Of a DNA stretch of 64,000 nucleotides, positions 1 to 64,000 are shown piece after piece; positions within the stretch are counted from its first letter, which is position 1; each line of letters opens with the position of its first letter. The notes under the pieces are model-generated. The model saw only the letters and a list, made by a program, of their open reading frames with translations. It made no database searches and was not told where the DNA came from. A program made the translations under genes and the position numbers. The DNA is from a virus (Duplodnaviria; Caudoviricetes), in the IMG/VR virus record IMGVR_UViG_3300015607_004160; one strand, 5' to 3'.

Positions 1-817
1 TGCATGGAGTCTGATATCTTTTCTAGTTGCCACTCATTTATAAATCCATTTCTATAGGCAACTTCTTCTATACATCCTATTTTATTACCTTGACGCTTTT
101 CAATCACACGAACAAATTCACTAGCATCACTTAAAGAATCAAATGTTCCAGTATCTAACCAAGCAGTGCCTCTATCTAAAACCGATACTTTTAATTTACC
201 TTGTTGTAAATACGCCTTATTAACATCTGTTATTTCATATTCACCTCTTGCAGATGGCTCAAGATTTTTTGCAATCTCAATTACACTATTATCATAAAAA
301 TATAAACCAGGAACAGCATAATTAGATTTTGGCTTTTTTGGCTTTTCCTCAATAGACTTAACCTTCATATTTTTATCAAAATCAACCACCCCATATCTTT
401 GTGGATCGGAAACATGATAGGCAAAAACGCATCCACCATCAACATCAGTTAGTTTTTTTAATTGGCCTTCCATTTCTGCACCATAGAAAATATTATCACC
501 TAATATTAAAGCAACACTATCACTACCTATGAATGATTCACCAATAGTAAAAGCATGAGCTAATCCATCTGGCACATGCTGAATAGCATATTCAAATTTA
601 CATCCCAATTGACTACCATCACCTAATAATCTTTTGAAGTTTTCATTATCTTGTGGTGTAGTTTAATAAGTATCTCACGAATACCCGCCATCATCAATGT
701 AGATAATGGGTAATATATCATTGGCTTATCATAAATAGGCATTAATTGCTTACTTATTGCCATTGTTATGGGATAAAGCCTGGTGCCACTACCTGCAGCA
801 AGTATAATTCCTTTCAT
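1..817 (-). pseudogene. rfbA: Glucose-1-phosphate thymidylyltransferase; 1-bp frameshift near 664 (likely sequencing indel); runs off window start
   Basis: [35 protein letters not shown]; the shifted frame continues [62 protein letters not shown]. Confidence 0.9.
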
Positions 818-1926
818 TATTTTTTAAATTCTGTTTTATCATTTGATATGTAAAAGTTATCGAATTTGTAATGTTTATCATAGATATCTCTTATTTGTTT
901 AAATGTTACATCTTCAATAATATCACTAACTGAAAATTCTTTTGGATCGATCCACTTTCTTACACTCATGTATCGGTTAATCTTTTCTTTTTTCTTTTGT
1001 ATAATGTATCCTTCTTTAATTGTATCAAATCTTTCCTTTAGTAAATATTTGCTAGGATTGTTGATAATTTTCTTCACACAATCCACAACTTGTTCTACAT
1101 TCTTATTAGAAGTTTGTGTAGAAATAGCCGATAATCCTTGCTTATTTACTCTAGATAGATAGCAATGAACATAATAAACAAGACCTCTCTTTTCTCTAAT
1201 TTCACTATAAAGTGGAGATTGCAATCCACCACCGATCATTTCATTAATAATTTTGATGTAACCAAAATCTTCATTAATAACAGGAGATAAAATTGAGATA
1301 GATGTCTTGTCCTTAAAATCATTATTTAACTCTAAAGGAACATCATGACTACCGTATTCTAACTTCTTATCAATTTTTAAATCAGAAAATACGACACCAT
1401 CATGTTTAAATTTTTTCTTATTTGATACGTTAATGATCTTTGTTGGATTCATATATTGTAATTCAAAAAATTTGATACAATCCATGAATTTTAAATTTTC
1501 TAGATCGGATCTTAATCCAATTGCATCATAATCACCAAATAATTTTCTCGACAAATTCAACATATGTGAGTTTGTCTGGTCATTAAATGTGTCTGAGTAT
1601 TCTTCAAGAATAATTTGCCTTTCATTTTCAAATTGCTTCTTAGTAATATTAAACTCAGCCATTCTATCTACTAAGATAGTTCTATATTTAGATAAGTTTT
1701 CTTCTAATCCTGTAAAATAAAAAACGATTTCATTAGAAGATGTATAAGCGTTCCAATCAATTCCTTCCCTATCAAAATCATCTCTAAGATCATCAAACAA
1801 TTTACACATTAGATGTTCCATAAGATGACTAATTCCATACCATCCTGGTTTTTCAATATTAGTTGATCCCTCATAGACAATATAAAATCCAGAAAAATCT
1901 GTTGGGCTTTTTAAATTTATAATCAT
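817..1926 (-). CDS. M16 family (insulinase-like) zinc peptidase
   Basis: Inverted HxxEH motif (SHLMEHL), WNAYTS, C-terminal [15 protein letters not shown]. Confidence 0.85.
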
Positions 1927-1947
1927 AAAAAAATATATTTTGTTTTT

Positions 1948-1973
1948 TATAGTCCTAAATTTAAAAATTGTTT
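1948..1973 (-). promoter_or_regulatory. Putative middle-class promoter AAAC-N18-TATA
   Basis: Same arrangement recurs upstream of primase, topoisomerase and RNase H genes. Confidence 0.4.
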
Positions 1974-2019
1974 ACTTAAAAAATTAGATACAGAAACTAC
2001 ATATGTTTATATATAACAT

Positions 2020-2799
2020 ATGGAAAAATGGTATGTATATAAACACATAAGAATAGATAAAAATCAAGTTTTTTATATTGGAATAGGATCATCTCCGAAT
2101 TTTGCAAGAGCTTATAGTAAAGATGACAGAAATGATATATGGAAAAAAATAACAAATAAAACGGATTACAAGGTTGAAATTTTATATGAAAATATTTCAT
2201 TTGATGATGCAAAAGATAAAGAAATTCAACTTATTAAAGAATATGGAAAAATTAAAAATGGTGGAACCTTATCCAATATGACAGATGGGGGTGATGGTAT
2301 ATCTGGTTATATACATACGGATGAAACAAAAAAAGTTATAAAAGAAAAAAGAAAATATCAAGTTTTTTCACAAGAAACAAAAGATATATGGTCCAAAAAT
2401 AGAATGGGTAACAAAAAGGCTTTTGGTAAAAAACACTCACCTGAAAAAAATAAAAATAAATCAATAAATCAAAGAGGTAAATTTGGTGGAATAATAATTA
2501 GGACAGATGAAAAAGGAAACTCCATAGAATTCATGGGAATAAAAAATGCTGCTGAATCAATAGGTGTAAGTTATAAAGATATATGGTATGCTTGTATTAA
2601 AAGACACGGTAAGATATATAAAGGATTCTATTGGATGTATAAAGATACAAGGCAACTAAAAAACAATGATGTAATAACAGAAGAATTCTTATATCAAGAG
2701 TATGTTGTTGGTAAAAAATCTGGTGATAAGATAGGAAAGGAATTAAATTGTTCCGGAAATAAAATATATAGACTATTAAAGAAATATAACCTAATGTGA
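2020..2799 (+). CDS. GIY-YIG-type homing endonuclease with NUMOD3/HTH DNA-binding tail
   Basis: YVYKH..FYIGIG..R..E..N catalytic pattern, GYIHTDETKK and GKKHSPE NUMOD-like motifs. Confidence 0.75.
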   Translation: MEKWYVYKHIRIDKNQVFYIGIGSSPNFARAYSKDDRNDIWKKITNKTDYKVEILYENISFDDAKDKEIQLIKEYGKIKNGGTLSNMTDGGDGISGYIHTDETKKVIKEKRKYQVFSQETKDIWSKNRMGNKKAFGKKHSPEKNKNKSINQRGKFGGIIIRTDEKGNSIEFMGIKNAAESIGVSYKDIWYACIKRHGKIYKGFYWMYKDTRQLKNNDVITEEFLYQEYVVGKKSGDKIGKELNCSGNKIYRLLKKYNLM

Positions 2800-3587
2800 T
2801 TAAAATAAAATATTTAGAATTTTTAAAAGAACACAAATTTTGGGGCAAATCTATTTCAGAATTTTTAAGTTGGTTAGATTCAAAATCTAACAAATATTTC
2901 ACAATTTTAGATTGTGAAAGCACAGGATTGCCAAGTGATCCATATGATATACAATTAACACAAGTTTCTTGCTTAGTTGTAAAATATAATTCTAAAACAA
3001 ATACATTCGAAGAGATTGATTCCTTTGATAAAAAAATTAAATTAACATCAGATACTATTTCACTGATGAAGAATCCTAATTCCAGGATAGCAAAAGTTTT
3101 ATCATTTAATCACTATGGTAAATCTGGATTAAAATATCATGAAGAAAAGAATGTACTATCTGAGTTTTTTGATTTTATTTCACAATATGACAGGCCGATG
3201 TTAGTAATTCAAAATGCTGAATTTGATATGAGGTACCTTAATATTAGAAATCCAATAGTCAAATTTGATAATGAGGTTTTAGATACAAAACAAGTTTTAC
3301 AACTATTTTATTTACCAACTTTACAGAAATTGGCTGAAACAGATGAACAAAGTGCTAACACAGTTAGTAAAATTGGAACATCCGAGAGAGATAATGGACT
3401 AATTTCTTCATCTATGGGTAAAATCGGCCCAGCACTTGGTATTAATATGACAGGATACCATGATGCACTTACTGATTGTAGATTGGCAATGCAGATGCTA
3501 CAAAAAATAGTTGATTTCTTAAAAGAGAATAAAGAAGTTGATATAAAGAAATATCAAGGTGAAAGAATAAATACTAAGAGACAGTAG
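2796..3587 (+). CDS. DEDDh 3'-5' exonuclease (N-tag-like start MIKIKYLEFLKE)
   Basis: LDCESTG, QNAEFD, HDALTD motifs. Confidence 0.8.
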   Translation: MIKIKYLEFLKEHKFWGKSISEFLSWLDSKSNKYFTILDCESTGLPSDPYDIQLTQVSCLVVKYNSKTNTFEEIDSFDKKIKLTSDTISLMKNPNSRIAKVLSFNHYGKSGLKYHEEKNVLSEFFDFISQYDRPMLVIQNAEFDMRYLNIRNPIVKFDNEVLDTKQVLQLFYLPTLQKLAETDEQSANTVSKIGTSERDNGLISSSMGKIGPALGINMTGYHDALTDCRLAMQMLQKIVDFLKENKEVDIKKYQGERINTKRQ

Positions 3588-4434
3588 CTTTAATATCACC
3601 TGTAGTAACAACTATAGCTTTTAATTCAAATTTTAATAACATATTTACTATAATATCATCAAATTGACTTTGAGATAATGAGAGTAATTTTTCCTTCTCT
3701 ATAGGTGTGCCATGTCTTTCGCTAGAATATAAAGATCTTCTAGAAGGTGATAATTCTTTTAATTCACTAAATAGATTATCAGAGTCAATGTATATCTCAT
3801 TAATATCTTTATCAAAAAAGAAGTTTTTTATTATTTTTTCTTTTTGTTCTTCAGTAAAATCTAAACTATACATACTAGTTACTCTGCCGAAGATACATAA
3901 ATGAATGTATTTAAAAGATGTTAAAATAAAATCTTTAATACTTTTCATATTTTGTAAAATAGCTAACTTGCCATATCTAGTTTTATGCCATCCATATGAA
4001 AATCTAATAACAAATTCATTGATCTCTGGATCCGGGTCATCCATTTGGCGAAGATCCCATTCATATCCTTGTAAAGGAAACTCTTCATTTGTTATCTTAT
4101 ATAAATAATAATCAATAGCTGCTGTTCTACTAATATTTTCCCTTTCTATTTTTTCTGTGAAATTTGAAACACCATCAACCAACTGATTAACATTTTCTAA
4201 GTCCCATCCATTTTCAGACATATATTCATTTATCTCACTAAAATCTATCTCTGGGTCTAAATCACCTCTATTTTCTTGAGAAACATAACTATAACTACTA
4301 TATGCTCTACTATTTGAATTATGACTAAGGTAATCTTGGCAATCTATTAAAGTTTCACAAAAAATTTTGAAAGCTCTTTCACTAGATAACTTAATAGTAA
4401 TACTCTCAAAGAAAGATTGGTATTTTTTAATCAT
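3574..4434 (-). CDS. Hypothetical protein with N-terminal tag (MIKKYQSFFES)
   Basis: 286-aa ORF with TAATATATA 4 nt upstream. Confidence 0.7.
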   Translation of the reverse strand: MIKKYQSFFESITIKLSSERAFKIFCETLIDCQDYLSHNSNSRAYSSYSYVSQENRGDLDPEIDFSEINEYMSENGWDLENVNQLVDGVSNFTEKIERENISRTAAIDYYLYKITNEEFPLQGYEWDLRQMDDPDPEINEFVIRFSYGWHKTRYGKLAILQNMKSIKDFILTSFKYIHLCIFGRVTSMYSLDFTEEQKEKIIKNFFFDKDINEIYIDSDNLFSELKELSPSRRSLYSSERHGTPIEKEKLLSLSQSQFDDIIVNMLLKFELKAIVVTTGDIKATVS

Positions 4435-4438
4435 ATTC

Positions 4439-4447
4439 TATATATTA
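4439..4447 (-). promoter_or_regulatory. Putative late promoter TAATATATA
   Basis: Recurrent motif just upstream of N-tagged genes; analogous to T4 TATAAATA. Confidence 0.6.
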
Positions 4448-4448
4448 A

Positions 4449-5405
4449 TTAAAACTTTCTGTTTTTTAAATATTTAATAAAATTAAAATTATCTTCTAGA
4501 TTATCAATCATATTCATAGTTATTCTTATATCCGCTATATCATTTAAACCCAAACCATTTTGAAAAATGTGTTCCGAAGCATCTTTTGAATGATTACTAA
4601 TAACAGTTTTGTTGTGAATACCACTTACATTAAAAAATTTATGTAAAATTAACCCAGTTTTTAAACCAACATTATCATTATCACAAAAGATAACAATTGA
4701 TTTTGGCTTCTTTTCTAATAATTTATATAACTGAATACCTGACCACATTGCACTTGATACAGAGGCAGATTTTAATCCAATGCTCCTAAGTGCCATCATA
4801 TCAAATAACCCCTCTGTTATCCAAACTTCCTCACCTGAAATATCATCTAACCCCCATACATCAATATCAGGACATGAAAGTGAATATTTTAACTTACCTA
4901 TATCTGATAACTTCCTGATTGCACAATTTATTAATTTATCATTTTTAAATAATGGAATTATTATACCCCCTCCTTCTATTCCATCTTCTAGAATAGGCTT
5001 TAGAACCGGATGACAAGTGGCGTTTAAAACTTCTAAATCTTTATAATCGGTAATTGATGATAATCCACCTATATACCATTGATCTATGATATTTTGTTTT
5101 ATTCCTCTATTTAGAAGATATTCTAGTTCTGTGCCAGACAAATTTAGATGAGATGATTTAACTACATTAGTTAAATTTTGTATGGCAATAGGTGTTACAT
5201 TAATGTCTTCACAATTTTCATCTACTTCATCTCTATTAATTTCAACAAATTTTTGACTATTAAATATTTTCTTATAGTGGTCTAATTTATTCTCAATATC
5301 GTTAAGCTTAAATGCATCTATATTGGTAGGAATGAAGTTTTTAACAACTCCATTGACACTTCTATTATTATAAAGTATAAATGATAATTCCTCTATTGTG
5401 TACAT
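4449..5405 (-). CDS. TOPRIM-domain primase-like protein lacking an N-terminal zinc finger
   Basis: YLLNRGI, IIIPLF, WITEGLFDMMAL, IFCDNDNVG, KDASE. Confidence 0.75.
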   Translation of the reverse strand: MYTIEELSFILYNNRSVNGVVKNFIPTNIDAFKLNDIENKLDHYKKIFNSQKFVEINRDEVDENCEDINVTPIAIQNLTNVVKSSHLNLSGTELEYLLNRGIKQNIIDQWYIGGLSSITDYKDLEVLNATCHPVLKPILEDGIEGGGIIIPLFKNDKLINCAIRKLSDIGKLKYSLSCPDIDVWGLDDISGEEVWITEGLFDMMALRSIGLKSASVSSAMWSGIQLYKLLEKKPKSIVIFCDNDNVGLKTGLILHKFFNVSGIHNKTVISNHSKDASEHIFQNGLGLNDIADIRITMNMIDNLEDNFNFIKYLKNRKF

Positions 5406-5435
5406 AATAGTGATATAAAATATAATTATGTATGT

Positions 5436-5996
5436 TTATTGAATTGTAATTTTTAATTGACTTTCTCCCTTATTAATGTATTCACTATCTGATACAAATA
5501 TTTCCTTTTTTGTGAAATTTTTTAAACGATTAATGATATGTATAGAATTAGTAAGTAACTTAGCATACTCTGGAATATTTATATAATTTTTAATAAAAAT
5601 ATTCATTGATTGATCTCTAAATTCGTATTCAATTTCATACCCCTCATCTAAATAACTCAACAGGCAATCTTCCATTTCATAAAATCTAGGAAATCCTTCC
5701 ATTGCTACACTTATTAATTGAAATAATTGTATTAAGGTTTCTCTTAATTTATAATAAATTCCATCCTCTTCTAATTTACCCTTTACCTCTTTGTAGATTT
5801 TATCAATATTATCTTCTTCCAACTCTATAGATAGCCCAATTTCAGGTAAAATAAGTTCTATCTTTCCTATATTTAGTAATATGTCAGACTGAATATTAAC
5901 AGAAAACCACCTAAACGATAAAACTTCCTTTATCATATCCCTTGTTATAAGTTCTTGATTTTCAGACTCATTAAATTTACTCCACTTTAGTATCAT
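5436..5996 (-). CDS. Hypothetical protein with N-terminal tag (MILKWSKFNES)
   Basis: 186-aa ORF; TAATATATA at 6001-6009. Confidence 0.7.
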   Translation of the reverse strand: MILKWSKFNESENQELITRDMIKEVLSFRWFSVNIQSDILLNIGKIELILPEIGLSIELEEDNIDKIYKEVKGKLEEDGIYYKLRETLIQLFQLISVAMEGFPRFYEMEDCLLSYLDEGYEIEYEFRDQSMNIFIKNYINIPEYAKLLTNSIHIINRLKNFTKKEIFVSDSEYINKGESQLKITIQ

Positions 5997-6000
5997 ATAC

Positions 6001-6009
6001 TATATATTA
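6001..6009 (-). promoter_or_regulatory. Putative late promoter TAATATATA
   Basis: 4 nt upstream of ATG 5996. Confidence 0.6.
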
Positions 6010-6011
6010 AT

Positions 6012-6043
6012 TTTGTTTATTTAGGAAATATTTCGTATCTTTG
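6012..6043 (+). promoter_or_regulatory. Bacteroidota sigma-70-type (early) promoter
   Basis: TTTG (6012-6015), 20-nt spacer, TATCTTTG (6036-6043). Confidence 0.75.
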
Positions 6044-6060
6044 TGTATAAATTATTGACT

Positions 6061-6687
6061 ATGATTAAAGTAGGATTAACAGGTAATGTTTGCTCAGGAT
6101 ATGAGAAAGTAGGATTACACTTTAAATCACTCGGTGTTCCTGTTTTTGATGCGGATATTGCATTAAAATTTCTGATCAACTACCGTGAGGATATTATCCG
6201 TAATATTAAAATTCAATTCGGTGAAGGTATTTATGAAAAAGGTGCCATCAATCCAAATAAATTTAATACAACTGAAAAATTTGATAGATTAATTTCTGTT
6301 GCTGAATTAGAACTGATGCGTCTTTATGAGTCTTGGAGATTTTATAATAAAGATGCTTCATATACAATTTTCAAATCAAGTATTCTTTTTGAAAGAAAAT
6401 TAAATGATAGCATGAACTACATCATTTCTACTTTTAGACCAAGGGACGAAAGAGCCTTAAGCTTAACAAAACTTGGTATGAAAATGGCTGAAGCATACGA
6501 TGTTGTTGAATCTGAAATGGACGAACTTTTAAAGAATCAACGATCAGAATGGATTATTCATAACTATAGTGATTCATTATCATTGATTAGCCAAGTTAAA
6601 CAAATACACGAAAAAATTGAAGCAAAGTCTATTAAAAAGCTTCTAGATAATGCAGATTTTGGAACAGTTAGGAATATTTTTACTTAA
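6061..6687 (+). CDS. coaE: Dephospho-CoA kinase-like protein with degenerate P-loop
   Basis: MIKVGLTGNVCSGYEKV..GVPVFDAD..ILFE..IIHN; Walker A lysine replaced. Confidence 0.7.
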   Translation: MIKVGLTGNVCSGYEKVGLHFKSLGVPVFDADIALKFLINYREDIIRNIKIQFGEGIYEKGAINPNKFNTTEKFDRLISVAELELMRLYESWRFYNKDASYTIFKSSILFERKLNDSMNYIISTFRPRDERALSLTKLGMKMAEAYDVVESEMDELLKNQRSEWIIHNYSDSLSLISQVKQIHEKIEAKSIKKLLDNADFGTVRNIFT

Positions 6688-6883
6688 CCTTTATCATAAA
6701 GTTTTTGCCTTGAGTGAACTTTTCCTCAAGGCAATCTAATGCTTTAGCGACTATTGCCCTATCTAAGTCATTAAAATGTGGTTTATCAAAGGAAGATTGA
6801 ACTGCACTTATCAATATATTTACTGCAGTTGTGGGGTCAATATCTTTCTCTAAGATATCTTTTACCTCTTGAAGTTTATCCAT
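6680..6883 (-). CDS. Hypothetical protein
   Basis: Short ORF from MDKLQ with TGATATATA upstream. Confidence 0.6.
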   Translation of the reverse strand: MDKLQEVKDILEKDIDPTTAVNILISAVQSSFDKPHFNDLDRAIVAKALDCLEEKFTQGKNFMIKVK

Positions 6884-6903
6884 ATTATTATATATCAACA
6901 TTT

Positions 6904-6935
6904 TTTGTTTGTTTTTAAATAATTTTGTATCTTTG
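6904..6935 (+). promoter_or_regulatory. Bacteroidota-type (early) promoter
   Basis: TTTG, 20-nt spacer, TATCTTTG (6928-6935), 5 nt before ATG 6941. Confidence 0.75.
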
Positions 6936-6940
6936 TAATT

Positions 6941-7498
6941 ATGATTAAAGACTTTACAGGAAAAATCTACTCAATTAATGGGACTAATGATACAGGTGTA
7001 ACTAGTTTGAATGAACTATTAGTTACTATAACCTTTATCTTATATAAGCCCGGAACACAAAAACTCGCACTTGTAAAAGCAATTAAATTCGTTACAGGAT
7101 TAGGATTGAAAGATTCTAAAGATATTGTGGATGAATCATCAGATCATCCTGTTATGTTTAGGCAAAGGCTAACTTTAGGTCAACTTGATGAATTTAGAAA
7201 TAATCTATCAAGTACAGATGCTGAGTATGATTTGGATGATCGTGAAAGAATTCGTAATAAAAAGCTAATTGATTTAGGAGTTTGTGATAAATCAGACTTA
7301 GTTGAAGAATTGACCAATATGAATATACAAAAAGTATTCATTGGTGGATTTTCTACAAATAAATTACGCGATATCCTCATGGAAGCATATTCACACATTG
7401 ATGAGGATAAATTAATGGAAATTTACAGTAATTTCGAATATGATAATGATCACTTTAAAACTTATAATACTTATAACCCACCACTAAAACTTGATTAA
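6941..7498 (+). CDS. Ribosomal protein L7/L12 C-terminal-domain-containing protein
   Basis: QKLALVKAIKFVTGLGLKDSKDIVD matches bL12 CTD K..VIK.VR..TGLGLKEAK.LV. Confidence 0.75.
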   Translation: MIKDFTGKIYSINGTNDTGVTSLNELLVTITFILYKPGTQKLALVKAIKFVTGLGLKDSKDIVDESSDHPVMFRQRLTLGQLDEFRNNLSSTDAEYDLDDRERIRNKKLIDLGVCDKSDLVEELTNMNIQKVFIGGFSTNKLRDILMEAYSHIDEDKLMEIYSNFEYDNDHFKTYNTYNPPLKLD

Positions 7499-7501
7499 TA
7501 T

Positions 7502-8236
7502 ATGAAAGTACTTTGTATTAAAAATAACTCTAAGTTAGTTAAAGGGGCTACTTATGATGTCTTATCTATAAATACCCTTCAGCCAACAAACGGACCAACT
7601 GTTAGAACATCTGTTGGACTTTTTAGTGCTAACTACTTTAAATCAGTAGATAATAGCGACCTACCACAGATAAATTGGGAATCACCAGAATACACAAATA
7701 GTAAAAATGAAAATTCATCCTATATTAAAGACGTAAGAGGTCTCAAAAAAGGTGATATTGTAGTTTGTAAATGGGGGAGCAGTAAATTTTTTGAAAAGGG
7801 TAAGATGTATAAAATTAGTGATATTTTATACAAAGTAGAACAAAAAACAAACTATAACGGGCAACCATATAATAACATTGAGCAAAAAATAAAAATTGAG
7901 GGATATAACAGATGGTTAATGATTTATCGCTTTAGGGAATGTAACGCTCAAGAAAAAAGAAATATATCATTGAGTGGATTATTTGATGAAGAAGTAAAAA
8001 CCGTTGACTTAACAACCATCAAAAAATCAAGAAAAATTGACCGATTAGAAGATAGTGAAAAAAATCGTGTATTGCTATCTACACTTTTATCAGGTATTGT
8101 AGATCCATCTAGAAACACCTTATCAGCAACTGAGTGGGCGGCTCAAAAGAAGGGTAAAAATTATGATATAACCGAAAAAGATTTTAAACCATTACTTAAT
8201 AAAAAATTAAGTGATATAATTAAAATGTTTGATTAA
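7502..8236 (+). CDS. Hypothetical protein
   Basis: 244-aa ORF in operon with the L7/L12-domain gene. Confidence 0.7.
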   Translation: MKVLCIKNNSKLVKGATYDVLSINTLQPTNGPTVRTSVGLFSANYFKSVDNSDLPQINWESPEYTNSKNENSSYIKDVRGLKKGDIVVCKWGSSKFFEKGKMYKISDILYKVEQKTNYNGQPYNNIEQKIKIEGYNRWLMIYRFRECNAQEKRNISLSGLFDEEVKTVDLTTIKKSRKIDRLEDSEKNRVLLSTLLSGIVDPSRNTLSATEWAAQKKGKNYDITEKDFKPLLNKKLSDIIKMFD

Positions 8237-8296
8237 TGACTTTTGAAAATACATTTTAAAATAAACTATTATCCACCATTTGAATATAAAACCTCA

Positions 8297-9037
8297 ATGG
8301 TGGATTTTATTTTAGAAAAACTTAATACATACAACGCTGACCCAGGATTTAAATTCGATCCTGTAAGACATCTATACACATACAACGGTGATAAATTCAT
8401 TTCAGTAACACAATTCATTTCTTTATTTCACCAAGATTTTGATGATGATTATTGGTCAAAGTATAAGTCTGAAGAAACTGGCAAGTCACAGGAAGAAATA
8501 TTAGCAGAGTGGAAGATTTTAAATGATAGAGCCAATGTTATTGGATCATCTACACACAATTGGATAGAAAATTACTTCAATAAAGTCTATCAAGAGATTC
8601 CAACAGATATAGATATAGTAGATAGAATAAACAAATTCAATGTTGCTTATGTTAAATATTTATATAAGTTAACCCCAATAAAATTTGAACAACGGATTTT
8701 CTCTAAAAAATGGAAAATAGCCGGAATGATTGATTCCTTATTTCTGTATAAAGATAAGGTTATAATGATAGATTGGAAAACCAATAAACTATTTACAGAT
8801 GATGATCACTACAAAGGTAAATTTGAAAAGTTACTACCACCATTTGATAATTATTGGAAAAATCATTATAATGAATATTCTATTCAAGTTTCATTATATA
8901 GATTGATACTTAGAGAAATTGGCATTGATGTGAAAGCTTGTTATTTACTACATATTGGTCCCGATGGTGAGGCAAAGATGCATACAGCTAGAGACTTCAC
9001 ATCAATATTAGAAACACATTTAAATAGTTTAGTTTAA
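8297..9037 (+). CDS. PD-(D/E)XK (RecB/Cas4-like) exonuclease
   Basis: GSSTH, IAGMIDSLF, IDWKT, QVSLY motifs. Confidence 0.8.
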   Translation: MVDFILEKLNTYNADPGFKFDPVRHLYTYNGDKFISVTQFISLFHQDFDDDYWSKYKSEETGKSQEEILAEWKILNDRANVIGSSTHNWIENYFNKVYQEIPTDIDIVDRINKFNVAYVKYLYKLTPIKFEQRIFSKKWKIAGMIDSLFLYKDKVIMIDWKTNKLFTDDDHYKGKFEKLLPPFDNYWKNHYNEYSIQVSLYRLILREIGIDVKACYLLHIGPDGEAKMHTARDFTSILETHLNSLV

Positions 9038-9558
9038 CGAGAAGTCGTTGTTGTAGTTGTAGTTGTACTAGTTGTGGTTGTTGTAGTTGTAGGGGCATAG
9101 TTTAACAAAAATCCAATTGATGATTGATATTTACTTAATAACGATGCAGTTGGACTTCCAGAAAATGTACTACCAGTTGCGCTAAAAGCTCTCAATTCTA
9201 AAACATTATTATTCGTTTCAGTTTCTATTATTCTGCCTATGTTATATCCATATCGGTAAACATATTGTCCCATTTGAATCACATTTACAGAATCACAAAA
9301 CTTCTTTAAGTCTTCCTGAAATTTTGAATTAGTTTGAAATCTAATCTGATCAAATGTTTTCTTTTTAACATAATCAACATTTGATATATCAATAGTATCA
9401 ATTGAATATTTTCTTAATAATGTATCTTGAAATGTAGAATATAGTCCATCTTTAAAAAGTTCATCAACATACTGATAGTATTCAATTCTACCGAGCTCTC
9501 CTTTTTTAGCAATGGCGTCTATCTTAGAATAGATTTTATTGACTTTTTTAATATTCAT
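9034..9558 (-). CDS. Hypothetical protein with poly-Thr C-terminal tail
   Basis: Ends PTTTTTTTSTTTTTTTTSR. Confidence 0.65.
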   Translation of the reverse strand: MNIKKVNKIYSKIDAIAKKGELGRIEYYQYVDELFKDGLYSTFQDTLLRKYSIDTIDISNVDYVKKKTFDQIRFQTNSKFQEDLKKFCDSVNVIQMGQYVYRYGYNIGRIIETETNNNVLELRAFSATGSTFSGSPTASLLSKYQSSIGFLLNYAPTTTTTTTSTTTTTTTTSR

Positions 9559-9562
9559 CTTA

Positions 9563-10642
9563 TTACTGATTTTGTTCTGGTGTTGGTGTCTTCTCACCCT
9601 CTGGTCTAATTAATGCATCAACTTCAGCTATCTTATCTCTTTGGGCAGTTTGTAAAAAGTCTGTATAATTTTTAACTGCTTTTAGTTTATCCTTATCATT
9701 TTTGATGTTCTTTAAATTATTTGTGATTTCTTCAGCAGTTTTATCCTGCTCTTGTGGAGCAGCACCCAAAATATCTTCATATTTTTTCTTAAAGTTAGTA
9801 CCGTCTTCTGCTTTAAATCCAACATTACCTTGATCATCAAGTGTGTCAATTACTTTAGTTCCGACTCTATCTTTTTGTTCTTCGGGTTTCTTGTTTTCAT
9901 CAAATCCATCCATTTTATACATTACCTTTACCTTCTTATCAAAGAATTCTTTTAATTTTTCATAATTCATTGTAGCAACTTGACCACCTCCTTTTTTAAT
10001 TGCTTCATCATATATTTTCTTCATTTCTTCCTCAGTTAATTCCTTATCTAACTGCATTGACATGTCTTTTTGAAAACTATCAAAGAATTTAAAAGATGTA
10101 TCCTGAGCCACTTTTAATTGTTGTGCATCAGCTTTTCCTTTAACCGCATTATTAATGGCTTCTGTATATTTAGTAGATCCGAATTTATAATTTGGATCTG
10201 ATAATAATCCATAAATTCCTTTCCATCCAGCTTCTTTATTACCAATTAAGATAGATTTGGCAACTGCTGCTGCGGCAGATGATTTTCCCTTATCACCTAT
10301 TGCCGAACCAAAATCTTTTCCTATACCTTCTGCCAATTGAGTTAAACTACTCTTAAATTGTTCCATTATACCGATAACATCTGAAACATTTGTAATATTT
10401 TTATCACGAAGTCCCTTCTGAGCAGAATCAATCGCTTGATTTAAATTACTCATTACAATTCCCTTAATAGAATTTGGATCGTCTTCTTTAAAAGATTTTT
10501 TGATATCATCTACCAAATCCTTAAATGGTGCAGAAAAAGTTTGAAAAAGCTTTCCTAAAGCTCCCTTTACTAACTTTCCAATAAATTCCTCATTTATCAT
10601 TTCATGATTTTTATGAGATTCATATGTTTTGATATATTTCAT
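9563..10642 (-). CDS. Hypothetical protein with N-terminal tag (MKYIKTYES..INEE); candidate internal head protein
   Basis: 359-aa helical ORF; TAATATATA at 10659-10667. Confidence 0.75.
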   Translation of the reverse strand: MKYIKTYESHKNHEMINEEFIGKLVKGALGKLFQTFSAPFKDLVDDIKKSFKEDDPNSIKGIVMSNLNQAIDSAQKGLRDKNITNVSDVIGIMEQFKSSLTQLAEGIGKDFGSAIGDKGKSSAAAAVAKSILIGNKEAGWKGIYGLLSDPNYKFGSTKYTEAINNAVKGKADAQQLKVAQDTSFKFFDSFQKDMSMQLDKELTEEEMKKIYDEAIKKGGGQVATMNYEKLKEFFDKKVKVMYKMDGFDENKKPEEQKDRVGTKVIDTLDDQGNVGFKAEDGTNFKKKYEDILGAAPQEQDKTAEEITNNLKNIKNDKDKLKAVKNYTDFLQTAQRDKIAEVDALIRPEGEKTPTPEQNQ

Positions 10643-10713
10643 TATAGTTTTTTATTTCTATATATTAAAATGAAAAACTACAATTTATAATAATATTTAT
10701 TAAATCATTTTCA

Positions 10714-11043
10714 TTATACACTAAAGCTCGAACCACATCCACAAACGCGGGAAGCATTGGGGTTAATCCATTCAAAACCTTTACCATTTAATCCATCCGA
10801 ATAGGTAAGTTCAGTGCCCCATAAGTATAGAATACTTTTTTTATCACAGACAATATTAATAGCACCGTTATCAAATATTTCATCGTGTTCATTTATCTTA
10901 TCATCAAAATCCATTTTATATGATAATCCTGAGCAACCACCACCAGTAACACTAACTCTCAAATTGTGTGTATCGGGAGTAATACCATCACTCATCATTA
11001 ATTCAATAACATGGTCCATCGCTTTTTCACTAATAGTAATCAT
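10714..11043 (-). CDS. iscA: Fe-S cluster assembly A-type carrier (IscA/HesB/SufA)
   Basis: GGGCSGLSY and NPNASRVCGCGSSF. Confidence 0.92.
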   Translation of the reverse strand: MITISEKAMDHVIELMMSDGITPDTHNLRVSVTGGGCSGLSYKMDFDDKINEHDEIFDNGAINIVCDKKSILYLWGTELTYSDGLNGKGFEWINPNASRVCGCGSSFSV

Positions 11044-11354
11044 AATAATATCATATCTAATTTTTTATCTCTCGTGTATGAGTAGAATTTACTATAGGTC
11101 TCACTTTTAAATTTTGATGTAAATTTCTTTTCATATGAAACTTTATATTTATAATTTTTCTTTTCTTTTTTAGTAGAAAAGTCGAAATATCGATTTTCTG
11201 ATATCTCAACAACTACACAGTTATAAAATACGAAATGTCTTTCGGAATGTTTTGAATATTCTATAGTTGATGGTATTTCACATTTCTCCTCAAGAATAAA
11301 GTGAAACATATTATCCTCATATGAAGATCCTATTATATTAAGCTTAGTAGTCAT
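11040..11354 (-). CDS. Hypothetical protein with C-terminal tag (RDKKLDMILL)
   Basis: Start MTTKL overlaps the upstream stop. Confidence 0.65.
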   Translation of the reverse strand: MTTKLNIIGSSYEDNMFHFILEEKCEIPSTIEYSKHSERHFVFYNCVVVEISENRYFDFSTKKEKKNYKYKVSYEKKFTSKFKSETYSKFYSYTRDKKLDMILL

Positions 11355-11628
11355 ATTCATCATCCTCATCATCATCCTCATCTTCATAGTCTTCATCTTC
11401 GTAATACTCTTCATAGTCTGGGTATTCAATAACATCATTATCCTTGAAGAAGAGGAGTAAGTCTTTTTTTTCTTTTAAATTTAATCCAGTATTTTTTAAT
11501 TTTATAACTTCATCACCTTTGAAAAAGGAAAATTCAATTTTAGCATCATTTTCTAGATCTTTTAATTTTTCAAAAATTAAATCTTTTTCGTGACATTCGT
11601 CTAAGCTATAGTACTTACATAGTTTCAT
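11344..11628 (-). CDS. Hypothetical protein with acidic Tyr/Asp/Glu tail
   Basis: Ends YEEYYEDEDYEDEDDDEDDEYDY. Confidence 0.65.
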   Translation of the reverse strand: MKLCKYYSLDECHEKDLIFEKLKDLENDAKIEFSFFKGDEVIKLKNTGLNLKEKKDLLLFFKDNDVIEYPDYEEYYEDEDYEDEDDDEDDEYDY

Positions 11629-11636
11629 TTGAATAA

Positions 11637-12374
11637 TTATATTTTTTTCATCTTTCTATATATTAATGTATTTGATAAAATTGGTTTATCTTCATTATCC
11701 TCCCATTTAGCAGATATAACTAATTCACCCCCTATCAAACTGACGCTAAAATACTTATTTTTTCCTATGCGAAATGTTGCATATGTATCTTCTATTTTTA
11801 TTGGTTCGACTTCTATCTCGTCATCTCCATCAAAATTTTTCATTGATTTCACAAAATCAAATCTCTCATTACCTTTATAATATTCTTTTTTTAAGAGTTT
11901 TAAAAATGGATCATGAATCTTTAAAACCTCATTTTTTCTAACACCAAATACATCCTTCCATTTGAATCCCAATGTTATATGTAAGTCCATTTCTGGAAGA
12001 CCAAATATCTTTCTTAGCTCCTGCAAATCATCAGACTTAACTACGACAAAATATGTCCTATTTTCATTTCTTTCAGCTGTTCCAACCCCCATTAAATTAA
12101 TTTCAAATTCAGTATCAAAGTATTTTTCTAATGAATTAATAAATTTATCAAATCCAACTTCTTTTGATATTTTGTTATATTCCATAACATTGATGACAGT
12201 TATATGATGCTTACCATGGTCCCTATTAGACTGATTGGTTATATAGGTATCATAATCATCTTCTAATATTTCTTCTAATTGAGATAGGTAAGGTGTTACT
12301 ATATCAGTATAGATATTAACTCCTATATAATTATTACCGACTATATCTTTTAAATATTCTAATCTTACTTTCAT
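11637..12374 (-). CDS. 2H phosphoesterase family protein
   Basis: Two HxT motifs: HHITV and LHITL. Confidence 0.75.
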   Translation of the reverse strand: MKVRLEYLKDIVGNNYIGVNIYTDIVTPYLSQLEEILEDDYDTYITNQSNRDHGKHHITVINVMEYNKISKEVGFDKFINSLEKYFDTEFEINLMGVGTAERNENRTYFVVVKSDDLQELRKIFGLPEMDLHITLGFKWKDVFGVRKNEVLKIHDPFLKLLKKEYYKGNERFDFVKSMKNFDGDDEIEVEPIKIEDTYATFRIGKNKYFSVSLIGGELVISAKWEDNEDKPILSNTLIYRKMKKI

Positions 12375-12817
12375 TTTCCTTTAAATTTTAATTTACCGAC
12401 TACTAAGGCAGGAGTAGTATACAATAATTTTTTTAATTTACCTATATATCTTTTATCAGATATTAATATTTCAAAATCTAGAGATTCACTATCTTTTGAT
12501 AGACCAATATAAGCGGATTCGAATCCATAGTCTTTACCCATACCCTCTATTTCAGCTATTGCGTATTTGCTAATATCAACGGTTTTAAATTTTCGTTTTG
12601 AGTCTGATCTAAAACTATCTAATACATAGTCAACTGCTGCTAATATACTATTAAATTTTTCTTCCTTTCCATTATAATTTCCAACTACAGATACCTTAGT
12701 TATCTTTCTTCGTATATCTCCTATAAAATTGGTTAATCTGTGATCAGCTAAATCCTTTGTTAAGGCCGACGCAACTTTACTAGCACTAAATAACTCATTG
12801 AACTTTTTAATTTTCAT
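12371..12817 (-). CDS. Hypothetical protein with N-terminal tag (MKIKKFNE)
   Basis: AAATATATA at 12823-12831. Confidence 0.7.
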   Translation of the reverse strand: MKIKKFNELFSASKVASALTKDLADHRLTNFIGDIRRKITKVSVVGNYNGKEEKFNSILAAVDYVLDSFRSDSKRKFKTVDISKYAIAEIEGMGKDYGFESAYIGLSKDSESLDFEILISDKRYIGKLKKLLYTTPALVVGKLKFKGK

Positions 12818-12833
12818 AGGATTATATATTTAA

Positions 12834-14843
12834 TTAAAATCCATTATTTTTTAACCAAACGATAAAATCATGAGCATATAAATGTTTTTTACCTTCATAT
12901 TTGCTATCGGTTCCTTTTATTCCATATAAACCATACCCTGGATCAGAAAGTTTCATTTTTTTATGTTCTTCTATTACTCTTTCCTTTAATGACCTATCCC
13001 TAGTATTATTAGCTGAAATTATATTAAAATTTCTTTCATCAATATTAAAATCACATACTTTAGTCCATGTTTTTGTTAGAACCGACATTTGTTTATTTAA
13101 ACTATAAAAGTCTTTTCCACTTGTATTATTTGGGTGTTTTCTACCAAGAGGTTCCGGCTTTTGAGTACATATAATATAATCTTTAGTTTCCATAACTATC
13201 GCCCTTGACCCAACTTGAAATCCTAGACTTTCTAAGTATTCATCATTTAATTGTTTATCTTCTTCATAGTTATACTTATCATTGACCATCATTCTAATAT
13301 TTAACACCTTGTCTGAATATTCTAATTTACCATTATCACAATAGACTGTAATAGTTTTTATTTCTTTTATTCCTTTTAACCTGTTCATAACTTGTTGAAT
13401 ATCAGAATAGAAACTAGCAGATTTTAAAAACTCAATGTGATTCGAATACCCAACTGGTAATCCATATCCTTTAAGTGACATGGTAAAGTAGTAGTTGTTA
13501 TCAGCATAATCGTTAGTTTTGGTATCATTTAGATATAAATTGTAAGTTCCCTGAGCAAATTCACTACGAGGAGGTGCTTTACTCAAACTATCAGTTACAT
13601 ATAAAAAAGCATCTTCAATTTCGGATAATAAGGCATATTTATCTATTTCCTTTGGTATATCATATTCACCAACTCCATATTTATTCAGGAATTTTTTTGC
13701 AAATTCTACATTTCCTTCTCTTTCCTTCTCTTCCTCTTCATGTTCCATAATATCTTTACATATTTCAATAGCTCCATCTATATAAGATTGGTCAAATTTA
13801 GTTATACCAAGCCTTGTTCTTTTTTCATCACTTAACATAGCATATATGTTTGATGAAGAAGATATTGGGTAATAAGCATGATATGGTTCTTTGTATTCTT
13901 CTGGTTGTTTACCAGTTCTCTCTGCATATAGATTTTTAATTATTTGATCAATATCTATATCTAAATCATCATCATCTTCCACATCGTCAGATATCAAATT
14001 TTGGTCTTTTATTTTACCCAAAAACATACTTTTCCATTTTTCTTTTTCAGCTTTTTCTTTGTCCTCTCTTTCCTTTTTAAGCTTAGAAATATGTTGATTT
14101 GCCGCATCAATAGTCATGGCAACTTGGGGTATATTTAATATTCTATTTACAACCTCTTGTATTTGTGGGGCAAATTTTGCATTTTGCCAATCTCCATATC
14201 CTGCCAGGTCTTGGTCTGCACCACCTGCTTCTTCTATGATAAATCCATCTTTATTCCATCCATACCCTGTTCCTATAGTACATAATAGGTTATCTGATAT
14301 GGATCTTCTATTAGAATAAAGAGATTTATATTTATAATTAGGATCTAGTTTAATTTCAACCCAATCTTCAAGTGTTTTGTTAATCTTTAACATCTTCTTT
14401 TCTAGTTCACTCAGTGGTTTGCCATTTTTAATTAAATTAAAAAATGTTTTACTGTCTTTAACATTATCTCTACCATTGGTAACATGCATCGCCCACGCAT
14501 CATAGATTAGATTTTCTATTTCATTGTTTTGGGGATTACACATTTCAATTTTATATTTAGGATTATCTTCACAATCCCAATAACCGGTTTCCTCACCATC
14601 TTCATCTGTAGTTGTAGCTCCATCTCTAAGAATGCCATCACCTCCCCAACAAACTCTACCATCATACCATAAGGTATTATACATATATCCTAGCTTGGCT
14701 AATTGTGGTAAATTCTCTGATTGAGTTAGGTACTCTTGATTTTCCCTAATACAAATAAGTATAGGATCAATTACATTTTCCTCAAATTTGAAATGTTTGT
14801 CATTGACGAAACTTTCATATGTTTTAACTATTTTCTTTGCCAT
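12834..14843 (-). CDS. Large hypothetical protein with N-terminal tag (MAKKIVKTYES)
   Basis: C-terminal ~270 aa is paralogous to the upstream ORF. Confidence 0.75.
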   Translation of the reverse strand: MAKKIVKTYESFVNDKHFKFEENVIDPILICIRENQEYLTQSENLPQLAKLGYMYNTLWYDGRVCWGGDGILRDGATTTDEDGEETGYWDCEDNPKYKIEMCNPQNNEIENLIYDAWAMHVTNGRDNVKDSKTFFNLIKNGKPLSELEKKMLKINKTLEDWVEIKLDPNYKYKSLYSNRRSISDNLLCTIGTGYGWNKDGFIIEEAGGADQDLAGYGDWQNAKFAPQIQEVVNRILNIPQVAMTIDAANQHISKLKKEREDKEKAEKEKWKSMFLGKIKDQNLISDDVEDDDDLDIDIDQIIKNLYAERTGKQPEEYKEPYHAYYPISSSSNIYAMLSDEKRTRLGITKFDQSYIDGAIEICKDIMEHEEEEKEREGNVEFAKKFLNKYGVGEYDIPKEIDKYALLSEIEDAFLYVTDSLSKAPPRSEFAQGTYNLYLNDTKTNDYADNNYYFTMSLKGYGLPVGYSNHIEFLKSASFYSDIQQVMNRLKGIKEIKTITVYCDNGKLEYSDKVLNIRMMVNDKYNYEEDKQLNDEYLESLGFQVGSRAIVMETKDYIICTQKPEPLGRKHPNNTSGKDFYSLNKQMSVLTKTWTKVCDFNIDERNFNIISANNTRDRSLKERVIEEHKKMKLSDPGYGLYGIKGTDSKYEGKKHLYAHDFIVWLKNNGF

Positions 14844-14844
14844 T

Positions 14845-15663
14845 TTATAACCCATTATTTTTTAGCCATAATAAAAAATCTGTTGCATAAAGGTCTTTAG
14901 TACCTTCTTTTTTACTTTTGTTTATACCATATGTCCCATAAGACTTATCTGATAATTTCATTTTTTTGTGTTCTTGAAAAATTTGGTGAATAAAATTTTC
15001 CAATTTTTTATCTGAAATCTTATATTCATTTTCATTATACAATAAATTAAATCCCCTCTCGTCTATTGTAAGATCAAATAATTTATTCCATTTTTTATCA
15101 CATATTTCAAGTGATTTCACTTGAGGTTCTATATTATTTACTACATAAATATTATATGAATTTAATTTCATACCGATAAATGTATCTGATATTTCAAATC
15201 CTTTTTTTGATAATTCATTTTCCCTTTTTAACCTTTTACTATACCCATGATTATCATTGACTATCATCTTTATTTCTATATTTGCATCTAAATCATCTAA
15301 ATCAACTTCCTCACTTTCAGGTATATTTGAATAATAGAAAAAAACAAACTTTAGATCCTTTATTAATCGAAGTCGATGTAATACATTTTTAATATCGTTA
15401 TAAAATGCAGCCCCACTAAGTGATTCAATATCATTTGAAAATCCAAAAGGCAATTTATCAATATCACCTAATTTTAGATAAAAGTAATAATTATTATCAT
15501 CATATGCCTCATTTATATATAATGTATATTCCCCAGCTTTCATTTCTGAGGTATAGAAAGATTTAGTTCTCTTAAAAGAATCGGTTAAATAGAGAAAACA
15601 ATCTTCTATTTCACTCAACAACTTATATTTAAATAAATCTCTAACTTTTTTAATTTTAGCCAT
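14845..15663 (-). CDS. Hypothetical protein, paralog of the C-terminal domain of 12834..14843
   Basis: KYKLLSEIEDCFLYLTDS vs KYALLSEIEDAFLYVTDS; IDERGFN vs IDERNFN; DFLLWLKNNGL vs DFIVWLKNNGF. Confidence 0.75.
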   Translation of the reverse strand: MAKIKKVRDLFKYKLLSEIEDCFLYLTDSFKRTKSFYTSEMKAGEYTLYINEAYDDNNYYFYLKLGDIDKLPFGFSNDIESLSGAAFYNDIKNVLHRLRLIKDLKFVFFYYSNIPESEEVDLDDLDANIEIKMIVNDNHGYSKRLKRENELSKKGFEISDTFIGMKLNSYNIYVVNNIEPQVKSLEICDKKWNKLFDLTIDERGFNLLYNENEYKISDKKLENFIHQIFQEHKKMKLSDKSYGTYGINKSKKEGTKDLYATDFLLWLKNNGL

Positions 15664-15683
15664 GTTTATTAATTATTTTTTAT

Positions 15684-16871
15684 TTATAACATTCGTTTAA
15701 ATTTTTCTATTTCTAATCTTTTAATTTCTGCACCTAGCTGGGCGCCTTGAAATCCCTTATCCATTAACTTTTTTGAATCAACAGATGGTTTATATTTTAA
15801 AAATGCCATATGAATCTTATCTGATATGTTATTAACTTTATACCAGTCTAGTATCACATCATCAGAAACCCTAGCGATTTGTTTTTTCTTGTAAAGGTCA
15901 ATTACATTATTAATATCTAAATTAATTAGGGATATCAAGAATACAATTTTTCTTGCCATATCTACTTCAATCTTAAATTTTTGAACAAGTTTATTTAACA
16001 ATTTATCTGGGTTGTTATTAATTAGTATATTAGATAAATAAACTTCTAAAAATTTAGAGTCTTTAATATCTTCATTGATATTAACTCCTGGTAAAATTTG
16101 AGGCCACATATTATATTCATTTAATAGTGTTAAATAAATAGAAAAATTTTTACATTGGGCAAACGATTTTTTAACTTCATCCCATATTCTTTCTGCTGAT
16201 ACATCTTCTTTTGGACCAACACCTATTAGTCTATTATCTGATTTTATAGCATCTGAAGTCTGTTTGTCAATTTTTCCATTTGATCTGGCAGTAAATCTAA
16301 AAATACGGCAAATTCTTAATCTATCTTCCTTGAATCTCTCAATGGGATTTCCAACTGCTTTAATAACATTATTTTTTATATCATTAACACCACCAACAAT
16401 ATCTACAATTTCCTTTTTTTCTATATTATAAAATAAAGCATTAATAGTAAGATCCCTTCTCATACAATCGTCCTCTATCGTTATATGATTACCCATTTCG
16501 ACCTTTTGATCATTCCCTTTTGTATCCCTACCCATAGATATATCCTTTCTATAAGATGCAATTTCATAGCCATTTGGCTCATCTTTTGTATAGACTCTTA
16601 TCACACCAAAATTTTTACCTTGCTCATCAGATACATTAAATTCGTTTAATATTTTTTTGGACTCACTCGGCAATGCGTTTGTAACTAAATCATAATCCTT
16701 TGGTGTTTTACCTTGTAGAAAATCCCTGACAGCCCCACCTACAACAAATATATTTTTTCCATTTTTTATATACTGATTTGAGATATTAATTATATCATAT
16801 GGTAAGGGCATTTCTATTTTAATAGAATTATTTTCTAGTAAAAAATCTTTATAATTTTTAATTTTTTTCAT
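15684..16871 (-). CDS. cca: tRNA nucleotidyltransferase (CCA-adding)/poly(A) polymerase family, N-tagged
   Basis: VGGAVRD..DYD, RRDLTINAL, EDRLRICR; starts MKKIKNYKDFLLEN. Confidence 0.88.
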   Translation of the reverse strand: MKKIKNYKDFLLENNSIKIEMPLPYDIINISNQYIKNGKNIFVVGGAVRDFLQGKTPKDYDLVTNALPSESKKILNEFNVSDEQGKNFGVIRVYTKDEPNGYEIASYRKDISMGRDTKGNDQKVEMGNHITIEDDCMRRDLTINALFYNIEKKEIVDIVGGVNDIKNNVIKAVGNPIERFKEDRLRICRIFRFTARSNGKIDKQTSDAIKSDNRLIGVGPKEDVSAERIWDEVKKSFAQCKNFSIYLTLLNEYNMWPQILPGVNINEDIKDSKFLEVYLSNILINNNPDKLLNKLVQKFKIEVDMARKIVFLISLINLDINNVIDLYKKKQIARVSDDVILDWYKVNNISDKIHMAFLKYKPSVDSKKLMDKGFQGAQLGAEIKRLEIEKFKRML

Positions 16872-17724
16872 TTATTTTATCTATTATTATTTTTCCTATA
16901 TTTTCCCTACATTTATATATTTCATTCTCCCACAAAAATAATGATTTTATATTATTATCTGATAGGTATTTTTCCTTTTTTTTATCCCTTTCTTTATTTT
17001 TTAGCTGAATTTCATTTAGAGTCAGAAATATATTTGGATTCCCATGCCAATAATCTCCCTGACATTCTATCACAAAGTTGTAATCTATAAGATAAAAGTC
17101 AAATATAAATCTATTACATCTATAGTTTTTGATAAATTTAATATTTAGGTCTATTAATTTTTCTCTTATTATAATTTCTATTTTGGTATCTTTTTTTGCC
17201 TTATTTGACGCTAATGATAGATCACCTATTCTTTTATCTTTTTCCTCATTAGATAGTGACTTCCAAATATTAGACCTTATTTTAGATAGTTTTATTGCAG
17301 ATTCCATCAATCTAACATCATTATATTTCGTCTTTCCTTTAGACCATGGTTCCTTTCCATACATGCCATTATTTTTACCAGAAGTATCTAATAACCCCTT
17401 CTTATACATTTCCTTTTTTGTTGAAGATATTTTTTTTGATGATTCCATTAAAATATCACAGTCGAATTTCGTTTTTCCTTTAGACCAAGACTCCTTTCCA
17501 TACATACCATTTCCTGATCCACTATATAATCTAGATTTTATATTTGATGTTTGCTCTTTGGTGTGTTTTAGTTTAAGTTTTTTAATCTTTATTTTAATGG
17601 CTGTTTTTGTTCGATTGGGGTATTTTAAGATATAATCATTAAAAAATTCAGATATAGAAAGTCCCATTTCTAAATATAAATATTTTAAATAAATAATTTC
17701 ATCTTCTGACCAATATATTCTCAT
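16858..17724 (-). CDS. Homing endonuclease, Vsr/DUF559-like with NUMOD3 repeats
   Basis: Two NGMYGKxxWSKGKTK repeats; TKIE..FDFY..VIECQGDYWH..RDKKK..LWE. Confidence 0.8.
   Translation of the reverse strand: MRIYWSEDEIIYLKYLYLEMGLSISEFFNDYILKYPNRTKTAIKIKIKKLKLKHTKEQTSNIKSRLYSGSGNGMYGKESWSKGKTKFDCDILMESSKKISSTKKEMYKKGLLDTSGKNNGMYGKEPWSKGKTKYNDVRLMESAIKLSKIRSNIWKSLSNEEKDKRIGDLSLASNKAKKDTKIEIIIREKLIDLNIKFIKNYRCNRFIFDFYLIDYNFVIECQGDYWHGNPNIFLTLNEIQLKNKERDKKKEKYLSDNNIKSLFLWENEIYKCRENIGKIIIDKINEKN
17326..17511. repeat. Imperfect ~45-bp direct repeat encoding the NUMOD3 motifs
   Basis: tttcgt(c/t)tttcctttagacca...tcctttccatacat(g/a)ccatt occurs twice. Confidence 0.7.
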
Positions 17725-17728
17725 AAAC

Positions 17729-17812
17729 TATATATTAAATTTCATTACCGGAAAAGTCGAATAGTTCTAAATGGATCTTTTATTTAAAATATACGTAAAA
17801 ATTTAATATATA
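17729..17812. promoter_or_regulatory. Divergent pair of putative late promoters TAATATATA
   Basis: 17729-17737 (-) and 17804-17812 (+). Confidence 0.55.
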
Positions 17813-17818
17813 TATTAA

Positions 17819-18277
17819 ATGGATAATTCTGAAATAATAGTTAGGAAATTTGAGAGCTTCAATGATAATACTTGGGAAGAGGATTTACTTTCACTATATG
17901 ATATTTTTTGTGAATTAGAAGATACTAAAATATGTCGGATTGATTACCAAGGGGGGTATAGAACATCCAGTGGAAGTAATAGTTATACTTGCTTTTTAAA
18001 AAATGAGAAAATAGAAGGCGACAAAGATCATATTAATTATATGATCAGAGTCAATTCTAAATCCTTATTAAGAGTTAGTTTACTCGAAATAGAATATAAA
18101 GGAGGATATTCACCATTTAGCCAAACAAATGCTCCTTCTTTTTATGCGGAAGATGCAGATATATTTCTTCAAATAATGAGATATGTGGATGCTGCTAAAA
18201 AAAGAATGCCTAAGTACAATCTTGGAATAACATTGGATGAAAATGTAGTTTACCTTGACTTTTTGGAAAACAGATAA
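17819..18277 (+). CDS. Hypothetical protein with N-terminal tag (IVRKFESF)
   Basis: 152-aa ORF. Confidence 0.7.
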   Translation: MDNSEIIVRKFESFNDNTWEEDLLSLYDIFCELEDTKICRIDYQGGYRTSSGSNSYTCFLKNEKIEGDKDHINYMIRVNSKSLLRVSLLEIEYKGGYSPFSQTNAPSFYAEDADIFLQIMRYVDAAKKRMPKYNLGITLDENVVYLDFLENR

Positions 18278-18286
18278 TAATATATA
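18278..18286 (+). promoter_or_regulatory. Putative late promoter TAATATATA
   Basis: 4 nt before ATG 18291. Confidence 0.6.
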
Positions 18287-18290
18287 GAAT

Positions 18291-20333
18291 ATGCCAACTT
18301 ATCCACTAACAGAAATAGAAAAAAAAGCTTGGGACTTTGCTGAAAAAGCTCACTATGGAGTATTTAGAAAATTTCGTAATGCAACCTATTTTGATGGACA
18401 CGTTAGAAAAGTCTTTGGATTAGTTAAACAATATGACACGACCCCTGAGGTTGGCGCAGCTGCCTTACTACACGATTGTGTAGAAGATGTTGATGATATT
18501 ACATATGAAACAATACTAAGTGAGTTTGGTAAAGAAATTGCAGATTTAGTTAAAGAATTAACATCATGTGAAGAGTATATAGATGTAATGGGTAAGCCTG
18601 ATTATCTACTAGATAAAATGGTAACTATGTCCGACAAGGCATTGATTATCAAGTTATGTGATAGATGGCAGAATGTATCTGATTCGTTTAGTCAGCAAGA
18701 GTCATTTAGGGATAAGTACTATAAAGAAACTAGATATATTATGAATGGATTAAAATCCAATCGTCAATTAAATCAGGTTCATAAGAGGATAATTGAGCAA
18801 ATTGAGGGAATATTAGGCAACTTAAAATCAAGGTATAAATATGAATCTAAACATGTTTTAATGTTTGAAGATTTTAAGCAAAAAAATGTAACAATAGAAG
18901 ATATTATTAAATGTATAGAAGGGGGTGGGGTTATTTATGCTACTACGATTAATGATTTCCCAGATAATGATCCAGAAATACCCTTAAATCCTCTTAGTAT
19001 TGATGATGAAGGAACAATCACAGTAGAATTAGATGGTAGTAATCATGAGGTAGAGCTAAAAAATGTTGATAAAATAGAATGGAAAAATATAAATGAGAGA
19101 ATGTACTTTAGTGATGGAATGCAGAGCGTACTAATCTATTTGTCTAATCAAAAAAAGGATAAGGTAGCTAATTTTATATGGTCTATTCAATCATATGATT
19201 ACTATAAAGATACGGAGATCATAAATTACATTGGTCTTGATAAGCTGGATAATATGATTAGTTATTTACCAACTAATAAGAGAACAGAAGAGGATTTGGA
19301 TGGAAATTTTAATAGTACTCAAAAGGTATCCATCAGAGTTGGTAGAGCAATTAAAAGAATATATGAAATTCTTAAGCCAAAGTTGAACTATAAGAAATCA
19401 ACCAATGCTAGGATTTTTAAACATCAAGATAGATATCTTATTAATATACCGGAAAAAATATCAAATGAGATTATTACATTCTCAAATGATAGTCATATAA
19501 AAAATAGTGAATGTATTATCAAGGGAACGGATTTTAAAATAGAAGGTCAAGTTTATGATATAAATCAATTTTGGACTGAATTTGAGACAATAGATATTAT
19601 TGTTTCACAAAATGTAACAAAGGACTTTCCAATACTAAGAAGATATTATGATATAAGCGAAATAAAAAAGTATAAAATGGATATTCCAGTTGAAATTGAG
19701 ATAAAAAATGATTTTGAATTAAGTGATTCTGATATAGAAAAATTTGTCAATGAATACATATCATATGTTAAGTACAGCAAATCTGATGAGACATCTACTA
19801 TCAAAGAGGTCAAAGGTGAAGACATAAGAGTATGGTATAGTAAAGAGAACTATCAGTCAGAGATGGGAAAGTTGGGAAATTCGTGTATGTCTCATGAGGA
19901 ATGTGGTGAATATTTTGATATTTATACAAATAATCCAGATTCCATTTCTTTATTAATACTAACTAATAAGAATAATAAATTGGTTGGAAGAGCTCTTCTA
20001 TGGAAATTAGATAGTGGTGAATTTTTCATGGATAGAGTATACACATCAAATGATTCGGATGATAATATCTTTATCAATTATGCTATTGAAAAGGGATATT
20101 TATATAGAGATACTCCAGCAAGTGGATTTAAATATTTTATAAACTCAAAAGAAGTAGACCCCGGCACTATTTCAGTAACATTAGATGAGGTACATTTTAA
20201 TAATTATCCGTTTATAGACACACTTTGCTATCTTGATGGTTATAAGCTAAATAACACGAAGGGTGAAAGAACATTTAAGGACACTGACGGACATTGGAGT
20301 GAGTACTATGAGAGTGAAAATGATTATGATTAA
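18291..20333 (+). CDS. SpoT/Mesh1-like HD hydrolase fused to two further domains
   Basis: AH..R..Y..H..V..AAALLHDCVED..IKLCDR; C-terminal SCM..GRALLW..FMDRVY..YPFIDT domain shared with 58938..60887. Confidence 0.8.
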   Translation: MPTYPLTEIEKKAWDFAEKAHYGVFRKFRNATYFDGHVRKVFGLVKQYDTTPEVGAAALLHDCVEDVDDITYETILSEFGKEIADLVKELTSCEEYIDVMGKPDYLLDKMVTMSDKALIIKLCDRWQNVSDSFSQQESFRDKYYKETRYIMNGLKSNRQLNQVHKRIIEQIEGILGNLKSRYKYESKHVLMFEDFKQKNVTIEDIIKCIEGGGVIYATTINDFPDNDPEIPLNPLSIDDEGTITVELDGSNHEVELKNVDKIEWKNINERMYFSDGMQSVLIYLSNQKKDKVANFIWSIQSYDYYKDTEIINYIGLDKLDNMISYLPTNKRTEEDLDGNFNSTQKVSIRVGRAIKRIYEILKPKLNYKKSTNARIFKHQDRYLINIPEKISNEIITFSNDSHIKNSECIIKGTDFKIEGQVYDINQFWTEFETIDIIVSQNVTKDFPILRRYYDISEIKKYKMDIPVEIEIKNDFELSDSDIEKFVNEYISYVKYSKSDETSTIKEVKGEDIRVWYSKENYQSEMGKLGNSCMSHEECGEYFDIYTNNPDSISLLILTNKNNKLVGRALLWKLDSGEFFMDRVYTSNDSDDNIFINYAIEKGYLYRDTPASGFKYFINSKEVDPGTISVTLDEVHFNNYPFIDTLCYLDGYKLNNTKGERTFKDTDGHWSEYYESENDYD

Positions 20334-20362
20334 ACAAAGTCAAAAAAATTTATATACAAATT

Positions 20363-20695
20363 ATGGCAGCATTTGAATTACTTACCCAATCAGGAGGACT
20401 GGTTGAGATGAGTGTAAATAGATCCGGAATGAGTGGGACAAGTCTTTATTTTCATATTGATCAAAGTGCAAATATCAGAAATGGAGAAAGTGAGGCATCT
20501 ATATTATTAACCACAAAGGAGTGCAAAGATATCATAGGTGCTTTAAATGATTTCATAAAATTCATGGAAAATAAAGACTATGTATTTACAAGTGAAAGTG
20601 TTGTTCGATTAATAGCAACACCAGAAATGCAAAAAGCCCTAACTGATTTGGGATATCACACTCATAAAAATGAAGAAATAAAAAAAGAGGACTAA
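20363..20695 (+). CDS. Hypothetical protein
   Basis: 110-aa ORF, preceded by AAAC..TATA and followed by a terminator. Confidence 0.7.
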   Translation: MAAFELLTQSGGLVEMSVNRSGMSGTSLYFHIDQSANIRNGESEASILLTTKECKDIIGALNDFIKFMENKDYVFTSESVVRLIATPEMQKALTDLGYHTHKNEEIKKED

Positions 20696-20708
20696 ATTAG
20701 TCCTCTTT
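20684..20708. terminator. Intrinsic terminator between convergent genes
   Basis: AAAGAGGACT-AAATT-AGTCCTCTTT hairpin. Confidence 0.75.
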
Positions 20709-20737
20709 GGCGTTACCGCTATATTGGTTCCTGACTG

Positions 20738-22279
20738 TTAATCTTCTTTTTCAATAAGGATTTGTTTTACCTTATTGTTTGTTCTTGAGATAGGTACTTT
20801 TGTACCAATTGAAATCAGAAGTACATTGCCTTTAATCTTAGACAGGTCTAAGTGGTCACAGTATCCATCAGTCAATACGAGTGTATTGAATTGATTGAAG
20901 TGTTCAGCCACATAGTTAATAGCTGGTTGAAGAACAGTACCCCCTAATCCTTTGATAGGAATAGATTCTAAGTGTCTCTTAGATTTGATATTCTGAACCC
21001 ATTTTACTTGTGTATCTGCTTCGATCAAGTTTACTTCAATATCATTACGATAGATGTAAGACAATACACGTTCAAATGTACCACCCATAGAACCAGATGT
21101 ATCAAGGATACAGTTGATCTTCGTCTTGATCTTACGATTGCCTTTTAGACCTTGAATTTGACGACGGTTAGGTTTGGTAACAGTCTTTTGTTTCTTAGTT
21201 CCGAAGATAAGATTTGATACTGAACGTTTGATATGTTTTAAATAATCTTTTCTCTTCTTACGAAGTTTGTTAAGGGTTTGTTCAATATTACCACCTTGAA
21301 GGCCACGTGCCTGGAGTCTTTCCATAGCATCTTTAACCATTGATTCTCGCATTTCTTCTGGAACTTCATCACCCATGTGTACGTCCATGTATTGACCTTC
21401 ATTATTTTCTATATTATCAAAGATTTGATCAAGAGAATATGTGTCAATAGTTCCTTTTTCATTTTTAGGGTCTTTACCGTAAGCACCGTATGAAGGGTTG
21501 CCTTGTGAGTCTTTACCACTCTCACCACCAGTTCCATTACAATCTGGACAAGGTTCGCCTTTACCATGTTGGTGTCCACCTGATTGTTGACCACCACCTT
21601 GTGATTGGTCTTGTGATTGTTGGTCACCTTGACCCTGACCTTCACCTTGTTCGCCTTGGCCTTCACCTTTTTCTTTTCCTTGACCACCTTCTGATGGACC
21701 TTGTTGTCCGGGTTGATTACCTTTACCGCTCTGAGGTTTCTGACCTGTTCCGTTACAAGTAGAACATTTACCGTTCTTTTGCTGCTTTTTACGATGTTCT
21801 TCTTGTTTATCACGAAGCCACTCATAAACTTCTTCAAAGATAAGTTTTCCTTTGTATTCTTTAGGAATAAACAAAGCCATGTTACGTCCTGAGTCATCCT
21901 TAGGAATTTCAACGAAAGTGTTAGGAATATCTTCCCAAATGATATGATTGATAATCATATCTTGAGCAATGTTAGAAAGTTTGTGGTCGTACTGACCAGT
22001 GATAGTACGTTTTGGGTGATTCCAAAGTAAGTGGAAGTCCTCATGAAGAGTAATAAAGTTTACTTCTTTTTGAGAAAGTTTTTCTAGGAATTCAGAATTG
22101 TAATAAAACTGCATTCCTTTTGTGGTCATATTAACGCCACAAGTGGGAAGACTTTTACTCTCATGGAAAGTAACAAAAAGGTTGAAGTTACCGTAGTAGG
22201 GTAAGTTCACCTTAGTATCAATCAACATAACTTGGATTGATTCCATTAACTTTTCGTGAATGTTTTTTAATTGAGTCAT
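20738..22279 (-). CDS. DUF2201-type metallopeptidase-like + VWA domain protein (typical MoxR AAA+ partner)
   Basis: LHEDFH..NIAQDMIIN; two CxxCxGxG motifs flanking a Q/G-rich linker; LDTSGSM, GLGGT, LTDGY. Confidence 0.85.
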   Translation of the reverse strand: MTQLKNIHEKLMESIQVMLIDTKVNLPYYGNFNLFVTFHESKSLPTCGVNMTTKGMQFYYNSEFLEKLSQKEVNFITLHEDFHLLWNHPKRTITGQYDHKLSNIAQDMIINHIIWEDIPNTFVEIPKDDSGRNMALFIPKEYKGKLIFEEVYEWLRDKQEEHRKKQQKNGKCSTCNGTGQKPQSGKGNQPGQQGPSEGGQGKEKGEGQGEQGEGQGQGDQQSQDQSQGGGQQSGGHQHGKGEPCPDCNGTGGESGKDSQGNPSYGAYGKDPKNEKGTIDTYSLDQIFDNIENNEGQYMDVHMGDEVPEEMRESMVKDAMERLQARGLQGGNIEQTLNKLRKKRKDYLKHIKRSVSNLIFGTKKQKTVTKPNRRQIQGLKGNRKIKTKINCILDTSGSMGGTFERVLSYIYRNDIEVNLIEADTQVKWVQNIKSKRHLESIPIKGLGGTVLQPAINYVAEHFNQFNTLVLTDGYCDHLDLSKIKGNVLLISIGTKVPISRTNNKVKQILIEKED

Positions 22280-22305
22280 TTTTATCTTTTATTTTAAATA
22301 TATCA

Positions 22306-22337
22306 CAAAGATATGAAAAGTTTTGATTATAACCAAA
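22306..22337 (-). promoter_or_regulatory. Bacteroidota-type (early) promoter
   Basis: TTTG, 20-nt spacer, TATCTTTG. Confidence 0.7.
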
Positions 22338-22452
22338 ACTTTATTAAAGTATTTATTTGATAACTAATTGTAAATCAATCAATTATTTCCAGTCTTTTAA
22401 ATTTTTTTTCATTTGTAAGGAATTTTTTCAAATATACAAAATTTTTGGCAAA

Positions 22453-22482
22453 TAAAAAAGGGTGACTTTTACATCACCCTTT
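22453..22482 (-). terminator. Intrinsic terminator after fusA
   Basis: AAAGGGTGA..TCACCCTTT hairpin followed by a U-tract on the minus strand. Confidence 0.75.
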
Positions 22483-22485
22483 CAT

Positions 22486-24456
22486 TTAGGCTTTTTCATA
22501 ATGAGAGAAACTCATGTTGAAATCTCCTCGACCAGAAGTATTGCTTCTATGTGTTGTCATATATCCAAACATATTAGATACTGGAACTTTTCCACTAATA
22601 TACTTGATGTTTCCTTTGGTATCAACCTCAGATATGACTCCCTTTCTTCTACTGAAATCACTAATTACCAACCCCATGAATTCTTCAGGTGTTATAATAG
22701 TTATTTTCATTATAGGTTCTAATAAATCAACGCCACATTGCTCTAATACAGAACGATAGGCTTCCTTCGCTACCAATTCAAATGAATAAGAGTCTGAGTC
22801 AACATTATGGAAACTACCATCAAATAATCTAACCTTCATAGATTCAACAGGATATCCATAAACCCCACTCGACATTGAAGTTTTAAATCCCTTTTCAATT
22901 GCAGGAATATATTCTTTTGGAATACTACCACCAACAATTTCATTTATAAATTGCAATCCTTCAACACCTTCGTCAACCGGACCAATTTCAAATTCTATAT
23001 CTGCAAACTTTCCTCTACCACCAGTTTGCTTACTTAAGACTTCTCTGTGAGTAACTGATCTCTTCAATCTTTCTCTATGTGCCACTTTCGGAGCACCTTT
23101 ATTAACCTCGACGTTAAAATCAGTCTTAAGTCTATCAACGATAACTTCCAAGTGAAGCTCTCCCATACCACTAAGAATAGTTTGACCTAGTTCCTCGTCA
23201 CTTCTGACGATTAACGTAGGATCCTCTTCTGTTAATTTATATAAAGCCATTGATATCTTATCAAAGTCAGCCTTTGTCTTAGGCTCAATAGCAATTGATA
23301 TAACCGGATCAGGAAAATTCATAGATTCTAATTGAACAGGATTGTTTGGGTCACATATAGTATCACCAGTTTTATAATCTTTAGATCCAACTATAGCTAC
23401 GATATCTCCAGCAAATGCTTCAGGAATACTATTCTTCACTTGAGCATGCATCTGATATATACGAGATACCCTTTCAACTTTATCACTATTAGAGTTAAGG
23501 ACATAATCTCCTACTTTTAACTTACCAGAATATAATCTGACAAATGTTAATTTACCATGAGTGTCGGATATTATCTTAAACACCAACCCACTAAAAGGAT
23601 CAGAATCGTTATTACCTTTGTCCACTGGACTAGGAAGAATATCTACAACATAGTCAAGTAAAGATTGAACACCTTTATTTTTAAACGCAGACCCACAAAG
23701 AACAGGAACAATAGAATTAGATAAACATCCTTTTCTAAGTGCATCAAGAATATCTTGATTGGTTATCTCTTGTTCATATAAATACTTTTCCATCAGTGAT
23801 AAATCTATATTAGATAAAGATTCTATCATGATATGACGATACTGATTAGACATTTCTTGATATTCATCAGGTATATCTAAATATTCAATATATTCACCAT
23901 TTTCACCATTTTGTATAACAGCCTTCATTTTAATTAGATCAATTATACCAGTGAAATTATCTTCAGCACCAATTGGAAGTTGAATAGCGATTGGATTAGC
24001 ATTCAATTTATCTTTAATCTGTTTTACAACATTTAGATAATCAGATCCAATTCTATCCATTTTATTAACGAATGCAATACGGCTTACACCATACTCATTA
24101 GCTAATCTCCAGTTAGTTTCAGATTGAGGTTCAACACCATCAACCGCAGAGAATAAGAAAACTAATCCATCTAACACACGAAGAGATCTATTCACCTCAA
24201 CAGTAAAGTCAACGTGACCTGGGGTATCAATGATATTAACTTTATTGTCATTCCAATAGCAAGTAGTCGCTGCTGAGGTAATAGTTATACCTCTTTCTTT
24301 TTCTTGCTTAGTATAATCCATGGACGTGTCACCATCATGTACTTCACCCATTTTGTGATTTACACCTGTGTAATAAAGTATTCTTTCAGTTAAAGTAGTT
24401 TTTCCTGAATCAATGTGCGCAACTATCCCAATATTTCTCGTTTTAAGAGTTTTCAT
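22486..24456 (-). CDS. fusA: Elongation factor G
   Basis: [62 protein letters not shown]. Confidence 0.97.
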
Positions 24457-24459
24457 AAT

Positions 24460-24613
24460 TTTGTTTTTGTGTTTTTAGACACAATAATCCTGAGGCCCAA
24501 CCTTTCGGTTATAGTGTTACAGTAAATTTTTTGAAAATAGGATTCCGAGCCAATCATCGGGGATTTTGATGATTGGATTATACAACAGCGCGTATTCTTC
24601 GATTCGTTTTCAT
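24460..24613 (-). promoter_or_regulatory. Structured 5' leader of fusA with 11-codon uORF (MKTNRRIRAVV, 24578-24613)
   Basis: uORF stop is followed by a 9-bp hairpin (24550-24576) and an AACC-GAAA-GGTT hairpin (24499-24510). Confidence 0.55.
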
Positions 24614-24685
24614 TTTTAAAGAGAAAGTGGTCATTTTTAACCACTTTTATAATATGTATATATTAAATTATTTTTCCTAAGTTTA

Positions 24686-24716
24686 CAAAGATACGAATAT
24701 TTTTGAAAATAACAAA
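24686..24716 (-). promoter_or_regulatory. Bacteroidota-type promoter for fusA (TAATATATA also at 24657-24665)
   Basis: TTTG, 19-nt spacer, TATCTTTG. Confidence 0.7.
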
Positions 24717-24717
24717 T

Positions 24718-24891
24718 TATTTTTTGACTATTTGTTCAACACCATCAAGGGTATTCTAAAATATCAAATCCTTTATCACCATTACTTAATTTACATGTAA
24801 ATACTATAAACCAATTAATATCAGATCATTTTGACTATGACTGTCATCATAGTCAAGATATTCTTGCGCGAAATTTTTTTAAATATTTCAT
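24718..24891 (-). pseudogene. Disrupted remnant of an N-tagged gene (MKYLKKF...)
   Basis: Tag start overlaps the adk stop. Fragments WFIVFTC and TLDGVEQIV in other frames resemble EWFELSC/CDQMEGM of 38133..39674. Confidence 0.45.
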
Positions 24892-25460
24892 AGTGATTTT
24901 ATAGATTGATTTAGCACTTCAATTGGACTTAACTCTGCATTCACTTCACAAAGCTTTCCACTTCTTTCATAAAAATCAACTAGTGGTTTGGTTTGTTCTT
25001 CAAATTCTTTAAATCTCCTTTCTATTACCTCATCACTCATATCATCTTTTCTATTTTCCTTCTCAGCTCTTTTTTTTATTCTTTCTTTAGCTGTCTTTTC
25101 CGATAGCTTAAGATATATAACAGATTTTAAATCAATATTGATTTCCTCTAATAGTGACTCTAACTGATGTGCTTGATTTATAGTTCTTGGAAAACCATCT
25201 AAGATAATATTCTTACTTGAATCCTTTTTTATTTCATCTTTAAGTAGTCTAAAAATAATGTTATCTGGAACAAGTGTTCCCTGTGCCCTATAGACACTTT
25301 TTAATTCTGGATCATTTGAATTTCTAATTAAATCACCAGTGGATATATGAACAAAGTTATCTATTGGAATTAATGCTTTAGCAAGTGTTCCTTTACCCGA
25401 CCCAGGAGACCCAACTAATGAAACACAATATTTTTTGAAAAATGGTTTAATATATTTCAT
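24888..25460 (-). CDS. adk: Adenylate kinase
   Basis: GSPGSGKGT, HISTGDLIR, LVPD, LDGFPRT..QA, RKDD. Confidence 0.92.
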   Translation of the reverse strand: MKYIKPFFKKYCVSLVGSPGSGKGTLAKALIPIDNFVHISTGDLIRNSNDPELKSVYRAQGTLVPDNIIFRLLKDEIKKDSSKNIILDGFPRTINQAHQLESLLEEINIDLKSVIYLKLSEKTAKERIKKRAEKENRKDDMSDEVIERRFKEFEEQTKPLVDFYERSGKLCEVNAELSPIEVLNQSIKSL

Positions 25461-25918
25461 ATATTTAAGTTTCGACTAATTTTAATAAAATTAACTGATT
25501 CCGAATAATATCCGTTTGACTCACCCAACCATCTTAAAGTAACATATCCTTTAATTGTAGCCAAATTATAAAATGTCCATGTGTATGAGTCATTGCCATA
25601 CCCCACATTATCTGGCTCATCACCTACATCCTCAGAAGACTTAAGTATTGGATTACCAATTAAATCTTCTAGATCTCCTACAATATCATATAATCGAACA
25701 TACTCACAACAGTCTTGATCGTGATACATACAATAATTATTACCACTTTCACAATAAAATGCAATTTCTGTACTATTCCTATTTATTACAATGTCAAAAA
25801 TCGTTTCACCAATTAAAGATGATACCTCACATCTTCCTAATTTTCTATAAACTAGTGAATGTTGGTGCCCAATAAATTCGTCATTAGATTTTGATTCGTA
25901 ATATTTTATATATTTCAC
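25457..25918 (-). CDS. Conserved phage protein with N-terminal tag (MKYIKYYES)
   Basis: YHDQDCCE..TWTFY..W.GESNGYYSE motif set, familiar from phage proteins. Confidence 0.7.
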   Translation of the reverse strand: MKYIKYYESKSNDEFIGHQHSLVYRKLGRCEVSSLIGETIFDIVINRNSTEIAFYCESGNNYCMYHDQDCCEYVRLYDIVGDLEDLIGNPILKSSEDVGDEPDNVGYGNDSYTWTFYNLATIKGYVTLRWLGESNGYYSESVNFIKISRNLNI

Positions 25919-25922
25919 AGCA

Positions 25923-26726
25923 TTATATCTTGACTTTTATGATATCACCAACAAATGATACATATTCAACTCCAATTGATTTCAACTCAGTATCTAAATT
26001 AAACTTCTCAGATGCCCTTAACTCTTTTTTAAAGACTAAGGTCTTTTCAGGTTTGTCACCATCCAAGTTAGCTTTAGATTCTTCTACTAACTTTTCTTCA
26101 ATTTGGAATTTCTTAAGAATATCAGATACTTTCTCTGTCAGTGTTTTTTCTGATAATTCTTTTGGTCTCCATCTGCTTCCCTTCCATTCACCTTCATATG
26201 ATTTTTGAAATTCAATTTCCTTTCCTGTGTTATTTGAAAAATAAGCATCTAGAATATATGGTGAATTTTCGGAATAAACCCAACCATCTTCATCAATTAT
26301 ATCTTTTACTATATCCCAATAGTTAAATTTTCCATTTGGGTCAGAATAGGCCCTTTCAAATCTATTATCAAATTCTACTGATTCATTTACTAATTGAATA
26401 TCTTCATTTGATTCTAAAGATTCAAAGTAAGCTGAGTCCATTTTCTTTTTAGATAAGATTTCAAATATATCATTAGCAGCATTTTCGATATTTGATTTAC
26501 GTTCAATTTTATCAGAAGACTCATTGATTGGATTTACATAATAAGACCATTTAACAACATTGTTATTAAGTTCAGGCTTAGAAATTTCTACCTTAACTTG
26601 TGCTTTTTTAGAAGATGCAACTACCTCAAAAAAATAGTTACCCTTATTTGATTTTTCTGAAATTCTTACAGATTCAAATAAATTTTTTAAATCATAATCG
26701 ATTTTATTGATGTTTTCTTTTATCAT
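25923..26726 (-). CDS. Hypothetical protein
   Basis: 267-aa ORF with several xNES/xFES motifs. Confidence 0.7.
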   Translation of the reverse strand: MIKENINKIDYDLKNLFESVRISEKSNKGNYFFEVVASSKKAQVKVEISKPELNNNVVKWSYYVNPINESSDKIERKSNIENAANDIFEILSKKKMDSAYFESLESNEDIQLVNESVEFDNRFERAYSDPNGKFNYWDIVKDIIDEDGWVYSENSPYILDAYFSNNTGKEIEFQKSYEGEWKGSRWRPKELSEKTLTEKVSDILKKFQIEEKLVEESKANLDGDKPEKTLVFKKELRASEKFNLDTELKSIGVEYVSFVGDIIKVKI

Positions 26727-26730
26727 ATCT

Positions 26731-27183
26731 TTATTTCTTTTTTATTATTTCTTTTTTAAGCTCAGTGGATATCCATATATATTTTTCATCATTTACGACA
26801 TCTCCAATTTCTAATAATATGTCCTCCAAATAATCTTCTTTTTCGTTATTACCACAAGACAAAAAATCATTAACATATCCATTTAAATTGGGATTTTTTA
26901 ATGAATATAGGTACTCTATAACATTTTTATTTTCTTTTATCATAAAAAATTCATTGAATTTAATAACACTTTCTGCATACAAAGGCAGTCCATCATGTTT
27001 AGTTTTGGCGAAAGATTTTAAATTTTTTAATCCGTTCTTTTTATTTTTCTTTGTAAACGATTTTGCAATATCTCTTATACTGTCAGGACAATTATCTGCT
27101 TTTCCAGTAGCGCAAGCATAGGCATACCCCATAAGTTTTCTTTGTTGCACAGAAACTGCTTTTTTTCTTTTTGCTTTACTCAT
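26731..27183 (-). CDS. Hypothetical protein with internal tag (AESVIKFNEF)
   Basis: AVSVQQRKLMG..FAKTKHDGLP motif; TAATATATA at 27189-27197. Confidence 0.65.
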   Translation of the reverse strand: MSKAKRKKAVSVQQRKLMGYAYACATGKADNCPDSIRDIAKSFTKKNKKNGLKNLKSFAKTKHDGLPLYAESVIKFNEFFMIKENKNVIEYLYSLKNPNLNGYVNDFLSCGNNEKEDYLEDILLEIGDVVNDEKYIWISTELKKEIIKKK

Positions 27184-27241
27184 AAAGATATATATTAAAA
27201 AGATAAAATTGCATTTTAAATGCTCTCTATCTAACATCTCT

Positions 27242-27847
27242 TTATGATATATTTATGATAGATTCAATGTGTGATCGTTTTCTATTTTCAAGTGTGGTAA
27301 ATCTTTTCTCTTGTTCTTTATCAAAGTAAAGGGTCATTTCACGAGCGTGAATATGTGGAATATAAACTTCATAATATAAATTTCGATCACCGGTGTCAAT
27401 TAGAGTGAACCCGTTTTCATTACTACTTGATTGTAAAACAACTAGAAGAGATCCTCGTTGAATAGATCTTTTAATATAAATAGATTTATAAAAACTATAG
27501 TTTAATTGAGTTGATTTATCTTTTAATAGAATATCCCAATTTATGATAGATTTTTCCTGTAAGGTACTCAATTCGGTCTTTTCACTATTGATTGTAAAGT
27601 CTATCTTTTTAAACATCTTATTTAGTCTAAGTACTTTCCTAAGTAAGTAAAATTTTAGTACTCTTATATTTCTAAACTTAAGTTTATATAAGGCTATTAG
27701 AAATAGGGAGTATCCTAAAAAATAATAACCCAATGGTATCATATACCATTGGGGATCATTAGATCTAAATAAGTGTTCTATTCCTGAGGTAAGAAAGGAT
27801 AAAACGCCTGAAATAATAGTTATTATTAAGAATAGAATAATCTGCAT
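27242..27847 (-). CDS. Hypothetical membrane protein
   Basis: Two N-terminal hydrophobic segments. Confidence 0.65.
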   Translation of the reverse strand: MQIILFLIITIISGVLSFLTSGIEHLFRSNDPQWYMIPLGYYFLGYSLFLIALYKLKFRNIRVLKFYLLRKVLRLNKMFKKIDFTINSEKTELSTLQEKSIINWDILLKDKSTQLNYSFYKSIYIKRSIQRGSLLVVLQSSSNENGFTLIDTGDRNLYYEVYIPHIHAREMTLYFDKEQEKRFTTLENRKRSHIESIINIS

Positions 27848-27874
27848 GTTAATTATAGTACGAATTAAAAAAGT

Positions 27875-29632
27875 TTATTTTATTACATCATCAATCTTAA
27901 TATCACGAAGAACCTCAACAGGAAGACTAAGATCATCATTTAATTTGATAATATTAAATCCACCTGGAATATTAATCACAACATCACAACCACCTCTAAC
28001 TTGATGTTGAATATAATCCGATAAATCGAATTTGGTATTATATATAGCAGTATTAGTTTGATTATAGATAACTGCCGCGATTCCAATAGTTCCCCTAAAA
28101 TTCGGAATTAAAACTCCTCCTACAATTTCGCATTCAGTCATTTCGTCACCTTTTTCTTCTTGTAATTTTTGATACTCTTTTAATGTCATAACCGATCCGA
28201 ATCCAGTTGAACTTAGATATCTAACAATTTTTTTATCATTTTGATGAATTTCAAATGAGGTTTCATCATCTGTTATTTCAAATTTAGTACCAACGTCCTG
28301 ATAATCACCAAGAATTACTATATCTGTAGGTGTGCCGAATTCAACAAGACTTTTAAATTTTTCTTCCGTACCTTCTTCTAGTTTATTAATTAGTTTTTCT
28401 TCGTTTTGTTTTTCAGCAGACTCGTTGGTGTCGTCACTTCCATACATAGCAAAGTAGGAATTACTACCACACATTTTATCAAATTCCGGATCTTGTGAAA
28501 ATCCGTACTTAATCATTTTATCAACAATATCATGCCATTTAAGATCCCCGTTATAGACCAATTTTTCATTATCAAGAGAAGTCCCAATTTTCTGCAATGA
28601 TAATTTAATATCGTCAGGTAAACTATTGTAGTCAGTAATTTCAGCCAGTACATCTATGCTTTTAGCACCAATTCTGATTTGATATTCACCCGCCTCAAAC
28701 AACTTCATAAAAGCATCAGCATTAATACTTTTGAGTTTAGATACCTTATCATAAATTAATTTGGCAGTTGCTTCGTCTAATACAATTTTTTCATTTAATT
28801 GTTCAGATACAAAAAAGTAATATCCATTAGGTTCTGTAGGCGGCTGAAGTGAATCAATCCTTGATTCTAATACTCGAATATCAGTTTTTGCGGTTTCAAT
28901 CTTCCCTTCAGCTTGAACTTTTTCATACTGATACCTTTTCAACTCTTGGGTTTGTTGGTCAAGCCTGTTTTTTAATTCGTTTAGTTTTTCTTCTTTCATT
29001 TTAGCAAAAGATTCTTCCATAGCCTTCTGTGCATCAGATTTAATTTCTTCATCTGACTCTCCCTCAAACTCACGATTGATTTCTTCATCATTTTCGGATG
29101 AAAGTAAAGTTTCAGCGAGTGATTGTTCTCCCTCATCAAACATTGATAGAAGGTCGCTTAATTTTGAATTCTGCTCATCAGAAACCTCAATAGTATCTTC
29201 ATCATCAAAAATAGATGCTAATTTAGAAATGGGAGTTTGATATTCAACCGCGAGATAGAGGCTGATTTCTTTATCTTTAATTTTCTGAACTGATTTAAAT
29301 GGAAGTTCAGTAACAACCATATTGTTGTTAAACATACTGATTGTTTTTTCAGAAATCACATCTAAAAGACGTTCTCTTTGTTCAACAGTAGTTTTATTTG
29401 TATCAACTTCATCAAAGTTAACAGTTCCTTCATCACAAATAGTTAATTTGAGTGTGATACCATCCATATCCAATCCGGATAAGTGCTTAGCTTCAATAAG
29501 TGCTTCATCTGCGTGAAATTGAATGTTTCCACGTCCACCAACAAATTCAAGAAACTTTTCCTTTGGTTTGAATTGACCAATTACCTTTTCTTTCGGTTGA
29601 TCTTGTACTTGTTCTGTGTTTACATTATCCAT
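27875..29632 (-). CDS. Coiled-coil hypothetical protein with C-terminal tag (RDIKIDDVIK)
   Basis: 585 aa; TATCTTTG promoter element at 29652-29659. Confidence 0.75.
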   Translation of the reverse strand: MDNVNTEQVQDQPKEKVIGQFKPKEKFLEFVGGRGNIQFHADEALIEAKHLSGLDMDGITLKLTICDEGTVNFDEVDTNKTTVEQRERLLDVISEKTISMFNNNMVVTELPFKSVQKIKDKEISLYLAVEYQTPISKLASIFDDEDTIEVSDEQNSKLSDLLSMFDEGEQSLAETLLSSENDEEINREFEGESDEEIKSDAQKAMEESFAKMKEEKLNELKNRLDQQTQELKRYQYEKVQAEGKIETAKTDIRVLESRIDSLQPPTEPNGYYFFVSEQLNEKIVLDEATAKLIYDKVSKLKSINADAFMKLFEAGEYQIRIGAKSIDVLAEITDYNSLPDDIKLSLQKIGTSLDNEKLVYNGDLKWHDIVDKMIKYGFSQDPEFDKMCGSNSYFAMYGSDDTNESAEKQNEEKLINKLEEGTEEKFKSLVEFGTPTDIVILGDYQDVGTKFEITDDETSFEIHQNDKKIVRYLSSTGFGSVMTLKEYQKLQEEKGDEMTECEIVGGVLIPNFRGTIGIAAVIYNQTNTAIYNTKFDLSDYIQHQVRGGCDVVINIPGGFNIIKLNDDLSLPVEVLRDIKIDDVIK

Positions 29633-29691
29633 ATTTTTAGTTTTATTTTTACAAAGATACGATTATAAATTCACATCTTAAAATTTATAAG

Positions 29692-30096
29692 TTATTGATT
29701 ATCAATTATTTCGTCAATACCAATCTCTCTTCTCTTAATAAGAGCTTCTTCATCACTTAAGGGAGGTGGTATTTTTTCGCCTTTGGAATTAATAAGATTT
29801 TGTACTTTAATAAATTTATCACCAGTTTCTTTACCAAGCTCTATCATATCCGTGTCTGCTATTTCAAAATCATCACCAGATAAGTCAGGAAGACAATCAT
29901 ATATAATTTGTAATTCCGGTCCAAATTTTTCAAAGTTCTTCATAACAACTGGATCATCATCATCATAAGAGTCAGTGGATAAAACTAAAAGAAGAAGCAA
30001 TTCTTTTCTACTTAGCTGCTTCATCTTTTCCACTTGACTAATTACATTAAAATTTTGATAAATGTCAATAAATAAGTCACTTACTTCTTTATTCAT
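29692..30096 (-). CDS. Hypothetical protein with C-terminal tag (REIGIDEII)
   Basis: 134-aa ORF. Confidence 0.7.
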   Translation of the reverse strand: MNKEVSDLFIDIYQNFNVISQVEKMKQLSRKELLLLLVLSTDSYDDDDPVVMKNFEKFGPELQIIYDCLPDLSGDDFEIADTDMIELGKETGDKFIKVQNLINSKGEKIPPPLSDEEALIKRREIGIDEIIDNQ

Positions 30097-30427
30097 TTTC
30101 TAATAGTTTTGATATTACGTAATCACGGTATTCTTTTGGAACATCTTTGGATCCAATAGTTTTACCTGCTTCACCAGTGACGGAACCTAATTCAAATGCC
30201 TTACGGAAAAATGCCTCAAAAATGGTATCATTCTCAAGTTCTTTAGCTGCCATTGCTCGGTTGATTGCTTTAGTTTCATCAGTAATTAAATTAGCCTGAC
30301 GATAAGCCAGTTGTTCCTCAACTTTCTTATCACCACCGGCTTTTGTAATTATATCCTTAACGCGAGTATAATTTTTTAAAAATTCTTTCTCTGATTGACC
30401 TTTGATTTTTTTTGATCTTGTTGCCAT
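30089..30427 (-). CDS. Hypothetical protein with C-terminal tag variant (RDYVISKLL)
   Basis: 112-aa ORF; TTCGTATCTTTA upstream. Confidence 0.7.
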   Translation of the reverse strand: MATRSKKIKGQSEKEFLKNYTRVKDIITKAGGDKKVEEQLAYRQANLITDETKAINRAMAAKELENDTIFEAFFRKAFELGSVTGEAGKTIGSKDVPKEYRDYVISKLLENE

Positions 30428-30497
30428 AATGTTTATTTAAATTAATTTTAACGCAATTTGGTCGCAATTTTTCATCTTATAAAGATACGAAGATTTT

Positions 30498-30920
30498 TTA
30501 ATAAATGAAAAAATCTTTTAGATGTGAGACATCTTCACAGATAATTGATATATCGAGGCTTCTTCTGAAATCGGGATTATATTTATATCTATTGGTATTT
30601 TTTAGGAAATTTAAAATTGTATTCATTTCGGATGTAGAATCAGTGACCTTATCATACACTGTTATTTCTTGTATATAGTCAGTGGTGTCTGAAAAAAATT
30701 GATATTCCTTTACATTAAAAACTGTACCAAGCGTTATATCTACATCTAATTCTGACCTATTGATAATACCAAATGTTAGGTTTTGTGTTATATAACCAAC
30801 TTTATCGTTTTCTATTTCACATATAATATATTTTGTTCCATAGTCAAATAGCCGATAATGAATTAATCCTTTATCAACTAATATGTATCTATTTTCAAAC
30901 AAAAATTTACTATTCATCAA
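30498..30920 (-). CDS. Hypothetical protein
   Basis: 140-aa ORF in operon. Confidence 0.65.
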   Translation of the reverse strand: MMNSKFLFENRYILVDKGLIHYRLFDYGTKYIICEIENDKVGYITQNLTFGIINRSELDVDITLGTVFNVKEYQFFSDTTDYIQEITVYDKVTDSTSEMNTILNFLKNTNRYKYNPDFRRSLDISIICEDVSHLKDFFIY

Positions 30921-31517
30921 AATCTGCTAAAGGTGTATCTTGAAGTAATCTTTTTCTATCCTTATTTCTCGCCTTCTTTGTATCTGTAGAAGTATACATA
31001 GTGGAGGGAACCATATAAGTTTGATTTAGATCAACTGGCTGACGATAAGACTCTAATTTGAAATTATCATTTGCTAATTCTTTAACTATTGATAACATGT
31101 GTTGTCTAATGTCTAAACTATTTAGCACATCTAGAGCATATCCGTATTTGTGTGCCATATAGTTTATAAAAGACATAGGAATATAAAGATATCCGTTGTC
31201 TTTGACATTATACCAAAAGTCTAAATTAACAGCAAGTTCTTTTGGAACAAGTATTGATAATTCTGTTTTAATTGTTTCTAACATATTTATATTTTTAAAA
31301 AGATGATGAGCGTGCCCGCGATTCTGTTTTATTCTATCATTTATCTCACCTTGCGGTGGCCTTTCGGCTGCCCTAACCCGACCATTATTGAGAAACCGAC
31401 ACTCTAGGTCTGTACAGGTTGCTACTTCTTTGGTATAACGACTTATTAGGTCTTCCAAATTAGGTTTTGTAGTCGCGAAGTTCCTCTAGTTTTCACCAGC
31501 GATAGATCCTCTTTCAT
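30910..31517 (-). CDS. Hypothetical protein; 5' end interrupted by apparent single-base insertions
   Basis: Removing two bases gives MKEDLSLVKLEELRDYKTNLEDLISRY from ATG 31517, which overlaps the upstream stop. Confidence 0.55.
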
Positions 31518-31978
31518 CTTGATAATATTTCGAGATTAAATTCTCGTCGATTACGTTCTTTGTAATTATCAATAAATTTTCTTAATAAAGGATGAATATG
31601 CTTATATTCAATCGGTGTGACATCATCAATTTTTCCTATATATTCTTCAAAGACATAGAAAAGATTCTCAGGAGTGACCTTCATTGTATTAATCATACAT
31701 AGATAGTTTAACACCCTTTCCTTTTTTGGATCTATTGTTTCATTACTTCTATTCCATTTTGCCATCCAGGCTAGCTTTAATGACATTGCTTCAAAGTCTC
31801 TCAAAACAACTCCTTGCCACCAATCGGAAAATTCATCATTCCGAACAATTGGGTCAAATCCAATCATAGATTGATATTTTTCCCAAATATAACTTATATG
31901 AGAATTAACAAGGTATGAATCTTTGACAACCTTGTGAAATAATAAAGAAAATGCTATTATGTTATTTGTCTTACTCAT
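31514..31978 (-). CDS. Hypothetical protein with C-terminal tag variant (REFNLEIL)
   Basis: 154-aa ORF. Confidence 0.7.
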   Translation of the reverse strand: MSKTNNIIAFSLLFHKVVKDSYLVNSHISYIWEKYQSMIGFDPIVRNDEFSDWWQGVVLRDFEAMSLKLAWMAKWNRSNETIDPKKERVLNYLCMINTMKVTPENLFYVFEEYIGKIDDVTPIEYKHIHPLLRKFIDNYKERNRREFNLEILSR

Positions 31979-31985
31979 TTAAATA

Positions 31986-32017
31986 CAAAGATACGAAAAA
32001 TACAAACAAGAAACAAA
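31986..32017 (-). promoter_or_regulatory. Bacteroidota-type (early) promoter
   Basis: TTTG, 20-nt spacer, TATCTTTG. Confidence 0.75.
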
Positions 32018-32050
32018 AAATTGAATATATACCTTAAAATTAGAGAAAAA

Positions 32051-33016
32051 ATGGTTATTAAGCATAAAGTTATTAAGGATTTTCAATTATTAACTCCAGA
32101 TAAGAAAATTGTTATTTTAAAGTCCGGATCCATCATTGAAGAATATAAACTCATAACTAAATCAGACACACTTGAAATTGAAAAGGATATTATTGATAAT
32201 AATCCTGAGTTCTTTTTAACTTTGGACTGGAAGCAAGAGTTAATCTCATATATGAGAACTAATAAGATGCCAACACCAGCTATTTTGGGTAAGAAGCTAA
32301 TTCCATTTATCGAGGAAATGTTTGTTATCGGTTCTCAAGAAAAGGTCGGATCCAACGATATAGAAAGGGAGTTTAAAACTAAACTTAAGTCACTAAATGA
32401 CAGAGAACTTGATTTGGAAAAAGAATACAGAGCGAAATTGAAATCTCTAAGTGAAAAAGAATCAGATTATGAAGTTAAGACTCAAAAGTTGGATAAGAGA
32501 GAATCTGATATTGAAAATGATTATAATGATATAAGTAAAAGAGAATCTGATATTAGAAAAAAATTATCTGAATTAAGAGATAAAGAAGAATCCCTAAGAG
32601 ATTTAGAATTTGAGTTAGGTAAGAAGGAGAGAAATATGGATAAAATTCTTCTAGAATCCGAAAAGACAATTGATGATAGACAAAAGGATATGAATGATAA
32701 ATTAGAGCAAAAGCTTAAAGATTTAGATAAGAGAGAATCCGAATTTAACAATAAACTGGAAGATTTGAATAAAAAGGAAAAGGAACTCTATTCGAATTTT
32801 GATGATAAAGTTAAAGAATATCAAGATACTTATAAAGAAAAAATGATTGAATTGTCAAGAAAGGAAGCAGAAATAGAATCAATTAACTTATCAAAGATCA
32901 AAGAGATCGAAAGAAAGGTAGTTGATTATTACAATGATGTTCCTTGGCATCATAATGATATGGGCACTTTTAAGAAAAGAATTGAAGATATTATTAATGA
33001 ATTTAAAAATATTTAA
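32051..33016 (+). CDS. Coiled-coil hypothetical protein
   Basis: Repeated L..(R/K)E.(E/D) heptad pattern. Confidence 0.7.
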   Translation: MVIKHKVIKDFQLLTPDKKIVILKSGSIIEEYKLITKSDTLEIEKDIIDNNPEFFLTLDWKQELISYMRTNKMPTPAILGKKLIPFIEEMFVIGSQEKVGSNDIEREFKTKLKSLNDRELDLEKEYRAKLKSLSEKESDYEVKTQKLDKRESDIENDYNDISKRESDIRKKLSELRDKEESLRDLEFELGKKERNMDKILLESEKTIDDRQKDMNDKLEQKLKDLDKRESEFNNKLEDLNKKEKELYSNFDDKVKEYQDTYKEKMIELSRKEAEIESINLSKIKEIERKVVDYYNDVPWHHNDMGTFKKRIEDIINEFKNI

Positions 33017-33017
33017 T

Positions 33018-33026
33018 TAATATATA
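33018..33026 (+). promoter_or_regulatory. Putative late promoter TAATATATA
   Basis: 4 nt before ATG 33031. Confidence 0.6.
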
Positions 33027-33030
33027 CTAT

Positions 33031-33690
33031 ATGAAACATCTAAAATCGTATAGTCAGCACAATGAAGGAATCGGAAGTTCTCTATTAAAAGCAGGATTAG
33101 CCGGATCTTTATTATTTAATTCTCCTGAGGTTAAATCTCAACCAAATAATCCAGTTACTACTCTAAGTAAAGATACGTCAGGTAGATCTGAAGTTAAGAT
33201 GGTGAATCATCTATATAATTTAAGATTAGAGAAATCTAATGATACATCATTAAATGCTATTTTGGACGAAATAAAAGGAAATTTAAATACAAAAGATTCC
33301 ACTAAATTTATTGACTTATTTAATAAATTATCTTCATACTTGGAATCACAATATGGATATAAAATCGAAGCCAGAAAAATTGAGGATTTAGATGGTGAAG
33401 AATTAAAAAGGGATCCAGGTAAGTTTAATCTTTTTGAGATATTGGGGTGGTTAGGCTCTATTTGTTTAGCTTTATGTGGAGTTCCACAGGCTATAATGTC
33501 TTATAAAGACAGGCACTCACATGGCATATCGTGGGGATTTTTGATATTATGGGCGTTTGGAGAACTTTTTGCACTTGCTTATGTATATGATAAGTTAGAC
33601 CTACCTCTATTATTAAATTATGCTGTAAATATTTTAATTGTCGGAGTTATTTTATACTTTAAAGTTAGACCTGAGGTTGATCCAGAATAA
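33031..33690 (+). CDS. N-tagged protein with C-terminal PQ-loop (SemiSWEET-like) membrane domain
   Basis: MKHLKSYSQHNEG; GWLGSICLALCGVPQAIMSY..GISW..LLLNY, three hydrophobic helices. Confidence 0.7.
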   Translation: MKHLKSYSQHNEGIGSSLLKAGLAGSLLFNSPEVKSQPNNPVTTLSKDTSGRSEVKMVNHLYNLRLEKSNDTSLNAILDEIKGNLNTKDSTKFIDLFNKLSSYLESQYGYKIEARKIEDLDGEELKRDPGKFNLFEILGWLGSICLALCGVPQAIMSYKDRHSHGISWGFLILWAFGELFALAYVYDKLDLPLLLNYAVNILIVGVILYFKVRPEVDPE

Positions 33691-33922
33691 CATCTATCTT
33701 TTTATCTCTGAAGTATGCAGCAATAGTTTTCATCTCATATCTCGGAAATTTACCTCCAGTAAAATTACTATGAATTTTATCGAAATTTTCGACAGTAAAA
33801 TTAGTATATGTTTTCCTATAAAGGGAATCTCTTAAATGGGTTAAAAATGAATTTTGTGGATCGTATTCAGATACAATAGAATATACATATTTAATGTATT
33901 CAAATTTTTGTTCATTTGTCAT
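33665..33922 (-). CDS. Hypothetical protein with C-terminal tag (RDKKIDVIL)
   Basis: 85-aa ORF. Confidence 0.65.
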   Translation of the reverse strand: MTNEQKFEYIKYVYSIVSEYDPQNSFLTHLRDSLYRKTYTNFTVENFDKIHSNFTGGKFPRYEMKTIAAYFRDKKIDVILDQPQV

Positions 33923-34430
33923 TTAATATATTAATTTTTAATTCGCGATTGGTTGCTAATAGCAAGTTGTAAATTTTGTGAACTCCATCCATGTCCAATG
34001 GATACTTGAAATGATGACTAAAATATAAATTTTCAAAGTTTGTATAAAAAGCATATATAGAAGGGAAAAAATCATTCATAGTTTCCTTTGAAAATTTAGA
34101 ATCAGCAGTAATTGATCCTTTACCAAAGGTCATAGTTAGTAGTCCTACATCACCAGGGTTTCTATCTCCAATGAATGACTTGCTTAAGAACTTTTTGTCT
34201 ACTGTAAACGATGGTAAATATTCATCTATATTTGAAACACTCTGCGGAAGTGGTTCAAATATATTAACCTCATACCCATCAACTAATTTATCCTCTGTAT
34301 CAATATCAGTTGGATCATATTCAAAGTCAGACCAATATTGTTCATCATGATTAACAGAAAATAAATCAAGTGGTACTGATGATACTTTAGTTGGTCTGAG
34401 TACTAACATTAATTTTAATTCTTCTTTCAT
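33912..34430 (-). CDS. Hypothetical protein with C-terminal tag (RELKINIL)
   Basis: 172-aa ORF. Confidence 0.7.
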   Translation of the reverse strand: MKEELKLMLVLRPTKVSSVPLDLFSVNHDEQYWSDFEYDPTDIDTEDKLVDGYEVNIFEPLPQSVSNIDEYLPSFTVDKKFLSKSFIGDRNPGDVGLLTMTFGKGSITADSKFSKETMNDFFPSIYAFYTNFENLYFSHHFKYPLDMDGVHKIYNLLLATNRELKINILNDK

Positions 34431-34756
34431 ATTTCGTATTCAAAGTTTTTACCAGATAATTTATCTTTTAGCCTAATCATACTGAGTAACTTTTGTGTTG
34501 GAATTGAATCATCGGTTATTTTACTTTTTGTAAGTAATTCAAATTTATTACTTATGAAAAAATTAATATCATCAATTCTTTTTTGTGCAAAAAATATCAT
34601 ATGCTCCCTAAATTTTTCACGCATCTTATCACTCTTCTTTGTATTTTCAATTCTTTCTAATAAAATATTACGAATTTCGGCAACAGTTTTCTTTTCGCAG
34701 ATAGCGGTTCTAATTTTATTATCAATAAAGTTATTTATAACACTAGACTTCATCAT
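34427..34756 (-). CDS. Hypothetical protein
   Basis: 109-aa ORF with overlapping start/stop coupling. Confidence 0.65.
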   Translation of the reverse strand: MMKSSVINNFIDNKIRTAICEKKTVAEIRNILLERIENTKKSDKMREKFREHMIFFAQKRIDDINFFISNKFELLTKSKITDDSIPTQKLLSMIRLKDKLSGKNFEYEI

Positions 34757-35352
34757 TTTAGTATTTTCATTTTATAGAGTAAAAATATAATCAATCCCAT
34801 TAAACCACCACCAACATGGCCAAAGTGTGCAGTTCCATCACCGTGTAACATAAACCCACTAAATACCTCAAATAGAAACATAATCGCTATTAAATATTTC
34901 GCTTTAATTCCAATCGGAATAAGGAAGAAATATAGCTTTTGGTTTGGATTAAGAAGTGTAAACATCATAAGAACTCCCCATATAGAACCACTTGCTCCCA
35001 CAAGCGGAATATTACCAGAATCCACCATCATACTATGTAACACACCACTAGCTACTCCACACATCAAATAATATATCCAGAATCGTTTAACACCATATAC
35101 ATCTTCGACTAATGGCCCAAACGAAAGAAGAACTAACATATTAAATGCAATATGTATGAATCCAGCATGAAGAAATTGATAGGTTATAAGTTGCCAAGGA
35201 TAGAATAGATTGCTATCATTGAGATCATACATTGGAAGAAGTGATGGACTCGATGGTGTTCCTACAAAAAATGCAGGCAACATCAGTGTAAATAAAAATA
35301 CAATGATGTTCAAATAAAAAATTGTTTTTGTAGCTTTAGCCGATTGAAACAT
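34753..35352 (-). CDS. Rhomboid intramembrane serine protease
   Basis: WQLITYQFLH..HIAFNM, GASG, AHFGHVGG. Confidence 0.9.
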   Translation of the reverse strand: MFQSAKATKTIFYLNIIVFLFTLMLPAFFVGTPSSPSLLPMYDLNDSNLFYPWQLITYQFLHAGFIHIAFNMLVLLSFGPLVEDVYGVKRFWIYYLMCGVASGVLHSMMVDSGNIPLVGASGSIWGVLMMFTLLNPNQKLYFFLIPIGIKAKYLIAIMFLFEVFSGFMLHGDGTAHFGHVGGGLMGLIIFLLYKMKILK

Positions 35353-35594
35353 TAGTTTAAAATTTTAGTTAATTGATTATCTCTGTTAATTTGATTTGTA
35401 ATATTTTCAAATAGAAAACTATTCTTTTCATAGAACTCAACACTTGTACCAAATGGATGTAATTTTCCATTAAATAAACAAACATTTGTCCTTTTAAATA
35501 TTGGTAGATTAAAACTATGTGTTACTCTATACCATACCAATAGGTGTCTATAATCAGACAAATTTGTAGTAATATCAGGAAAATATAATATCAT
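35352..35594 (-). CDS. Hypothetical protein with C-terminal tag (RDNQLTKIL)
   Basis: 80-aa ORF; TTCGTATCTTTG ends 4 nt upstream. Confidence 0.65.
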   Translation of the reverse strand: MILYFPDITTNLSDYRHLLVWYRVTHSFNLPIFKRTNVCLFNGKLHPFGTSVEFYEKNSFLFENITNQINRDNQLTKILN

Positions 35595-35598
35595 ACCA

Positions 35599-35610
35599 CA
35601 AAGATACGAA
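35599..35610 (-). promoter_or_regulatory. Bacteroidota-type -7 element TTCGTATCTTTG
   Basis: Identical to the copies at 6032, 24686 and 31986. Confidence 0.65.
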
Positions 35611-35617
35611 AATTATT

Positions 35618-36526
35618 TTAAACATCTTTAACCTGGCTGAGAAATTTCTCAGCATCTATAGCCGCCATACATCCTGTACCAGCAGCGGTTATCGCTTGTC
35701 TGTAAATTTTATCTTGAACATCACCACACGCAAAAACACCTGGTATGTTTGTTTTGGTGGATCCTAGCATAGTTATGATATATCCATCATCATCAATATC
35801 TAATTGATTAGTAAATAATTCTGTATTAGGTTTGTGACCAATTGCTATAAACACACCATCACATACAATATTACCCTGATTTGTAGATATGCCTGTTAGA
35901 TCACCATCCCCAAGAAACTCAATAACTTGCGTATTGTATTTAATATCAATTGTAGAATTGATGACTCTTTGATACATTATTTTTGATGCTCTCATTCTAT
36001 CAGATCTAACTAGCATGACAACTTTACTACAAATATTAGATAGATATAAGGCTTCTTCACAAGCGGTATCTCCACCACCAATAACTACCACCTTTTTATT
36101 TTTGAAGAAAAATCCATCACAGGTAGCACAAGCAGATACCCCCCTTCCATAATACTTCTTCTCTGAATCTATACCCAACCATTTGGCCTCAGCACCAGTT
36201 GATATAATAACACTATCTGTTATCCAATCCTGATTATCTTCATCTGTCAACACAAATGGATAGATATCAAGTTTAGCTTTAATTATCATTTTATATGATA
36301 TTTCTGTTCCGAATCTTTCTGCTTGTAGTCTAATGTCCTCCATTAACTCTGGCCCGGTTACCGGATTTCTATATCCCGGAAAATTCTCAACATCACCGGT
36401 GTCCATTAGTTGCCCACCATGTTTCAATCCAGCAAACATTAGTGGACTTAATCCTGCTCTTGAGGCATAAATAGCTGCCGTGTATCCGGCTGGACCACTA
36501 CCTATGATAATAACCTTTCTCTTCAT
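35618..36526 (-). CDS. trxB: Thioredoxin reductase
   Basis: IIGSGPAGYTAAIY, GVSACATCDG, GGGDTACEEA, GVFACGDVQD..RQAITAAG. Confidence 0.96.
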   Translation of the reverse strand: MKRKVIIIGSGPAGYTAAIYASRAGLSPLMFAGLKHGGQLMDTGDVENFPGYRNPVTGPELMEDIRLQAERFGTEISYKMIIKAKLDIYPFVLTDEDNQDWITDSVIISTGAEAKWLGIDSEKKYYGRGVSACATCDGFFFKNKKVVVIGGGDTACEEALYLSNICSKVVMLVRSDRMRASKIMYQRVINSTIDIKYNTQVIEFLGDGDLTGISTNQGNIVCDGVFIAIGHKPNTELFTNQLDIDDDGYIITMLGSTKTNIPGVFACGDVQDKIYRQAITAAGTGCMAAIDAEKFLSQVKDV

Positions 36527-37869
36527 TATTTTAATTTCTTTTTTAATTCTGACAAATCATTGATATACATATCCTTAGGATCAACAGCATTTAGGATTTC
36601 AATTTCTTCCTTTTTGATTTTAAAATCTTCTTTTAGCTTCTCATACATTTCCTTTGTTAATGACCAAATCGGCATTCTTAGTAAATAATCGAAACTGTCA
36701 TCAATCTTGTCTAATCCAAAGGCTTCTATATCTTTGACAATCTTCTCCTTAGCTACATTTTTAACCTCTAATTTGCCATCCAAAATTGCTTTGATGAACC
36801 TTCCGCGATTAGATAGAATTTTTAATTCATGCTTTAGTTTATCTAATAGGTAATCTTTTCTTTTATCGTAATAAGATAATCTAAATATAACGAAATATTT
36901 AATAATATCGTCAGGACTATCAAAGATTTTTAATTTGCCATTCTCATCAAGTGTAGAATAGATTTCTGTTTCAAATTCTTCTAATTTTAAAATCTTGATC
37001 AACTTCTCCTCATCATATTTTGATAAGGTTTCTCTTGTAAATCTAATCGTATAATCAATATTATCTTTACTATTATCATCATAGGATACTATGATTTTCT
37101 TTTCAATTAACTCATCTAAGATTGATTCATACTTTTCAAATGTCATTGATGGTGGCAATTCAGATATTTTAACAGTTGTTGTATTTGTTATTTGTAATTT
37201 TCCTCTAATTATCCACCTTTTTTTATTTTCAGTATCTTGATTATAATCACCATTAAAAGAAGGTATATATGGTTTTATTTCAGATATTTTTTTGCCTTTT
37301 AATAAAAGTTCGCAAGCATTTATAATATCTAATGGATTTCTATTTAATATATTAGAAGAAAATCCAACGGCAATTCCAGAAGACCCATTAATTAAAATGG
37401 TTGGAATAATTGGCAGGAAATAATTTGGTTCTATTTCTTCACCTTCTTCTTCTTTGTATTCTAATAATTCAAAGTCTTTATAAAGTAGTCTAAAATTTTT
37501 ATTTAATTTGGTTCCGATATATCTAGGGGCTCCTGGTTCGGGCGATCTAAGTGAACCGAATTGACCATCCTCTTCAAGAAGAGGCATATTATTTTTAAAT
37601 TTCTGAGCCATATTAATTATGGCATTTGATAATGAATTATCACCGTGATGATAATAACAATCCGAGGCAACTTTTCCTGATAATTGAAAAACCTTAAGAG
37701 GCTTTTCGGATCCTGTTTTCCAAACCTGATTTGATATGTGAATAATCTTTCTTTGTGTGGGTTTTAGTCCATCAATTACTGATGGTATGGCTCTATTTTC
37801 AATAACATATAGTGAGAACTCTTTATATTCATCTGATAAGAACTCTGTGATTGTTTTTTCAGTCTTCAT
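36526..37869 (-). CDS. DNA topoisomerase II medium subunit (T4 gp52/GyrA-like)
   Basis: RAIPSVIDGLKPTQRK, YHHGD, GQFGS, APRY (catalytic Tyr), NGSSGIAVGF. Confidence 0.92.
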   Translation of the reverse strand: MKTEKTITEFLSDEYKEFSLYVIENRAIPSVIDGLKPTQRKIIHISNQVWKTGSEKPLKVFQLSGKVASDCYYHHGDNSLSNAIINMAQKFKNNMPLLEEDGQFGSLRSPEPGAPRYIGTKLNKNFRLLYKDFELLEYKEEEGEEIEPNYFLPIIPTILINGSSGIAVGFSSNILNRNPLDIINACELLLKGKKISEIKPYIPSFNGDYNQDTENKKRWIIRGKLQITNTTTVKISELPPSMTFEKYESILDELIEKKIIVSYDDNSKDNIDYTIRFTRETLSKYDEEKLIKILKLEEFETEIYSTLDENGKLKIFDSPDDIIKYFVIFRLSYYDKRKDYLLDKLKHELKILSNRGRFIKAILDGKLEVKNVAKEKIVKDIEAFGLDKIDDSFDYLLRMPIWSLTKEMYEKLKEDFKIKKEEIEILNAVDPKDMYINDLSELKKKLK

Positions 37870-37905
37870 AGTTTTATATATACAAAAAATAGATTATTGT
37901 TTTAA

Positions 37906-38136
37906 ATGAAATACCTTAAAAAGTTTAATGAATCCTTATCTGAAATTGAGCTAGTGAAAGGGATAAAAGTCGAATCAGAACATGGAAACATCTATGAAGA
38001 GATAGATTCTTATTTAGAATCTTTCAATATTGGAATGCCTTGGTCCAAAATTGAATTCTATGGAAAAATAGCAGAATCCCACTTAAAAGAGATTCCTGAT
38101 TATTATACAAGATTAGAAAAAATGGAAAGAGAATGA
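37906..38136 (+). CDS. Small N-tagged protein (MKYLKKFNES), DUF5661-like
   Basis: GIKVESEH..IA..HLKEIPDYYTRL. Confidence 0.7.
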   Translation: MKYLKKFNESLSEIELVKGIKVESEHGNIYEEIDSYLESFNIGMPWSKIEFYGKIAESHLKEIPDYYTRLEKMERE

Positions 38137-39674
38137 AATATTTAAGAAAATATAATGAAAATCGCGGATATGAATTACTAAAAGATCCCGGCGTTGACGA
38201 TTATAGACATGATAAATTAATGTCTGTTAGTAATAGAACCATACAGCAAGTTAGTGATATAGTTGGAATTGATAAATTTGTAATAGATGAAATTGTTTAT
38301 AGGGGGATCGACGATGAAATGAAGAAAAGCCTGCTTTGGTCCATAGCTGCCAGGTATCTACAAAAATATAAATTTATTAGAACACGTATATACCCCTTAG
38401 ATATTGAAATATATGAATATGAAGACGAATGGTTTGAATTGTCATGCACAAATTTACGTGATATTGCATCTGGTCCACTAATATATTGGTGTGATCAAAT
38501 GGAAGGAATGACTAATTTCCTAAATGATATAAAGAATAATGCAATAAACGAAGGAATTTTCTCAAAAGCTGCAGAATTATTAAGATATAATAGGAAGGCA
38601 GATCAATTAATCAAAAAGTATATTAAAATGATATATGATGATTATAATAAAAACAAAGATTTATTCCGGGTATCTATAGTCGAGGATTCAGAATATATTG
38701 ATTTTAAATATATGATAACAACAGGAGATCTAAATAATGTCCAATTGGGAAATCGGGATGAGAATGCCATAACAATAGAATTGACTTTTATTGAAAACAC
38801 ATTTAAGTGGAGTAGTGATACCACACAGGCAAGACTTGAAGTTAGAAAATTTAAATCATATCAAGGAGACCTTTTAATTGTTGGAAGAAATATAAAGACT
38901 GGCGAGATCATTGAAAATGAAAACGGGATTAAGAGTAAGGATGCAATATCTTATGTTAATACCCCATCTGGTGAGGTGAGTAAAATAATTAAATTTTTTA
39001 TAAGAGAATTTAAGTCAAAATATCCAACAATGAGCAAGTATTATGGAGCGAGGTCTATACTAAAAATTGATACCAAATTAAGAGATAAAATGGAGTCCGA
39101 TTCTGATAAAAAAAGGATGTATGATAGAGAGAAATATGAAGAAGAAAGAGAGAGAAAAAAACAATTTATTCTTTCTAAATTAGACACAATGAAAATGAAA
39201 GAGGAAGATATTATTGATTTTTTTATAGAAGTTGAGGATGAAGTTGATATTCAAATATCCCATGAAAGGAGCATATACATTGATAGAACTATATATACTG
39301 CTAAGATATTTAAATCACTAAAAGATCCAATAGTAGATGAATTTTCATTAGATGGATTATTAAATAAAAATAAATTAGAATTTGACGAGAGTGATATACC
39401 TCTTAAAAAGAATATACCATATCATAAATTAGTGATAGGTTTATTGGATGCAGATTATTCTCCAGATGAATTTAAAAAGAAAATTGATAAGGTAATTAAT
39501 AGATTAAAATTTGGATTAAAATTGGAAGCATCAGAGATGATGATTGATAAGAATCCTTTTTCTGGCGATCATGGGCTACATAACAGCTATCTCTCATATG
39601 AGTGTAATGATGAGATATCTAGAATGTTTACCAGTAAAAAAGCTGTTTATATCATATACCTATCAGAAATTTAA
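38133..39674 (+). CDS. Hypothetical protein with N-terminal tag (MKYLRKYNEN) and internal AINEG site
   Basis: 513-aa ORF. Confidence 0.72.
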   Translation: MKYLRKYNENRGYELLKDPGVDDYRHDKLMSVSNRTIQQVSDIVGIDKFVIDEIVYRGIDDEMKKSLLWSIAARYLQKYKFIRTRIYPLDIEIYEYEDEWFELSCTNLRDIASGPLIYWCDQMEGMTNFLNDIKNNAINEGIFSKAAELLRYNRKADQLIKKYIKMIYDDYNKNKDLFRVSIVEDSEYIDFKYMITTGDLNNVQLGNRDENAITIELTFIENTFKWSSDTTQARLEVRKFKSYQGDLLIVGRNIKTGEIIENENGIKSKDAISYVNTPSGEVSKIIKFFIREFKSKYPTMSKYYGARSILKIDTKLRDKMESDSDKKRMYDREKYEEERERKKQFILSKLDTMKMKEEDIIDFFIEVEDEVDIQISHERSIYIDRTIYTAKIFKSLKDPIVDEFSLDGLLNKNKLEFDESDIPLKKNIPYHKLVIGLLDADYSPDEFKKKIDKVINRLKFGLKLEASEMMIDKNPFSGDHGLHNSYLSYECNDEISRMFTSKKAVYIIYLSEI

Positions 39675-40261
39675 ACTATTCCAAATCCGACTGGGTTAAC
39701 AACATATTCTATTTCTCCGATATCTGAACTACCTCCATAAATATATAAATTAGCAGTTGTAGTGGTTGGGTATGTATATAGTGTTGTCCATGATGATCCT
39801 CTGTAATATTTAGCATATAAAGTATTTCCAATTCTTTCAGTTCTCATTTTATCACCACTTGATGCTGTTATCCCAGTATCAACATATCCATTAGTATCAT
39901 CATATGTTTTATAGTGATCATTAGCACCTTCTATATATACTAAATAATCATATACGTAATCTGGAGTTAATGCATTACTTAATGCAAATCCCATACCTAT
40001 ATTATAATTATTAATTGTTCCAGCATTATCGGTTATATCACTCTGTATATACCCATCTGTAGAAGCTGGTAAATATTGTGCCGATTTTCCACTACCATTA
40101 GCACCAGTTGCAATAGGTCTCCATGATCCTGCTGGGTTTTCTTCCCAGTTAACTAAACTCCCAAATATAATCGGTACTTCTTGTGTAGGGGTCGTAGTTA
40201 AAAGTGGATTGATAAACAAACCTCCATTTATAGTTACTCCACCCCCAATTATAATGCTCAT
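39671..40261 (-). CDS. Gly/Thr-rich beta-rich protein, possibly virion or fibre accessory
   Basis: MSIIIGGGVTINGG start; composition; TAATATATA at 40291-40299. Confidence 0.55.
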   Translation of the reverse strand: MSIIIGGGVTINGGLFINPLLTTTPTQEVPIIFGSLVNWEENPAGSWRPIATGANGSGKSAQYLPASTDGYIQSDITDNAGTINNYNIGMGFALSNALTPDYVYDYLVYIEGANDHYKTYDDTNGYVDTGITASSGDKMRTERIGNTLYAKYYRGSSWTTLYTYPTTTTANLYIYGGSSDIGEIEYVVNPVGFGIV

Positions 40262-40400
40262 TTTATAGTAATTTTTATTTTATTGTGATTTATATATTAA
40301 AATAATGGCCATATCCTGCCCTGTTAAACAATAAAGAGAACTTCATTTTTAAACATTTTATCAATAATTTTTATAATATATATTAAAATAAACTAATTGG

Positions 40401-42239
40401 ATGGCAAAGAACATAGAGGAAAAATATAAAAAGTTAGATGATATATCACACGTACTTCAAAGAAATTCAATGTATATTGGATCCATTAAACCACACACCG
40501 CTGATAAATGGATTATAGAAGAAGGAAGAATGATTCAAAAACAAATAACTTATAATCCAGGATTCCTAAAGATATTTGATGAAATTATAACCAACTCTGT
40601 CGATGAGAGCAAAAGAATAGGAACTAAATTAAATATAATTAAAGTCTCAATCGAAAATAATATTATATCTATATGGGACAACGGTGGTATTCCAGTTGTT
40701 AAACATAAGGAACATGGGGAATGGATACCTGAAATGATATTTTCTAATCTAAAGGCAGGATCTAATTTTGATGATTCAGAAGAAAGAAGTTGGGCGGGCA
40801 CCAATGGTGTTGGATCAACATTAACTAATATTTTTTCAAAAAAATTTGTTATTTCTACTTGTGATGGTAAAAATCAATTCGATCAAACTTTTACCAATAA
40901 TATGAGGGAGAGAACTAAAGTTAAGGTTAAAAAAGCAACTAGAAATCACACCGAAATATCATATTTACCAGATTTTGAAAGATTCGGTATTGATTCAATT
41001 GATGAGAGTCATTTTAAAATGCTTGAAAAAAGAGTATATGATATAGCCGCCTCTAACCCAACACTTAAAGTATATTTTAATGGACATTTAATTAACTTCA
41101 AATCATTTGAGGATTATATTAAGTTATATACCGAAAATTATTTTTATGATACAAAGAAAGATAAAACATGGTCCATTGGTATATCACTTTCTGAGAATGG
41201 TTTTCAACAAGTGAGTTTTGTTAACTCAACAGACACATACGATGGTGGAACGCACCTTGATTATGTTTTAAACCAAATTATATCGGCTTTAAGAGAATTC
41301 TTTAGTAAGAAACATAAAGTAGACGTTAAACCATCTGAATTAAAAAATCATATGTTTGTTTTTCTAAATTCAACTGTAATAAATCCAGCATTCTCTTCTC
41401 AAACTAAAGAAAAGCTGATTACAGAAACAAAAGAATTTGGTTCTACATTTGAAGTTTCATCTAAATTAATTCAATCTATATTAAAATCCGAAATCGTTGC
41501 TTCTATCTTGGATTGGATTGAACAAAAGAAAAACGCGGATGAGAATAAAGCTGCTCGTGAATTAAATAAAAACCTAGCTAAAATAAAAGTTGATAAACTA
41601 ATTGATGCTAAGGGTAAAGATAGATGGAAGTGTAGTTTAGCTATTTTTGAAGGAGACTCTGCTTCTTCTGCATTTAGAAAATATAGAGACACCAATACAC
41701 AAGGAGCCTTTTCACTAAGAGGTAAGTTTATCAATGCTGCAGAAATTACTAACCAAAAATTGGTTGCCAATAATGAAGTTATTAATCTAATGGGAGCAAT
41801 GGGCTTAAAATTAGGACAGAAGGCTGTTCCTGGGACATTAAGATATGGTAGAATATTATTCTACTGTGATCAAGATTATGATGGATATTCTATTGTTGGA
41901 TTATTAATTAATTTCTTATATAAATTTTGGCCAGAACTATTCGAGCATAACATGATCTATAAAGTTGAAACTCCAATTGTAGTTTGTCAAAATAAAGCAA
42001 AGAAAAAAATATCTTTTTATACTCAGCAAGAATACCTTGATTGGTTAAAAAAAGTAAATCCAAAAGAATGGGAAATTAAATATAAAAAAGGATTGGCAGC
42101 ATTAGTAGATGATGAATATAAAGATATTATACATACACCTAAACTAACTAAGATTAAAAAAGATGATATTAGTTCTGAGTCACTGAATATATGGTTTGGT
42201 AAAGAATCTGATTTAAGAAAAACCGAATTACTAAAATGA
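40401..42239 (+). CDS. DNA topoisomerase II large subunit (T4 gp39+gp60/GyrB-like)
   Basis: EIITNSVDE, DNGGIP, GTNGVGS, SQTKE, EGDSA, LRGK, DQDYDG, YKKGL. Confidence 0.93.
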   Translation: MAKNIEEKYKKLDDISHVLQRNSMYIGSIKPHTADKWIIEEGRMIQKQITYNPGFLKIFDEIITNSVDESKRIGTKLNIIKVSIENNIISIWDNGGIPVVKHKEHGEWIPEMIFSNLKAGSNFDDSEERSWAGTNGVGSTLTNIFSKKFVISTCDGKNQFDQTFTNNMRERTKVKVKKATRNHTEISYLPDFERFGIDSIDESHFKMLEKRVYDIAASNPTLKVYFNGHLINFKSFEDYIKLYTENYFYDTKKDKTWSIGISLSENGFQQVSFVNSTDTYDGGTHLDYVLNQIISALREFFSKKHKVDVKPSELKNHMFVFLNSTVINPAFSSQTKEKLITETKEFGSTFEVSSKLIQSILKSEIVASILDWIEQKKNADENKAARELNKNLAKIKVDKLIDAKGKDRWKCSLAIFEGDSASSAFRKYRDTNTQGAFSLRGKFINAAEITNQKLVANNEVINLMGAMGLKLGQKAVPGTLRYGRILFYCDQDYDGYSIVGLLINFLYKFWPELFEHNMIYKVETPIVVCQNKAKKKISFYTQQEYLDWLKKVNPKEWEIKYKKGLAALVDDEYKDIIHTPKLTKIKKDDISSESLNIWFGKESDLRKTELLK

Positions 42240-42595
42240 TATCAACTGAAACACAGTATCTATATTGTATGAATGATGTAGGTGGAGAGGATTTTATTAC
42301 TACTTCATTTTCGTATTCTAATGAATCTGATAATATTCATATTTTTAATTTTAATCAAGTCGAATTTGATATAACGAGAATTAAATATGTGGCTATTGAT
42401 TATACATTAGATCCTTTCACATCATTTAATAAAAGATATACAAACTCTAATGCTTTACGGATTTTTAAAGTAAAATTTACTGAACAAGATTTTGATCGAA
42501 TGACGGTTACTCTATTGATCGAGGGGCAAATCAAATCATTTGATTTACAAAGTTATAAGAGGGATATAAAAATTGAAAACATTATAAATGAATAA
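42236..42595 (+). CDS. Hypothetical protein with C-terminal tag (RDIKIENII)
   Basis: 119-aa ORF. Confidence 0.7.
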   Translation: MISTETQYLYCMNDVGGEDFITTSFSYSNESDNIHIFNFNQVEFDITRIKYVAIDYTLDPFTSFNKRYTNSNALRIFKVKFTEQDFDRMTVTLLIEGQIKSFDLQSYKRDIKIENIINE

Positions 42596-43386
42596 AATTC
42601 ACAACATCGATTGTTTAGAAGGGATGAAAATGATGGATAAGGAATCTGTCGATTTAGTCATTACCTCTCCGCCATATTCTAATATGAAAGAGTATGTTGA
42701 TTTTAAAGGAATACACCCAGATGATTACGTTGAATGGTTCATGCCGATAATTAAAGAAATTTATAGAATTCTTAAACCAACTGGATCTTTTATCTTAAAC
42801 ATTAATGACAAAAGTCAATGATGGATTTAGGCATCCATATGTTTATGATTTGATATCAACTATTCACAAAGAAACGGAATTCAAAATGTATGATAGATTA
42901 TTTTGGAATAAAAAGAAGTCTATTCCTAATAAACATAGATTTGGAGATAAGGTTGAATATATATTCTGGTTTACTAAGGGGAAGGGGTTTAAAATTTATA
43001 TGGATGAGATGAGAACAGAATATAATAAATCCTCTATCAATAGAATGAAATATAAATTAAAAACAAGACATGCTCGCACTGAGGATAATCAAAATGCTAA
43101 TAATTATAAAGAATGGTCACCAAATTTAAAAGGTGCACTGCCCTCGACATTAATTGATATCTCTTCTGAGGTTAAAAGAGTATCAACTAAACATGTTGCA
43201 GTATTTCCCGAAAAGTTAATTGAATATTTTATAAAAGGTTCAACCAATGAAGGAGATGTTGTTTTAGACCCATTTATGGGTAGTGGAACTACTGGAGTTG
43301 TTTGTCACAAATTGAATCGTCAATGGGTGGGATTTGAAATTTCAAAGGACTATATAATAGAAGCAGAATCTAGAATATTTAGATAA
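42588..43386 (+). pseudogene. N4-cytosine/N6-adenine DNA methyltransferase (beta class), split by +1 A at ~42811 (likely sequencing indel)
   Basis: TSPPY in the first ORF; HVAVFP and DPFMGSGTT in the second; removing one A joins NINDK-VNDGFR. Confidence 0.85.
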
Positions 43387-43389
43387 AGA

Positions 43390-43899
43390 TTATTTAAAGA
43401 AAACTAATATTGATATTTTATCTTTTGAACCATAACTTACCTTTGTAGTAAATCCATAATATTCACATCTAGATGTTAGTGTTTTAATAGCCTTATATCT
43501 CTCGATCATCATGTCTATTGTACTTGAGTCAAAAATTTCATCCTCGGCCCATTTTGGTAAATCCTTTTGACTTTCATTTTTAAATTTAGTAAATGATATT
43601 ATTGACTTCATTGATAATATCCATTTATCAGGAATTCTACCATCCTTAAAGTACTGTCTTATTTTTTTACTACCAACCATTTGTGTCGAATTAACAGAGT
43701 GTGTATTATTAAGATTACTAATAGTTACATATCCTTTGGATATAACTACCTCGTCGACTTTACCTGAATATGATTCCTTAAACGTTTGAAATAAATCTAA
43801 TATCTCGGTAAATTCTGCTGGTAATTTATCTACACTTTTACCCAATAAATAGGTATTTTCAACTGACTCATTTATAATAATATCAGAAAACTTTTTCAT
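43390..43899 (-). CDS. Hypothetical protein with N-terminal tag (MKKFSDIIINES)
   Basis: 169-aa ORF. Confidence 0.7.
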   Translation of the reverse strand: MKKFSDIIINESVENTYLLGKSVDKLPAEFTEILDLFQTFKESYSGKVDEVVISKGYVTISNLNNTHSVNSTQMVGSKKIRQYFKDGRIPDKWILSMKSIISFTKFKNESQKDLPKWAEDEIFDSSTIDMMIERYKAIKTLTSRCEYYGFTTKVSYGSKDKISILVFFK

Positions 43900-44354
43900 T
43901 TTTTCATTTTTCTACTTTTTTTTAGAGCAGTTACCTCTTTTTGAAGCATTATTAATGTTTCTTCTATATTATTTAAAACTTCAGATTCTTTAAATTCTTC
44001 TTCCTCCTCATCTTCTTTTTGCATCTCATCAATATTATCACTGATTTCATCAACATTATCGCTGATCTCATCAACATCTTCTTGTATTATTTCAATGAAC
44101 TGATTACTTCTATTAACAGACATTTGTATAAAAATAGAAAGATATATCGCTTCTAATGAAACAATGGTTGTTAAAACTAACAGCATTTTTTCAAAAGGAA
44201 CAACTTCGAATATAGACAATAAAAAGGAACTACCGAATAGAATAGTATGTATCAATAATGACTGTATTGATCCTATCCATTTGATTGCGCGGTCTGGTGC
44301 CTTGTTTAATTTAATCATATCTTTTTTTGACGAGCCAGCAGTGTCCATAGACAT
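43896..44354 (-). CDS. DUF1003-like membrane protein with acidic coiled coil
   Basis: WIGS..H, LTTIVSLEAIYLSIFIQMSVNR. Confidence 0.7.
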   Translation of the reverse strand: MSMDTAGSSKKDMIKLNKAPDRAIKWIGSIQSLLIHTILFGSSFLLSIFEVVPFEKMLLVLTTIVSLEAIYLSIFIQMSVNRSNQFIEIIQEDVDEISDNVDEISDNIDEMQKEDEEEEEFKESEVLNNIEETLIMLQKEVTALKKSRKMKK

Positions 44355-44422
44355 TTCGTTTTATACTTCTACTTTTCAACACAACCCATTATTCACCAAA
44401 TAAAATAGAATTAAATTATATA

Positions 44423-44953
44423 TTAAAAAAGTAAGTTTATTTTTATTTCTCTTTCTAATGATCCGATGTAATCTCTAATATCTTCTCTTTTTGTATAGAA
44501 GACTTCTTTATTTATCCAATAGTCATAACTTTTTGATAGAAGTCTATTTTTTTGTATACTATATATCTCTTTAAACTCATCATAACATCCGTATTTTATT
44601 AGATATCTTGATAAATTATTTGTATAATCAAATCCTATTTTGTAGAATCCATCAAAAAAAACCGGATCTGTAATGTTTCTAACATATTGTGAAATATTAA
44701 TTTTATGGAATTCTTCATCGGTAAATTTTTGATCAAAAAATATTTGAGTGGATTTGAATAAAAAATCAATATTATTATTCTTTAAAATCTTAACTAATTG
44801 TAAAACATATTTAGCTATTTTTATATCTAAATATACCCAGATATCGTCTCCACTTTTAACTAAGATTGGAATTTTAGCAATATAATCCACATAGACAATA
44901 TTTTTAGATATTATCCACCTATCATTGGTCGGTATAATGCTTGATAAGTTCAT
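44423..44953 (-). CDS. Hypothetical protein with C-terminal tag (REIKINLL)
   Basis: 176-aa ORF. Confidence 0.7.
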   Translation of the reverse strand: MNLSSIIPTNDRWIISKNIVYVDYIAKIPILVKSGDDIWVYLDIKIAKYVLQLVKILKNNNIDFLFKSTQIFFDQKFTDEEFHKINISQYVRNITDPVFFDGFYKIGFDYTNNLSRYLIKYGCYDEFKEIYSIQKNRLLSKSYDYWINKEVFYTKREDIRDYIGSLEREIKINLLF

Positions 44954-45281
44954 AACTTATATTAAAATGTTTGATACCATAATCACTATCTAACATTTTT
45001 TTAAATTTTATTTTGTTGGTTTCTCTATTTCCAATTTTACTATCACTCGCCCATCGCCTATATCCACTTCCTTTTTTACCATATTTTTCCTTCCATTTAC
45101 TATCCTTTGTTGTATATGTCTTGTACATAAAATGATCGCGTGTTCCAATTTGGTCTATCCAAACGTGATTTTCAATAATATTTCCATTGGCATCACGATA
45201 TCTAGAATACCACTTCCGTTTTTTAAGACGTGTAATTATTTTTATTTTTTCTTTATGTCTTCTCCAATCCCTGGTTCTCAT
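44922..45281 (-). CDS. Basic hypothetical protein
   Basis: 119-aa Arg/Lys-rich ORF. Confidence 0.6.
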   Translation of the reverse strand: MRTRDWRRHKEKIKIITRLKKRKWYSRYRDANGNIIENHVWIDQIGTRDHFMYKTYTTKDSKWKEKYGKKGSGYRRWASDSKIGNRETNKIKFKKMLDSDYGIKHFNISYELIKHYTDQ

Positions 45282-45313
45282 AATATAAGATATTATATTT
45301 TATATATAGGTAT

Positions 45314-46843
45314 ATGAAAGTTTACAAATATAGTGAATTATTTGAGGCTAACCTATCTATTCAAGATTTGGAAAAAAGAAGTAGAGAAAATGGATCGAGA
45401 GGTGATGTTCTAGTTAAAAAATTGATCGATGGTGATCAACTAACTATCAATAAAAAAGGACAAAGAAAAAACATATCAGTTACGAACTCAGAAGATATTG
45501 TCTCGAATATTATAGATGACCGAGGCAAATATGACTCTGATTTAGGTGAGGTGATTTTTAAACCTAATTATAGATATGAAGATGTCATAGATGGTGATGA
45601 TGGTGAAAGATACAAACTAAATGATATCGAAAAAACATCTGACTTTGGAAGCAGTCGTGGTAGTAGCTTAGGCACACTAGAAACAAGAGCCGTGGAATCA
45701 TTACAATGTTTAATATTGGCATATAGACAGTTTAAAAGAACCCACATTAAAGAATCAGATTTTATTGATATACTACGTCTTAGTGATACTGAATTTAATG
45801 GGTATTTAGAATATGTCGATGCAATGAATATAACAAAAGATTTATTTGAAAATTATGTATCAGAATGGGGAATAACATTTTTAAAAACTGCAAATGCTTT
45901 ATTTTCTAAAAAGATTAAAATAACACCAAGAAATAAAATTGATATTATTTTAAGACCAGACATTCAATACAAATTCTACCAAGTATCTAGTAAAAATGGG
46001 GTTTGTGAAGCAATTAAAAGAGTATATCACATGTCAAAAGTGCCTTCAATATCTAAGTGGAATCCAGCGGATATATGGGCAGTTGATATTAATAATGAGC
46101 AAGAAATAATAAATGAAATTGAAAAGCATAAAAGTGTTTATGCATTAAATAAGGTAATAGATTACTATTTTGATAATAGACAGTTAGTTGGTATCTCACT
46201 CAAAAAGGTAGATGATAAAGATGAAAAAATAAAACTAGTTATTAATAAAATGACTAAACCACCAAAATATACATTTAGTGGTATTAAATTATCAGAAGAT
46301 GCTCTGTCAACAGCTAGTTTAAGAATTGAAGTTAATACATCCAGTGAAGTTGGATTTGGAAATGCTCCCTCTTACATGACAGTTAGATCATTTAGTGGAA
46401 GTAAAATTCAAAATATTAGTGGAGAAGTTGCTGGAAAGTCAGCTAGACAGGGAAAAATTAGTTTAGTTAAAATTAATGAGATTCTCAGAAAACACATTGG
46501 TGAAACAGTTCCTACAGTTTCAGAAATAGAGGAATATGGTTGGAACGATGAAGAGTTAAAAAGTGAAATTGAGGCTATTAATAATCGAATAGTTCGCAGA
46601 TATGGACATGTTGCTCCATCTAATAGGCAATATGTTGAAAATCGAATAAGACTCGTTTCAAAATATCAAGCTTTATTTTTAGCTTGGATATTTATAGAGA
46701 ATGAAGAAAAAAGAAAAAACAGAAGAGCTGAGTTAACTGTTGTCGACCAAACAGTTGAAGAAATGTTTCACTATGCGTTGTCCATAATGTTTGATATAAC
46801 TAAATCCGGAAGAACTCCAAAATACGTTAGAGTAGTTGACTAA
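45314..46843 (+). CDS. N-tagged protein with PD-(D/E)XK-like nuclease motif
   Basis: MKVYKYSELFEA; E..Q, KWNPADIW..LVGISLKK. Confidence 0.6.
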   Translation: MKVYKYSELFEANLSIQDLEKRSRENGSRGDVLVKKLIDGDQLTINKKGQRKNISVTNSEDIVSNIIDDRGKYDSDLGEVIFKPNYRYEDVIDGDDGERYKLNDIEKTSDFGSSRGSSLGTLETRAVESLQCLILAYRQFKRTHIKESDFIDILRLSDTEFNGYLEYVDAMNITKDLFENYVSEWGITFLKTANALFSKKIKITPRNKIDIILRPDIQYKFYQVSSKNGVCEAIKRVYHMSKVPSISKWNPADIWAVDINNEQEIINEIEKHKSVYALNKVIDYYFDNRQLVGISLKKVDDKDEKIKLVINKMTKPPKYTFSGIKLSEDALSTASLRIEVNTSSEVGFGNAPSYMTVRSFSGSKIQNISGEVAGKSARQGKISLVKINEILRKHIGETVPTVSEIEEYGWNDEELKSEIEAINNRIVRRYGHVAPSNRQYVENRIRLVSKYQALFLAWIFIENEEKRKNRRAELTVVDQTVEEMFHYALSIMFDITKSGRTPKYVRVVD

Positions 46844-46884
46844 ACTTAGTTGATAAATTTTTTTATAAATTAAAAATCATTTTA

Positions 46885-47231
46885 ATGGCCAAAGGCAAAT
46901 CAACAGCTAAATACATACACTCAGCAGGGATTTCCAATAATACCTCAGTGACATCAACTTATAATGGGGCACATTGATATATAATGGATCGTCAATAGGA
47001 TGGACTATACTTAAGTCTAAGTATATTATTTTAAATAGGGAAATTGAGGTAGAAGGTGATAAGGATTTTAATGTAGCATTATGTGTTTCACTGATAAATA
47101 CACTTGGAATAGAATATTATATCGAATTAAAAAAACAAGAAGTAAGTCTTCCCAAAGAAATTGATGATTTTTTAGAAAAGGAAATTGTTTCTTATTATAG
47201 AAATAAGACAATAGATGAAATCATGAAATAA
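46885..47231 (+). CDS. Hypothetical protein with C-terminal tag (RNKTIDEIM); apparent missing G at ~46967
   Basis: ATG 46885 frame (MAKGKST..) joins the 46974 frame if one G is added to the G-run. Confidence 0.6.
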
Positions 47232-47245
47232 ATATGATTCATATT

Positions 47246-47273
47246 AAACATGTGTTAGATATTTTTGTATATA
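47246..47273 (+). promoter_or_regulatory. Putative middle-class promoter AAAC-N18-TATA
   Basis: Upstream of the RNase H operon. Confidence 0.4.
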
Positions 47274-47286
47274 GTAAAAAACTTAA

Positions 47287-48264
47287 ATGATTTTAGTAGA
47301 TTTAATTGTTGATGGAAATTACCTATTGAACCGACAAGTATTTGCGTTACATAAAAATAATCTTTTGTTTGGAGCTTTATACAAAAGCTTAGAAATATCC
47401 ATCTCTAATTATAGAAAATGGTTTCCATTTGCAAACATCTATCTTGTATCTGATTCAAGAGAAAAATCTTGGAGAAAAAAGTTAAATAAAGAATACAAAG
47501 CTAATAGAAAGCAAAATAGTGATATCGATTGGGATTTTGTTTTTGAATCTTATATAGAGTTTAAAAATAATATAAAATATCATGGTATTAAAGTATTAGA
47601 ATCACCACATATAGAAGGCGATGATTGGATATCTTATATTACAAATAAATCTAATTCAGAAGGAAGATCTACCATAATTGTTTCTAATGATTATGATATT
47701 AAACAAATTGTTGGGTATAATTTAAATCCTCTCTGTATAAATATTATGTCTAATGAGATGCTGAATAAGCAAAAGCTTTTTTTACCAAAAAATTATCAAA
47801 TTTTTTTAAATGAGGTTAATAAATTAGATAACAATGACATTTTTAATTTGAATGATAATGTAGAGTTTATTAAATTACTCAATTCATTTATGGAGAAATA
47901 TGAAATACAAGAGGTTGATCCGATTGAATCACTAATTGTTAAAGTTATATCTGGAGATCAAAGTGATAACATTTCTTCAGTGTGGTCTATAGTTAAAAAT
48001 GGGAGAAAAAGAGGAATTGGTGAAAAAGGAGCAAAGTCTGTAGTTGATAACTATCATACAGAGTTTGGTGATATGAGTCTGTCCGATCCAGATTTGTTTG
48101 AAAATATAGCAGATTTGATTTGTGAAAAGAAAAATTTAAGTAAAACAACTATTTCTGAAATAAAAGATAACATAGTAAACAATATGAAACTTATTCACTT
48201 GGATATTAAATCACTTCCTAAGGAAGTAATAAGGAGAATGGAAAATGAATTTAATAAATCATAA
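47287..48264 (+). CDS. 5'-3' exonuclease / T4 RNase H (FEN-like)
   Basis: VDGNY, SWRK..YKANRK, EGDD, SNDYD, GDQSDNI, GIGEK. Confidence 0.88.
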   Translation: MILVDLIVDGNYLLNRQVFALHKNNLLFGALYKSLEISISNYRKWFPFANIYLVSDSREKSWRKKLNKEYKANRKQNSDIDWDFVFESYIEFKNNIKYHGIKVLESPHIEGDDWISYITNKSNSEGRSTIIVSNDYDIKQIVGYNLNPLCINIMSNEMLNKQKLFLPKNYQIFLNEVNKLDNNDIFNLNDNVEFIKLLNSFMEKYEIQEVDPIESLIVKVISGDQSDNISSVWSIVKNGRKRGIGEKGAKSVVDNYHTEFGDMSLSDPDLFENIADLICEKKNLSKTTISEIKDNIVNNMKLIHLDIKSLPKEVIRRMENEFNKS

Positions 48265-48793
48265 TAACTTACACGGAGAAGAAACCTTTGCTGAGTTTGT
48301 AATTAATAATAAAGAAAGTATCTTGAAAAGATGCACAAATACATTTCTTAAATCTACAAATAGTATATCAGGTAGTAAAGTTGAAAAAATCACTAGGTAT
48401 AATGTAGACTTGATTCGCAAATGGGGGTCAGCAATTAGCATCAATAGTTTATCAACCGACTTTACTGAAACACTTTGCTTTTTTTGTGAGGTGCTATCAC
48501 TTTATGATGAAAGATGTAAAATGAGTATGTCATATAATATTATTAATATAGATAATGAGCTAAAATTAGTATATGAAAGAATATCAAAATATAAACATAG
48601 GTCAAAGATTGTTGATAAATACTATAATTATCATACCGGTAAAACTGAATATCTATTGCAAGATGGATCATTTGTTCCAACGGGTGGTGTTCCCCCAACT
48701 ATAAATATGAATTATAAATATTTCCCAACTGAATTCTTACCTTTATTGGATGAATCAGAGTATAGAAATGCTAAAATAGACCAGATATTATGA
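48245..48793 (+). CDS. Hypothetical protein with C-terminal tag (RNAKIDQIL)
   Basis: 182-aa ORF. Confidence 0.7.
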   Translation: MNLINHNNLHGEETFAEFVINNKESILKRCTNTFLKSTNSISGSKVEKITRYNVDLIRKWGSAISINSLSTDFTETLCFFCEVLSLYDERCKMSMSYNIINIDNELKLVYERISKYKHRSKIVDKYYNYHTGKTEYLLQDGSFVPTGGVPPTINMNYKYFPTEFLPLLDESEYRNAKIDQIL

Positions 48794-49020
48794 CTAAAGT
48801 AGAACTGTATAAATACTATGATGTTGAAAACATAATTGGGGCAGATTCTATTATCTTTAAAATAACCTCAAAGTATGATAAAAGTGAGTATTATTTTACT
48901 TTTAATGCGTCTGAAATTCATGATTTTGTCGAGGATGGAACAATTTCAGAAAATATTTTAAATATGATTAGTGTATTAAGATCTGGTATAAGAAATTCTA
49001 GAATAGATCAAATTATATGA
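48790..49020 (+). CDS. Hypothetical protein with C-terminal tag (RNSRIDQII)
   Basis: 76-aa ORF. Confidence 0.65.
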   Translation: MTKVELYKYYDVENIIGADSIIFKITSKYDKSEYYFTFNASEIHDFVEDGTISENILNMISVLRSGIRNSRIDQII

Positions 49021-49085
49021 ATGATATTTTTGATTTTTGACTATTTATTTTTTATATATAATAGATACAAAAATAAAAATAATCA

Positions 49086-49922
49086 ATGAAAAAGTGTAGT
49101 AAATGTAAAATTGATAAAAATGAATCATCATATAGTAGAAGAAAGGCATCTAAAGATGGATTAAGCTATATTTGTAAGGAATGTAAGTGTGAAATTGATA
49201 AAGAATATAAAGATAATAATAGAGATTATATAAAAGGTTATATGAATAATTATTATGAAAATAATAAAGAATTAATTAAAAATAAAAGTAGCAAAAAGTA
49301 CCACGAAAATAAAGATACAATAAAGGAAGTTTTTAAGGAGTATTATATTAAAAACTCAGAAAAGATAAAAGAAAAATCTAACACCTACTACTATGATAAT
49401 AAAAAAGATATATTAGATAAAAGGAAATATGAGTACAATATCAATTCGGAAAAATATAAAGAAAAAAACAAAAGATGGATTGAAGAAAATCAGGAAATAG
49501 TCAAAAAATATAGAAGAGAATATTATTTAAAAAATAAAAAAAGAATTAAAGAATATAAAAAAAATTACTACATGAATAATAAAGAATATATTAATAAATA
49601 TATGAGAGATTATTGGATAAATAAAAAATATATAAAATCTTGGAGAAATATACTGTATAGATATTTAAAATATTTTTCAAAAGAAAAGAATGAAAGTACC
49701 TTAAATCTACTTGGATATACACCTGAGATGCTTAGAATTAAAATAGAATTTCAATTTAAGAGTGGTATGTCATGGGAAAATTATGGTGAATGGGAAATTG
49801 ACCACAAAAAGCCACTGTCTAAATTTGACATAAATTGCAATCCTAATATTGTAAACGCTCTTTGCAATCTACAACCACTTTGGAAAGGCGAAAATATTAA
49901 AAAAAGTAATAAATGGAAATAG
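49086..49922 (+). CDS. HNH homing endonuclease with Zn ribbon and Y..N.E.I repeats
   Basis: CSKC..CKEC; MSWENYGEWEIDHKKP..NLQPLW..EN..KSNK. Confidence 0.8.
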   Translation: MKKCSKCKIDKNESSYSRRKASKDGLSYICKECKCEIDKEYKDNNRDYIKGYMNNYYENNKELIKNKSSKKYHENKDTIKEVFKEYYIKNSEKIKEKSNTYYYDNKKDILDKRKYEYNINSEKYKEKNKRWIEENQEIVKKYRREYYLKNKKRIKEYKKNYYMNNKEYINKYMRDYWINKKYIKSWRNILYRYLKYFSKEKNESTLNLLGYTPEMLRIKIEFQFKSGMSWENYGEWEIDHKKPLSKFDINCNPNIVNALCNLQPLWKGENIKKSNKWK

Positions 49923-50323
49923 AAGATAATTTACTGGGTATATCGAATGCGTTTTTTAGCCACGATGATACATGGAAATTTGTAACAGATTCACAAAAGG
50001 AAAAATATTTTTTTATTTTTAATAGATATTTTTCTAAAAAATATCCTGATAAATCACAACTTCTGAACGATAAATTAATAAATAAGGTAGCCGCATTGGA
50101 TACTTGGTATCTATTTATGCTAAATATACCCTATCCAAAATGGTTTTGGTCTAAGTCAGAATCCTCAAAGACTAAGCCTGAAATAAGTGAAGATGAAATT
50201 ACTCAATTGATGATTGAGTTAGATTTGAAAAGAGAAGATATAGACATTTTAATTAAATATTATCCAAAGCTAATAAAAGAGGAATTGAAATATTATAAGG
50301 ATGCAAAAAAGCCAAATAAATAA
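49913..50323 (+). CDS. Hypothetical protein, possibly T4 gp62-like clamp loader small subunit
   Basis: YFFIFNRYFS..D..N..PKWFWSK loosely matches gp62; replication context. Confidence 0.4.
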   Translation: MEIEDNLLGISNAFFSHDDTWKFVTDSQKEKYFFIFNRYFSKKYPDKSQLLNDKLINKVAALDTWYLFMLNIPYPKWFWSKSESSKTKPEISEDEITQLMIELDLKREDIDILIKYYPKLIKEELKYYKDAKKPNK

Positions 50324-50615
50324 AGAATGTTTAATTCACTGGTCTTCAATCGGACGTGATTTTAAAAGTTACTTTCTTTTGGAGGAAAAAATATATGAAT
50401 TGAAGGTTTCTTTACCACTACGTATTGATAATGAGAAAGATGCAATAGAATGGATTAAAAATCTAGTAAGCTTTTCAAATGAAATAACACTTATTGAATT
50501 GCTAAATAATGAGGATAAAATAATGACAGAGACTAATCTTTTTAAAAAAAGAGTATCATTACTTATAAAAAAAGAAAGAGATAAAAAAATAAACACAATA
50601 ATAAATGGAAAGTAA
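50301..50615 (+). CDS. Hypothetical protein with C-terminal tag (RDKKINTII)
   Basis: 104-aa ORF. Confidence 0.65.
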   Translation: MQKSQINKECLIHWSSIGRDFKSYFLLEEKIYELKVSLPLRIDNEKDAIEWIKNLVSFSNEITLIELLNNEDKIMTETNLFKKRVSLLIKKERDKKINTIINGK

Positions 50616-51138
50616 AGCTAAATGGTATACCGTGAAGGTAATGTCAAACAGGGAAAGAATAGTATCAGAAAGACTTAAATCCGAAATGGATAGAAATGAA
50701 GTAGAATCAAAGGTTATTGTTCCTATGGAAAAGGTCTATTTTGCTAAAAATGGTAAAAAGGCACATCGTGACAAAATTATGTATCCAGGTTATATTTTTG
50801 TAGAAACAGCTAGTTTAGGTGTTTTACAAGAAGCACTTAAACTTGTATCGAATAATTCCGGCATTTTAAAATCAAAAACAGGAGAGCCATCCTTTCTTAG
50901 ACAAGATGAGATAGATAAGATGATCAATGATGCTAATAAACCTGAAGTAGATATTGACTTTCTCAACTTTGTAGTTGGTGAAACTGTTAGAATAAATGGT
51001 GGTCCTTTTGATAATTTTAAAGGTGAGGTTGAAGAAATTAATAAAGAAAAAGGTAAGGTTAAGGTAAATGTTCTTATCTTTGGTAGATCAACTCCAGTTG
51101 ATTTACAAATTGATCAAATTGAAAAAATAATCGAATGA
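50605..51138 (+). CDS. nusG: Transcription termination/antitermination factor NusG
   Basis: KWYTVKV..E, YPGYIFVE, KOW VGETVRINGGPFDNFKG..IFGRSTPVDL. Confidence 0.93.
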   Translation: MESKAKWYTVKVMSNRERIVSERLKSEMDRNEVESKVIVPMEKVYFAKNGKKAHRDKIMYPGYIFVETASLGVLQEALKLVSNNSGILKSKTGEPSFLRQDEIDKMINDANKPEVDIDFLNFVVGETVRINGGPFDNFKGEVEEINKEKGKVKVNVLIFGRSTPVDLQIDQIEKIIE

Positions 51139-51425
51139 GAAAAGAAGATTTAGAATTTTTTGAAAAATTAATAGGTGACTTAAATGCTGGATTCGGTAAG
51201 GAATATAATCTATTTGCATGTGAAGAAGGTATTAAAATATCCGAAGCGTTAAAAACCAAAGAAAAAATAATTGAGTTTCACAAATCTACATGGGAAGTCC
51301 AAAAAGAAATGGTGCCAACTATTGATGATGGCCACTCTGGGAATACATTTGGGTTGGCTTGTAAATTAGCCATTGCTTATATACCAATGATAAGAGATAA
51401 AAAAATTGATATTATAATAACTTAA
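51135..51425 (+). CDS. Hypothetical protein with C-terminal tag (RDKKIDIII)
   Basis: GHSGNTF motif; 96 aa. Confidence 0.7.
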   Translation: MRKEDLEFFEKLIGDLNAGFGKEYNLFACEEGIKISEALKTKEKIIEFHKSTWEVQKEMVPTIDDGHSGNTFGLACKLAIAYIPMIRDKKIDIIIT

Positions 51426-52168
51426 TGCAAACATCAAATTTGATATATGGAAACTGTTGTGTACTCTCACCTGAGGGTATTTTGATGTTTAGATGTAACA
51501 CTAAAAAAGTAAATTGGTATTTAAATAGAGGTCTTGCCTCAATAGTAAGTGACGACCCACTAACAATTAAGCTAAACTTTACTCCAAATGGGTTAGGAAA
51601 TCACAATAAAGGATATGGATTATCTAAAATGCATAATAAATGTGTTAATTGTGGAATAGAAGAAGGATTAACTAAACATCACGTCGTTCCTATAAGCTAT
51701 AGAAAATTCTTTTCTGAAGAAATAAAGTCTCACAATTTTCATGATGTTTTGCCTATGTGTGTTGAATGTCACGAAAAATATGAAAGAAAAGCTGATGAAT
51801 ATAAAAGGGAGCTAGCTTCTAAATATGAAGCCCCAATAGATGGACTCATTATAAATAAAAGTGATGTGCCTGTTAAATATATAAAAATGGCTCTTGCTCT
51901 TATTAAAGATTCAAAAATTCCAAGTAGGAGGAGAAAAGACATGAGGAATAAAATCAAATCCCAATTTAATCTGAAAAGATTGACTAGGAAAAAGATTAAA
52001 AAAATATCCGAAATAAAATCAACTATAGTTAAGAAAACACATGGGGAAATTGTTGTTAGTAAACTATCTAATATACCCTTGTTTATAGAGTCTTGGAGGA
52101 CACACTTTGTACAAAATAATGAATGTAATCATCTACCAGAAAACTGGAATATAAATTACAAATTGTAA
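51425..52168 (+). CDS. HNH-like nuclease resembling the EXD2 C-terminal domain
   Basis: YGNC..PEG..C..KK..WYL.RGLA; CVNCG..HHVVP..YRK..KSHNFHDVL.MC..CH. Confidence 0.7.
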   Translation: MQTSNLIYGNCCVLSPEGILMFRCNTKKVNWYLNRGLASIVSDDPLTIKLNFTPNGLGNHNKGYGLSKMHNKCVNCGIEEGLTKHHVVPISYRKFFSEEIKSHNFHDVLPMCVECHEKYERKADEYKRELASKYEAPIDGLIINKSDVPVKYIKMALALIKDSKIPSRRRKDMRNKIKSQFNLKRLTRKKIKKISEIKSTIVKKTHGEIVVSKLSNIPLFIESWRTHFVQNNECNHLPENWNINYKL

Positions 52169-52170
52169 TT

Positions 52171-52179
52171 TAATATATA
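52171..52179 (+). promoter_or_regulatory. Putative late promoter TAATATATA
   Basis: Upstream of 52197. Confidence 0.55.
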
Positions 52180-52196
52180 AAGAAAATAATTTTCCA

Positions 52197-52502
52197 ATGA
52201 AAAAATATCAAACTAATGATGGTTCTATAAATGAGAGCAAGGCTGAATTAAGCTTACTAAATAATTTGTTGGATTTTTACATATCAAAATACGCTTCTTC
52301 TTCAATAGAAGAGACTGAACAACACTTTCTAAATGCTCTTGGATCTTTGGTTGATAGAGGTGAAATTGATGAAAGGGTAGTTAAAGAATTTTTAGATGAT
52401 AAAGGAATCGAAGGTGATATTCCCAAATATCAACCAAAATCTCATAATTCTTCTTCTAATTATGATCCTTGTGGAAGAACTTCTTATAATTCTCACTGTT
52501 AA
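52197..52502 (+). CDS. Small protein with Ser/Asn-rich, Cys-terminated tail
   Basis: Ends SHNSSSNYDPCGRTSYNSHC. Confidence 0.7.
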   Translation: MKKYQTNDGSINESKAELSLLNNLLDFYISKYASSSIEETEQHFLNALGSLVDRGEIDERVVKEFLDDKGIEGDIPKYQPKSHNSSSNYDPCGRTSYNSHC

Positions 52503-52511
52503 ATAAAAATT

Positions 52512-53381
52512 ATGAATAAAATTGAACTGTTTGGTAGAGAAATACCACTAAGAACTCATTACTGTCATATATTCGGTAAGGAAAATAGGGAAGTCGATGA
52601 ACCTTATGTTAACCTATATGTTAGATCAAAGTTCTGTAATGCAAAATGCCAGTTTTGTACATTCGCAGAAAATGCATCTAACTATAACGAACAAAAATTC
52701 ATTGACACGTTAAAAGAAATTACTTCAAAAGTTAAGATTAAAAAAATTGCATTTACTGGTGGTGAGCCTACACTTTATTGGGACAAGTTTAAAAGCGCAG
52801 TAACTATAGCAAAAGAAATGGTTCCTGATGCAGGCCTCTCAATGAATACTGATGGATTTAGACTACATCAATTAATGGAGGATCCAATTTCGAAATGGTT
52901 TTCAAATATACATATTAGTCGCCATCATTTTGATGATGATTTAAATAATGAAATTTTTGGAACAAAAACTCCATCAATGGACGATTTGAAATGGGCACAG
53001 TCGATGACCGATGACAAATATCAGATACAACTAAGTTGTAACCTAATCAAGGGTTATATTGATGAAAAAGAAAAAATGTATCAATATTTAGAATGGGTTA
53101 ATTCATTAGAAATAAATAATGTTGGGTTTGTTTCTTTGATGCCTGTCAATAAATACAGTCGTGATAATTATATTGGGTATAATATGCACAATCTAATAAA
53201 TGAACGATTTAATGTAACTAAAGAATGGTCTTATAAAGAATCTTGTGAGTGTACTAATTATATTTATATACCAGAAAATCTAAGAGAAACTATTCGAGTT
53301 TATCATAAAAATACATATCGTCCATTTGATGTCAATGAAACAATTATATTTTTTGGAAAGAGCATTACTCTAATGGGATAA
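52512..53381 (+). CDS. Radical SAM protein
   Basis: CNAKCQFC (CxxxCxxC), TGGEP, NTDG. Confidence 0.88.
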   Translation: MNKIELFGREIPLRTHYCHIFGKENREVDEPYVNLYVRSKFCNAKCQFCTFAENASNYNEQKFIDTLKEITSKVKIKKIAFTGGEPTLYWDKFKSAVTIAKEMVPDAGLSMNTDGFRLHQLMEDPISKWFSNIHISRHHFDDDLNNEIFGTKTPSMDDLKWAQSMTDDKYQIQLSCNLIKGYIDEKEKMYQYLEWVNSLEINNVGFVSLMPVNKYSRDNYIGYNMHNLINERFNVTKEWSYKESCECTNYIYIPENLRETIRVYHKNTYRPFDVNETIIFFGKSITLMG

Positions 53382-53737
53382 AATTAGTTGTTCAACCACA
53401 TTTTACTTCTAACGAATATGTTGAAGAAAATATTGGCCTTTTATTGAAGAAAATATCTAAACTATCAAGTCGTCATTTTCTAGTTCATAACCAAGTTGAT
53501 TTATACAGTAAAAAGTATAAAGACTCTGAAAATGAAGATATCTTTACACATCATATAAAATTTAGACTATCAGATTCAGAAGATATGAGTGCTGATATAC
53601 CACTAGATATCAGATCAGAAATTATAAATGATGTGAGAAATGAATTTTCAAAATCCTATCATATCGAAATTGATGACTTTCCAGACAGAGGATATATATT
53701 ATTTGACATTATGATATTTTTAGATCCCCGTGTTTAA
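53339..53737 (+). pseudogene. 5'-truncated hypothetical ORF
   Basis: Frame is open from 53339 with no ATG and overlaps the radical SAM end. Confidence 0.45.
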
Positions 53738-54987
53738 TACAAACTTCTAACTTCTTTAATAACATTGAAGTATCTTTCAGCACTTTTCTTCCATGTATTT
53801 TCTTCAATATAGTCATGTGCTTTATCTATGAACTGTTTTCTATAATCTTCGCTACTAAATAATTTATCGATCTCAGTTGCTAATTCTTTATAATCACCAA
53901 TTCTTATTGCATATCCTTCTATATCATCAAATAAATGTGATTTAGATGCAATGACAGGCATATTATATGACATTGCTATTTTAATTGCTCCTGATGATCC
54001 AAACACACTATTAGTAGGATCAGATACATATGGAAATATAACCATCTTAACTGTTTTTAAATAAATATCAAGCATCTCATCTTCTAAGAAACCTCTAATT
54101 AAAAGAACATTATCTTCTAATCCCTCCTTTTCAACCTTTTCGGATAATGTGTTATAGTAATATTCATGTATTCCCTTATTAGTATCACTTTCAGAACAAA
54201 CGTAAACATATAGAATATCTTTAAATTTTTCGTCAGTTTCTTTTAAGTATTTAATAGCATCTATTGCTATATCCACTCCTTTATACTTAAACCCAAATCC
54301 AAATCCAAAAATTAAATAAGGAGTTTGGAAGATGTTCCAAACTTCTTCATATTTTTTAACCTCAGGACATCCGTGTGGAATTACAAATACATTACCTTTA
54401 AATTTAAGCCTTTTTAATAATCCTTTAGCATTATCCGAATGCACGATGACATTATCCAATACAGATAGTGGAATTATTTTATCTAAATGATCATATACAC
54501 TATGTAACGCAACTATAACTGGAATATGTAATCTTTTTAATTCAGTAATAAAGGACATAAAAAATCCAGCCTTTGGAAATATTCCCCACTCATGCTGAAT
54601 TAATATAAAATTAGGATTGTATTCTTTAATCTCATTTAATAGTTTTTTAAGATGTTCTCCTCTTTTCCAGCAATAAACAATATTTTCTTTAGTATCTTCC
54701 TCTTGACCAAAAGGAAGTTCGGAGAATATTTTATACTCATCAACAAGTAATTTTAATTCATCAAATATAAATTTTGAATAGGTTGATATACCGCACTGTT
54801 GATTCCAATTACAAACATACCCTATTTTAATAGGGATGTCCTTGTCTTCTTTTTTAATAAACCTTTGATATAGGCTTATAGGATCATCTGTATTTGTAAC
54901 ATGGCCTTTTGAATCCACTAATTCAAAATCAGATGTTGAGATAACCTTAACTGACTTGTCCTTTCCATAAGAAATGTACTTTTTCAC
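53734..54987 (-). CDS. GT-B (GT4-like) glycosyltransferase
   Basis: CGISTYS, IQHEWGIF, IPHG, YKGVD, FPY..SSGA..PVIAS. Confidence 0.85.
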   Translation of the reverse strand: MKKYISYGKDKSVKVISTSDFELVDSKGHVTNTDDPISLYQRFIKKEDKDIPIKIGYVCNWNQQCGISTYSKFIFDELKLLVDEYKIFSELPFGQEEDTKENIVYCWKRGEHLKKLLNEIKEYNPNFILIQHEWGIFPKAGFFMSFITELKRLHIPVIVALHSVYDHLDKIIPLSVLDNVIVHSDNAKGLLKRLKFKGNVFVIPHGCPEVKKYEEVWNIFQTPYLIFGFGFGFKYKGVDIAIDAIKYLKETDEKFKDILYVYVCSESDTNKGIHEYYYNTLSEKVEKEGLEDNVLLIRGFLEDEMLDIYLKTVKMVIFPYVSDPTNSVFGSSGAIKIAMSYNMPVIASKSHLFDDIEGYAIRIGDYKELATEIDKLFSSEDYRKQFIDKAHDYIEENTWKKSAERYFNVIKEVRSLY

Positions 54988-55924
54988 GATATTCTTCTTT
55001 AATTTTTTCTCTATCTATATTCATCACTTCAGAGTTATTAATATGTTTATTCAACTCTGAAGCTGAAAAATTCCAATAATCTATATAACCTTTTCCTATT
55101 GTATCACAAAATCCGCTCATTTTATCATGAAAGCTGATTGTAACAGTTGGGATATTATTTCCTAATCCAAATATTAATCCATGAAACCTACTAGAAATAA
55201 TCATATCGCTTGCAGATATAATATCTATTGAATCACTAACTGATAAGCTATCGTATATTACACAATTTTTTTTATAAAATTTAGAATATGAGTTAACCAA
55301 TCCATTAGATATTCTATCATCCCAAGGCAATGACGTTGAAAATGGTAAAAATAAAAATGACGCAGATGTACTATCTATACATTCAACCGTATCGTTTATC
55401 ATTTTAAAAAACATTATTTTATCCTTAAAAGATGTATTAGAGTTCCCGACTAAATGTGAATTAACAACAATAGTATAAACTTTATTATATTTATCACATT
55501 TATTTTTTTCAAATAATTGTGATATTAATTTATTACCGTTTTCTTTATCTCCTCCTAGAATAATGGAAATATCTGGAATATATGTTACCTTATTATATCC
55601 AAATTTAACTAAATTATCATATGATGACATATCGCGTACATATATATGATCTAATATATGAATATCTGGGAATAGTGATAAGGAGGTTATGGTTACTGAT
55701 ATTGATATTTTAGGACAATTGAGTCTGGAAATATGCTTAAGGCTCTTTTCTCTTATAACATCACCACCTCCTATAATACATAGATCATACTTATTTACAT
55801 CCTCATCTAAAACCTTATCTGAAAATGTAAATTCATGTTCTGGCCATGTCTTCTTAAATGAAGATTTATAGCTTTCGTCCCCTAAGTTATCATGGTTGTA
55901 CCAACCATAAACGAAAATAATCAT
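54947..55924 (-). CDS. Polysaccharide pyruvyl transferase family protein
   Basis: GWYNHDNLGDE, IIGGG, VRD..S, PD, SRFHGLI. Confidence 0.85.
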   Translation of the reverse strand: MIIFVYGWYNHDNLGDESYKSSFKKTWPEHEFTFSDKVLDEDVNKYDLCIIGGGDVIREKSLKHISRLNCPKISISVTITSLSLFPDIHILDHIYVRDMSSYDNLVKFGYNKVTYIPDISIILGGDKENGNKLISQLFEKNKCDKYNKVYTIVVNSHLVGNSNTSFKDKIMFFKMINDTVECIDSTSASFLFLPFSTSLPWDDRISNGLVNSYSKFYKKNCVIYDSLSVSDSIDIISASDMIISSRFHGLIFGLGNNIPTVTISFHDKMSGFCDTIGKGYIDYWNFSASELNKHINNSEVMNIDREKIKEEYREKVHFLWKGQVS

Positions 55925-56205
55925 TTTATAAACCAATAGACTTTTCTACTATTTGACTCGATGTGAGCTAGTATAATGAACCCATGACGAACTTCTTTAT
56001 CTTTAACAGTAAACATGTCGTTATCTAAATAACTACAAGTCGGGTCTGAATCATCTACAATGTGTATCCACACTTTTTCGTGCGATTCGCATTTAGTTCT
56101 AACGAATACTTCATGGTCTCCTGTTGTGAATTCAATGATTCCCTTTTTTGTTATGAATTCTTCAAATAGTTTTTTCTGGATTTTTTTAAAAAAATTGTCT
56201 GACAT
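55921..56205 (-). CDS. Hypothetical protein
   Basis: Likely start MSDNFF; TAATATATA at 56358-56366. Confidence 0.6.
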   Translation of the reverse strand: MSDNFFKKIQKKLFEEFITKKGIIEFTTGDHEVFVRTKCESHEKVWIHIVDDSDPTCSYLDNDMFTVKDKEVRHGFIILAHIESNSRKVYWFIK

Positions 56206-56437
56206 TTTAATTATTTTTTTATTTATTTTATACATTAGGCCAAATAGCTTAAAAGTATAATAATAAAAAAGAATACGTAAGACGCTTTTCTTTTTTGTCT
56301 GGCGAGTATTATGCACCTCATATCTATTTTTTACTAACATATTAAATTACTTTTTCTTATATATTAATAAAATAATTAGAAATCACACGAATACCTTAAA
56401 AAACAATAAAATTTTTTGAATTAATATTAATTTAACA

Positions 56438-57103
56438 TTACTTTCTTTTAGAAATAATTTCATCAATCATACCATATCTTTTTGCTTCAGTAGCATTCAT
56501 CCAATAATCTCTGTCTCCATCTTGAGAAACCTTATCATATGCTTGACCTGTCATTTCAGAAATGATTTCATATAAGTCTTTTTTAAGATTGTTTATTTGT
56601 CTAGCATCAATCTCGATATCAGATGCTTGTGCAAATCCAGTGTAACCTAATGGCTGATGTATCATTGTTCTTGATCTTTTTAAAGCCTTTCTTTTGCCTT
56701 TTGTTCCACTACATAATATAAGTGCTGCCATAGAAGCCGCTAATCCTGTGTTAATTGTAATTATATCCGGCTTAACAAACTCAATTGTATCTAATAATCC
56801 TAGTCCCGAATAAACAGATCCTCCGGGTGAATCAATGTATATTTTAATATCATCATCTCCTATCTGTTCTAAATAGAGTAGTTGTGCTTTTATTAAATTA
56901 CAAACGTCTGACTCCATTTCGGTAGATAAAAATATGATTCGACTTTCTACCAGTTTAGAATAAACATCTACTATAACTCCATTTATGTTATCATCTATTA
57001 TATGGTGAGTATTGTTTTGATAGTTATAATAGTCGTCTACTACAAGGCTATTTATTCTATGATGTTTGGTGAGGTAATTTCTAAAATCTTTTTGATTGTT
57101 CAT
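56438..57103 (-). CDS. clpP: ATP-dependent Clp protease proteolytic subunit
   Basis: YIDSPGGSV, GLAASMA (Ser), MIHQP (His), DRDYW (Asp). Confidence 0.95.
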   Translation of the reverse strand: MNNQKDFRNYLTKHHRINSLVVDDYYNYQNNTHHIIDDNINGVIVDVYSKLVESRIIFLSTEMESDVCNLIKAQLLYLEQIGDDDIKIYIDSPGGSVYSGLGLLDTIEFVKPDIITINTGLAASMAALILCSGTKGKRKALKRSRTMIHQPLGYTGFAQASDIEIDARQINNLKKDLYEIISEMTGQAYDKVSQDGDRDYWMNATEAKRYGMIDEIISKRK

Positions 57104-57149
57104 GTAGTATATATCTTTTTGAATTTTACAAAATACGAAAATAAAAGTT

Positions 57150-57158
57150 TAATATATA
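57150..57158 (+). promoter_or_regulatory. Putative late promoter TAATATATA
   Basis: Upstream of the 57179-58892 operon. Confidence 0.55.
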
Positions 57159-57178
57159 AAAGAAAATAATAAAAAAGT

Positions 57179-57523
57179 ATGAAAACAACAATTGAAATTC
57201 ATGGTTACCAAATAGTAATTGAAGAATCTGAAGGTAATATATCAGTTAGTGCGTTGAAAGATGACGAAACTGTTGAGGAATTTACTTTAGAAGGTGAAGA
57301 AGGTGAAGGAGTAGAAGGTGAGGAAGGATTACACGCTTTTGGTGATGAAGAAGCTCAAGAGGGTGACTTCGATGATGCAGAAGATTTTGAAGGTGAAGAG
57401 GGAGAAGTAGGAGAGATGGAAGAACCTTCAGAAGGGGACGAAGATTATGAAGAAGACCTTGAAGATGTTGAAGAAGAAGGTAAATTAGAATCCTTTAATT
57501 CATTCATCCAAAAAAGAAAATAA
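57179..57523 (+). CDS. Highly acidic hypothetical protein
   Basis: Glu/Gly-rich; ends KLESFNSFIQKRK. Confidence 0.7.
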   Translation: MKTTIEIHGYQIVIEESEGNISVSALKDDETVEEFTLEGEEGEGVEGEEGLHAFGDEEAQEGDFDDAEDFEGEEGEVGEMEEPSEGDEDYEEDLEDVEEEGKLESFNSFIQKRK

Positions 57524-57530
57524 TTATTAA

Positions 57531-58607
57531 ATGATTAGAAGATATTACGAGTATCTTTTGGAAAGTTCACCTGGCATAGATCTAAAGTATTTAGCACTAG
57601 ATTGGGATGATAATATTCTACATATGCCAACCTTTATTCACTTAGACCATCTAGTAGATGGTGAATGGGTGCATGAGCCTGTTTCCACTGCGAAGTTTGC
57701 GACTGTTAGAAATGATAAAGTAAACTGGAGGTACAGAGATGATTCATTTTCCGAATTTAGAGATTTTGGGCCTAGAGGTGAAACAGCTTTCCTTGAAGAC
57801 ACCATTTCTGCTATAAATAATGGAGATTTTGGACCTAGTTGGGATGCATTTATTGAATATTTATCTCAAGGCACTATCTTTGCTATAATTACAGCAAGAG
57901 GGCATGAACCAAATGCAATTAAAATGGCAGTAGAATATATTATAGATAATATATTAACTGAAAATCAAAAACATAGTTTATATGCACATTGTTTAAAGTT
58001 TGCATATTTATTTGGAGCTGATTATGACTCATATGATAGAATACCAAGAGGACAGCTTAGTAAAACCAAACTAATTCAAGACTATTTAAATAGTTGTGAT
58101 TATTATGGAGTTTCCTCTAATTTCTGTATTAAGAAATTTGGATTAGGCGATGCTGGCAATCCAGAAAAAGGAAAAGAAATGGCAATTAAAGAATTTACTA
58201 AACAAGTAAATGAATTTGGTCAAAAAATTGGTGCTAAAAGTGTTTCCCTAGGATTCTCTGATGATGATGTTAAAAATGTTAAACACATTGAAAAACTATT
58301 TAGAGATGAATTATCATTAAAATATTTAATCAATTATAATATTTATGATACATCCAAAAGAGAAATAAAAGGTGGGGTTAGAACTAAAATAGATCCTCAA
58401 GTAGTAGAATCAACAACATCTTGGGGGAATGGTGCTGGAACTTGGGGAACAGATAGTAGTGTTATTCCATTCACAAAATGGAATAACATGACTCAAAATC
58501 TTTATCCAAATAGCAAAGATTTTTCAAATGATGATTATCATAATCAATTTAAAAATCAGATAGGTCAATTAAAAGATCTAACCGTTGTAGATAAAAAAAA
58601 AGTATAA
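57531..58607 (+). CDS. HAD-superfamily-like protein with N-terminal tag (MIRRYYEYLLES)
   Basis: LDWDDNI, IITARGH, K, GFSDDD..N. Confidence 0.7.
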   Translation: MIRRYYEYLLESSPGIDLKYLALDWDDNILHMPTFIHLDHLVDGEWVHEPVSTAKFATVRNDKVNWRYRDDSFSEFRDFGPRGETAFLEDTISAINNGDFGPSWDAFIEYLSQGTIFAIITARGHEPNAIKMAVEYIIDNILTENQKHSLYAHCLKFAYLFGADYDSYDRIPRGQLSKTKLIQDYLNSCDYYGVSSNFCIKKFGLGDAGNPEKGKEMAIKEFTKQVNEFGQKIGAKSVSLGFSDDDVKNVKHIEKLFRDELSLKYLINYNIYDTSKREIKGGVRTKIDPQVVESTTSWGNGAGTWGTDSSVIPFTKWNNMTQNLYPNSKDFSNDDYHNQFKNQIGQLKDLTVVDKKKV

Positions 58608-58610
58608 GAG

Positions 58611-58892
58611 ATGAGAAACATTCTAAAATTCGAAGGTTTCGTAAAAGAAAACTACGAAATAAAAGAGGAACTAAACGTGGATGAAACAAAAGTTTCACAT
58701 TCTTCTTTAGATGATTTAATTAAACAACTTTCTGAATTACAGAATGTTTATGATATAAATGATTTAAAATCAATGAATGATACACAATTAAAGAATTTAT
58801 ATAGTGAGGTTTTAAATGCTAAAGAAGAAGATTCTAAATCCGAAATTGAACCAACTTCTGAGTTAGAATATGAGTCTAAAAGTTGGAAATAA
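58611..58892 (+). CDS. Hypothetical protein with N-terminal tag (MRNILKFEGFVKEN)
   Basis: 93-aa ORF. Confidence 0.7.
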   Translation: MRNILKFEGFVKENYEIKEELNVDETKVSHSSLDDLIKQLSELQNVYDINDLKSMNDTQLKNLYSEVLNAKEEDSKSEIEPTSELEYESKSWK

Positions 58893-58903
58893 ATTTGATT
58901 AAA

Positions 58904-58937
58904 TAAAAACCCCTTCTGATTGGAAGGGGTTTTTTAT
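58904..58937. terminator. Bidirectional intrinsic terminator
   Basis: AAAAACCCCTTC-TGATTG-GAAGGGGTTTTT between convergent genes. Confidence 0.85.
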
Positions 58938-60887
58938 TTATAATATTCTATATTTGTTTGTCGCTAAATCTTTTTTAAGTTCATTAAGTAATCCTGCACA
59001 TTCAGGGCAAAGTTCTTTATCACTTCCTTTAGGTCTATCTCCGGTGCCATTACAAACATCACATTTAACTTGACCGCCTTTACAAGTTTTACATTTGCCA
59101 AGTTTTCCACTCCCTTTACAGTCTTTACACTCTCCCTTGCTTCCACTTCCATTACAATCTTTACACTCTATACTACCCCAATTACATTTTGTACATCTTT
59201 TAGTACCTTGTCCTTTACATGTCCTACATTCAATTTGACCGGGGTCGTCTTCATCTTTACAAGTTTTACAAACTATTACACCTTCACCATCACATTGTTT
59301 ACAGGGTACCTCAAGTCTATTACGCCACGTTTTATCCCAACCTACTACTGAACATGATTTACAACGACATCCTTCTCTCCCAATTTCACCACTTGATGCT
59401 TTTCCGGCACCGCCACAGTCTGGACATTTAACCCTTCTAGTCCCCTTACCCCATTTTCTAGTTATTTCACCTACACCTTTACATCCAGTACAAGTAATTG
59501 GCTCTCCTTTACAATCAGCACAAGTAACATATGATTGACCATCACACGCCTTACATTCACCCATATCACCTTCACCATGACAGGTATTACATTCTTTGTG
59601 TCCATTCCCATCACAATCAGCACAATTTATATCTCCCTCCCCGTTACAGTCTGTACAAGTAACATCTCCATCTCCATCACAAGTAATACATTTTATATCT
59701 CCGCCTCCATCACACTTTGTACATATTATATTACCACCACCTCGACATATTGTACAGATCACCTCACCATCTCCATCACATTTTTTACATTCCGTCCCAT
59801 CATCATCATCATATCCTGTTCCATCACAATTGCTACAAGATTCATGGTTACCTTCGGTGTCACACATAATAAATCCTTCATCAGCATCATCGTCATCATC
59901 ATCAATAGTAAACCCAACATTACTTATCATTGAATCACCATCTGAAAAAGATAGTGTATCTACAAATGGGTATTTACTAAAATGTAATCTATGAAGTTTA
60001 ACTATTAATTTACCAAAAATTATTTGATCTCCATATTTAAATATTAATCCTAATCTTTCATCTGAAGTCATTTTTTGTTTATAAATCCATCCTTTTTCTT
60101 TAGCATAATTTATAAATTTAATAACATCAGAATCATTAGCAGTGTATACTCTATCCATAAAATATTCTGATTCACACTCAAATTTAGTTTGATCAGGTGT
60201 TTTATATAATTCTTTTTTGAAAATTTTCCATACAAGAGCTCTTCCCAATACTTTACCTTGTTCATCAAGATAAACTAATAATTGGCAAGCTTCTGGATTC
60301 TTTGTGTAAATTTTAAAGTATCTCTGACAATCATTACCTCTCATACAAGATCCACCCAATGATCCAGTATTTTTCGAATAGTTGCTATATAAATAATATT
60401 TCTTAATTAGTGATCCACTAACTAATTCAAATTTTTTAGATGTGTCTACTTTTGATGATTTATAGATATTAACGAAGTTTTCAATATCCTTATCACTAAC
60501 TGTTTTACCTAACTCAGTTAGAATTGCTCTTGCAAATCTACCAACTTTAACTTCATTTCTACTTTTAGACGTAAATATTAACTCTGGATCACCGCCCGCA
60601 TGCATTATCTTATTAGCTCCCCTATCTGCCATAAAGCTAACGGTATCCTCTTTATCTGTTATATCAACCCAGTTTTGTGGTAGATCCTTATCAATAAATG
60701 TTTTATCGGAAAATGCTTTTAAAAGGTCAATAGCGATATGATTATTATTTATACCTGATAATCGGGTAAGAAACTTATCAGATGCCATTAAATTTCCTTC
60801 AAGTAATAATTTAGCAATTTTACTTTCTAATAAGAAATTGTCAAATTTTAATATACTCTCATGAGTATGATTAGTATTTTTACACAT
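58938..60887 (-). CDS. N-tagged protein: SCM/GRALxW/MDRVY domain + 22 CxxC (DnaJ-type CxxCxGxG) repeats
   Basis: ILKFDNFLLES; GSCMRG..GRALVW..FMDRVY..YPFVDT; repeats from CSNC to CPEC. Confidence 0.8.
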   Translation of the reverse strand: MCKNTNHTHESILKFDNFLLESKIAKLLLEGNLMASDKFLTRLSGINNNHIAIDLLKAFSDKTFIDKDLPQNWVDITDKEDTVSFMADRGANKIMHAGGDPELIFTSKSRNEVKVGRFARAILTELGKTVSDKDIENFVNIYKSSKVDTSKKFELVSGSLIKKYYLYSNYSKNTGSLGGSCMRGNDCQRYFKIYTKNPEACQLLVYLDEQGKVLGRALVWKIFKKELYKTPDQTKFECESEYFMDRVYTANDSDVIKFINYAKEKGWIYKQKMTSDERLGLIFKYGDQIIFGKLIVKLHRLHFSKYPFVDTLSFSDGDSMISNVGFTIDDDDDDADEGFIMCDTEGNHESCSNCDGTGYDDDDGTECKKCDGDGEVICTICRGGGNIICTKCDGGGDIKCITCDGDGDVTCTDCNGEGDINCADCDGNGHKECNTCHGEGDMGECKACDGQSYVTCADCKGEPITCTGCKGVGEITRKWGKGTRRVKCPDCGGAGKASSGEIGREGCRCKSCSVVGWDKTWRNRLEVPCKQCDGEGVIVCKTCKDEDDPGQIECRTCKGQGTKRCTKCNWGSIECKDCNGSGSKGECKDCKGSGKLGKCKTCKGGQVKCDVCNGTGDRPKGSDKELCPECAGLLNELKKDLATNKYRIL

Positions 60888-60894
60888 ATAATTA

Positions 60895-60903
60895 TATATA
60901 TTA
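60895..60903 (-). promoter_or_regulatory. Putative late promoter TAATATATA
   Basis: 7 nt upstream of ATG 60887. Confidence 0.6.
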
Positions 60904-60924
60904 AAAATACCATCGAAAAAAAAA

Positions 60925-61281
60925 TTATTTTAAAATTTCTTTTAACTTATTATCTCTATCTACATCAGTTGGTGGAGATAGCCAATAAATATTTTTATTT
61001 TCTGTCCATACTGGAAAATATTTACTTTCTAAAATTCGTCTTCTACTGTAATCTGACTTATTAAATGGTGTAGTTATAACTTTTATTTTTGATAATAACT
61101 TATCACAATAAACCTCCTTTACTTCAATAATTACATTATAGTTTCCATAATTTCCGTTATTTGGTGTTATTACGGTAATTGCTGGTTTTGTTGATGTATC
61201 ATAGCCTACTTTTAGAAAAAGAAGTCCAATTCTTTTATCTTTAATATTATCGACAAATCCACTTCGTCTAAATAAACTCAT
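60925..61281 (-). CDS. Hypothetical protein with C-terminal tag (RDNKLKEIL)
   Basis: 118-aa ORF. Confidence 0.7.
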   Translation of the reverse strand: MSLFRRSGFVDNIKDKRIGLLFLKVGYDTSTKPAITVITPNNGNYGNYNVIIEVKEVYCDKLLSKIKVITTPFNKSDYSRRRILESKYFPVWTENKNIYWLSPPTDVDRDNKLKEILK

Positions 61282-61589
61282 TTTAAAATAATTTTAATTT
61301 TTTCATCCCTTTCATCTTCTAATGTAACTATTTTATATATAGAGTTTCTTGTTTTAAATGTTCTATCATCAATTATTTCTTTAACCTCAGTAGTAAATAG
61401 AGGAAATACTGGAGCAGGTGAACTATTAATATCTTCTGGTGAACATGTATATATAACAAAACTTTTTCCTACAACAGGCCATTCAAAAAAATATCCATTA
61501 AGGATATCACCTTTTTTAACTTGTAGTACTTTACCTTCTTGAAATGATTCAATTTTAATAGCCTTGGCTATTACTCTTTGATCCGACAT
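61278..61589 (-). CDS. Hypothetical protein with C-terminal tag (RDEKIKIIL)
   Basis: 103-aa ORF; FTTEVKEI..FKTRNSIY. Confidence 0.7.
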   Translation of the reverse strand: MSDQRVIAKAIKIESFQEGKVLQVKKGDILNGYFFEWPVVGKSFVIYTCSPEDINSSPAPVFPLFTTEVKEIIDDRTFKTRNSIYKIVTLEDERDEKIKIILK

Positions 61590-62485
61590 ATTTGGTTATT
61601 ATTATATTTTTCTAAAAAGTCTACAACGTAGTTATCATTAACAAACTCTTTTATTTTAAAGAAATAATCGGTTGCAAATTGTCGAAACCATCCAGAACAT
61701 AAGTTAGTGCATATCCTCATTAATGCCCATTCTAATGCTTCGTTTGATGAAACCCAACTTGCTTTCCCAAAGATACCAGGTAACACTTTTCTTTCAAGTG
61801 CAATGACATAGGCTTCTTCTAATACACATTTACATTTGTTTTCAAATGAAAATCTATTCCACATATCTTTTTCACATTTAGCAATAGTTATATCCCTCTG
61901 CATATTTAAATACAGTGGTTTATCATAATGTGCAACTGCTTTATGAATATCATCGTGAATGAAATAAGATTTAACAAACCCCTTTGATTGTCCGAAAAAT
62001 TCAGTAATTGGTTTATTTAAAGATGGCGTTTTTAACTTACCAAGCCTTTCTTCGGTTTCTTTATAACGTAGTTTAGTAATATTATCTAAATAATCTCCTC
62101 CTAATTTTTCATTTAAAAAGGTATAGTCAACAATATGCTTATTAAATTTAATAGGGAAATGTATATGACTTTTCTTTAGAGAAAGTAAAACCTCTAAGGA
62201 AGCCCATTTTAATCCACGATCACTAGAATCAAAATCAAGGTATAACCGGAGTGAGCTGGACTCATCTGCAATTAGAACCTCTACATTTTCAGTATCGTAG
62301 AATGCTGACTTATTTTGAATTCCAATTAGTGAGGTGATACCATCTCCTTCCTTAATTTTTGATGGGTTTAATGTGCTAATCAAATATTGTAAATCAGATT
62401 TATATCCGATTAAATCAATATCCTTAACCTTCCTATTTAAAGATGGATAATGGTATGTAAGTGCTTTTGATCCAATAATTAACAT
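61571..62485 (-). CDS. Phage nucleotidyltransferase-like protein
   Basis: IIGS..DID (pol-beta NTase pattern); LKKSH, HDDIH, EEAYVIALER. Confidence 0.6.
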   Translation of the reverse strand: MLIIGSKALTYHYPSLNRKVKDIDLIGYKSDLQYLISTLNPSKIKEGDGITSLIGIQNKSAFYDTENVEVLIADESSSLRLYLDFDSSDRGLKWASLEVLLSLKKSHIHFPIKFNKHIVDYTFLNEKLGGDYLDNITKLRYKETEERLGKLKTPSLNKPITEFFGQSKGFVKSYFIHDDIHKAVAHYDKPLYLNMQRDITIAKCEKDMWNRFSFENKCKCVLEEAYVIALERKVLPGIFGKASWVSSNEALEWALMRICTNLCSGWFRQFATDYFFKIKEFVNDNYVVDFLEKYNNNQICRIKE

Positions 62486-62496
62486 AATATTATTTT

Positions 62497-62760
62497 TTAA
62501 TCATAAGATGATTCTTCACCATCCTCATAAGAAGACTCATATGAATCATAGGATTGTTCCTCATATGACATTTCATCATCATAATTTAGAAGATTATCAA
62601 TATTGAGAATTTTATCAGATACATCAACATCCAAATTTGACTTCGCAGCTTCTTCTAATAACTGTGATAATTGAAATTGAGCATCACTGTGTGAAATGCT
62701 TTTTTCCCGGCACATTTCTAATATACGGGATAGTTTTTTGTAGAAATCTACTATATTCAT
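62497..62760 (-). CDS. Hypothetical protein with Ser/Tyr/Glu tail
   Basis: Ends SYEEQSYDSYESSYEDGEESSYD. Confidence 0.65.
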   Translation of the reverse strand: MNIVDFYKKLSRILEMCREKSISHSDAQFQLSQLLEEAAKSNLDVDVSDKILNIDNLLNYDDEMSYEEQSYDSYESSYEDGEESSYD

Positions 62761-62766
62761 ATTTAT

Positions 62767-63012
62767 TTATTTTAAAATATCATCAATTATATGTTTTCTA
62801 AAATCTCCTTTGCTTATGAATCGACTATAATGATATGCTTGCCCGACTTTTATATCATTTATGACACATATCCAAAAATTTTCATCACCTGAATATACTT
62901 CAAGTGAATCAATTATATACTCTTTACCAACCGTTAAACTAGAACGATTATTTAAAATACAAATAACCTTTTCTCCTACGACAAATCCCTTATGTTCTTT
63001 TATTTCACCCAT
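62767..63012 (-). CDS. Hypothetical protein with C-terminal tag variant (RKHIIDDIL)
   Basis: 81-aa ORF. Confidence 0.65.
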   Translation of the reverse strand: MGEIKEHKGFVVGEKVICILNNRSSLTVGKEYIIDSLEVYSGDENFWICVINDIKVGQAYHYSRFISKGDFRKHIIDDILK

Positions 63013-63019
63013 ATAAACA

Positions 63020-63050
63020 CAAATATAATAACTTTTTGTAAAATTACAAA
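63020..63050 (-). promoter_or_regulatory. Bacteroidota-type (early) promoter
   Basis: TTTG, 19-nt spacer, TATATTTG. Confidence 0.7.
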
Positions 63051-63087
63051 ATCAAACTTACAATAATATATTCACTATATGAATTAG

Positions 63088-64000
63088 ATGGATAAAGTTT
63101 ATATAACAAATATAATTCGAAATATTTTAAACAATGAGTTTAAATCTGCCGAAAGGAGAAAGATACATGAATATCATGATCGTATTAATTTCTGTTGTTT
63201 TTATTGTGGTGATGGTAAAAGTGATCATAAAAAAAGAGGTAATTTATACTTCAATAAGTTAGTGTATGTATGTTTTAACTGTGGTAAGAAAACAAACTTT
63301 GACCGAGTTGCCAAAGACTATCATCAACAATTAGATCCTGATAAGAAAATGGAAATAATAAAGCATTTAGAAAATGCTGTTTCTTATAAAGACTATGAAG
63401 ATGACATAATGGAAACATCTTTGGATAAGATGTTGAACATAAAAGAAATAGAAGATATATTTACAAGTGGTGATTATGCAATAACAGATTTCCAACCAAT
63501 ACAAAAAAATAGTATCATTTTTAACTATTTAGTTGGTAGGGGAATATCACCACAATATCATAGGGATATTTACGAAGCAAAATATTGGTATAATTCAGAT
63601 AGGTATGAACCAATTATGTGCTTCCTAAACCGAAGAGGTGATAAGGTTCTCGGAGCTCAGGTTAGGAATATTAAAGAGGGCAAACGAAGAATGTTTAAAA
63701 TCTACAACTATGAAACACTATATAAGTGGATTCATAATGTTGAGGAAATTATAGATATAGATATTAATCAACTTGTTATTTATAATAAATTAAGTTATTA
63801 TTTTAATATTCTGAATGTTGACTTTGGACATATGATAACTATTTTTGAGGGGTATCTTGATTCACTTTTTTATCCAAATAGCATTGGGGTTGTGGGTGTT
63901 AATACAGATTTTAAATTCTTGGAAAACAATAACTTAGAGATACAATTTTTTCTTGATAATGATAGTGCGGGATATGAACAATCTGAAAAGAAATTAAGAG
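63088..64000 (+). CDS. T4 gp61-like DNA primase (partial, runs off the window; absent from the ORF track)
   Basis: My translation: MDKVYI..INFCCFYCGDGKSDHKKRGNLY..CFNCG..YLVGRG..IFEGYLDSLF..FLDND; AAAC-N18-TATA upstream. Confidence 0.85.
   Translation, partial: MDKVYITNIIRNILNNEFKSAERRKIHEYHDRINFCCFYCGDGKSDHKKRGNLYFNKLVYVCFNCGKKTNFDRVAKDYHQQLDPDKKMEIIKHLENAVSYKDYEDDIMETSLDKMLNIKEIEDIFTSGDYAITDFQPIQKNSIIFNYLVGRGISPQYHRDIYEAKYWYNSDRYEPIMCFLNRRGDKVLGAQVRNIKEGKRRMFKIYNYETLYKWIHNVEEIIDIDINQLVIYNKLSYYFNILNVDFGHMITIFEGYLDSLFYPNSIGVVGVNTDFKFLENNNLEIQFFLDNDSAGYEQSEKKLR

Follow-up and report, generated by a model that had tools for sequence, protein, structure and literature searches.

In phage T4, internal proteins are basic and the protease follows the cleavage rule (L/I)-x-E. 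[quoted passage not shown] The prohead protease cleavage motifs reported for the giant phages SPN3US and phiKZ also end in Glu (AXE, SXE; PMC5694885). In phiKZ-like phages (SPN3US, 201phi2-1), the prohead protease removes N-terminal propeptides from ejection and inner-body proteins by cleaving at (S/A/G)-x-E, and SPN3US gp47, an inferred ejection protein, has a transmembrane segment after its cleaved propeptide (PMC5694885).

The window (the whole 64,000-nucleotide stretch analysed here, IMG/VR record IMGVR_UViG_3300015607_004160) comes from a huge phage of 29% GC whose early promoter is of Bacteroidetes type. Whole-genome tests used LR756502.1, a complete 642-kb relative with 980 ORFs. In this relative and the uncultured window phage, more than a quarter of all proteins carry one of two terminal tags. 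The N-tag consensus consists of M-K-[YH]-[IL]-K-x-[YF], a spacer of 0-3 residues and E-[S/N/G/A], and its carriers are diverse, mostly orphans and a few enzymes. The C-tag has the consensus R-[DN]-x-K-[IL]-x-x-[IL]-[ILG], then 0-7 residues, on small, mutually unrelated carriers. This looks like a hitherto undescribed proteome-wide addressing scheme; a published description of such a two-tag scheme was not found in the literature, and what is new is the association with promoter class, as tested here.

The N-tag resembles the T4 CTS in its length of about 10 residues, its place at the extreme N-terminus, its MK start, aromatic residue and final Glu, and its unrelated late carriers. It differs in having about 130 carriers in the 642-kb genome compared to 3-5 in T4, in its acidic carriers, some of them enzymes or membrane proteins, and in being 2-4 residues longer (MKHLKxYKIFES); its packaging and cleavage are putative. 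PhiKZ-like leaders are comparable in that many head proteins have cleavable N-terminal leaders ending in Glu and some cargo is transmembrane or enzymatic, but these propeptides are mostly >100 residues with no single short common motif (PMC5694885). At the sequence level, phiKZ-like phages are unrelated to the window clade.

Shared C-terminal recognition tails are known from ssrA/ClpX and MuA degrons, clamp-binding tails and encapsulin cargo-loading peptides. As in those systems, where the tail is read by one partner, the C-tag is a conserved short peptide at the C-end of dissimilar proteins. vWA-MoxR-linked peptide-processing systems have C-terminal peptides as well (PMC7159879). The core R-[DN]-x-K-[IL]-x-x-[IL]-[IL] is unlike ssrA/MuA, clamp tails, encapsulin peptides and vWA-MoxR peptides, and its distance to the C-end ranges from 0 to 7 residues, unlike that of degrons read via the free carboxylate. 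T4 temporal promoters comprise an early sigma-70 type, a MotA-dependent middle type and a late type (TATAAATA/gp55), and here too there are three motif classes: host-type, a bipartite AAAC-N18-TATA heading replication genes, and an AT-rich single box heading head genes. Differences from T4 are the host-type box, which is the Bacteroidetes -7 element TAnnTTTG (PMC9723704, PMC6847099), and the many units predicted to be leaderless.

Terminal placement and exclusivity of the tags

About 18 window ORFs begin M-K-[YH]-[IL]-K-x-[YF]..E-[SN], or 13 when the tag is profile-defined:

4402..4434, minus, N-tag MIKKYQSFFES, ORF 3574-4434; late motif 4 nt upstream
5964..5996, minus, N-tag MILKWSKFNES, ORF 5436-5996
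10613..10642, minus, N-tag MKYIKTYESH, ORF 9563-10642; 13.1 bits at residue 1
12788..12817, minus, N-tag MKIKKFNELF, ORF 12371-12817
14805..14843, minus, N-tag MAKKIVKTYESFV, ORF 12834-14855; second Met probably true start
16830..16871, minus, N-tag MKKIKNYKDFLLEN, CCA-adding/poly(A) polymerase-family enzyme 15684-16871; Pfam domain from residue 41
17819..17863, plus, N-tag with core VRKFESF, ORF 17819-18277
25437..25460, minus, short N-tag MKYIKPFF, P-loop kinase-like ORF 24888-25460; 5.9 bits
25889..25918, minus, N-tag MKYIKYYESK, DUF7448 protein 25457-25918
33031..33069, plus, N-tag MKHLKSYSQHNEG, PQ-loop membrane protein 33031-33690
37906..37935, plus, N-tag MKYLKKFNES, DUF5661 protein 37906-38136; 17.8 bits
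38133..38162, plus, N-tag MKYLRKYNEN, ORF 38133-39674
43864..43899, minus, weak N-tag MKKFSDIIINES, ORF 43390-43899; by eye only
45314..45349, plus, N-tag MKVYKYSELFEA, ORF 45314-46843; body similar to cyanophage proteins from about residue 113
52197..52238, plus, weak N-tag MKKYQTNDGSINES, ORF 52197-52502; by eye only
57531..57566, plus, N-tag MIRRYYEYLLES, ORF 57531-58607
58611..58643, plus, N-tag MRNILKFEGFV, ORF 58611-58892; 7.9 bits
60822..60854, minus, N-tag-like ILKFDNFLLES, 11 residues into DnaJ-zinc-finger-like ORF 58938-60887

About 16-18 window ORFs terminate in the C-tag core:

11043..11072, minus, C-tag RDKKLDMILL, ORF 11040-11438, start probably Met29; exception, within a late-motif unit
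27878..27907, minus, C-tag RDIKIDDVIK, conserved 585-aa early protein
29695..29730, minus, looser C-tag REIGIDEIIDNQ
30092..30127, minus, looser C-tag RDYVISKLLENE
31517..31552, minus, doubtful C-tag NRREFNLEILSR, by eye only
33668..33709, minus, C-tag RDKKIDVIL + 5 residues
33915..33950, minus, C-tag RELKINILNDK
35355..35384, minus, C-tag RDNQLTKILN; 10.3 bits
42560..42592, plus, C-tag RDIKIENIINE, gene downstream of topoisomerase II large subunit
44426..44461, minus, C-tag EREIKINLLF, kept in the L051 orthologue
47199..47228, plus, C-tag RNKTIDEIMK
48764..48790, plus, C-tag RNAKIDQIL
48991..49017, plus, C-tag RNSRIDQII
50577..50612, plus, C-tag RDKKINTIINGK
51393..51422, plus, C-tag RDKKIDIIIT
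60928..60957, minus, C-tag RDNKLKEILK; 12.2 bits
61281..61310, minus, C-tag RDEKIKIILK
62770..62799, minus, looser C-tag RKHIIDDILK

The C-ends of the NusG-like protein (50605-51138) and ClpP (56438-57103) were rejected as C-tags, each being its own family's normal end.

The pattern R[DNE]x[KR][ILV]xx[ILV][ILMV] occurs 10 times in the window at <=8 residues from a C-end and not once at internal positions among 20,054 residues, and of the matches to the N core, 10 lie among the first 20 residues and 7 elsewhere. Both tags are recovered by an unsupervised motif search, and with profiles trained only on another phage the top 7 N and top 10 C matches in the window are all terminal. LR756502.1 has 131 N-tagged ORFs (about 13% of its proteome; 5.3 expected at N-ends) and 148 C-tagged ORFs (about 15% of the phage proteome; 1.9 expected at C-ends).

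The sequence-only reading held that no ORF has both tags, and none does in the window, where 2.5-4.4 were expected (P 0.003-0.046, or 0.003-0.05 when rounded; a modest significance). As this support is weak, the proposed test was run on the whole of LR756502.1, in which two doubly tagged ORFs, both weak or doubtful, compare with 19.8 expected (P=3.5e-8).

Tag class and promoter class

Every promoter position of the sequence-only reading is present, 30480 as a variant of host-type TAnnTTTG; together with sites at 11657, 37872 and 22306 they are:

4439..4448, minus, late-type promoter motif TTAATATATA
6001..6010, minus, late-type motif
10659..10668, minus, late-type motif
11657..11666, minus, late-type motif preceding ORF 11344-11628 and C-tagged exception 11040
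12823..12833, minus, late-type motif TTAAATATATA
17729..17738, minus, late-type motif heading 16858 to 12834
17803..17812, plus, late-type motif
27189..27198, minus, late-type motif, 5 nt before likely true start 27183 of 26731-27237; heads 25457, 24888
33017..33026, plus, late-type motif
37872..37882, plus, late-type variant TTTTATATATA
44417..44426, minus, late-type motif
45298..45308, plus, late-type variant
52170..52179, plus, late-type motif
57149..57158, plus, late-type motif
60895..60904, minus, late-type motif
22306..22313, minus, host-type TATCTTTG preceding vWA-metallopeptidase gene
29652..29659, minus, host-type CGTATCTTTG
30480..30487, minus, host-type variant TATCTTTA
31986..31993, minus, host-type CGTATCTTTG
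35599..35606, minus, host-type CGTATCTTTG
63020..63027, minus, host-type TATATTTG
40351..40382, plus, AAAC-N18-ATAATATATA preceding topoisomerase II large subunit
46842..46870, plus, AAAC-N18/19-TATAAA
47246..47273, plus, AAAC-N18-TATATA preceding 47287-48264; LR756502.1 orthologue has same promoter class

All N-tagged genes of the window (13 profile-defined to 18) lie behind the TTAATATATA-type late motif, as had been claimed. The 16 C-tagged genes, said to follow mostly host-type or AAAC-N-TATA promoters, divide into 8 behind the host-type motif TTCGTATCTTTG, about 7 of AAAC/TATA type or unclear, and 11040, the one clear exception, whose unit has a late motif. Fisher P ranges from 2e-7 to 6e-5 with the treatment of ambiguous genes. 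Statistics for both the promoter link and mutual exclusivity are far stronger in complete LR756502.1 than in the window. The genome-wide Fisher test of tag against upstream motif found the association at the level of units, with late motif AATATATA upstream of 58/79 N units vs 2/70 C units (P=1.3e-20), the host-type motif upstream of 2/79 vs 15/70 and AAAC-N17-19-TATAWW upstream of 3/79 vs 12/70. At gene level, late/host/other counts are 90/3/36 for N and 4/40/102 for C (P=1.7e-35). A recognisable host-type motif precedes only about 30% of C-tag units, 102/146 C-tagged genes fall in the 'other' class, and 4 C-tagged genes of LR756502.1 lie within late-motif units.

Spacing from late motif to ATG is bimodal (4-8 nt, 18-28 nt); many units, in which the motif ends 4-8 nt 5' of the ATG, would lack a leader. 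We infer 'early' and 'late' genes from the motifs alone. As TATATA-type motifs also precede topoisomerase II and primase or primase-like genes, the phage-type promoter class may be a mixture of middle and late.

Putative fates of the tagged proteins

The best explanation, to which we give about an even chance, is that of two terminal labels following the transcription programme, with an N-tag akin to the T4 CTS and a C-tag serving as a handle. The window would come from a clade of huge phages, with early promoters of Bacteroidetes type, in which much of the proteome bears one or the other of two short terminal peptides as a label that tracks transcription. The N-tag would dock late proteins to the prohead core as the T4 CTS does, and the head maturation protease would then cleave it after the conserved Glu, so that the phage would ship a large protein kit with its DNA. 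The C-tag would be a terminal helix and the common handle for one reader, which could help to remove early and middle proteins at set times or to localise them. The tags would be mutually exclusive because these fates belong to different infection phases.

Beyond exclusivity and the promoter link, which stand, the capsid interpretation of the earlier reading gains real, indirect support. An N-tag profile from LR756502.1, trained only on the huge phage, places gp61.1, IPI, IPII and IPIII as N-terminal matches 1-4 of 282 T4 ORFs; apart from gp61.1, no T4 N-terminus ranks above those of the internal proteins. In 110/131 LR756502.1 N-tags a Glu stands after the aromatic residue and is itself followed by S/N/G/A; P3 is I/L/Y/F. 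The head module has N-tagged genes on its flanks, adjoining portal and head genes, and the late motif directly precedes portal, head maturation protease, major head protein and large terminase in LR756502.1. The protease, which is from the relative and not the window, matches phrog_207 (E=6e-28) and scores 22.7 bits against Pfam S77, under cut-off. CTS likeness, the final Glu and small residue, the promoter common to head genes and this protease homologue indirectly support the N-tag as a putative capsid-targeting, cleavable leader.

Alternatively, the N-tag could be a handle for another late machine (Hsp70/DnaJ chaperones encoded by the phage, delivery to the membrane or a stability signal at the N-terminus), with a convergent or superficial CTS likeness. 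N-tagged proteins are acidic (median pI 5.5), unlike the basic T4 internal proteins. Among them are the PQ-loop membrane protein and several others that have a hydrophobic segment directly behind the tag, although SPN3US gp47 too has a transmembrane segment (PMC5694885), and a cargo of 13% of all proteins would, to our knowledge, far exceed any known case. Some LR756502.1 ORFs start like Hsp70 and DnaJ (recognised by eye), the window encodes the N-tagged DnaJ-zinc-finger-like protein, and the top T4 match, gp61.1, is not a known head protein and is not known to be packaged. Set against the ranks of the three T4 CTS carriers, the conserved Glu and small residue, and the promoter and gene neighbourhood shared with head genes, such a handle appears rather unlikely.

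Peptide-level selection on both tags

Both tags are maintained by peptide-level selection. Without the tag, 116/129 N-tagged and 140/146 C-tagged proteins of LR756502.1 have no BLASTP relative in their own set; termini are conserved and bodies are not, which implies a function of the termini. Descent from two fast-diverging paralogous families, tandem-duplicated in late and early blocks, would explain exclusivity and promoter link with no addressing, and it fits the long tandem arrays of tagged genes, the predominance among them of small orphans lacking Pfam matches, the MK[VL]xC[IV] start common to several LR756502.1 C-tagged proteins and the fact that remote homology is invisible to BLASTP. 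We nevertheless consider it improbable, as both tags sit on unrelated known folds (CCA-adding enzyme, PQ-loop, DUF7448, DUF5661, NADAR, SET and GNAT for the N-tag; riboflavin kinase, BtpA and the 585-aa multidomain protein for the C-tag), and orthologues of the 585-aa protein retain the C-tag down to 40% identity, even without the last domain. In the AF2 model of this protein, residues 572-584 lie in a terminal helix.

That the tags are by-products of nucleotide signals (the N-tag of a promoter or leaderless-start element, the C-tag of the A-rich initiation region of the next overlapping gene) is very improbable: ATGAAATATATA encodes MKYI and resembles the promoter motif, many C-tags share nucleotides with the start codon that follows, TGA stops reach 30% in tagged genes vs 16.5% overall and tag codons have a mild third-position A excess, but C-tag Arg codons follow genome usage (AGA 105 vs 104.7 expected; CGT 10 vs 10.1), N-tags mix TCN and AGY Ser codons and varied Ile/Leu codons, 60/131 N-tagged genes of LR756502.1 have no promoter inside 60 nt and are internal to units, so that the N-tag is not a leaderless-start feature, and C-tags also close units without a following gene (27875, 33665, 46974, 48790, 60925).

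Two terminal peptides and their carriers

Two short peptides shared by many ORFs were recovered from ORF ends and by an unsupervised motif search (86 window ORFs; first 25 and last 18 residues). The N-tag reads M-K-[YH]-[IL]-K-x-[YF], with a Glu 1-4 residues on and then S/N, and the C-tag reads R-[DN]-x-K-[IL]-x-x-[IL]-[IL], near the stop. In the window, the strict C pattern was found 10 times at C-ends and at none of ~19,000 internal positions. The N core occurred 10 times within the first 20 residues versus 7 times elsewhere, and the N-tags are positioned at residues 1-14. In LR756502.1, a complete 642-kb uncultured relative (all 642,428 bases, 980 ORFs called), the N pattern stands at the N-end of 131 ORFs versus 5.3 expected from the internal rate, starting at residue 2 in 110 of the 131. 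The C pattern stands at the C-end of 148 ORFs versus 1.9 expected, with 0-7 residues following the 9-residue core (one residue in 77/148). A search of the huge-phage literature found no description of the C-tag or the N-tag.

Apparent C-tags on a NusG-like protein (50605-51138) and on ClpP (56438-57103) were dropped because they are the normal ends of their families, as in E. coli NusG and ClpP. Alternative C-terminal codes in other clades (NYPNSIV, KTKKTKF) were also rejected, as the neighbours of the NYPNSIV orthologue in L050 keep the standard tag. Away from the termini, the C-tag profile has its second-best match (6.2 bits) in a 185-aa ORF (6941-7498, + strand), at residues 103-113; this could represent two former genes that have fused, or a miscalled frame.

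Both tags are modular. With the tags removed, 116 of 129 N-tagged and 140 of 146 C-tagged proteins of LR756502.1 were singletons within their own set (BLASTP, E<=1e-5), and the carriers probably do not form a whole-protein paralogous family, as most have no BLASTP similarity outside the tag. The N-tagged proteins of LR756502.1 are mostly orphans, together with NADAR, SET, GNAT, PQ-loop and glycosyltransferase domains, and those of the window include a CCA-adding-type enzyme, DUF7448, DUF5661 and a PQ-loop protein. C-tagged proteins in LR756502.1 are small (median 116 aa) and nearly all orphans. In a conserved C-tagged early protein of 585 aa, the tag sequence RDIKIDxIIK is kept in homologues down to 40% identity on contigs of up to 770 kb. 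Forms of this protein without the last domain still carry the C-tag at their end; other forms have unrelated ends. The tag forms the terminal helix in an AF2 model of the protein. No Pfam match was found for the 585-aa protein, a PDB profile search returned coiled-coil matches only, the AF2 model had no Foldseek match at E<=0.001, and a peptide-pattern search of viral_contigs found no match.

Codon choice and gene position favour a peptide rather than a nucleotide signal for both tags. The invariant Arg of the C-tag follows the codon usage of the genome, Ser in the N-tag is encoded by codons of both families, and six different codons occur at the Ile/Leu position. Almost half of the N-tagged genes lie inside a unit, and C-tags are also found at the end of units that have no gene behind them. 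C-tags show slightly more A-ending codons and TGA stops than expected, which is explained by overlap with the next start.

Promoter classes and their relation to the tags

Every promoter position proposed in the sequence-only reading was found in the window, including the host-type box and three AAAC-N18/19-TATA sites. The motif TTAATATATA and its close variants occur 29 times, mostly in the few percent of non-coding DNA and 4-30 nt before a start codon. In LR756502.1, a motif of this type lies directly upstream of the portal, head maturation protease, major head protein and large terminase genes, which justifies the name late-type. N-tagged genes have the motif in common with these head genes and may be expressed late along with them. 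Similar TATATA boxes are also found ahead of topoisomerase and primase-like genes, so that this phage-type class would include more than late genes. In LR756502.1, the spacing between TAATATATA and the ATG is sharply bimodal, at 4-8 nt (~100 genes) and 18-28 nt (~55 genes), a pattern that points to fixed transcription starts and to leaderless messages for many, probably most, late units.

An extended CGTATCTTTG box recurs in the window at 6036, 6928, 22306, 24686, 29652, 31986 and 35599, 4-41 nt ahead of starts. These boxes correspond to the Bacteroidetes sigma-A -7 element, TAnnTTTG, located just upstream of the transcription start (PMC9723704, PMC6847099), and a Bacteroidetes host for the window phage is likely on this ground. 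The third class, AAAC-N18-TATA, is also found in LR756502.1 ahead of the orthologues of window genes 40401 and 47287 and is thus real.

The earlier claim was that the two tags exclude each other and that tag class follows promoter class. Tag sets for the window were defined by profiles trained on another phage, LR756502.1, so that they were not picked by eye, and comprised 13 N-tagged and 16 C-tagged ORFs with an overlap of 0. All 13 N-tagged genes, and five more with tags seen by eye, lie behind a late-type motif, directly or via an upstream gene of the same unit. Among the 16 C-tagged genes, 8 are host-type, about 7 are AAAC/TATA-type or unclear, and one belongs to a late-motif unit. This last gene (11040-11438, - strand), already suspected as an exception, is indeed the second in a unit whose start lies 29 nt downstream of a TTAATATATA. 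Based on crude, gap-based units, which in the window merged those with internal promoters and were resolved by eye, tag class and promoter class were associated with a Fisher P of 2e-7 to 6e-5, depending on the treatment of ambiguous genes. Exclusivity also held in the window, at modest significance: no ORF carries both tags versus 2.5-4.4 expected, with P only 0.003-0.046.

The upstream neighbour of the exceptional gene, ORF 11344-11628 (- strand), has an acidic repeat at its end, which ORF 11040-11438 covers in another frame that is rich in Met, Lys and Arg. For the C-tagged gene, Met29 is the probable start, at which it would overlap with the end of ORF 11344-11628.

Across the whole of LR756502.1 both parts of the claim were borne out. 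Two ORFs carry both tags, each with a weak N match, versus 19.8 expected (P=3.5e-8). When genes were grouped into units by strand and gap size, a crude definition, AATATATA was found upstream of 58/79 N units versus 2/70 C units (Fisher P=1.3e-20), and the host-type box showed the opposite bias (2/79 N units versus 15/70 C units). AAAC-N17-19-TATAWW preceded 12/70 C units, 35/272 untagged units and 3/79 N units, and control patterns reached 4/70 or less. At the level of genes, the N-tagged set comprised 90 late, 3 host and 36 other, versus 4 late, 40 host and 102 other in the C-tagged set (P=1.7e-35 for the split).

Possible fates of the tagged proteins

The N-tag resembles the T4-type capsid targeting sequence (CTS) in being a short peptide (10-20 aa) at the extreme N-terminus of unrelated protein bodies, and is also like MKTYQEFIAE and MKTFKEF of T4 in sequence. 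The former is the T4 CTS, which receives a single cut by the prohead protease (PMC8442874). A profile built only from LR756502.1 N-tags and scanned over 282 T4 ORFs returned gp61.1, IPI, IPII and IPIII as the best four N-terminal matches. Every known T4 CTS carrier is therefore in the top four, with IPI, IPII and IPIII at ranks 2, 3 and 4, although their absolute scores are low (7.4, 2.8 and 1.7 bits). The best match, above IPI, is a 54-aa hypothetical protein (gene 61.1, NC_000866 18966-19130) starting with MKTFKEFIKE; gp61.1 thus has a CTS-like start.

N-tags of LR756502.1 have Glu at the end in 110/131 cases, S/N/G/A after it and I/L/Y/F two residues before. Prohead protease cleavage motifs of SPN3US and phiKZ also have Glu at the end (PMC5694885). 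These sequence features hint at removal of the N-tag after Glu by a gp21-type prohead protease. A head maturation protease is encoded in LR756502.1 (phrog_207, E=6e-28; Pfam S77 at 22.7 bits, below the cut-off of 27) and none was found in the 64-kb window. Portal and head genes in LR756502.1 are flanked by N-tagged genes. Counting against the capsid reading, the N-tagged proteins are acidic, and capsid cargo on such a scale is, to our knowledge, without precedent. The objection raised by membrane proteins is softened by gp47 of SPN3US, an inferred ejection protein in which a transmembrane segment follows a propeptide that is cleaved off (PMC5694885).

The position of the C-tag relative to the C-end varies, which argues against a carboxylate-anchored (ssrA-like) degron, whose motif would be fixed at the very C-end. 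Tags of the ssrA type end in AA, and the C-tag is without likeness to them. The C-tag profile had no terminal match in T4, and ARAGORN, used to look for a tmRNA whose tag is similar to the C-tag, detected none in LR756502.1. One window gene is a candidate for the reader of the C-tag, following a lead from PMC7159879:

20738-22279, - strand: vWA-metallopeptidase, early gene with a host-type box; Pfam DUF2201_N and DUF2201

This protein combines HExxH, a Gly/Gln-rich linker that contains two CxxCxGxG motifs of the DnaJ type, and a vWA domain whose DxSxS MIDAS motif is complete. Its conservation is unusually high: the best 120 of its 1812 homologues are 64-100% identical, on contigs of up to 817 kb, and its gene is syntenic with the gene of the C-tagged 585-aa protein. 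A complex prediction of the vWA-metallopeptidase with the last 45 residues of the 585-aa protein, Mg and Zn gave a score of 0.00, which is evidence neither way.

Perhaps, although we consider it rather unlikely, over a quarter of all proteins in a whole clade of huge Bacteroidetes phages are sorted by a late, capsid-loading N-leader and an early C-helix read by a single hub, both tied to the transcription programme. About 1 in 8 proteins would then be late and enter the capsid by way of an enlarged T4-like leader, so that enzymes and orphan effectors would be injected ready for use. About 1 in 7 would be early and end in a helix recognised by one hub, of phage or host, that would remove or localise the early set at the programme switch. 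If the N-tag loads the capsid, some hundred different proteins would be delivered with the phage DNA, changing the view of the first minutes of huge-phage infection and providing a simple sequence rule for finding candidate injected anti-defence proteins and enzymes in metagenomes. The C-tag would define a second hub, handling the entire early proteome. As both tags are easily recognised, they are useful for annotation, where they could fix true start and stop sites and indicate the likely temporal class of hundreds of orphan genes in uncultured phages.

Gene content of the window and its relatives

The window has a G+C of 29% and is densely coding on both strands. At the DNA level, only two relatives were found among deposited phages, both uncultured (642 and 635 kb), and near-identical contigs are present in many metagenomes. 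An exact 50-mer had no match in viral_contigs. One ORF, judged by eye to be EF-G-like on account of a GTPase motif at its N-terminus, has a 72% DNA match to LR756502.1. ClpP, a rhomboid protease and topoisomerase II subunits were identified from Pfam labels on near-identical or syntenic contigs, and a thioredoxin-reductase-like ORF by eye only. The CCA-adding-type enzyme and the vWA-metallopeptidase are likewise encoded in the window. ORF 9563-10642 had no match in a tblastn search against phages.

At the left end of the window, adjoining sugar-nucleotide genes, ORF 2020-2799 (+ strand) has a GIY-YIG-like start (YVYKH...FYIGIGS) and a TTTATATATA box upstream, and is probably a homing endonuclease. 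The region 42588-43386 (+ strand) has an N-terminal sequence like that of a DNA methyltransferase (SPPY motif) and is divided between two ORFs that overlap (42588-42821 and 42805-43386), pointing to a frameshift or a disrupted gene. Topoisomerase II genes of more distant relatives (L051 5413-9946, L052 2083-6616) have Pfam intein-splicing matches and an extra ORF between the gene pieces; the window copies (36526-37869 and 40401-42239) are apparently uninterrupted. In LR756502.1, 46 tRNA genes predicted by ARAGORN are clustered at 373-424 kb, several of them with long inserts of variable size.

Follow-up and report, generated by a model that had tools for sequence, protein, structure and literature searches.

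The window analysed here, a stretch of 64,000 nucleotides with a GC content of 28%, comes from the genome of a huge phage belonging to the Mahaphage group, whose hosts are predicted to be Bacteroidetes. About one gene in six in the window starts with a shared peptide of 9-14 residues, referred to here as the tag (Table 1). The 17 N-terminal peptides quoted in an initial annotation of this DNA were all located at the gene starts given there (17/17). Three of these tags do not begin at residue 1, with offsets of 4 (14843), 5 (17819) and 11 (60887). In the first case the true start of the ORF is probably the Met at 14843. The C-terminal half of this 673-aa orphan is paralogous to its untagged neighbour (14845-15663). 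In the third case a Cys/His-rich lead of 11 residues precedes the tag, and lead and tag are both kept in the ortholog of LR756502.1 (642 kb, 976 genes), the relative used as the main comparison genome. The initial annotation counted about 18 tagged proteins, which is generous, as eight tags are strict, six to seven plausible and two to three weak. The tag of gene 43390-43899 was graded weak because the basic/aromatic core is missing, despite its Ile-Asn-Glu-Ser end.

Table 1. Tags and tag-like peptides in the window, with the genes that carry them.
Tag position	Strand	Grade	Protein	Gene	Remarks
2796..2831	+	plausible	DEDD-type exonuclease, 263 aa	2796-3587	GTG start; Pfam exonuclease match; LR756502.1 ortholog keeps tag-like start
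4402..4434	-	strict	orphan, 286 aa	3574-4434	variant closest to T4 ipII/III signal; ATATATA promoter motif ends 4 nt ahead of ATG
5964..5996	-	strict	orphan, 186 aa	5436-5996	proximal ATATATA motif
10616..10642	-	strict, 9-residue form	orphan, 359 aa	9563-10642	ortholog in relative tagged too
12791..12817	-	plausible, tag-like start	orphan, 148 aa	12371-12817	Leu after Glu, atypical
14811..14843	-	plausible	orphan, 673 aa	12834-14855 (ORF)	
16830..16871	-	plausible, 14 residues	CCA-adding / poly(A) polymerase family enzyme, 395 aa	15684-16871	Pfam domain from residue 41; ortholog in relative starts tag-like
17834..17857	+	weak/atypical, tag-like peptide	orphan, 152 aa	17819-18277	5 residues inside protein
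25892..25918	-	strict	DUF7448 protein, 153 aa	25457-25918	GTG start
33031..33069	+	strict	PQ-loop membrane protein, 219 aa	33031-33690	ortholog also tagged
37906..37935	+	strict, 10-residue form	DUF5661 protein, 76 aa	37906-38136	
38133..38162	+	strict, 10-residue form	orphan, 513 aa	38133-39674	
43864..43899	-	weak, tag-like start	orphan, 169 aa	43390-43899	
45314..45349	+	plausible, tag-like start	509 aa	45314-46843	PHROG 1462 (unknown function) match
57531..57566	+	strict	orphan, 358 aa	57531-58607	ortholog tagged
58611..58652	+	plausible, tag-like start	orphan, 93 aa	58611-58892	
60822..60854	-	plausible, tag-like peptide	649 aa	58938-60887	residues 12-22; DnaJ-type zinc-finger motifs

The tag has two parts. 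The first is a basic amphipathic core, which reads Met, Lys/Arg, x, Leu/Ile, Lys/Arg, x, Tyr/Phe in the main form and Met-Ile-Lys-Lys-Tyr/Trp-x-x-Phe in a second form; this basic/aromatic core is the most constrained segment. The second part follows after 0-4 residues and consists of a hydrophobic residue, any residue, Glu, and Ser, Asn or Ala. When genes were picked solely by the 7-residue core, Glu was found at position 8, 9 or 11 in 81 of 97. The residue after the first Glu was Ser in 40 of the 93 core-picked genes having one (43%, against a background of 7%), and the residue two before it was hydrophobic in approximately 80% of the core-picked tags. The Glu is a real constraint on the tag. 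Its spacing varies, and for this reason the motif in the title of the initial annotation, MKx[IL]Kx[FY]..E, when taken literally matches none of the 17 peptides. The tags lack the hydrophobic core of at least 10 residues that follows the basic N-terminus of signal peptides and lipoproteins, since they are only 9-14 residues long, are charged, and have acidic linkers behind them.

A looser pattern, [ILV][KR][KR]?x[FYW]x(0-5)E[SNA] starting within the first 15 residues, was strongly enriched at gene starts in the window, a point that the initial annotation had proposed to test. It was found in 9 of the 86 window genes, compared with 0.34 expected from the internal rate and a mean of 0.5 (maximum 4) in 2000 shuffles of the N-terminal residues. 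Two strict patterns, which were derived from LR756502.1 alone, matched 8 of the 86 window N-termini and none of 363 internal Met positions used as the internal control (Fisher p = 1.4e-6). In LR756502.1 itself, 90 of 976 genes carried the tag, and among 3484 internal Met positions there were 9 matches (p = 3e-50). The occurrence of the tag in the window is confirmed by these data. A literature search found no paper describing this N-terminal tag.

The tagged proteins of the window show no paralogy with one another, and the 65 tagged genes found in LR756502.1 with a narrower pattern fall into 54 clusters without detectable similarity. A short N-terminal peptide is common to otherwise unrelated proteins, which is one of the features of T4-type capsid-targeting sequences (CTS). 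Over 100 DUF7448 homologs lack any extension and begin directly at the domain; tag plus linker occur only in family members bearing the same kind of tag. An AlphaFold model of the DUF7448 protein has pLDDT values below 50 for residues 1-14, and the fold starts from about residue 23. Pfam domains of other tagged proteins likewise begin behind the tag. The tag is portable.

In five genomes an ATATATA promoter motif was found upstream of the genes for portal, protease and capsid protein. In LR756502.1 tags occur preferentially behind this motif. It precedes 59% of tagged genes and 23% of untagged genes (p = 4e-12), whereas a TAnnTTTG motif of the host type is rarer at tagged than at untagged genes (2% vs 10%).

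Evidence on the head module and on protease sites was taken from related genomes rather than from the window's own genome. The initial annotation had suggested searching the rest of the genome for a gp21-like protease, and one was found in the relatives: in five related genomes a T4-type head module is present, comprising a portal (PF07230, 1e-58), a capsid protein of the gp23 family (4e-28) and a protease fused to the scaffold (PHROG 207, 6e-28; PF03420 weak). In the alignment of this protease with T4 gp21, the His, Ser and Asp columns are invariant. The protease-scaffold protein ranks first among 493 proteins in the density of hydrophobic-x-Glu-[SNAG] sites, with 24 of them, and T4 gp22, which gp21 is known to cut, has an equal site density. 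The scaffold contains eleven tandem 14-residue repeats, each with a Tyr-Ile/Leu-Ala-Glu site that is mostly followed by Asn, and these repeats are kept in three further genomes. A 735-kb relative also has the scaffold repeats, and the main tag form is scarce in it (9 pattern matches vs 6 in the control).

The end of the tag recurs in the predicted protease substrates of the relatives, including the capsid and scaffold proteins where it had been proposed to look. An Ile/Met/Leu-x-Glu-Asn site in register with a T4 gp23 site is conserved in the capsid propeptide, and a hydrophobic-Asn-Glu-Ser site in register with a T4 gp21 site is conserved where protease and scaffold join. At the sequence level, the tag end is a motif that is probably cut by the head protease of this phage group.

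The internal proteins of T4 enter the prohead core by means of an N-terminal signal of 10-20 residues that is removed by gp21, and about 1000 internal-protein molecules are contained in each head (PMC5694885, PMC3012670). Like the tag, the T4 CTS (IPI, IPII, IPIII, Alt) is a short peptide on unrelated proteins, and both have the form Met-Lys-x-hydrophobic-x-x-aromatic, with a hydrophobic-x-Glu end and then a small residue. This CTS was reportedly described by Mullaney and Black in 1996 (cited in PMC5694885). The starts of ipI and gp61.1 in the T4 record have the same Met-Lys-x-hydrophobic-Lys-x-Phe core as the tag. The second tag form and a variant from LR756500.1 agree with ipII/III at Tyr, Phe, Ile, Glu and Ala, and some variants match a T4 CTS at up to 6 of 10 positions. 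Tag patterns trained on LR756502.1 gave no match on the ipI-III signals of T4. The likeness is one of form and may or may not reflect common descent. Both T4 and this phage group (the latter judged from the relatives' genes) have a module of portal, gp21-like protease, scaffold and gp23-like capsid protein, both scaffolds are studded with the same sites, and most tagged proteins are fast-evolving orphans, as in T4.

There are also clear differences from T4. Approximately 10% of genes are tagged here (about 90 per 640-kb genome, and 8-15 in the window), compared with a handful in T4. The residue after Glu is usually Ser or Asn, whereas it is Ala in T4 ipII and ipIII. Unlike the T4 CTS, the tag has several length classes. 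Another difference from T4 is that protease and scaffold form one fused protein, the scaffold part being made up of about 11 tandem repeats of 14 residues. The cargo differs as well, being acidic on average and including enzymes and a membrane protein.

Among giant phages, phiKZ, 201phi2-1 and SPN3US possess propeptides on head and ejection proteins that are cut after Glu by a gp21-like protease (PMC5694885, PMC7411985). These giant phages bring many different proteins into their heads, as is proposed here, and a T4-related protease cleaves behind the Glu of a three-residue motif. Their propeptides, however, are long (often >100 residues), differ from protein to protein and have no common short tag, and the residue two before Glu is Ser, Ala or Gly, in contrast to the hydrophobic residue found here. 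Eight processed head proteins are known in SPN3US (PMC7411985), and about ten or fewer have been documented for each phiKZ-like phage, compared with about a hundred tagged genes here. Tenacibaculum phage PTm1, the closest cultured relative tested, showed no tag expansion, and published proteomes are consequently unusable for checking the tagged proteins.

Taken together, the tag is probably related to the T4 CTS in expanded form, or else closely analogous to it in function. The initial annotation had proposed that the phage loads many proteins into its head with a portable tag and injects them with the DNA. This proposal was supported in part. The comparison with the T4 CTS proved better founded than the sequence by itself could have revealed, through the T4-like form and, in relatives, the T4-type module, the matching predicted protease sites and the promoter motif shared with head genes; docking, packaging, cleavage and injection of the tagged proteins are inferences. 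In such a scheme the tagged proteins would be made late, alongside the head proteins, and their core would dock them onto the scaffold within the assembling prohead. The gp21-like prohead protease would then cleave behind the Glu, as in the scaffold and the capsid propeptide, and the mature proteins would remain inside the capsid and probably be passed to the host along with the DNA.

Some features of the cargo count against this explanation. The window includes a tagged PQ-loop membrane protein, a CCA-adding enzyme and a DEDD exonuclease, and LR756502.1 includes a tagged HNH nuclease, a Toprim protein and a lysozyme. For the PQ-loop protein there is a precedent in SPN3US, where one packaged ejection protein has a transmembrane segment. 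T4 IPII and IPIII are basic DNA-binding proteins, and against this background the more acidic character of the tagged proteins relative to the remaining proteome is unexpected. We know of no precedent for about 10% of all genes encoding head cargo. We nevertheless lean slightly towards the fullest version of the capsid-targeting explanation, in which one T4-derived address peptide would load about a hundred mostly orphan proteins (about 10% of coding capacity), docked on a scaffold of about 11 repeats that double as protease sites, for delivery with the DNA. If this is true, the huge Bacteroidetes phages of this group bring a large pre-made arsenal of proteins into the host together with their DNA.

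A different destination for these late proteins is unlikely. The tag could in principle send them to the inner membrane as an amphipathic helix, to another phage-built assembly, to a phage chaperone, or to a degradation or stabilisation system; it is short, basic and amphipathic, and one of the tagged proteins is a membrane protein. Moreover, a second, C-terminal tag exists on other proteins in the same genomes and does not overlap with the N-terminal one (0/90 vs 55/886), so peptide addresses are in use in these phages. None of these destinations predicts an invariant Glu with a small residue after it, its identity with the sites in the scaffold, protease junction and capsid propeptide, or the resemblance to the T4 signal.

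It is also improbable that the tag serves solely as a propeptide for proteolytic removal, with no capsid targeting. In that role it would hold late proteins in an inactive state before cleavage, or label them so that the head protease or some other protease specific for Glu processes them or turns them over. The agreement between the tag end and the predicted protease sites is the best-supported feature and fits such a role, and timed activation would be sensible for lysozyme, nucleases and the CCA-adding enzyme. A propeptide role leaves unexplained why a basic/aromatic core resembling the targeting core of T4 is conserved ahead of the cut site. In T4 assembly, gp21-type proteases work inside the prohead, so their substrates must be there.

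Conservation of the nucleic acid rather than the peptide is very improbable. The peptide would then be the by-product of a 5' module for leaderless late mRNAs, or of a recombination cassette consisting of promoter and first codons. In many tagged genes ATATATA ends just 4-6 nt ahead of the ATG, suggesting that their mRNAs are probably leaderless, and A/T-rich first codons fit this idea. However, among the 116 genes whose motif lies 4-6 nt upstream, 94 are untagged, and ATATATA is absent from the 60 nt upstream of about half of the tagged genes. Synonymous codons within the tag in LR756502.1 follow genome-wide usage, with Ser encoded by both TCN and AGY codons, and the three lengths of the tag keep the peptide pattern and not the nucleotide register. 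In orthologs shared by the window and LR756502.1 (35-60% identity) the tag pattern is kept while its residues drift. Selection on the tag acts at the peptide level and not at the DNA level.

Although Lys, Ile, Tyr, Asn, Phe and Glu are frequent residues in a genome of 28% GC, a chance origin of the tag from AT-rich composition and Lys-rich N-termini has a negligible probability and was refuted by the shuffle (a mean of 0.04 strict matches in shuffled window N-termini vs 8 observed), internal-rate and internal-Met controls, which concur and gave the same outcome in relatives.

The initial annotation reported a shared N-terminal tag on many proteins of the window, and this observation was confirmed; the tag has 9–14 residues, with a basic/aromatic core followed by hydrophobic-x-Glu and Ser, Asn or Ala. 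All 17 peptides were found where they had been placed; the regular expression offered for them, read literally, matched no N-terminus, its Glu spacing being off by one, and was replaced by patterns derived from a relative, the 642-kb phage genome LR756502.1. Two strict patterns, derived from that genome only and then applied to the window, which avoids fitting to the window, matched 8 of the 86 window N-termini and none of 363 internal Met positions (p = 1.4e-6). A looser motif was present in nine genes, compared with 0.34 expected from the internal rate and 0.5 after shuffling of the N-termini. Of the "about 18" tags originally estimated, the eight strict ones stood, about six or seven looser ones were plausible and two proved weak. 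Chance or composition as the source of the tag was ruled out by shuffling, in which the strict patterns had a mean of 0.04 matches.

Tag-bearing genes were far more numerous in LR756502.1, where the tag pattern was found in 90 of 976 genes vs 9 of 3484 internal Met positions, and the bare 7-residue core (Met, Lys/Arg, x, Leu/Ile, Lys/Arg, x, Tyr/Phe) at the start of 97 genes. In further genomes the core was counted with a DNA pattern, each time with a reversed-pattern control, giving 66 matches (control 4) in the 634-kb genome, 50 (4) in the 636-kb genome, 28 (8) in the 462-kb genome, 9 (6) in the 735-kb genome and 9 (3) in Lak-A2. No paper describing this tag was found in the literature.

Descent from one paralogous family was also ruled out as the source, as the tagged proteins are unrelated both in the window and in LR756502.1. 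Those of the window are not paralogs of each other, their only similarities being to an untagged neighbour or a distant gene, and with a narrower pattern the 65 tagged genes of LR756502.1 formed 54 clusters lacking BLAST similarity after tag removal. Most tagged proteins searched against Pfam and PHROG gave no match; in LR756502.1 only about 7 of 91 carried any Pfam domain (lysozyme, PQ-loop, SET, HNH, Toprim and carbohydrate-binding module).

Two tagged window proteins have domains in common with untagged paralogs in the window, and an untagged HD-domain protein has the counterpart of its C-terminal part as a separate tagged protein in LR756502.1, a pattern that points to shuffling of domains and tags. 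In the protein of gene 58938-60887 the tag is internal, since it is preceded by a Cys/His-rich lead of 11 residues, which the LR756502.1 ortholog retains. The adenylate kinase has an N-terminal extension of 11-14 residues with the tag core and no Glu site; this may have arisen by chance, or the extension may be a tag that has degenerated or cannot be cleaved.

Features of the window and of the genomes compared with it
Sequence	Position	Strand	Feature
Window	3-608 and 623-817	-	Sugar-nucleotidyl transferase (Pfam NTP_transferase) in two ORFs, 14 nt apart, covering profile positions 1-54 and 72-242
Window	12834-14855 and 14845-15663	- and -	Tagged and untagged paralogs, 40% identity
Window	58938-60887 and 18291-20333	- and +	Tagged and untagged paralogs, 41% identity
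Window	22486-24456	-	Full-length bacterial-type elongation factor G, 70% identity to LR756502.1 copy
Window	24888-25460	-	Adenylate kinase with N-terminal extension
Window	25457-25918	-	DUF7448 protein, strict tag
Window	42588-42821 and 42805-43386	+ and +	N6/N4 DNA methylase as two overlapping ORFs in different frames
Window	60855-60887	-	Cys/His-rich lead, first 11 codons of gene 58938-60887
Window	Starts 2796, 12817, 14843, 16871, 45314, 58611, 60887		Looser tags with general form or tag-like ortholog
Window	Starts 17819, 43899		Weak tags
Window	Starts 4434(-), 5996(-), 12817(-), 17724(-), 18291(+), 33031(+), 45314(+), 60887(-)	as marked	Examples of genes with proximal TAATATATA(G/A)
Window	Genes 6043, 6941, 20738-, 27875-, 31514-, 32021, 35352-	as marked	Second promoter class, Bacteroidetes-type TAnnTTTG
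LR756502.1	225272-227371		Head protease fused to scaffold of ~11 tandem 14-residue repeats
T4 (stretch examined)	467-631	-	Gene 61.1

Synonymous codon use within the tag was similar to genome-wide use, with Ser drawn from both codon families. The tag occurs in three lengths (9, 10 and 12-13 residues), with the peptide pattern kept in each, and orthologs shared by the window and LR756502.1 (35-60% identity) retain the pattern while individual residues differ. Together these results indicate selection on the peptide. A nucleotide-level or leaderless-mRNA element was rejected on codon use and on the distribution of promoter motifs, and a secretion signal was rejected because the tag has no hydrophobic core.

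Among the 97 LR756502.1 genes chosen by the 7-residue core only, 81 had Glu at position 8, 9 or 11. Of the 93 core genes having a Glu, 40 (43% vs 7% background) had Ser directly after the first one, the other residues there being Glu, Asp, Asn, Ala or Gly, and the residue two before Glu was hydrophobic in about 80%. The tag is basic and the next 25 residues are acidic; whole tagged proteins are more acidic than the remaining proteome.

The DUF7448 protein of the window has thousands of homologs, and more than 100 of the best begin directly at the domain; a tag followed by a linker of 10-25 residues was found only in homologs that are themselves tagged in this way, and at least three versions of this arrangement were seen. 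Its AlphaFold model, built from the homolog alignment, had pLDDT below 50 at residues 1-14 and coil to residue 22, with a confident fold beyond. The Pfam domain of the CCA-adding enzyme begins only at residue 41.

LR756502.1 has a T4-type portal (PF07230, 1e-58) and a capsid protein of the gp23 family (4e-28), and between their genes lies that of a 699-residue protein with a head maturation protease in its first ~200 residues (PHROG 207, 6e-28; the PF03420 match was weak). In alignment with T4 gp21 the His, Ser and Asp columns are invariant. Four more genomes carry this module, as does the cultured Tenacibaculum phage PTm1, whose copy is annotated as prohead core scaffolding protein and protease. 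When 493 proteins were ranked by density of hydrophobic-x-Glu-[SNAG], this protease-scaffold protein came first; it has 24 such sites. Each of the eleven scaffold repeats contains a Tyr-Ile/Leu-Ala-Glu site, with Asn as the usual next residue, and conserved copies of the repeats occur in LR745206.1, LR756504.1 and LR756501.1. The same site density was found in T4 gp22, a known substrate degraded by gp21 (PMC5694885).

The capsid propeptide of the relatives is homologous to that of T4 gp23, which is cleaved at several sites (PMC5694885), and carries a conserved Ile/Met/Leu-x-Glu-Asn about 45 residues in, aligned to T4 Ile-Phe-Glu-Asn. At the junction of protease and scaffold, a conserved hydrophobic-Asn-Glu-Ser aligns to Ile-Thr-Glu-Ser of T4 gp21. 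The commonest tag endings (Tyr/Phe-Asn-Glu-Ser, Ile-Phe-Glu-Ser and Leu-Leu-Glu-Asn) have the same form as these head-gene sites. Scaffold repeats, capsid propeptide and protease junction, as read in the relatives, tie the end of the tag to the head protease at the level of sequence. Every scaffold repeat also resembles the second tag form (Met-Ile-Lys-Lys-Tyr/Trp-x-x-Phe), and it might be speculated that the tag mimics a scaffold unit.

For comparison, T4 sequences were taken directly from the T4 record. T4 ipII and ipIII start with the classical capsid-targeting signal; ipI and gp61.1 share the start Met-Lys-Thr-Phe-Lys-Glu-Phe, in agreement with the megaphage core. Gene 61.1, which adjoins the primase gene, encodes a hypothetical protein of 54 residues with an N-terminus like the capsid-targeting sequence and nearly identical to that of ipI; this N-terminal peptide ends in Ile-Lys-Glu. 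The second tag form (e.g. the gene at 4434) has Tyr, Phe, Ile, Glu and Ala positions in common with ipII and ipIII, to which the tag variant of the 462-kb genome is especially close at these positions. The strict megaphage patterns found no match in the T4 signal proteins, and the likeness is therefore claimed in form and genomic context, not as homology.

The initial annotation took the tag for a T4-like signal for head packaging, cleavage and injection, functions that are inferred and probable. Capsid loading of this kind is the best available interpretation, backed by several independent lines of sequence evidence. Against it, head cargo amounting to a tenth of the proteome is unprecedented, and the novelty of the tag relative to the known kind lies chiefly in this scale. 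In the 735-kb relative, scaffold repeats are accompanied by few main-form tags, which also counts against capsid loading. T4 IPII and IPIII are basic, whereas the tagged megaphage cargo is acidic, a further point against. PTm1, sought as experimental support, showed no tag expansion and has two tag-like genes, both annotated only as hypothetical. A PQ-loop membrane protein, a CCA-adding enzyme and nucleases would be odd cargo, although the first is comparable to the ejection protein with a transmembrane segment that SPN3US packages (PMC5694885).

In five genomes, portal, protease and capsid genes have an ATATATA motif upstream. In LR756502.1 it was found upstream of 59% of tagged vs 23% of untagged genes (p = 4e-12), host-type TAnnTTTG was rarer at tagged genes (2% vs 10%), and two tagged genes lie directly upstream of the portal gene. 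About 10 of 17 tagged window genes have the ATATATA motif, often ending just 4 nt before ATG. In many window genes the TAATATATA(G/A) motif stops just 4-6 nt short of ATG, so that late mRNAs probably lack a leader; motif-to-start spacing in LR756502.1 is bimodal, at 4-6 nt and 17-27 nt. A second, C-terminal tag carried by other proteins never occurred together with the N-terminal tag, being present on 0 of 90 N-tagged proteins vs 55 of 886 others.

If the tag loads the head, the injected proteome of uncultivated giant phages could be listed from sequence alone, and the tagged proteins would act before any phage gene expression, making them likely agents of anti-defence and host takeover. A mechanism documented in T4 for just a handful of proteins would then be scalable to about one tenth of a 600-kb genome, which would help to explain the roles of some of the many orphan genes of huge phages. 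It would also supply a compact natural pair of tag and protease for loading large capsids with foreign proteins.

The window (28% GC, coding dense, 86 genes in our own ORF call) encodes EF-G, both T4-type topoisomerase II subunits, a thioredoxin-reductase-like gene and adenylate kinase. Data from outside it came from the genomes of relatives, mainly LR756502.1, the whole record of which was used and in which 39 of the 86 window genes have a protein match. Among public phage records, DNA-level matches were found only to the genomes of two uncultured phages (642 and 634 kb), which the head-gene comparison groups with the 636- and 735-kb genomes; a search of IMG/VR for loci related to one tagged window protein found no relatives, and scanning IMG/VR for exact matches to the window gave none. 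Bacteroidetes are the predicted hosts of the Mahaphage clade (PMC7162821), and the Bacteroidetes-type TAnnTTTG promoter element upstream of many untagged window genes fits this prediction.

Two window genes are split. The interruption of the NTP_transferase could come from a frameshift or an intervening element, or from an error in assembly. The split N6/N4 DNA methylase, whose LR756502.1 ortholog is one ORF of 265 residues, is a frameshift, an error or a programmed shift.

Follow-up and report, generated by a model that had tools for sequence, protein, structure and literature searches.

The tag in the window

The DNA analysed here is a stretch of 64,000 nucleotides (the window) from IMG/VR virus record IMGVR_UViG_3300015607_004160, and its source is an uncultured huge phage, probably of Bacteroidota. 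About one in five of its genes code for small proteins that end in the same short peptide, R-[DEN]-x-K-[IL]-x-x-[IL]-[IL] or a near variant (Table 1). Its consensus is R, an acidic or amide residue, any residue, K, I or L, an acidic or polar residue, any residue, two residues that are I or L, and then 0-3 polar residues. The tag lies 0-5 residues from the stop, and exactly one residue from it in 9 of 18 ORFs. Three members (31514, 33912 and 44423) have looser variants.

A reading made from the letters alone (the sequence-only reading) had claimed such a tag on about 18 ORF ends, and all 18 of the ORFs listed do carry it at their C-termini. One of its coordinates has to be corrected. The gene call for the tagged ORF placed at 46885 is 46974-47231. 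At 46885 itself an ATG starts a frame of 30 codons that runs to 46977 and overlaps the called ORF in the -1 frame, and the gene probably starts at that ATG, in another frame.

Table 1. Tag sites and a candidate reader in the window
Feature	ORF or product	Position	Strand	Remark
Tag	11040-11438 (132 aa)	11043..11072	-	strict motif, 1 residue from stop
Tag	27875-29632 (585 aa)	27878..27907	-	on 190-aa C-terminal extension
Tag	29692-30096 (134 aa)	29695..29730	-	kept by orthologues in L005, G006
Tag	30089-30427 (112 aa)	30092..30127	-	kept in L005, L020, G006 orthologues as variant ending L-G-h
Looser tag variant	31514-31978 (154 aa)	31517..31546	-	
Tag	33665-33922 (85 aa)	33668..33709	-	5 residues from stop
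Looser tag variant	33912-34430 (172 aa)	33915..33947	-	
Tag	35352-35594 (80 aa)	35355..35384	-	
Tag	42236-42595 (119 aa)	42560..42592	+	
Looser tag	44423-44953 (176 aa)	44426..44452	-	conserved protein, replication module
Tag	46974-47231 (85 aa as called)	47199..47228	+	
Tag	48245-48793 (182 aa)	48764..48790	+	directly at stop
Tag	48790-49020 (76 aa)	48991..49017	+	directly at stop
Tag	50301-50615 (104 aa)	50577..50612	+	
Tag	51135-51425 (96 aa)	51393..51422	+	
Tag	60925-61281 (118 aa)	60928..60957	-	
Tag	61278-61589 (103 aa)	61281..61310	-	SH3-like family member
Tag	62767-63012 (81 aa)	62770..62799	-	SH3-like family member
Weak candidate reader	DUF2201 metallopeptidase + VWA protein (513 aa)	20738..22279	-	

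Restriction to C-termini and selection on the peptide

Over the 86 ORFs (20,054 aa) of the window, the strict expression matches eight times, always at a C-terminus and never internally. The looser expression R[DEN]..[IL]..[IL][ILMV] gives 13 C-terminal matches and no internal ones, where 1.05 internal matches are expected. Shuffling whole proteins leaves an expectation of 0.06 C-terminal matches (maximum 1) and shuffling the last 15 residues alone 0.11 (maximum 2); since the latter shuffle removes the signal, the order of the residues counts and not their composition alone. The 465-kb relative G003 has 30 C-terminal matches against 0.15 expected, and 6 internal ones against 5.9. The motif is enriched more than 100-fold at C-termini, and inside proteins it occurs at chance level.

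It had also been proposed that the peptide is conserved and that the tags are not copies of a DNA repeat, and codon choice bears this out. Identical residues in pairs of tags share a codon in a fraction of 0.61 in the window (0.52 +/- 0.05 expected from the codon usage of the genome) and of 0.50 in G003 (0.46 +/- 0.03 expected), and the R of the tag is written as AGA, AGG, CGT, CGA or CGC. Codon choice thus fits genome usage, which places the constraint on the peptide. Orthologues keep the tag: its R is retained in 26 of 27 orthologue pairs, identity over these pairs is 54% in the tag and 39% in the body, and the tag is better conserved than the body in 23 of the 27. It is the best-conserved part of proteins that otherwise evolve fast.

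Related low-GC huge phages bear the tag on 8-12% of their ORFs (42-44 of 540 in G003; about 33-49 of 399 in G006). None of the 533 ORFs of G005, a more distant relative with 49% GC, has it, and no such tag was seen in the 800 kb searched of one Bacteroidota genome. The carriers belong to a single clade of low-GC huge phages, relatives of the "Mahaphage" genomes of 634-642 kb. Our literature search found no published description of the tag, which looks like an undescribed portable handle.

What the carriers are

Carriers are small, with a median length of 85-104 aa against 177-186 for all ORFs. BLASTP found no similarity among the tagged proteins of the window; with the tag removed, its 16 carriers fall into 16 clusters and the 109 carriers of three genomes into 91 (phmmer, E<1e-3). 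The earlier description of the carriers as otherwise dissimilar, and not full-length paralogues, is correct for most of them. It is too broad for about one fifth, which form one divergent family with an SH3-like barrel and a helix, and in many carriers the conserved stretch extends some 30 residues upstream of the tag (strand-turn-strand, then an F at -7, found in 18 of 49). The remaining 80% or so show no relation to this family or among themselves, and at least four further types of body carry the tag. That no recognisable enzyme ends in it likewise holds in the window and fails outside: in a relative the tag follows a DUF1281_C ferredoxin-like domain (by 17 residues) and a match to the phrog_2164 profile (by 2). 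The 585-aa protein has gained its tag on an extension that most orthologues lack.

All statements about structure are predictions. The 81-aa protein is modelled as a five-strand barrel with a C-terminal helix at residues 68-80; the tag helix has a pLDDT of 61-70 and the barrel one of 82-93, as would be expected for a part that is not fixed to its own body. In the 176-aa protein, with a predicted alpha/beta plus helical-bundle body, the tag forms the end of the long last helix, modelled at pLDDT 89-96, and its R168 is one of four residues that are invariant among 24 sequences with identity down to 27%. Here the tag helix may pack against the rest of its protein, which would leave it unable to dock.

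Could the helix have no common reader at all? It might be a piece of structure acquired by descent or recombination. It would then be the final helix of a family of small proteins that diverges fast; recombination at the ends of genes would occasionally have moved it to neighbours, and its stabilising effect on small proteins would have preserved it. The shared upstream residues would fit this. So would the SH3-like family, whose profile finds 23 proteins, 22 of which end in the tag or a variant, the 17 of 56 carriers that still cluster when the tag is removed, and the confidently modelled last helix of the 176-aa fold. Carriers also sit in tandem arrays, and two-tag fusions exist (432222-432578 in G003, and the orthologue of the 81-aa protein in L004/L008). 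However, most carriers show no relation to one another and their bodies differ in fold, and a role in structure alone gives no reason for unrelated folds to keep an R unchanged at one set distance from the end. The pattern is found in internal helices only at chance, and it is the tag, not the body, that is conserved best. We consider this reading unlikely, although less so than the other alternatives below.

Another possibility is that the tag acts in cis as a nascent peptide in the ribosome tunnel and favours re-initiation on the next, overlapping gene. A downstream gene on the same strand within 5 nt follows 54 of 109 tagged genes and 98 of 351 small untagged ones (Fisher p = 4e-5), the untagged set including spurious ORFs from a simple gene caller. 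Half of the tagged genes are nevertheless uncoupled, an excess of coupling is expected anyway in tight gene arrays, and arrest peptides do not tolerate a distance to the stop that varies from 0 to 5 residues. Such a role is highly improbable.

What might read the tag

C-terminal restriction, selection on the peptide, conservation in orthologues, occurrence on several folds and confinement to one clade all hold. The explanation that we prefer, and that we regard as evenly balanced between right and wrong, is a portable C-terminal helix that serves as a constant docking handle for one shared partner. Many unrelated small accessory proteins would have received, or kept, an amphipathic helix of about ten residues. 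Its R, K and three aliphatic residues would share one helical face and bind a single partner, and the variable body of each carrier would provide the individual function. We infer that the tag serves in docking or sorting, and that it is read by a partner, and by one partner only. Within the clade the tag is uniform, and the distant relative lacks it; this speaks for a reader that the phage encodes and that co-evolves with the tag, rather than for a conserved machine of the host.

Some observations weigh against a docking handle. No reader has been found. In the SH3-like family the helix could be a plain part of the domain, and in the 176-aa family it ends a long, confidently modelled helix. 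Recombination among tandem small genes could also spread a tag whose retention has some general cause, for example stability.

In one concrete form of the docking reading, the tag would bring carriers to the MoxR-type AAA+ / DUF2201 VWA-metallopeptidase for remodelling or cleavage, with the conserved acidic residue of the tag possibly bound at the VWA metal site. The VWA-metallopeptidase is conserved as well as the topoisomerases are (67% identity to G003, 60-70% to other loci). It is present in the window, G002 (L001), G003, G004, G006, G008, L003 and L010; in the window, G003 and G006 its gene is near tagged genes and the 585-aa tagged protein, and in G003 a MoxR-like AAA_5 protein is encoded about 3 kb from it. 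The sequence-only reading had named the VWA protein as a possible partner, and co-folding with the tagged 81-aa protein gave weak support (0.40; runs of 0.40, 0.43 and 0.00; best of three controls 0.00), with contact agreement of at least 0%, partner pLDDT of at least 61 and no interface given. In calibration, 58 of 80 solved complexes attained the mark, as did 2 of 110 mismatched pairs; with a score of 0.60 or below, only 7 of the 80 attained it, along with both passing mismatches. On this calibration a weak pass is false more often than true, except for pairs that were likely at the outset; the prior here was about 0.1. With one run of three at zero and no interface, the result does not show that the tag takes part. 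Moreover, G005, which has no tags, gives a weak DUF2201_N-like match (23 bits, just below the cut-off), and on the contig G009, which bears tags and is 78% complete, the VWA-metallopeptidase finds no match. We judge this partner improbable.

Another suggestion is that a Clp protease, either the ClpC-like unfoldase and ClpP of the phage or those of the host, reads the tag as a degron or as the handle of an adaptor. Carriers would then be cleared on schedule, or would be adaptors that deliver host proteins. A C-terminal location suits degrons or adaptor tails such as that of SspB. ClpP is encoded in the window (56438-57103), with a homologue in G003, and relatives encode a ClpC-like unfoldase of about 700 aa with two AAA modules, a UVR-type middle region and a loop (G-I-G-F / G-L-G-Y) of the kind that docks on ClpP. 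On the other hand, G006, for all its tags, has no ClpP match; its contig is also without a detectable DNA polymerase and may be incomplete, so that this absence is weak evidence. The same holds for the M16 peptidase: neither of these two proposed readers has a homologue on G006. The tagless G005 also has the unfoldase, which lacks a recognisable N-terminal adaptor-binding domain. The residues after the motif are polar and vary in number (0-5), unlike degrons read at a free carboxylate, and in the 176-aa family the tag helix appears integrated in the modelled fold. This is quite unlikely, and a little more so than the VWA partner.

The tag might instead be a second signal for packaging into the capsid, by which small anti-defence proteins bind the scaffold or inner shell and are injected with the DNA. 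The P22 scaffolding protein binds the shell through a C-terminal basic amphipathic helix, and encapsulins use short peptides likewise. Huge capsids have room for cargo, and the genome already uses an N-terminal tag that resembles the T4 capsid-targeting sequence (CTS). Yet this tag, of the MKYLKxFE type, is on no carrier. Carriers cluster on one strand, opposite to the N-tagged genes of the same regions and among replication-type genes (topoisomerase, 5'-3' exonuclease and, in G003, a GreA homologue), which fits non-late genes, and linkage to structural genes was not seen. We think packaging very unlikely.

Least probable of all is a clamp-binding tail of the PIP-box or T4 type. The tag is C-terminal, its [DEN]-x-x-[IL]-x-x-[IL]-[IL] spacing is that of a PIP box, and its core [IL]-D-x-[IL]-[IL] recalls the T4 polymerase tail. 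But in a relative the C-terminal piece of the family-B polymerase does not end in the tag; its tail, L-D-I-F-S-G-F, is hydrophobic-acidic and resembles that of T4. A search with four Pfam models detected no clamp gene, of T4, PCNA or beta type, which leaves the clamp, one of the readers named earlier, without support, and clients making up 8-20% of all genes are an implausible number. We disfavour the clamp-tail reading.

Comparison with known systems

We know other tags of this general kind. T4-type clamp-binding tails and the PIP box are at the extreme C-terminus with the same hydrophobic spacing, and there several unrelated proteins share one hub; in the phages, by contrast, the polymerase of the relative has a distinct tail, a clamp was not found, and the carriers are far too many. 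Encapsulin cargo-loading peptides and the coat-binding helices of scaffolding proteins are C-terminal, on unrelated cargo, and are read by one HK97-fold shell protein. Their consensus is different, linkage to a shell gene is missing here, and the phage carriers look non-late.

The T4 CTS, on internal proteins IPI-III and Alt, is likewise a peptide of about ten residues on otherwise unrelated phage proteins that addresses one destination. It stands at the N-terminus, from which the prohead protease removes it, whereas the phage tag is C-terminal, has another sequence, never occurs together with the N-terminal tag and is found among replication-type genes. The CTS-like tag itself is on other proteins of the source genome and its relatives.

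The tail of SspB (XB) and the poxvirus ankyrin proteins with a C-terminal PRANC/F-box-like motif share no sequence similarity with the tag. The phage bodies have many folds and are not one repeat family, and the ClpC-like protein of the phage is without the N-domain that tails such as that of SspB bind. In architecture they are alike: a variable target-binding body is joined to a short C-terminal stretch, peptide or helix, that stays constant and docks on a single machine, as the tag would do, and poxvirus adaptors, too, have many members per genome.

A C-terminal tag under selection as a peptide

All 18 C-terminal peptides listed in the sequence-only reading are present at ORF ends. Within the window, the strict regex (R-[DEN]-x-K-[IL]-x-x-[IL]-[IL]) has eight matches, every one at most 5 residues from the end and none internal. 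The loose regex (R[DEN]..[IL]..[IL][ILMV]) has 13 C-terminal matches, against 0.06 expected from shuffles of whole proteins and 0.11 from shuffles confined to the last 15 residues; its internal matches equal expectation. In G003, a related genome, it hits 30 C-termini (0.15 expected) and 6 internal sites (5.9 expected). These shuffles rule out chance or composition as the source of the tag, and the claimed excess at C-termini over internal positions is borne out in both sequences. Searched with a profile of the tag, the window and G003 together yield 43 sites, 41 of them C-terminal. The PhoH protein of G003 is a false positive of the regex, its matched peptide being the family's own C-terminus.

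Synonymous codons in the tags are used as predicted from genome usage. Conservation is therefore at the peptide level, as had been proposed, and the same test rules out a DNA repeat, a promoter or a ribosome-site signal. The 8-mers enriched 5' of tagged genes are coding sequence of the preceding gene's tag.

The ORF coordinates of the sequence-only reading locate every peptide but contain one error: the short frame starting from the ATG at 46885 overlaps, in -1, the frame that bears the tag. The tagged gene is apparently split here by a -1 frame change; its L005 orthologue is a single 131-aa protein. A sequencing error, a pseudogene or a programmed shift could each account for the split.

The tag is also conserved among orthologues. 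Of 27 orthologue pairs, 26 retain the R, the sole exception being a misalignment, and the tag is better conserved than the body in 23 (identity 54% versus 39%). The 81-aa protein has 12 homologues, with identity down to 43%, and all keep the tag. Only four residues are invariant among the 24 sequences of the 176-aa family, and the R of the tag is one of them. Most orthologues of the 585-aa protein are about 395-446 aa long and have no tag; in the window and at L020 it is longer by a 190-aa extension, with the tag at the extension's end. This protein thus shows a gain of the tag.

Genomes compared and distribution of the tag

The window is densely coding, with 28% G+C. It encodes EF-G, a split type II topoisomerase, a CCA-adding/poly(A) polymerase-like enzyme, thioredoxin reductase and a 5'-3' exonuclease, and further a primase-like protein, an M16 peptidase, ClpP and a DUF2201 metallopeptidase-VWA protein (VWA-metallopeptidase below). 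Among GenBank records, the nearest are those of uncultured phages, 634-642 kb in size, whose topoisomerase subunit A is 71% identical; they belong to the 'Mahaphage' clade with Bacteroidetes as predicted hosts (PMC7162821). The thioredoxin reductase has its best identity, 53-57%, to Bacteroidota enzymes. As relatives we used IMG/VR genomes picked via the topoisomerase: G003 (465 kb, 32% GC, loci L024-L047), G006 (281 kb, 30% GC, loci L081-L095) and G005 (388 kb, 49% GC, loci L048-L067).

Of the window's 86 ORFs 16-18 are tagged; G003 has 42-44 tagged among 540 and G006 about 33-49 among 399. The tag is also seen in most low-GC loci. None was found in G005; since G005 has only 46 of the 540 G003 proteins in common, its difference in gene content is uninformative. 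Carriers are small, clustered on one strand and lie among replication-type genes. In G006 there is a sub-variant of the tag whose last residues are L-G-[ILF] in place of [IL]-[IL]-x; the glycine resembles a helix cap, with a hydrophobic residue after it.

Gene order bears on one alternative, a role of the nascent tag in translational coupling. Coupling is enriched among carriers (50% versus 28%) but is neither necessary nor specific to them; we consider this role highly improbable.

Positions of the genes and proteins discussed
Feature	Source	Position	Strand	Remarks
81-aa carrier	window	62767-63012	-	
Small carrier	window	61278-61589		
176-aa carrier	window	44423-44953	-	conserved position between exonuclease and topoisomerase genes
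585-aa carrier	window	27875-29632	-	
Split tagged gene	window	46885-47231	+	30-codon frame from ATG 46885 to 46977; tagged frame 46965-47231
VWA-metallopeptidase	window	20738-22279	-	
109-aa protein, IscA/HesB-like C-terminus (C-G-C-G-S-S-F)	window	10714-11043	-	directly downstream of a tagged gene, 4-nt overlap; G003 counterpart 57% identical
Paralogue pair	window	12834-14855; 14845-15663	-; -	39% identity over 287 aa
Paralogue pair (HD-domain protein and protein with DnaJ-type zinc-finger repeats)	window	18291-20333; 58938-60887	+; -	39% identity over 211 aa
Family-B DNA polymerase, separate pieces	G003	232981-234474; 365414-366451	-; -	more than 130 kb apart; the second is the C-terminal piece
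PhoH	G003	182564-183343		
GreA/GreB transcript-cleavage factor homologue	G003, L030	3857-4327	-	inside an array of tagged small genes
ORF with N-terminal tag (example)	G003, L030	5299-5676	+	
ClpC-like unfoldase, two genes	G003, L032; L030	9694-11184; 909-2102	+; -	50 kb apart
ClpC-like unfoldase	L069; L070	1165-3276; 229-2328	-; +	
Mid-protein tag	G003, L045; L004/L008	12222-12578; 17390-17791	-; +	second module follows
L-G-[ILF] tags (examples)	G006	133461-133979; 237332-237673	+; +	

Proteins that carry the tag

The carriers were described as unrelated, which is true of most of them. With the tag removed, 109 carriers from three genomes form 91 clusters, the window's 16 form 16, and BLASTP finds no pair among window carriers; one paralogous family for all carriers is thereby ruled out. 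About a fifth, however, are related. When C-termini are aligned on the R, many small carriers have a recurrent upstream pattern of a strand, a D/N-x-G turn, an aromatic-P-x-x-x-F strand and then the helix, with F at -7 from R in 18 of 49 aligned carriers, and 17 of 56 still cluster in phmmer without the tag. A profile of this SH3-like group collects 23 proteins, 22 of which end in the tag or a near variant; the family is mainly a G003 expansion at 427-440 kb. An AF2 model of one member (pLDDT 85.5) has strands at 15-67 and a helix at 68-80, that is, a five-strand SH3/KOW/Tudor-like small barrel followed by the C-terminal helix. Its top rows in Foldseek are barrels of the KOW, Tudor, SH3, PetP and YorP kinds, none with E below 0.02, and five uncharacterised phage proteins match at E < 0.001. 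The window products of 61278-61589 and 62767-63012 both fall inside the phmmer cluster of this family and are predicted to be such barrels with a terminal helix.

Other bodies differ. They include the 176-aa protein (alpha/beta plus a helical bundle), a DUF1281_C ferredoxin-like protein and a phrog_2164 protein, in which two residues separate the end of the profile from the tag. No PDB entry matches the fold of the 176-aa family convincingly (E 0.14 at best in Foldseek; highest VIA Z 5.9, to helical-repeat proteins). Pfam gave nothing significant for the window's 18 carriers, nor did PHROGs for ten of them plus the 585-aa protein. Fusion proteins with an internal tag exist, as would be expected if the tag marks module ends. 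Such proteins in G003 and at L004/L008 look like fusions of two tagged genes, and one of them also has a terminal tag.

The main alternative to a tag that is read by some partner is a structural helix, spread by descent and recombination, with no reader at all. The SH3-like family speaks for it, as does the helix of the 176-aa protein, which is confidently modelled and possibly packed. Given the diversity of the remaining bodies, we consider it rather improbable.

Candidate readers of the tag

Several partners can be suggested, and we will take them in turn. A T4-type clamp-binding tail or PIP box is disfavoured and in our estimate extremely unlikely: clamp profiles PF02916, PF09116 and PF02768 have no match in G003 and G004, where a divergent clamp could be missed, and the C-terminal piece of the G003 polymerase ends in a different, T4-like hydrophobic-acidic tail. 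Acidic D-x-F-type tails also end several other large proteins.

Reading by a Clp protease system is quite unlikely. The clade encodes ClpP (found in the window, G003, G008 and G009) and a ClpC-like unfoldase, but the tagless G005 has the unfoldase too, and neither ClpP nor the M16 peptidase has a homologue on the tag-rich G006, where polymerase is likewise undetected and the contig may be incomplete. Both had been named as possible readers; as obligatory readers they are rejected with that caveat, and as readers at all they are weakened. The tag also differs from an ssrA-type degron, in which the last residues are nonpolar and their distance from the free carboxylate is constant, whereas 0-5 mostly polar residues follow the present motif. 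The XB tail of SspB binds the N-terminal domain of the unfoldase. In the phage ClpC-like proteins Clp_N finds no match, and the part ahead of the first AAA module is only 30-60 residues long and poorly conserved. Since these proteins keep a middle region of the UVR type and a loop reading G-I-G-F / G-L-G-Y, they could work with ClpP. The unfoldase is one gene of about 700 aa in G002 and G004; the break between its two G003 genes lies inside the second Walker A (G-V-G-K, then C-V-T-K-D...) and looks like a split intein. ESM Atlas look-alikes of the 358-aa protein encoded next to ClpP are unnamed viral clusters only.

The VWA-metallopeptidase is strongly conserved, and every larger tag-bearing genome examined has it. 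Co-folded with the 81-aa carrier it scored 0.40 (runs 0.40, 0.43 and 0.00; best control 0.00), a 'weak support' verdict; in the calibration, passes as low as this came from 7 of 80 solved complexes and from both mismatches that passed (2 of 110). Contact agreement between the runs is at least 0% and partner pLDDT at least 61, with no interface reported. From this modelling it is a lead only, and an improbable reader.

Mimicry of a host signal was sought in 800 kb (749 ORFs) of one Chitinophagaceae chromosome, selected on the basis of the phage thioredoxin reductase, whose nearest matches are Bacteroidota enzymes. There was no C-terminal enrichment (2 C-terminal matches, from one duplicated protein, versus 16 internal; 0 profile matches), a weak negative as this may not be the host's chromosome.

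A capsid-related signal is very unlikely. The T4 capsid-targeting sequence is N-terminal and followed by a protease cleavage site, whereas the present tag is C-terminal. An N-terminal tag resembling that sequence (M-K-Y/H-L/I-K-x-F-E) occurs on 5 window ORFs and on 30 other G003 ORFs, never on C-tagged proteins. N-tagged proteins have a median of 170 aa, and at 420-440 kb of G003 their genes lie on the strand opposite the C-tagged array. The encapsulin cargo-loading peptide, which occurs on cargo encoded next to a shell gene, shares the C-terminal position; the carriers lie among replication-type genes. Finally, the tag does not fit a membrane-targeting amphipathic helix: MinD/FtsA-type helices are basic-hydrophobic with no acidic residues, whereas positions 2, 6 and often 7 of the tag are acidic and only three positions are hydrophobic.

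Possible role

The data fit a portable helix under peptide-level selection, for which position at the very chain end is important. The most economical function would be a constant docking handle for one partner, to which we give an even chance; as the tag is clade-specific, such a partner is probably phage-encoded. A full-text literature search found no description of the tag, and the term 'C-terminal' is absent from the main text of the paper on the closest genomes (PMC7162821). New in this analysis are the extended SH3-like module that underlies part of the signal, the statistics on orthologues and codons, and the VWA-metallopeptidase as a weak lead; in addition, a clamp tail is excluded, and the case for ClpP and M16 as readers is weakened.

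In these phages, the largest known, 8%-20% of genes are small ORFs of no annotated function that have this tag in common, and a tag at the stop codon is a simple sequence criterion for real small genes. If the tag is a handle, one binding experiment would give a common pathway to much of the clade's 'dark' proteome, and analogous tags may do likewise in other huge-phage clades. It would also be a short portable peptide for addressing proteins, and would reveal how numerous accessory proteins of very large phages are arranged about a single hub.

A more speculative suggestion, which we think unlikely, is a hub-and-adaptor system: dozens of small, fast-evolving proteins, each recognising a different host or phage target, would present one helix to one phage-encoded machine. 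That machine might be the conserved VWA-metallopeptidase/MoxR pair or the ClpC-like unfoldase, and other huge-phage clades would have helix-reader pairs of their own. If correct, such a system would be the bacterial-virus counterpart of F-box/PRANC substrate receptors.
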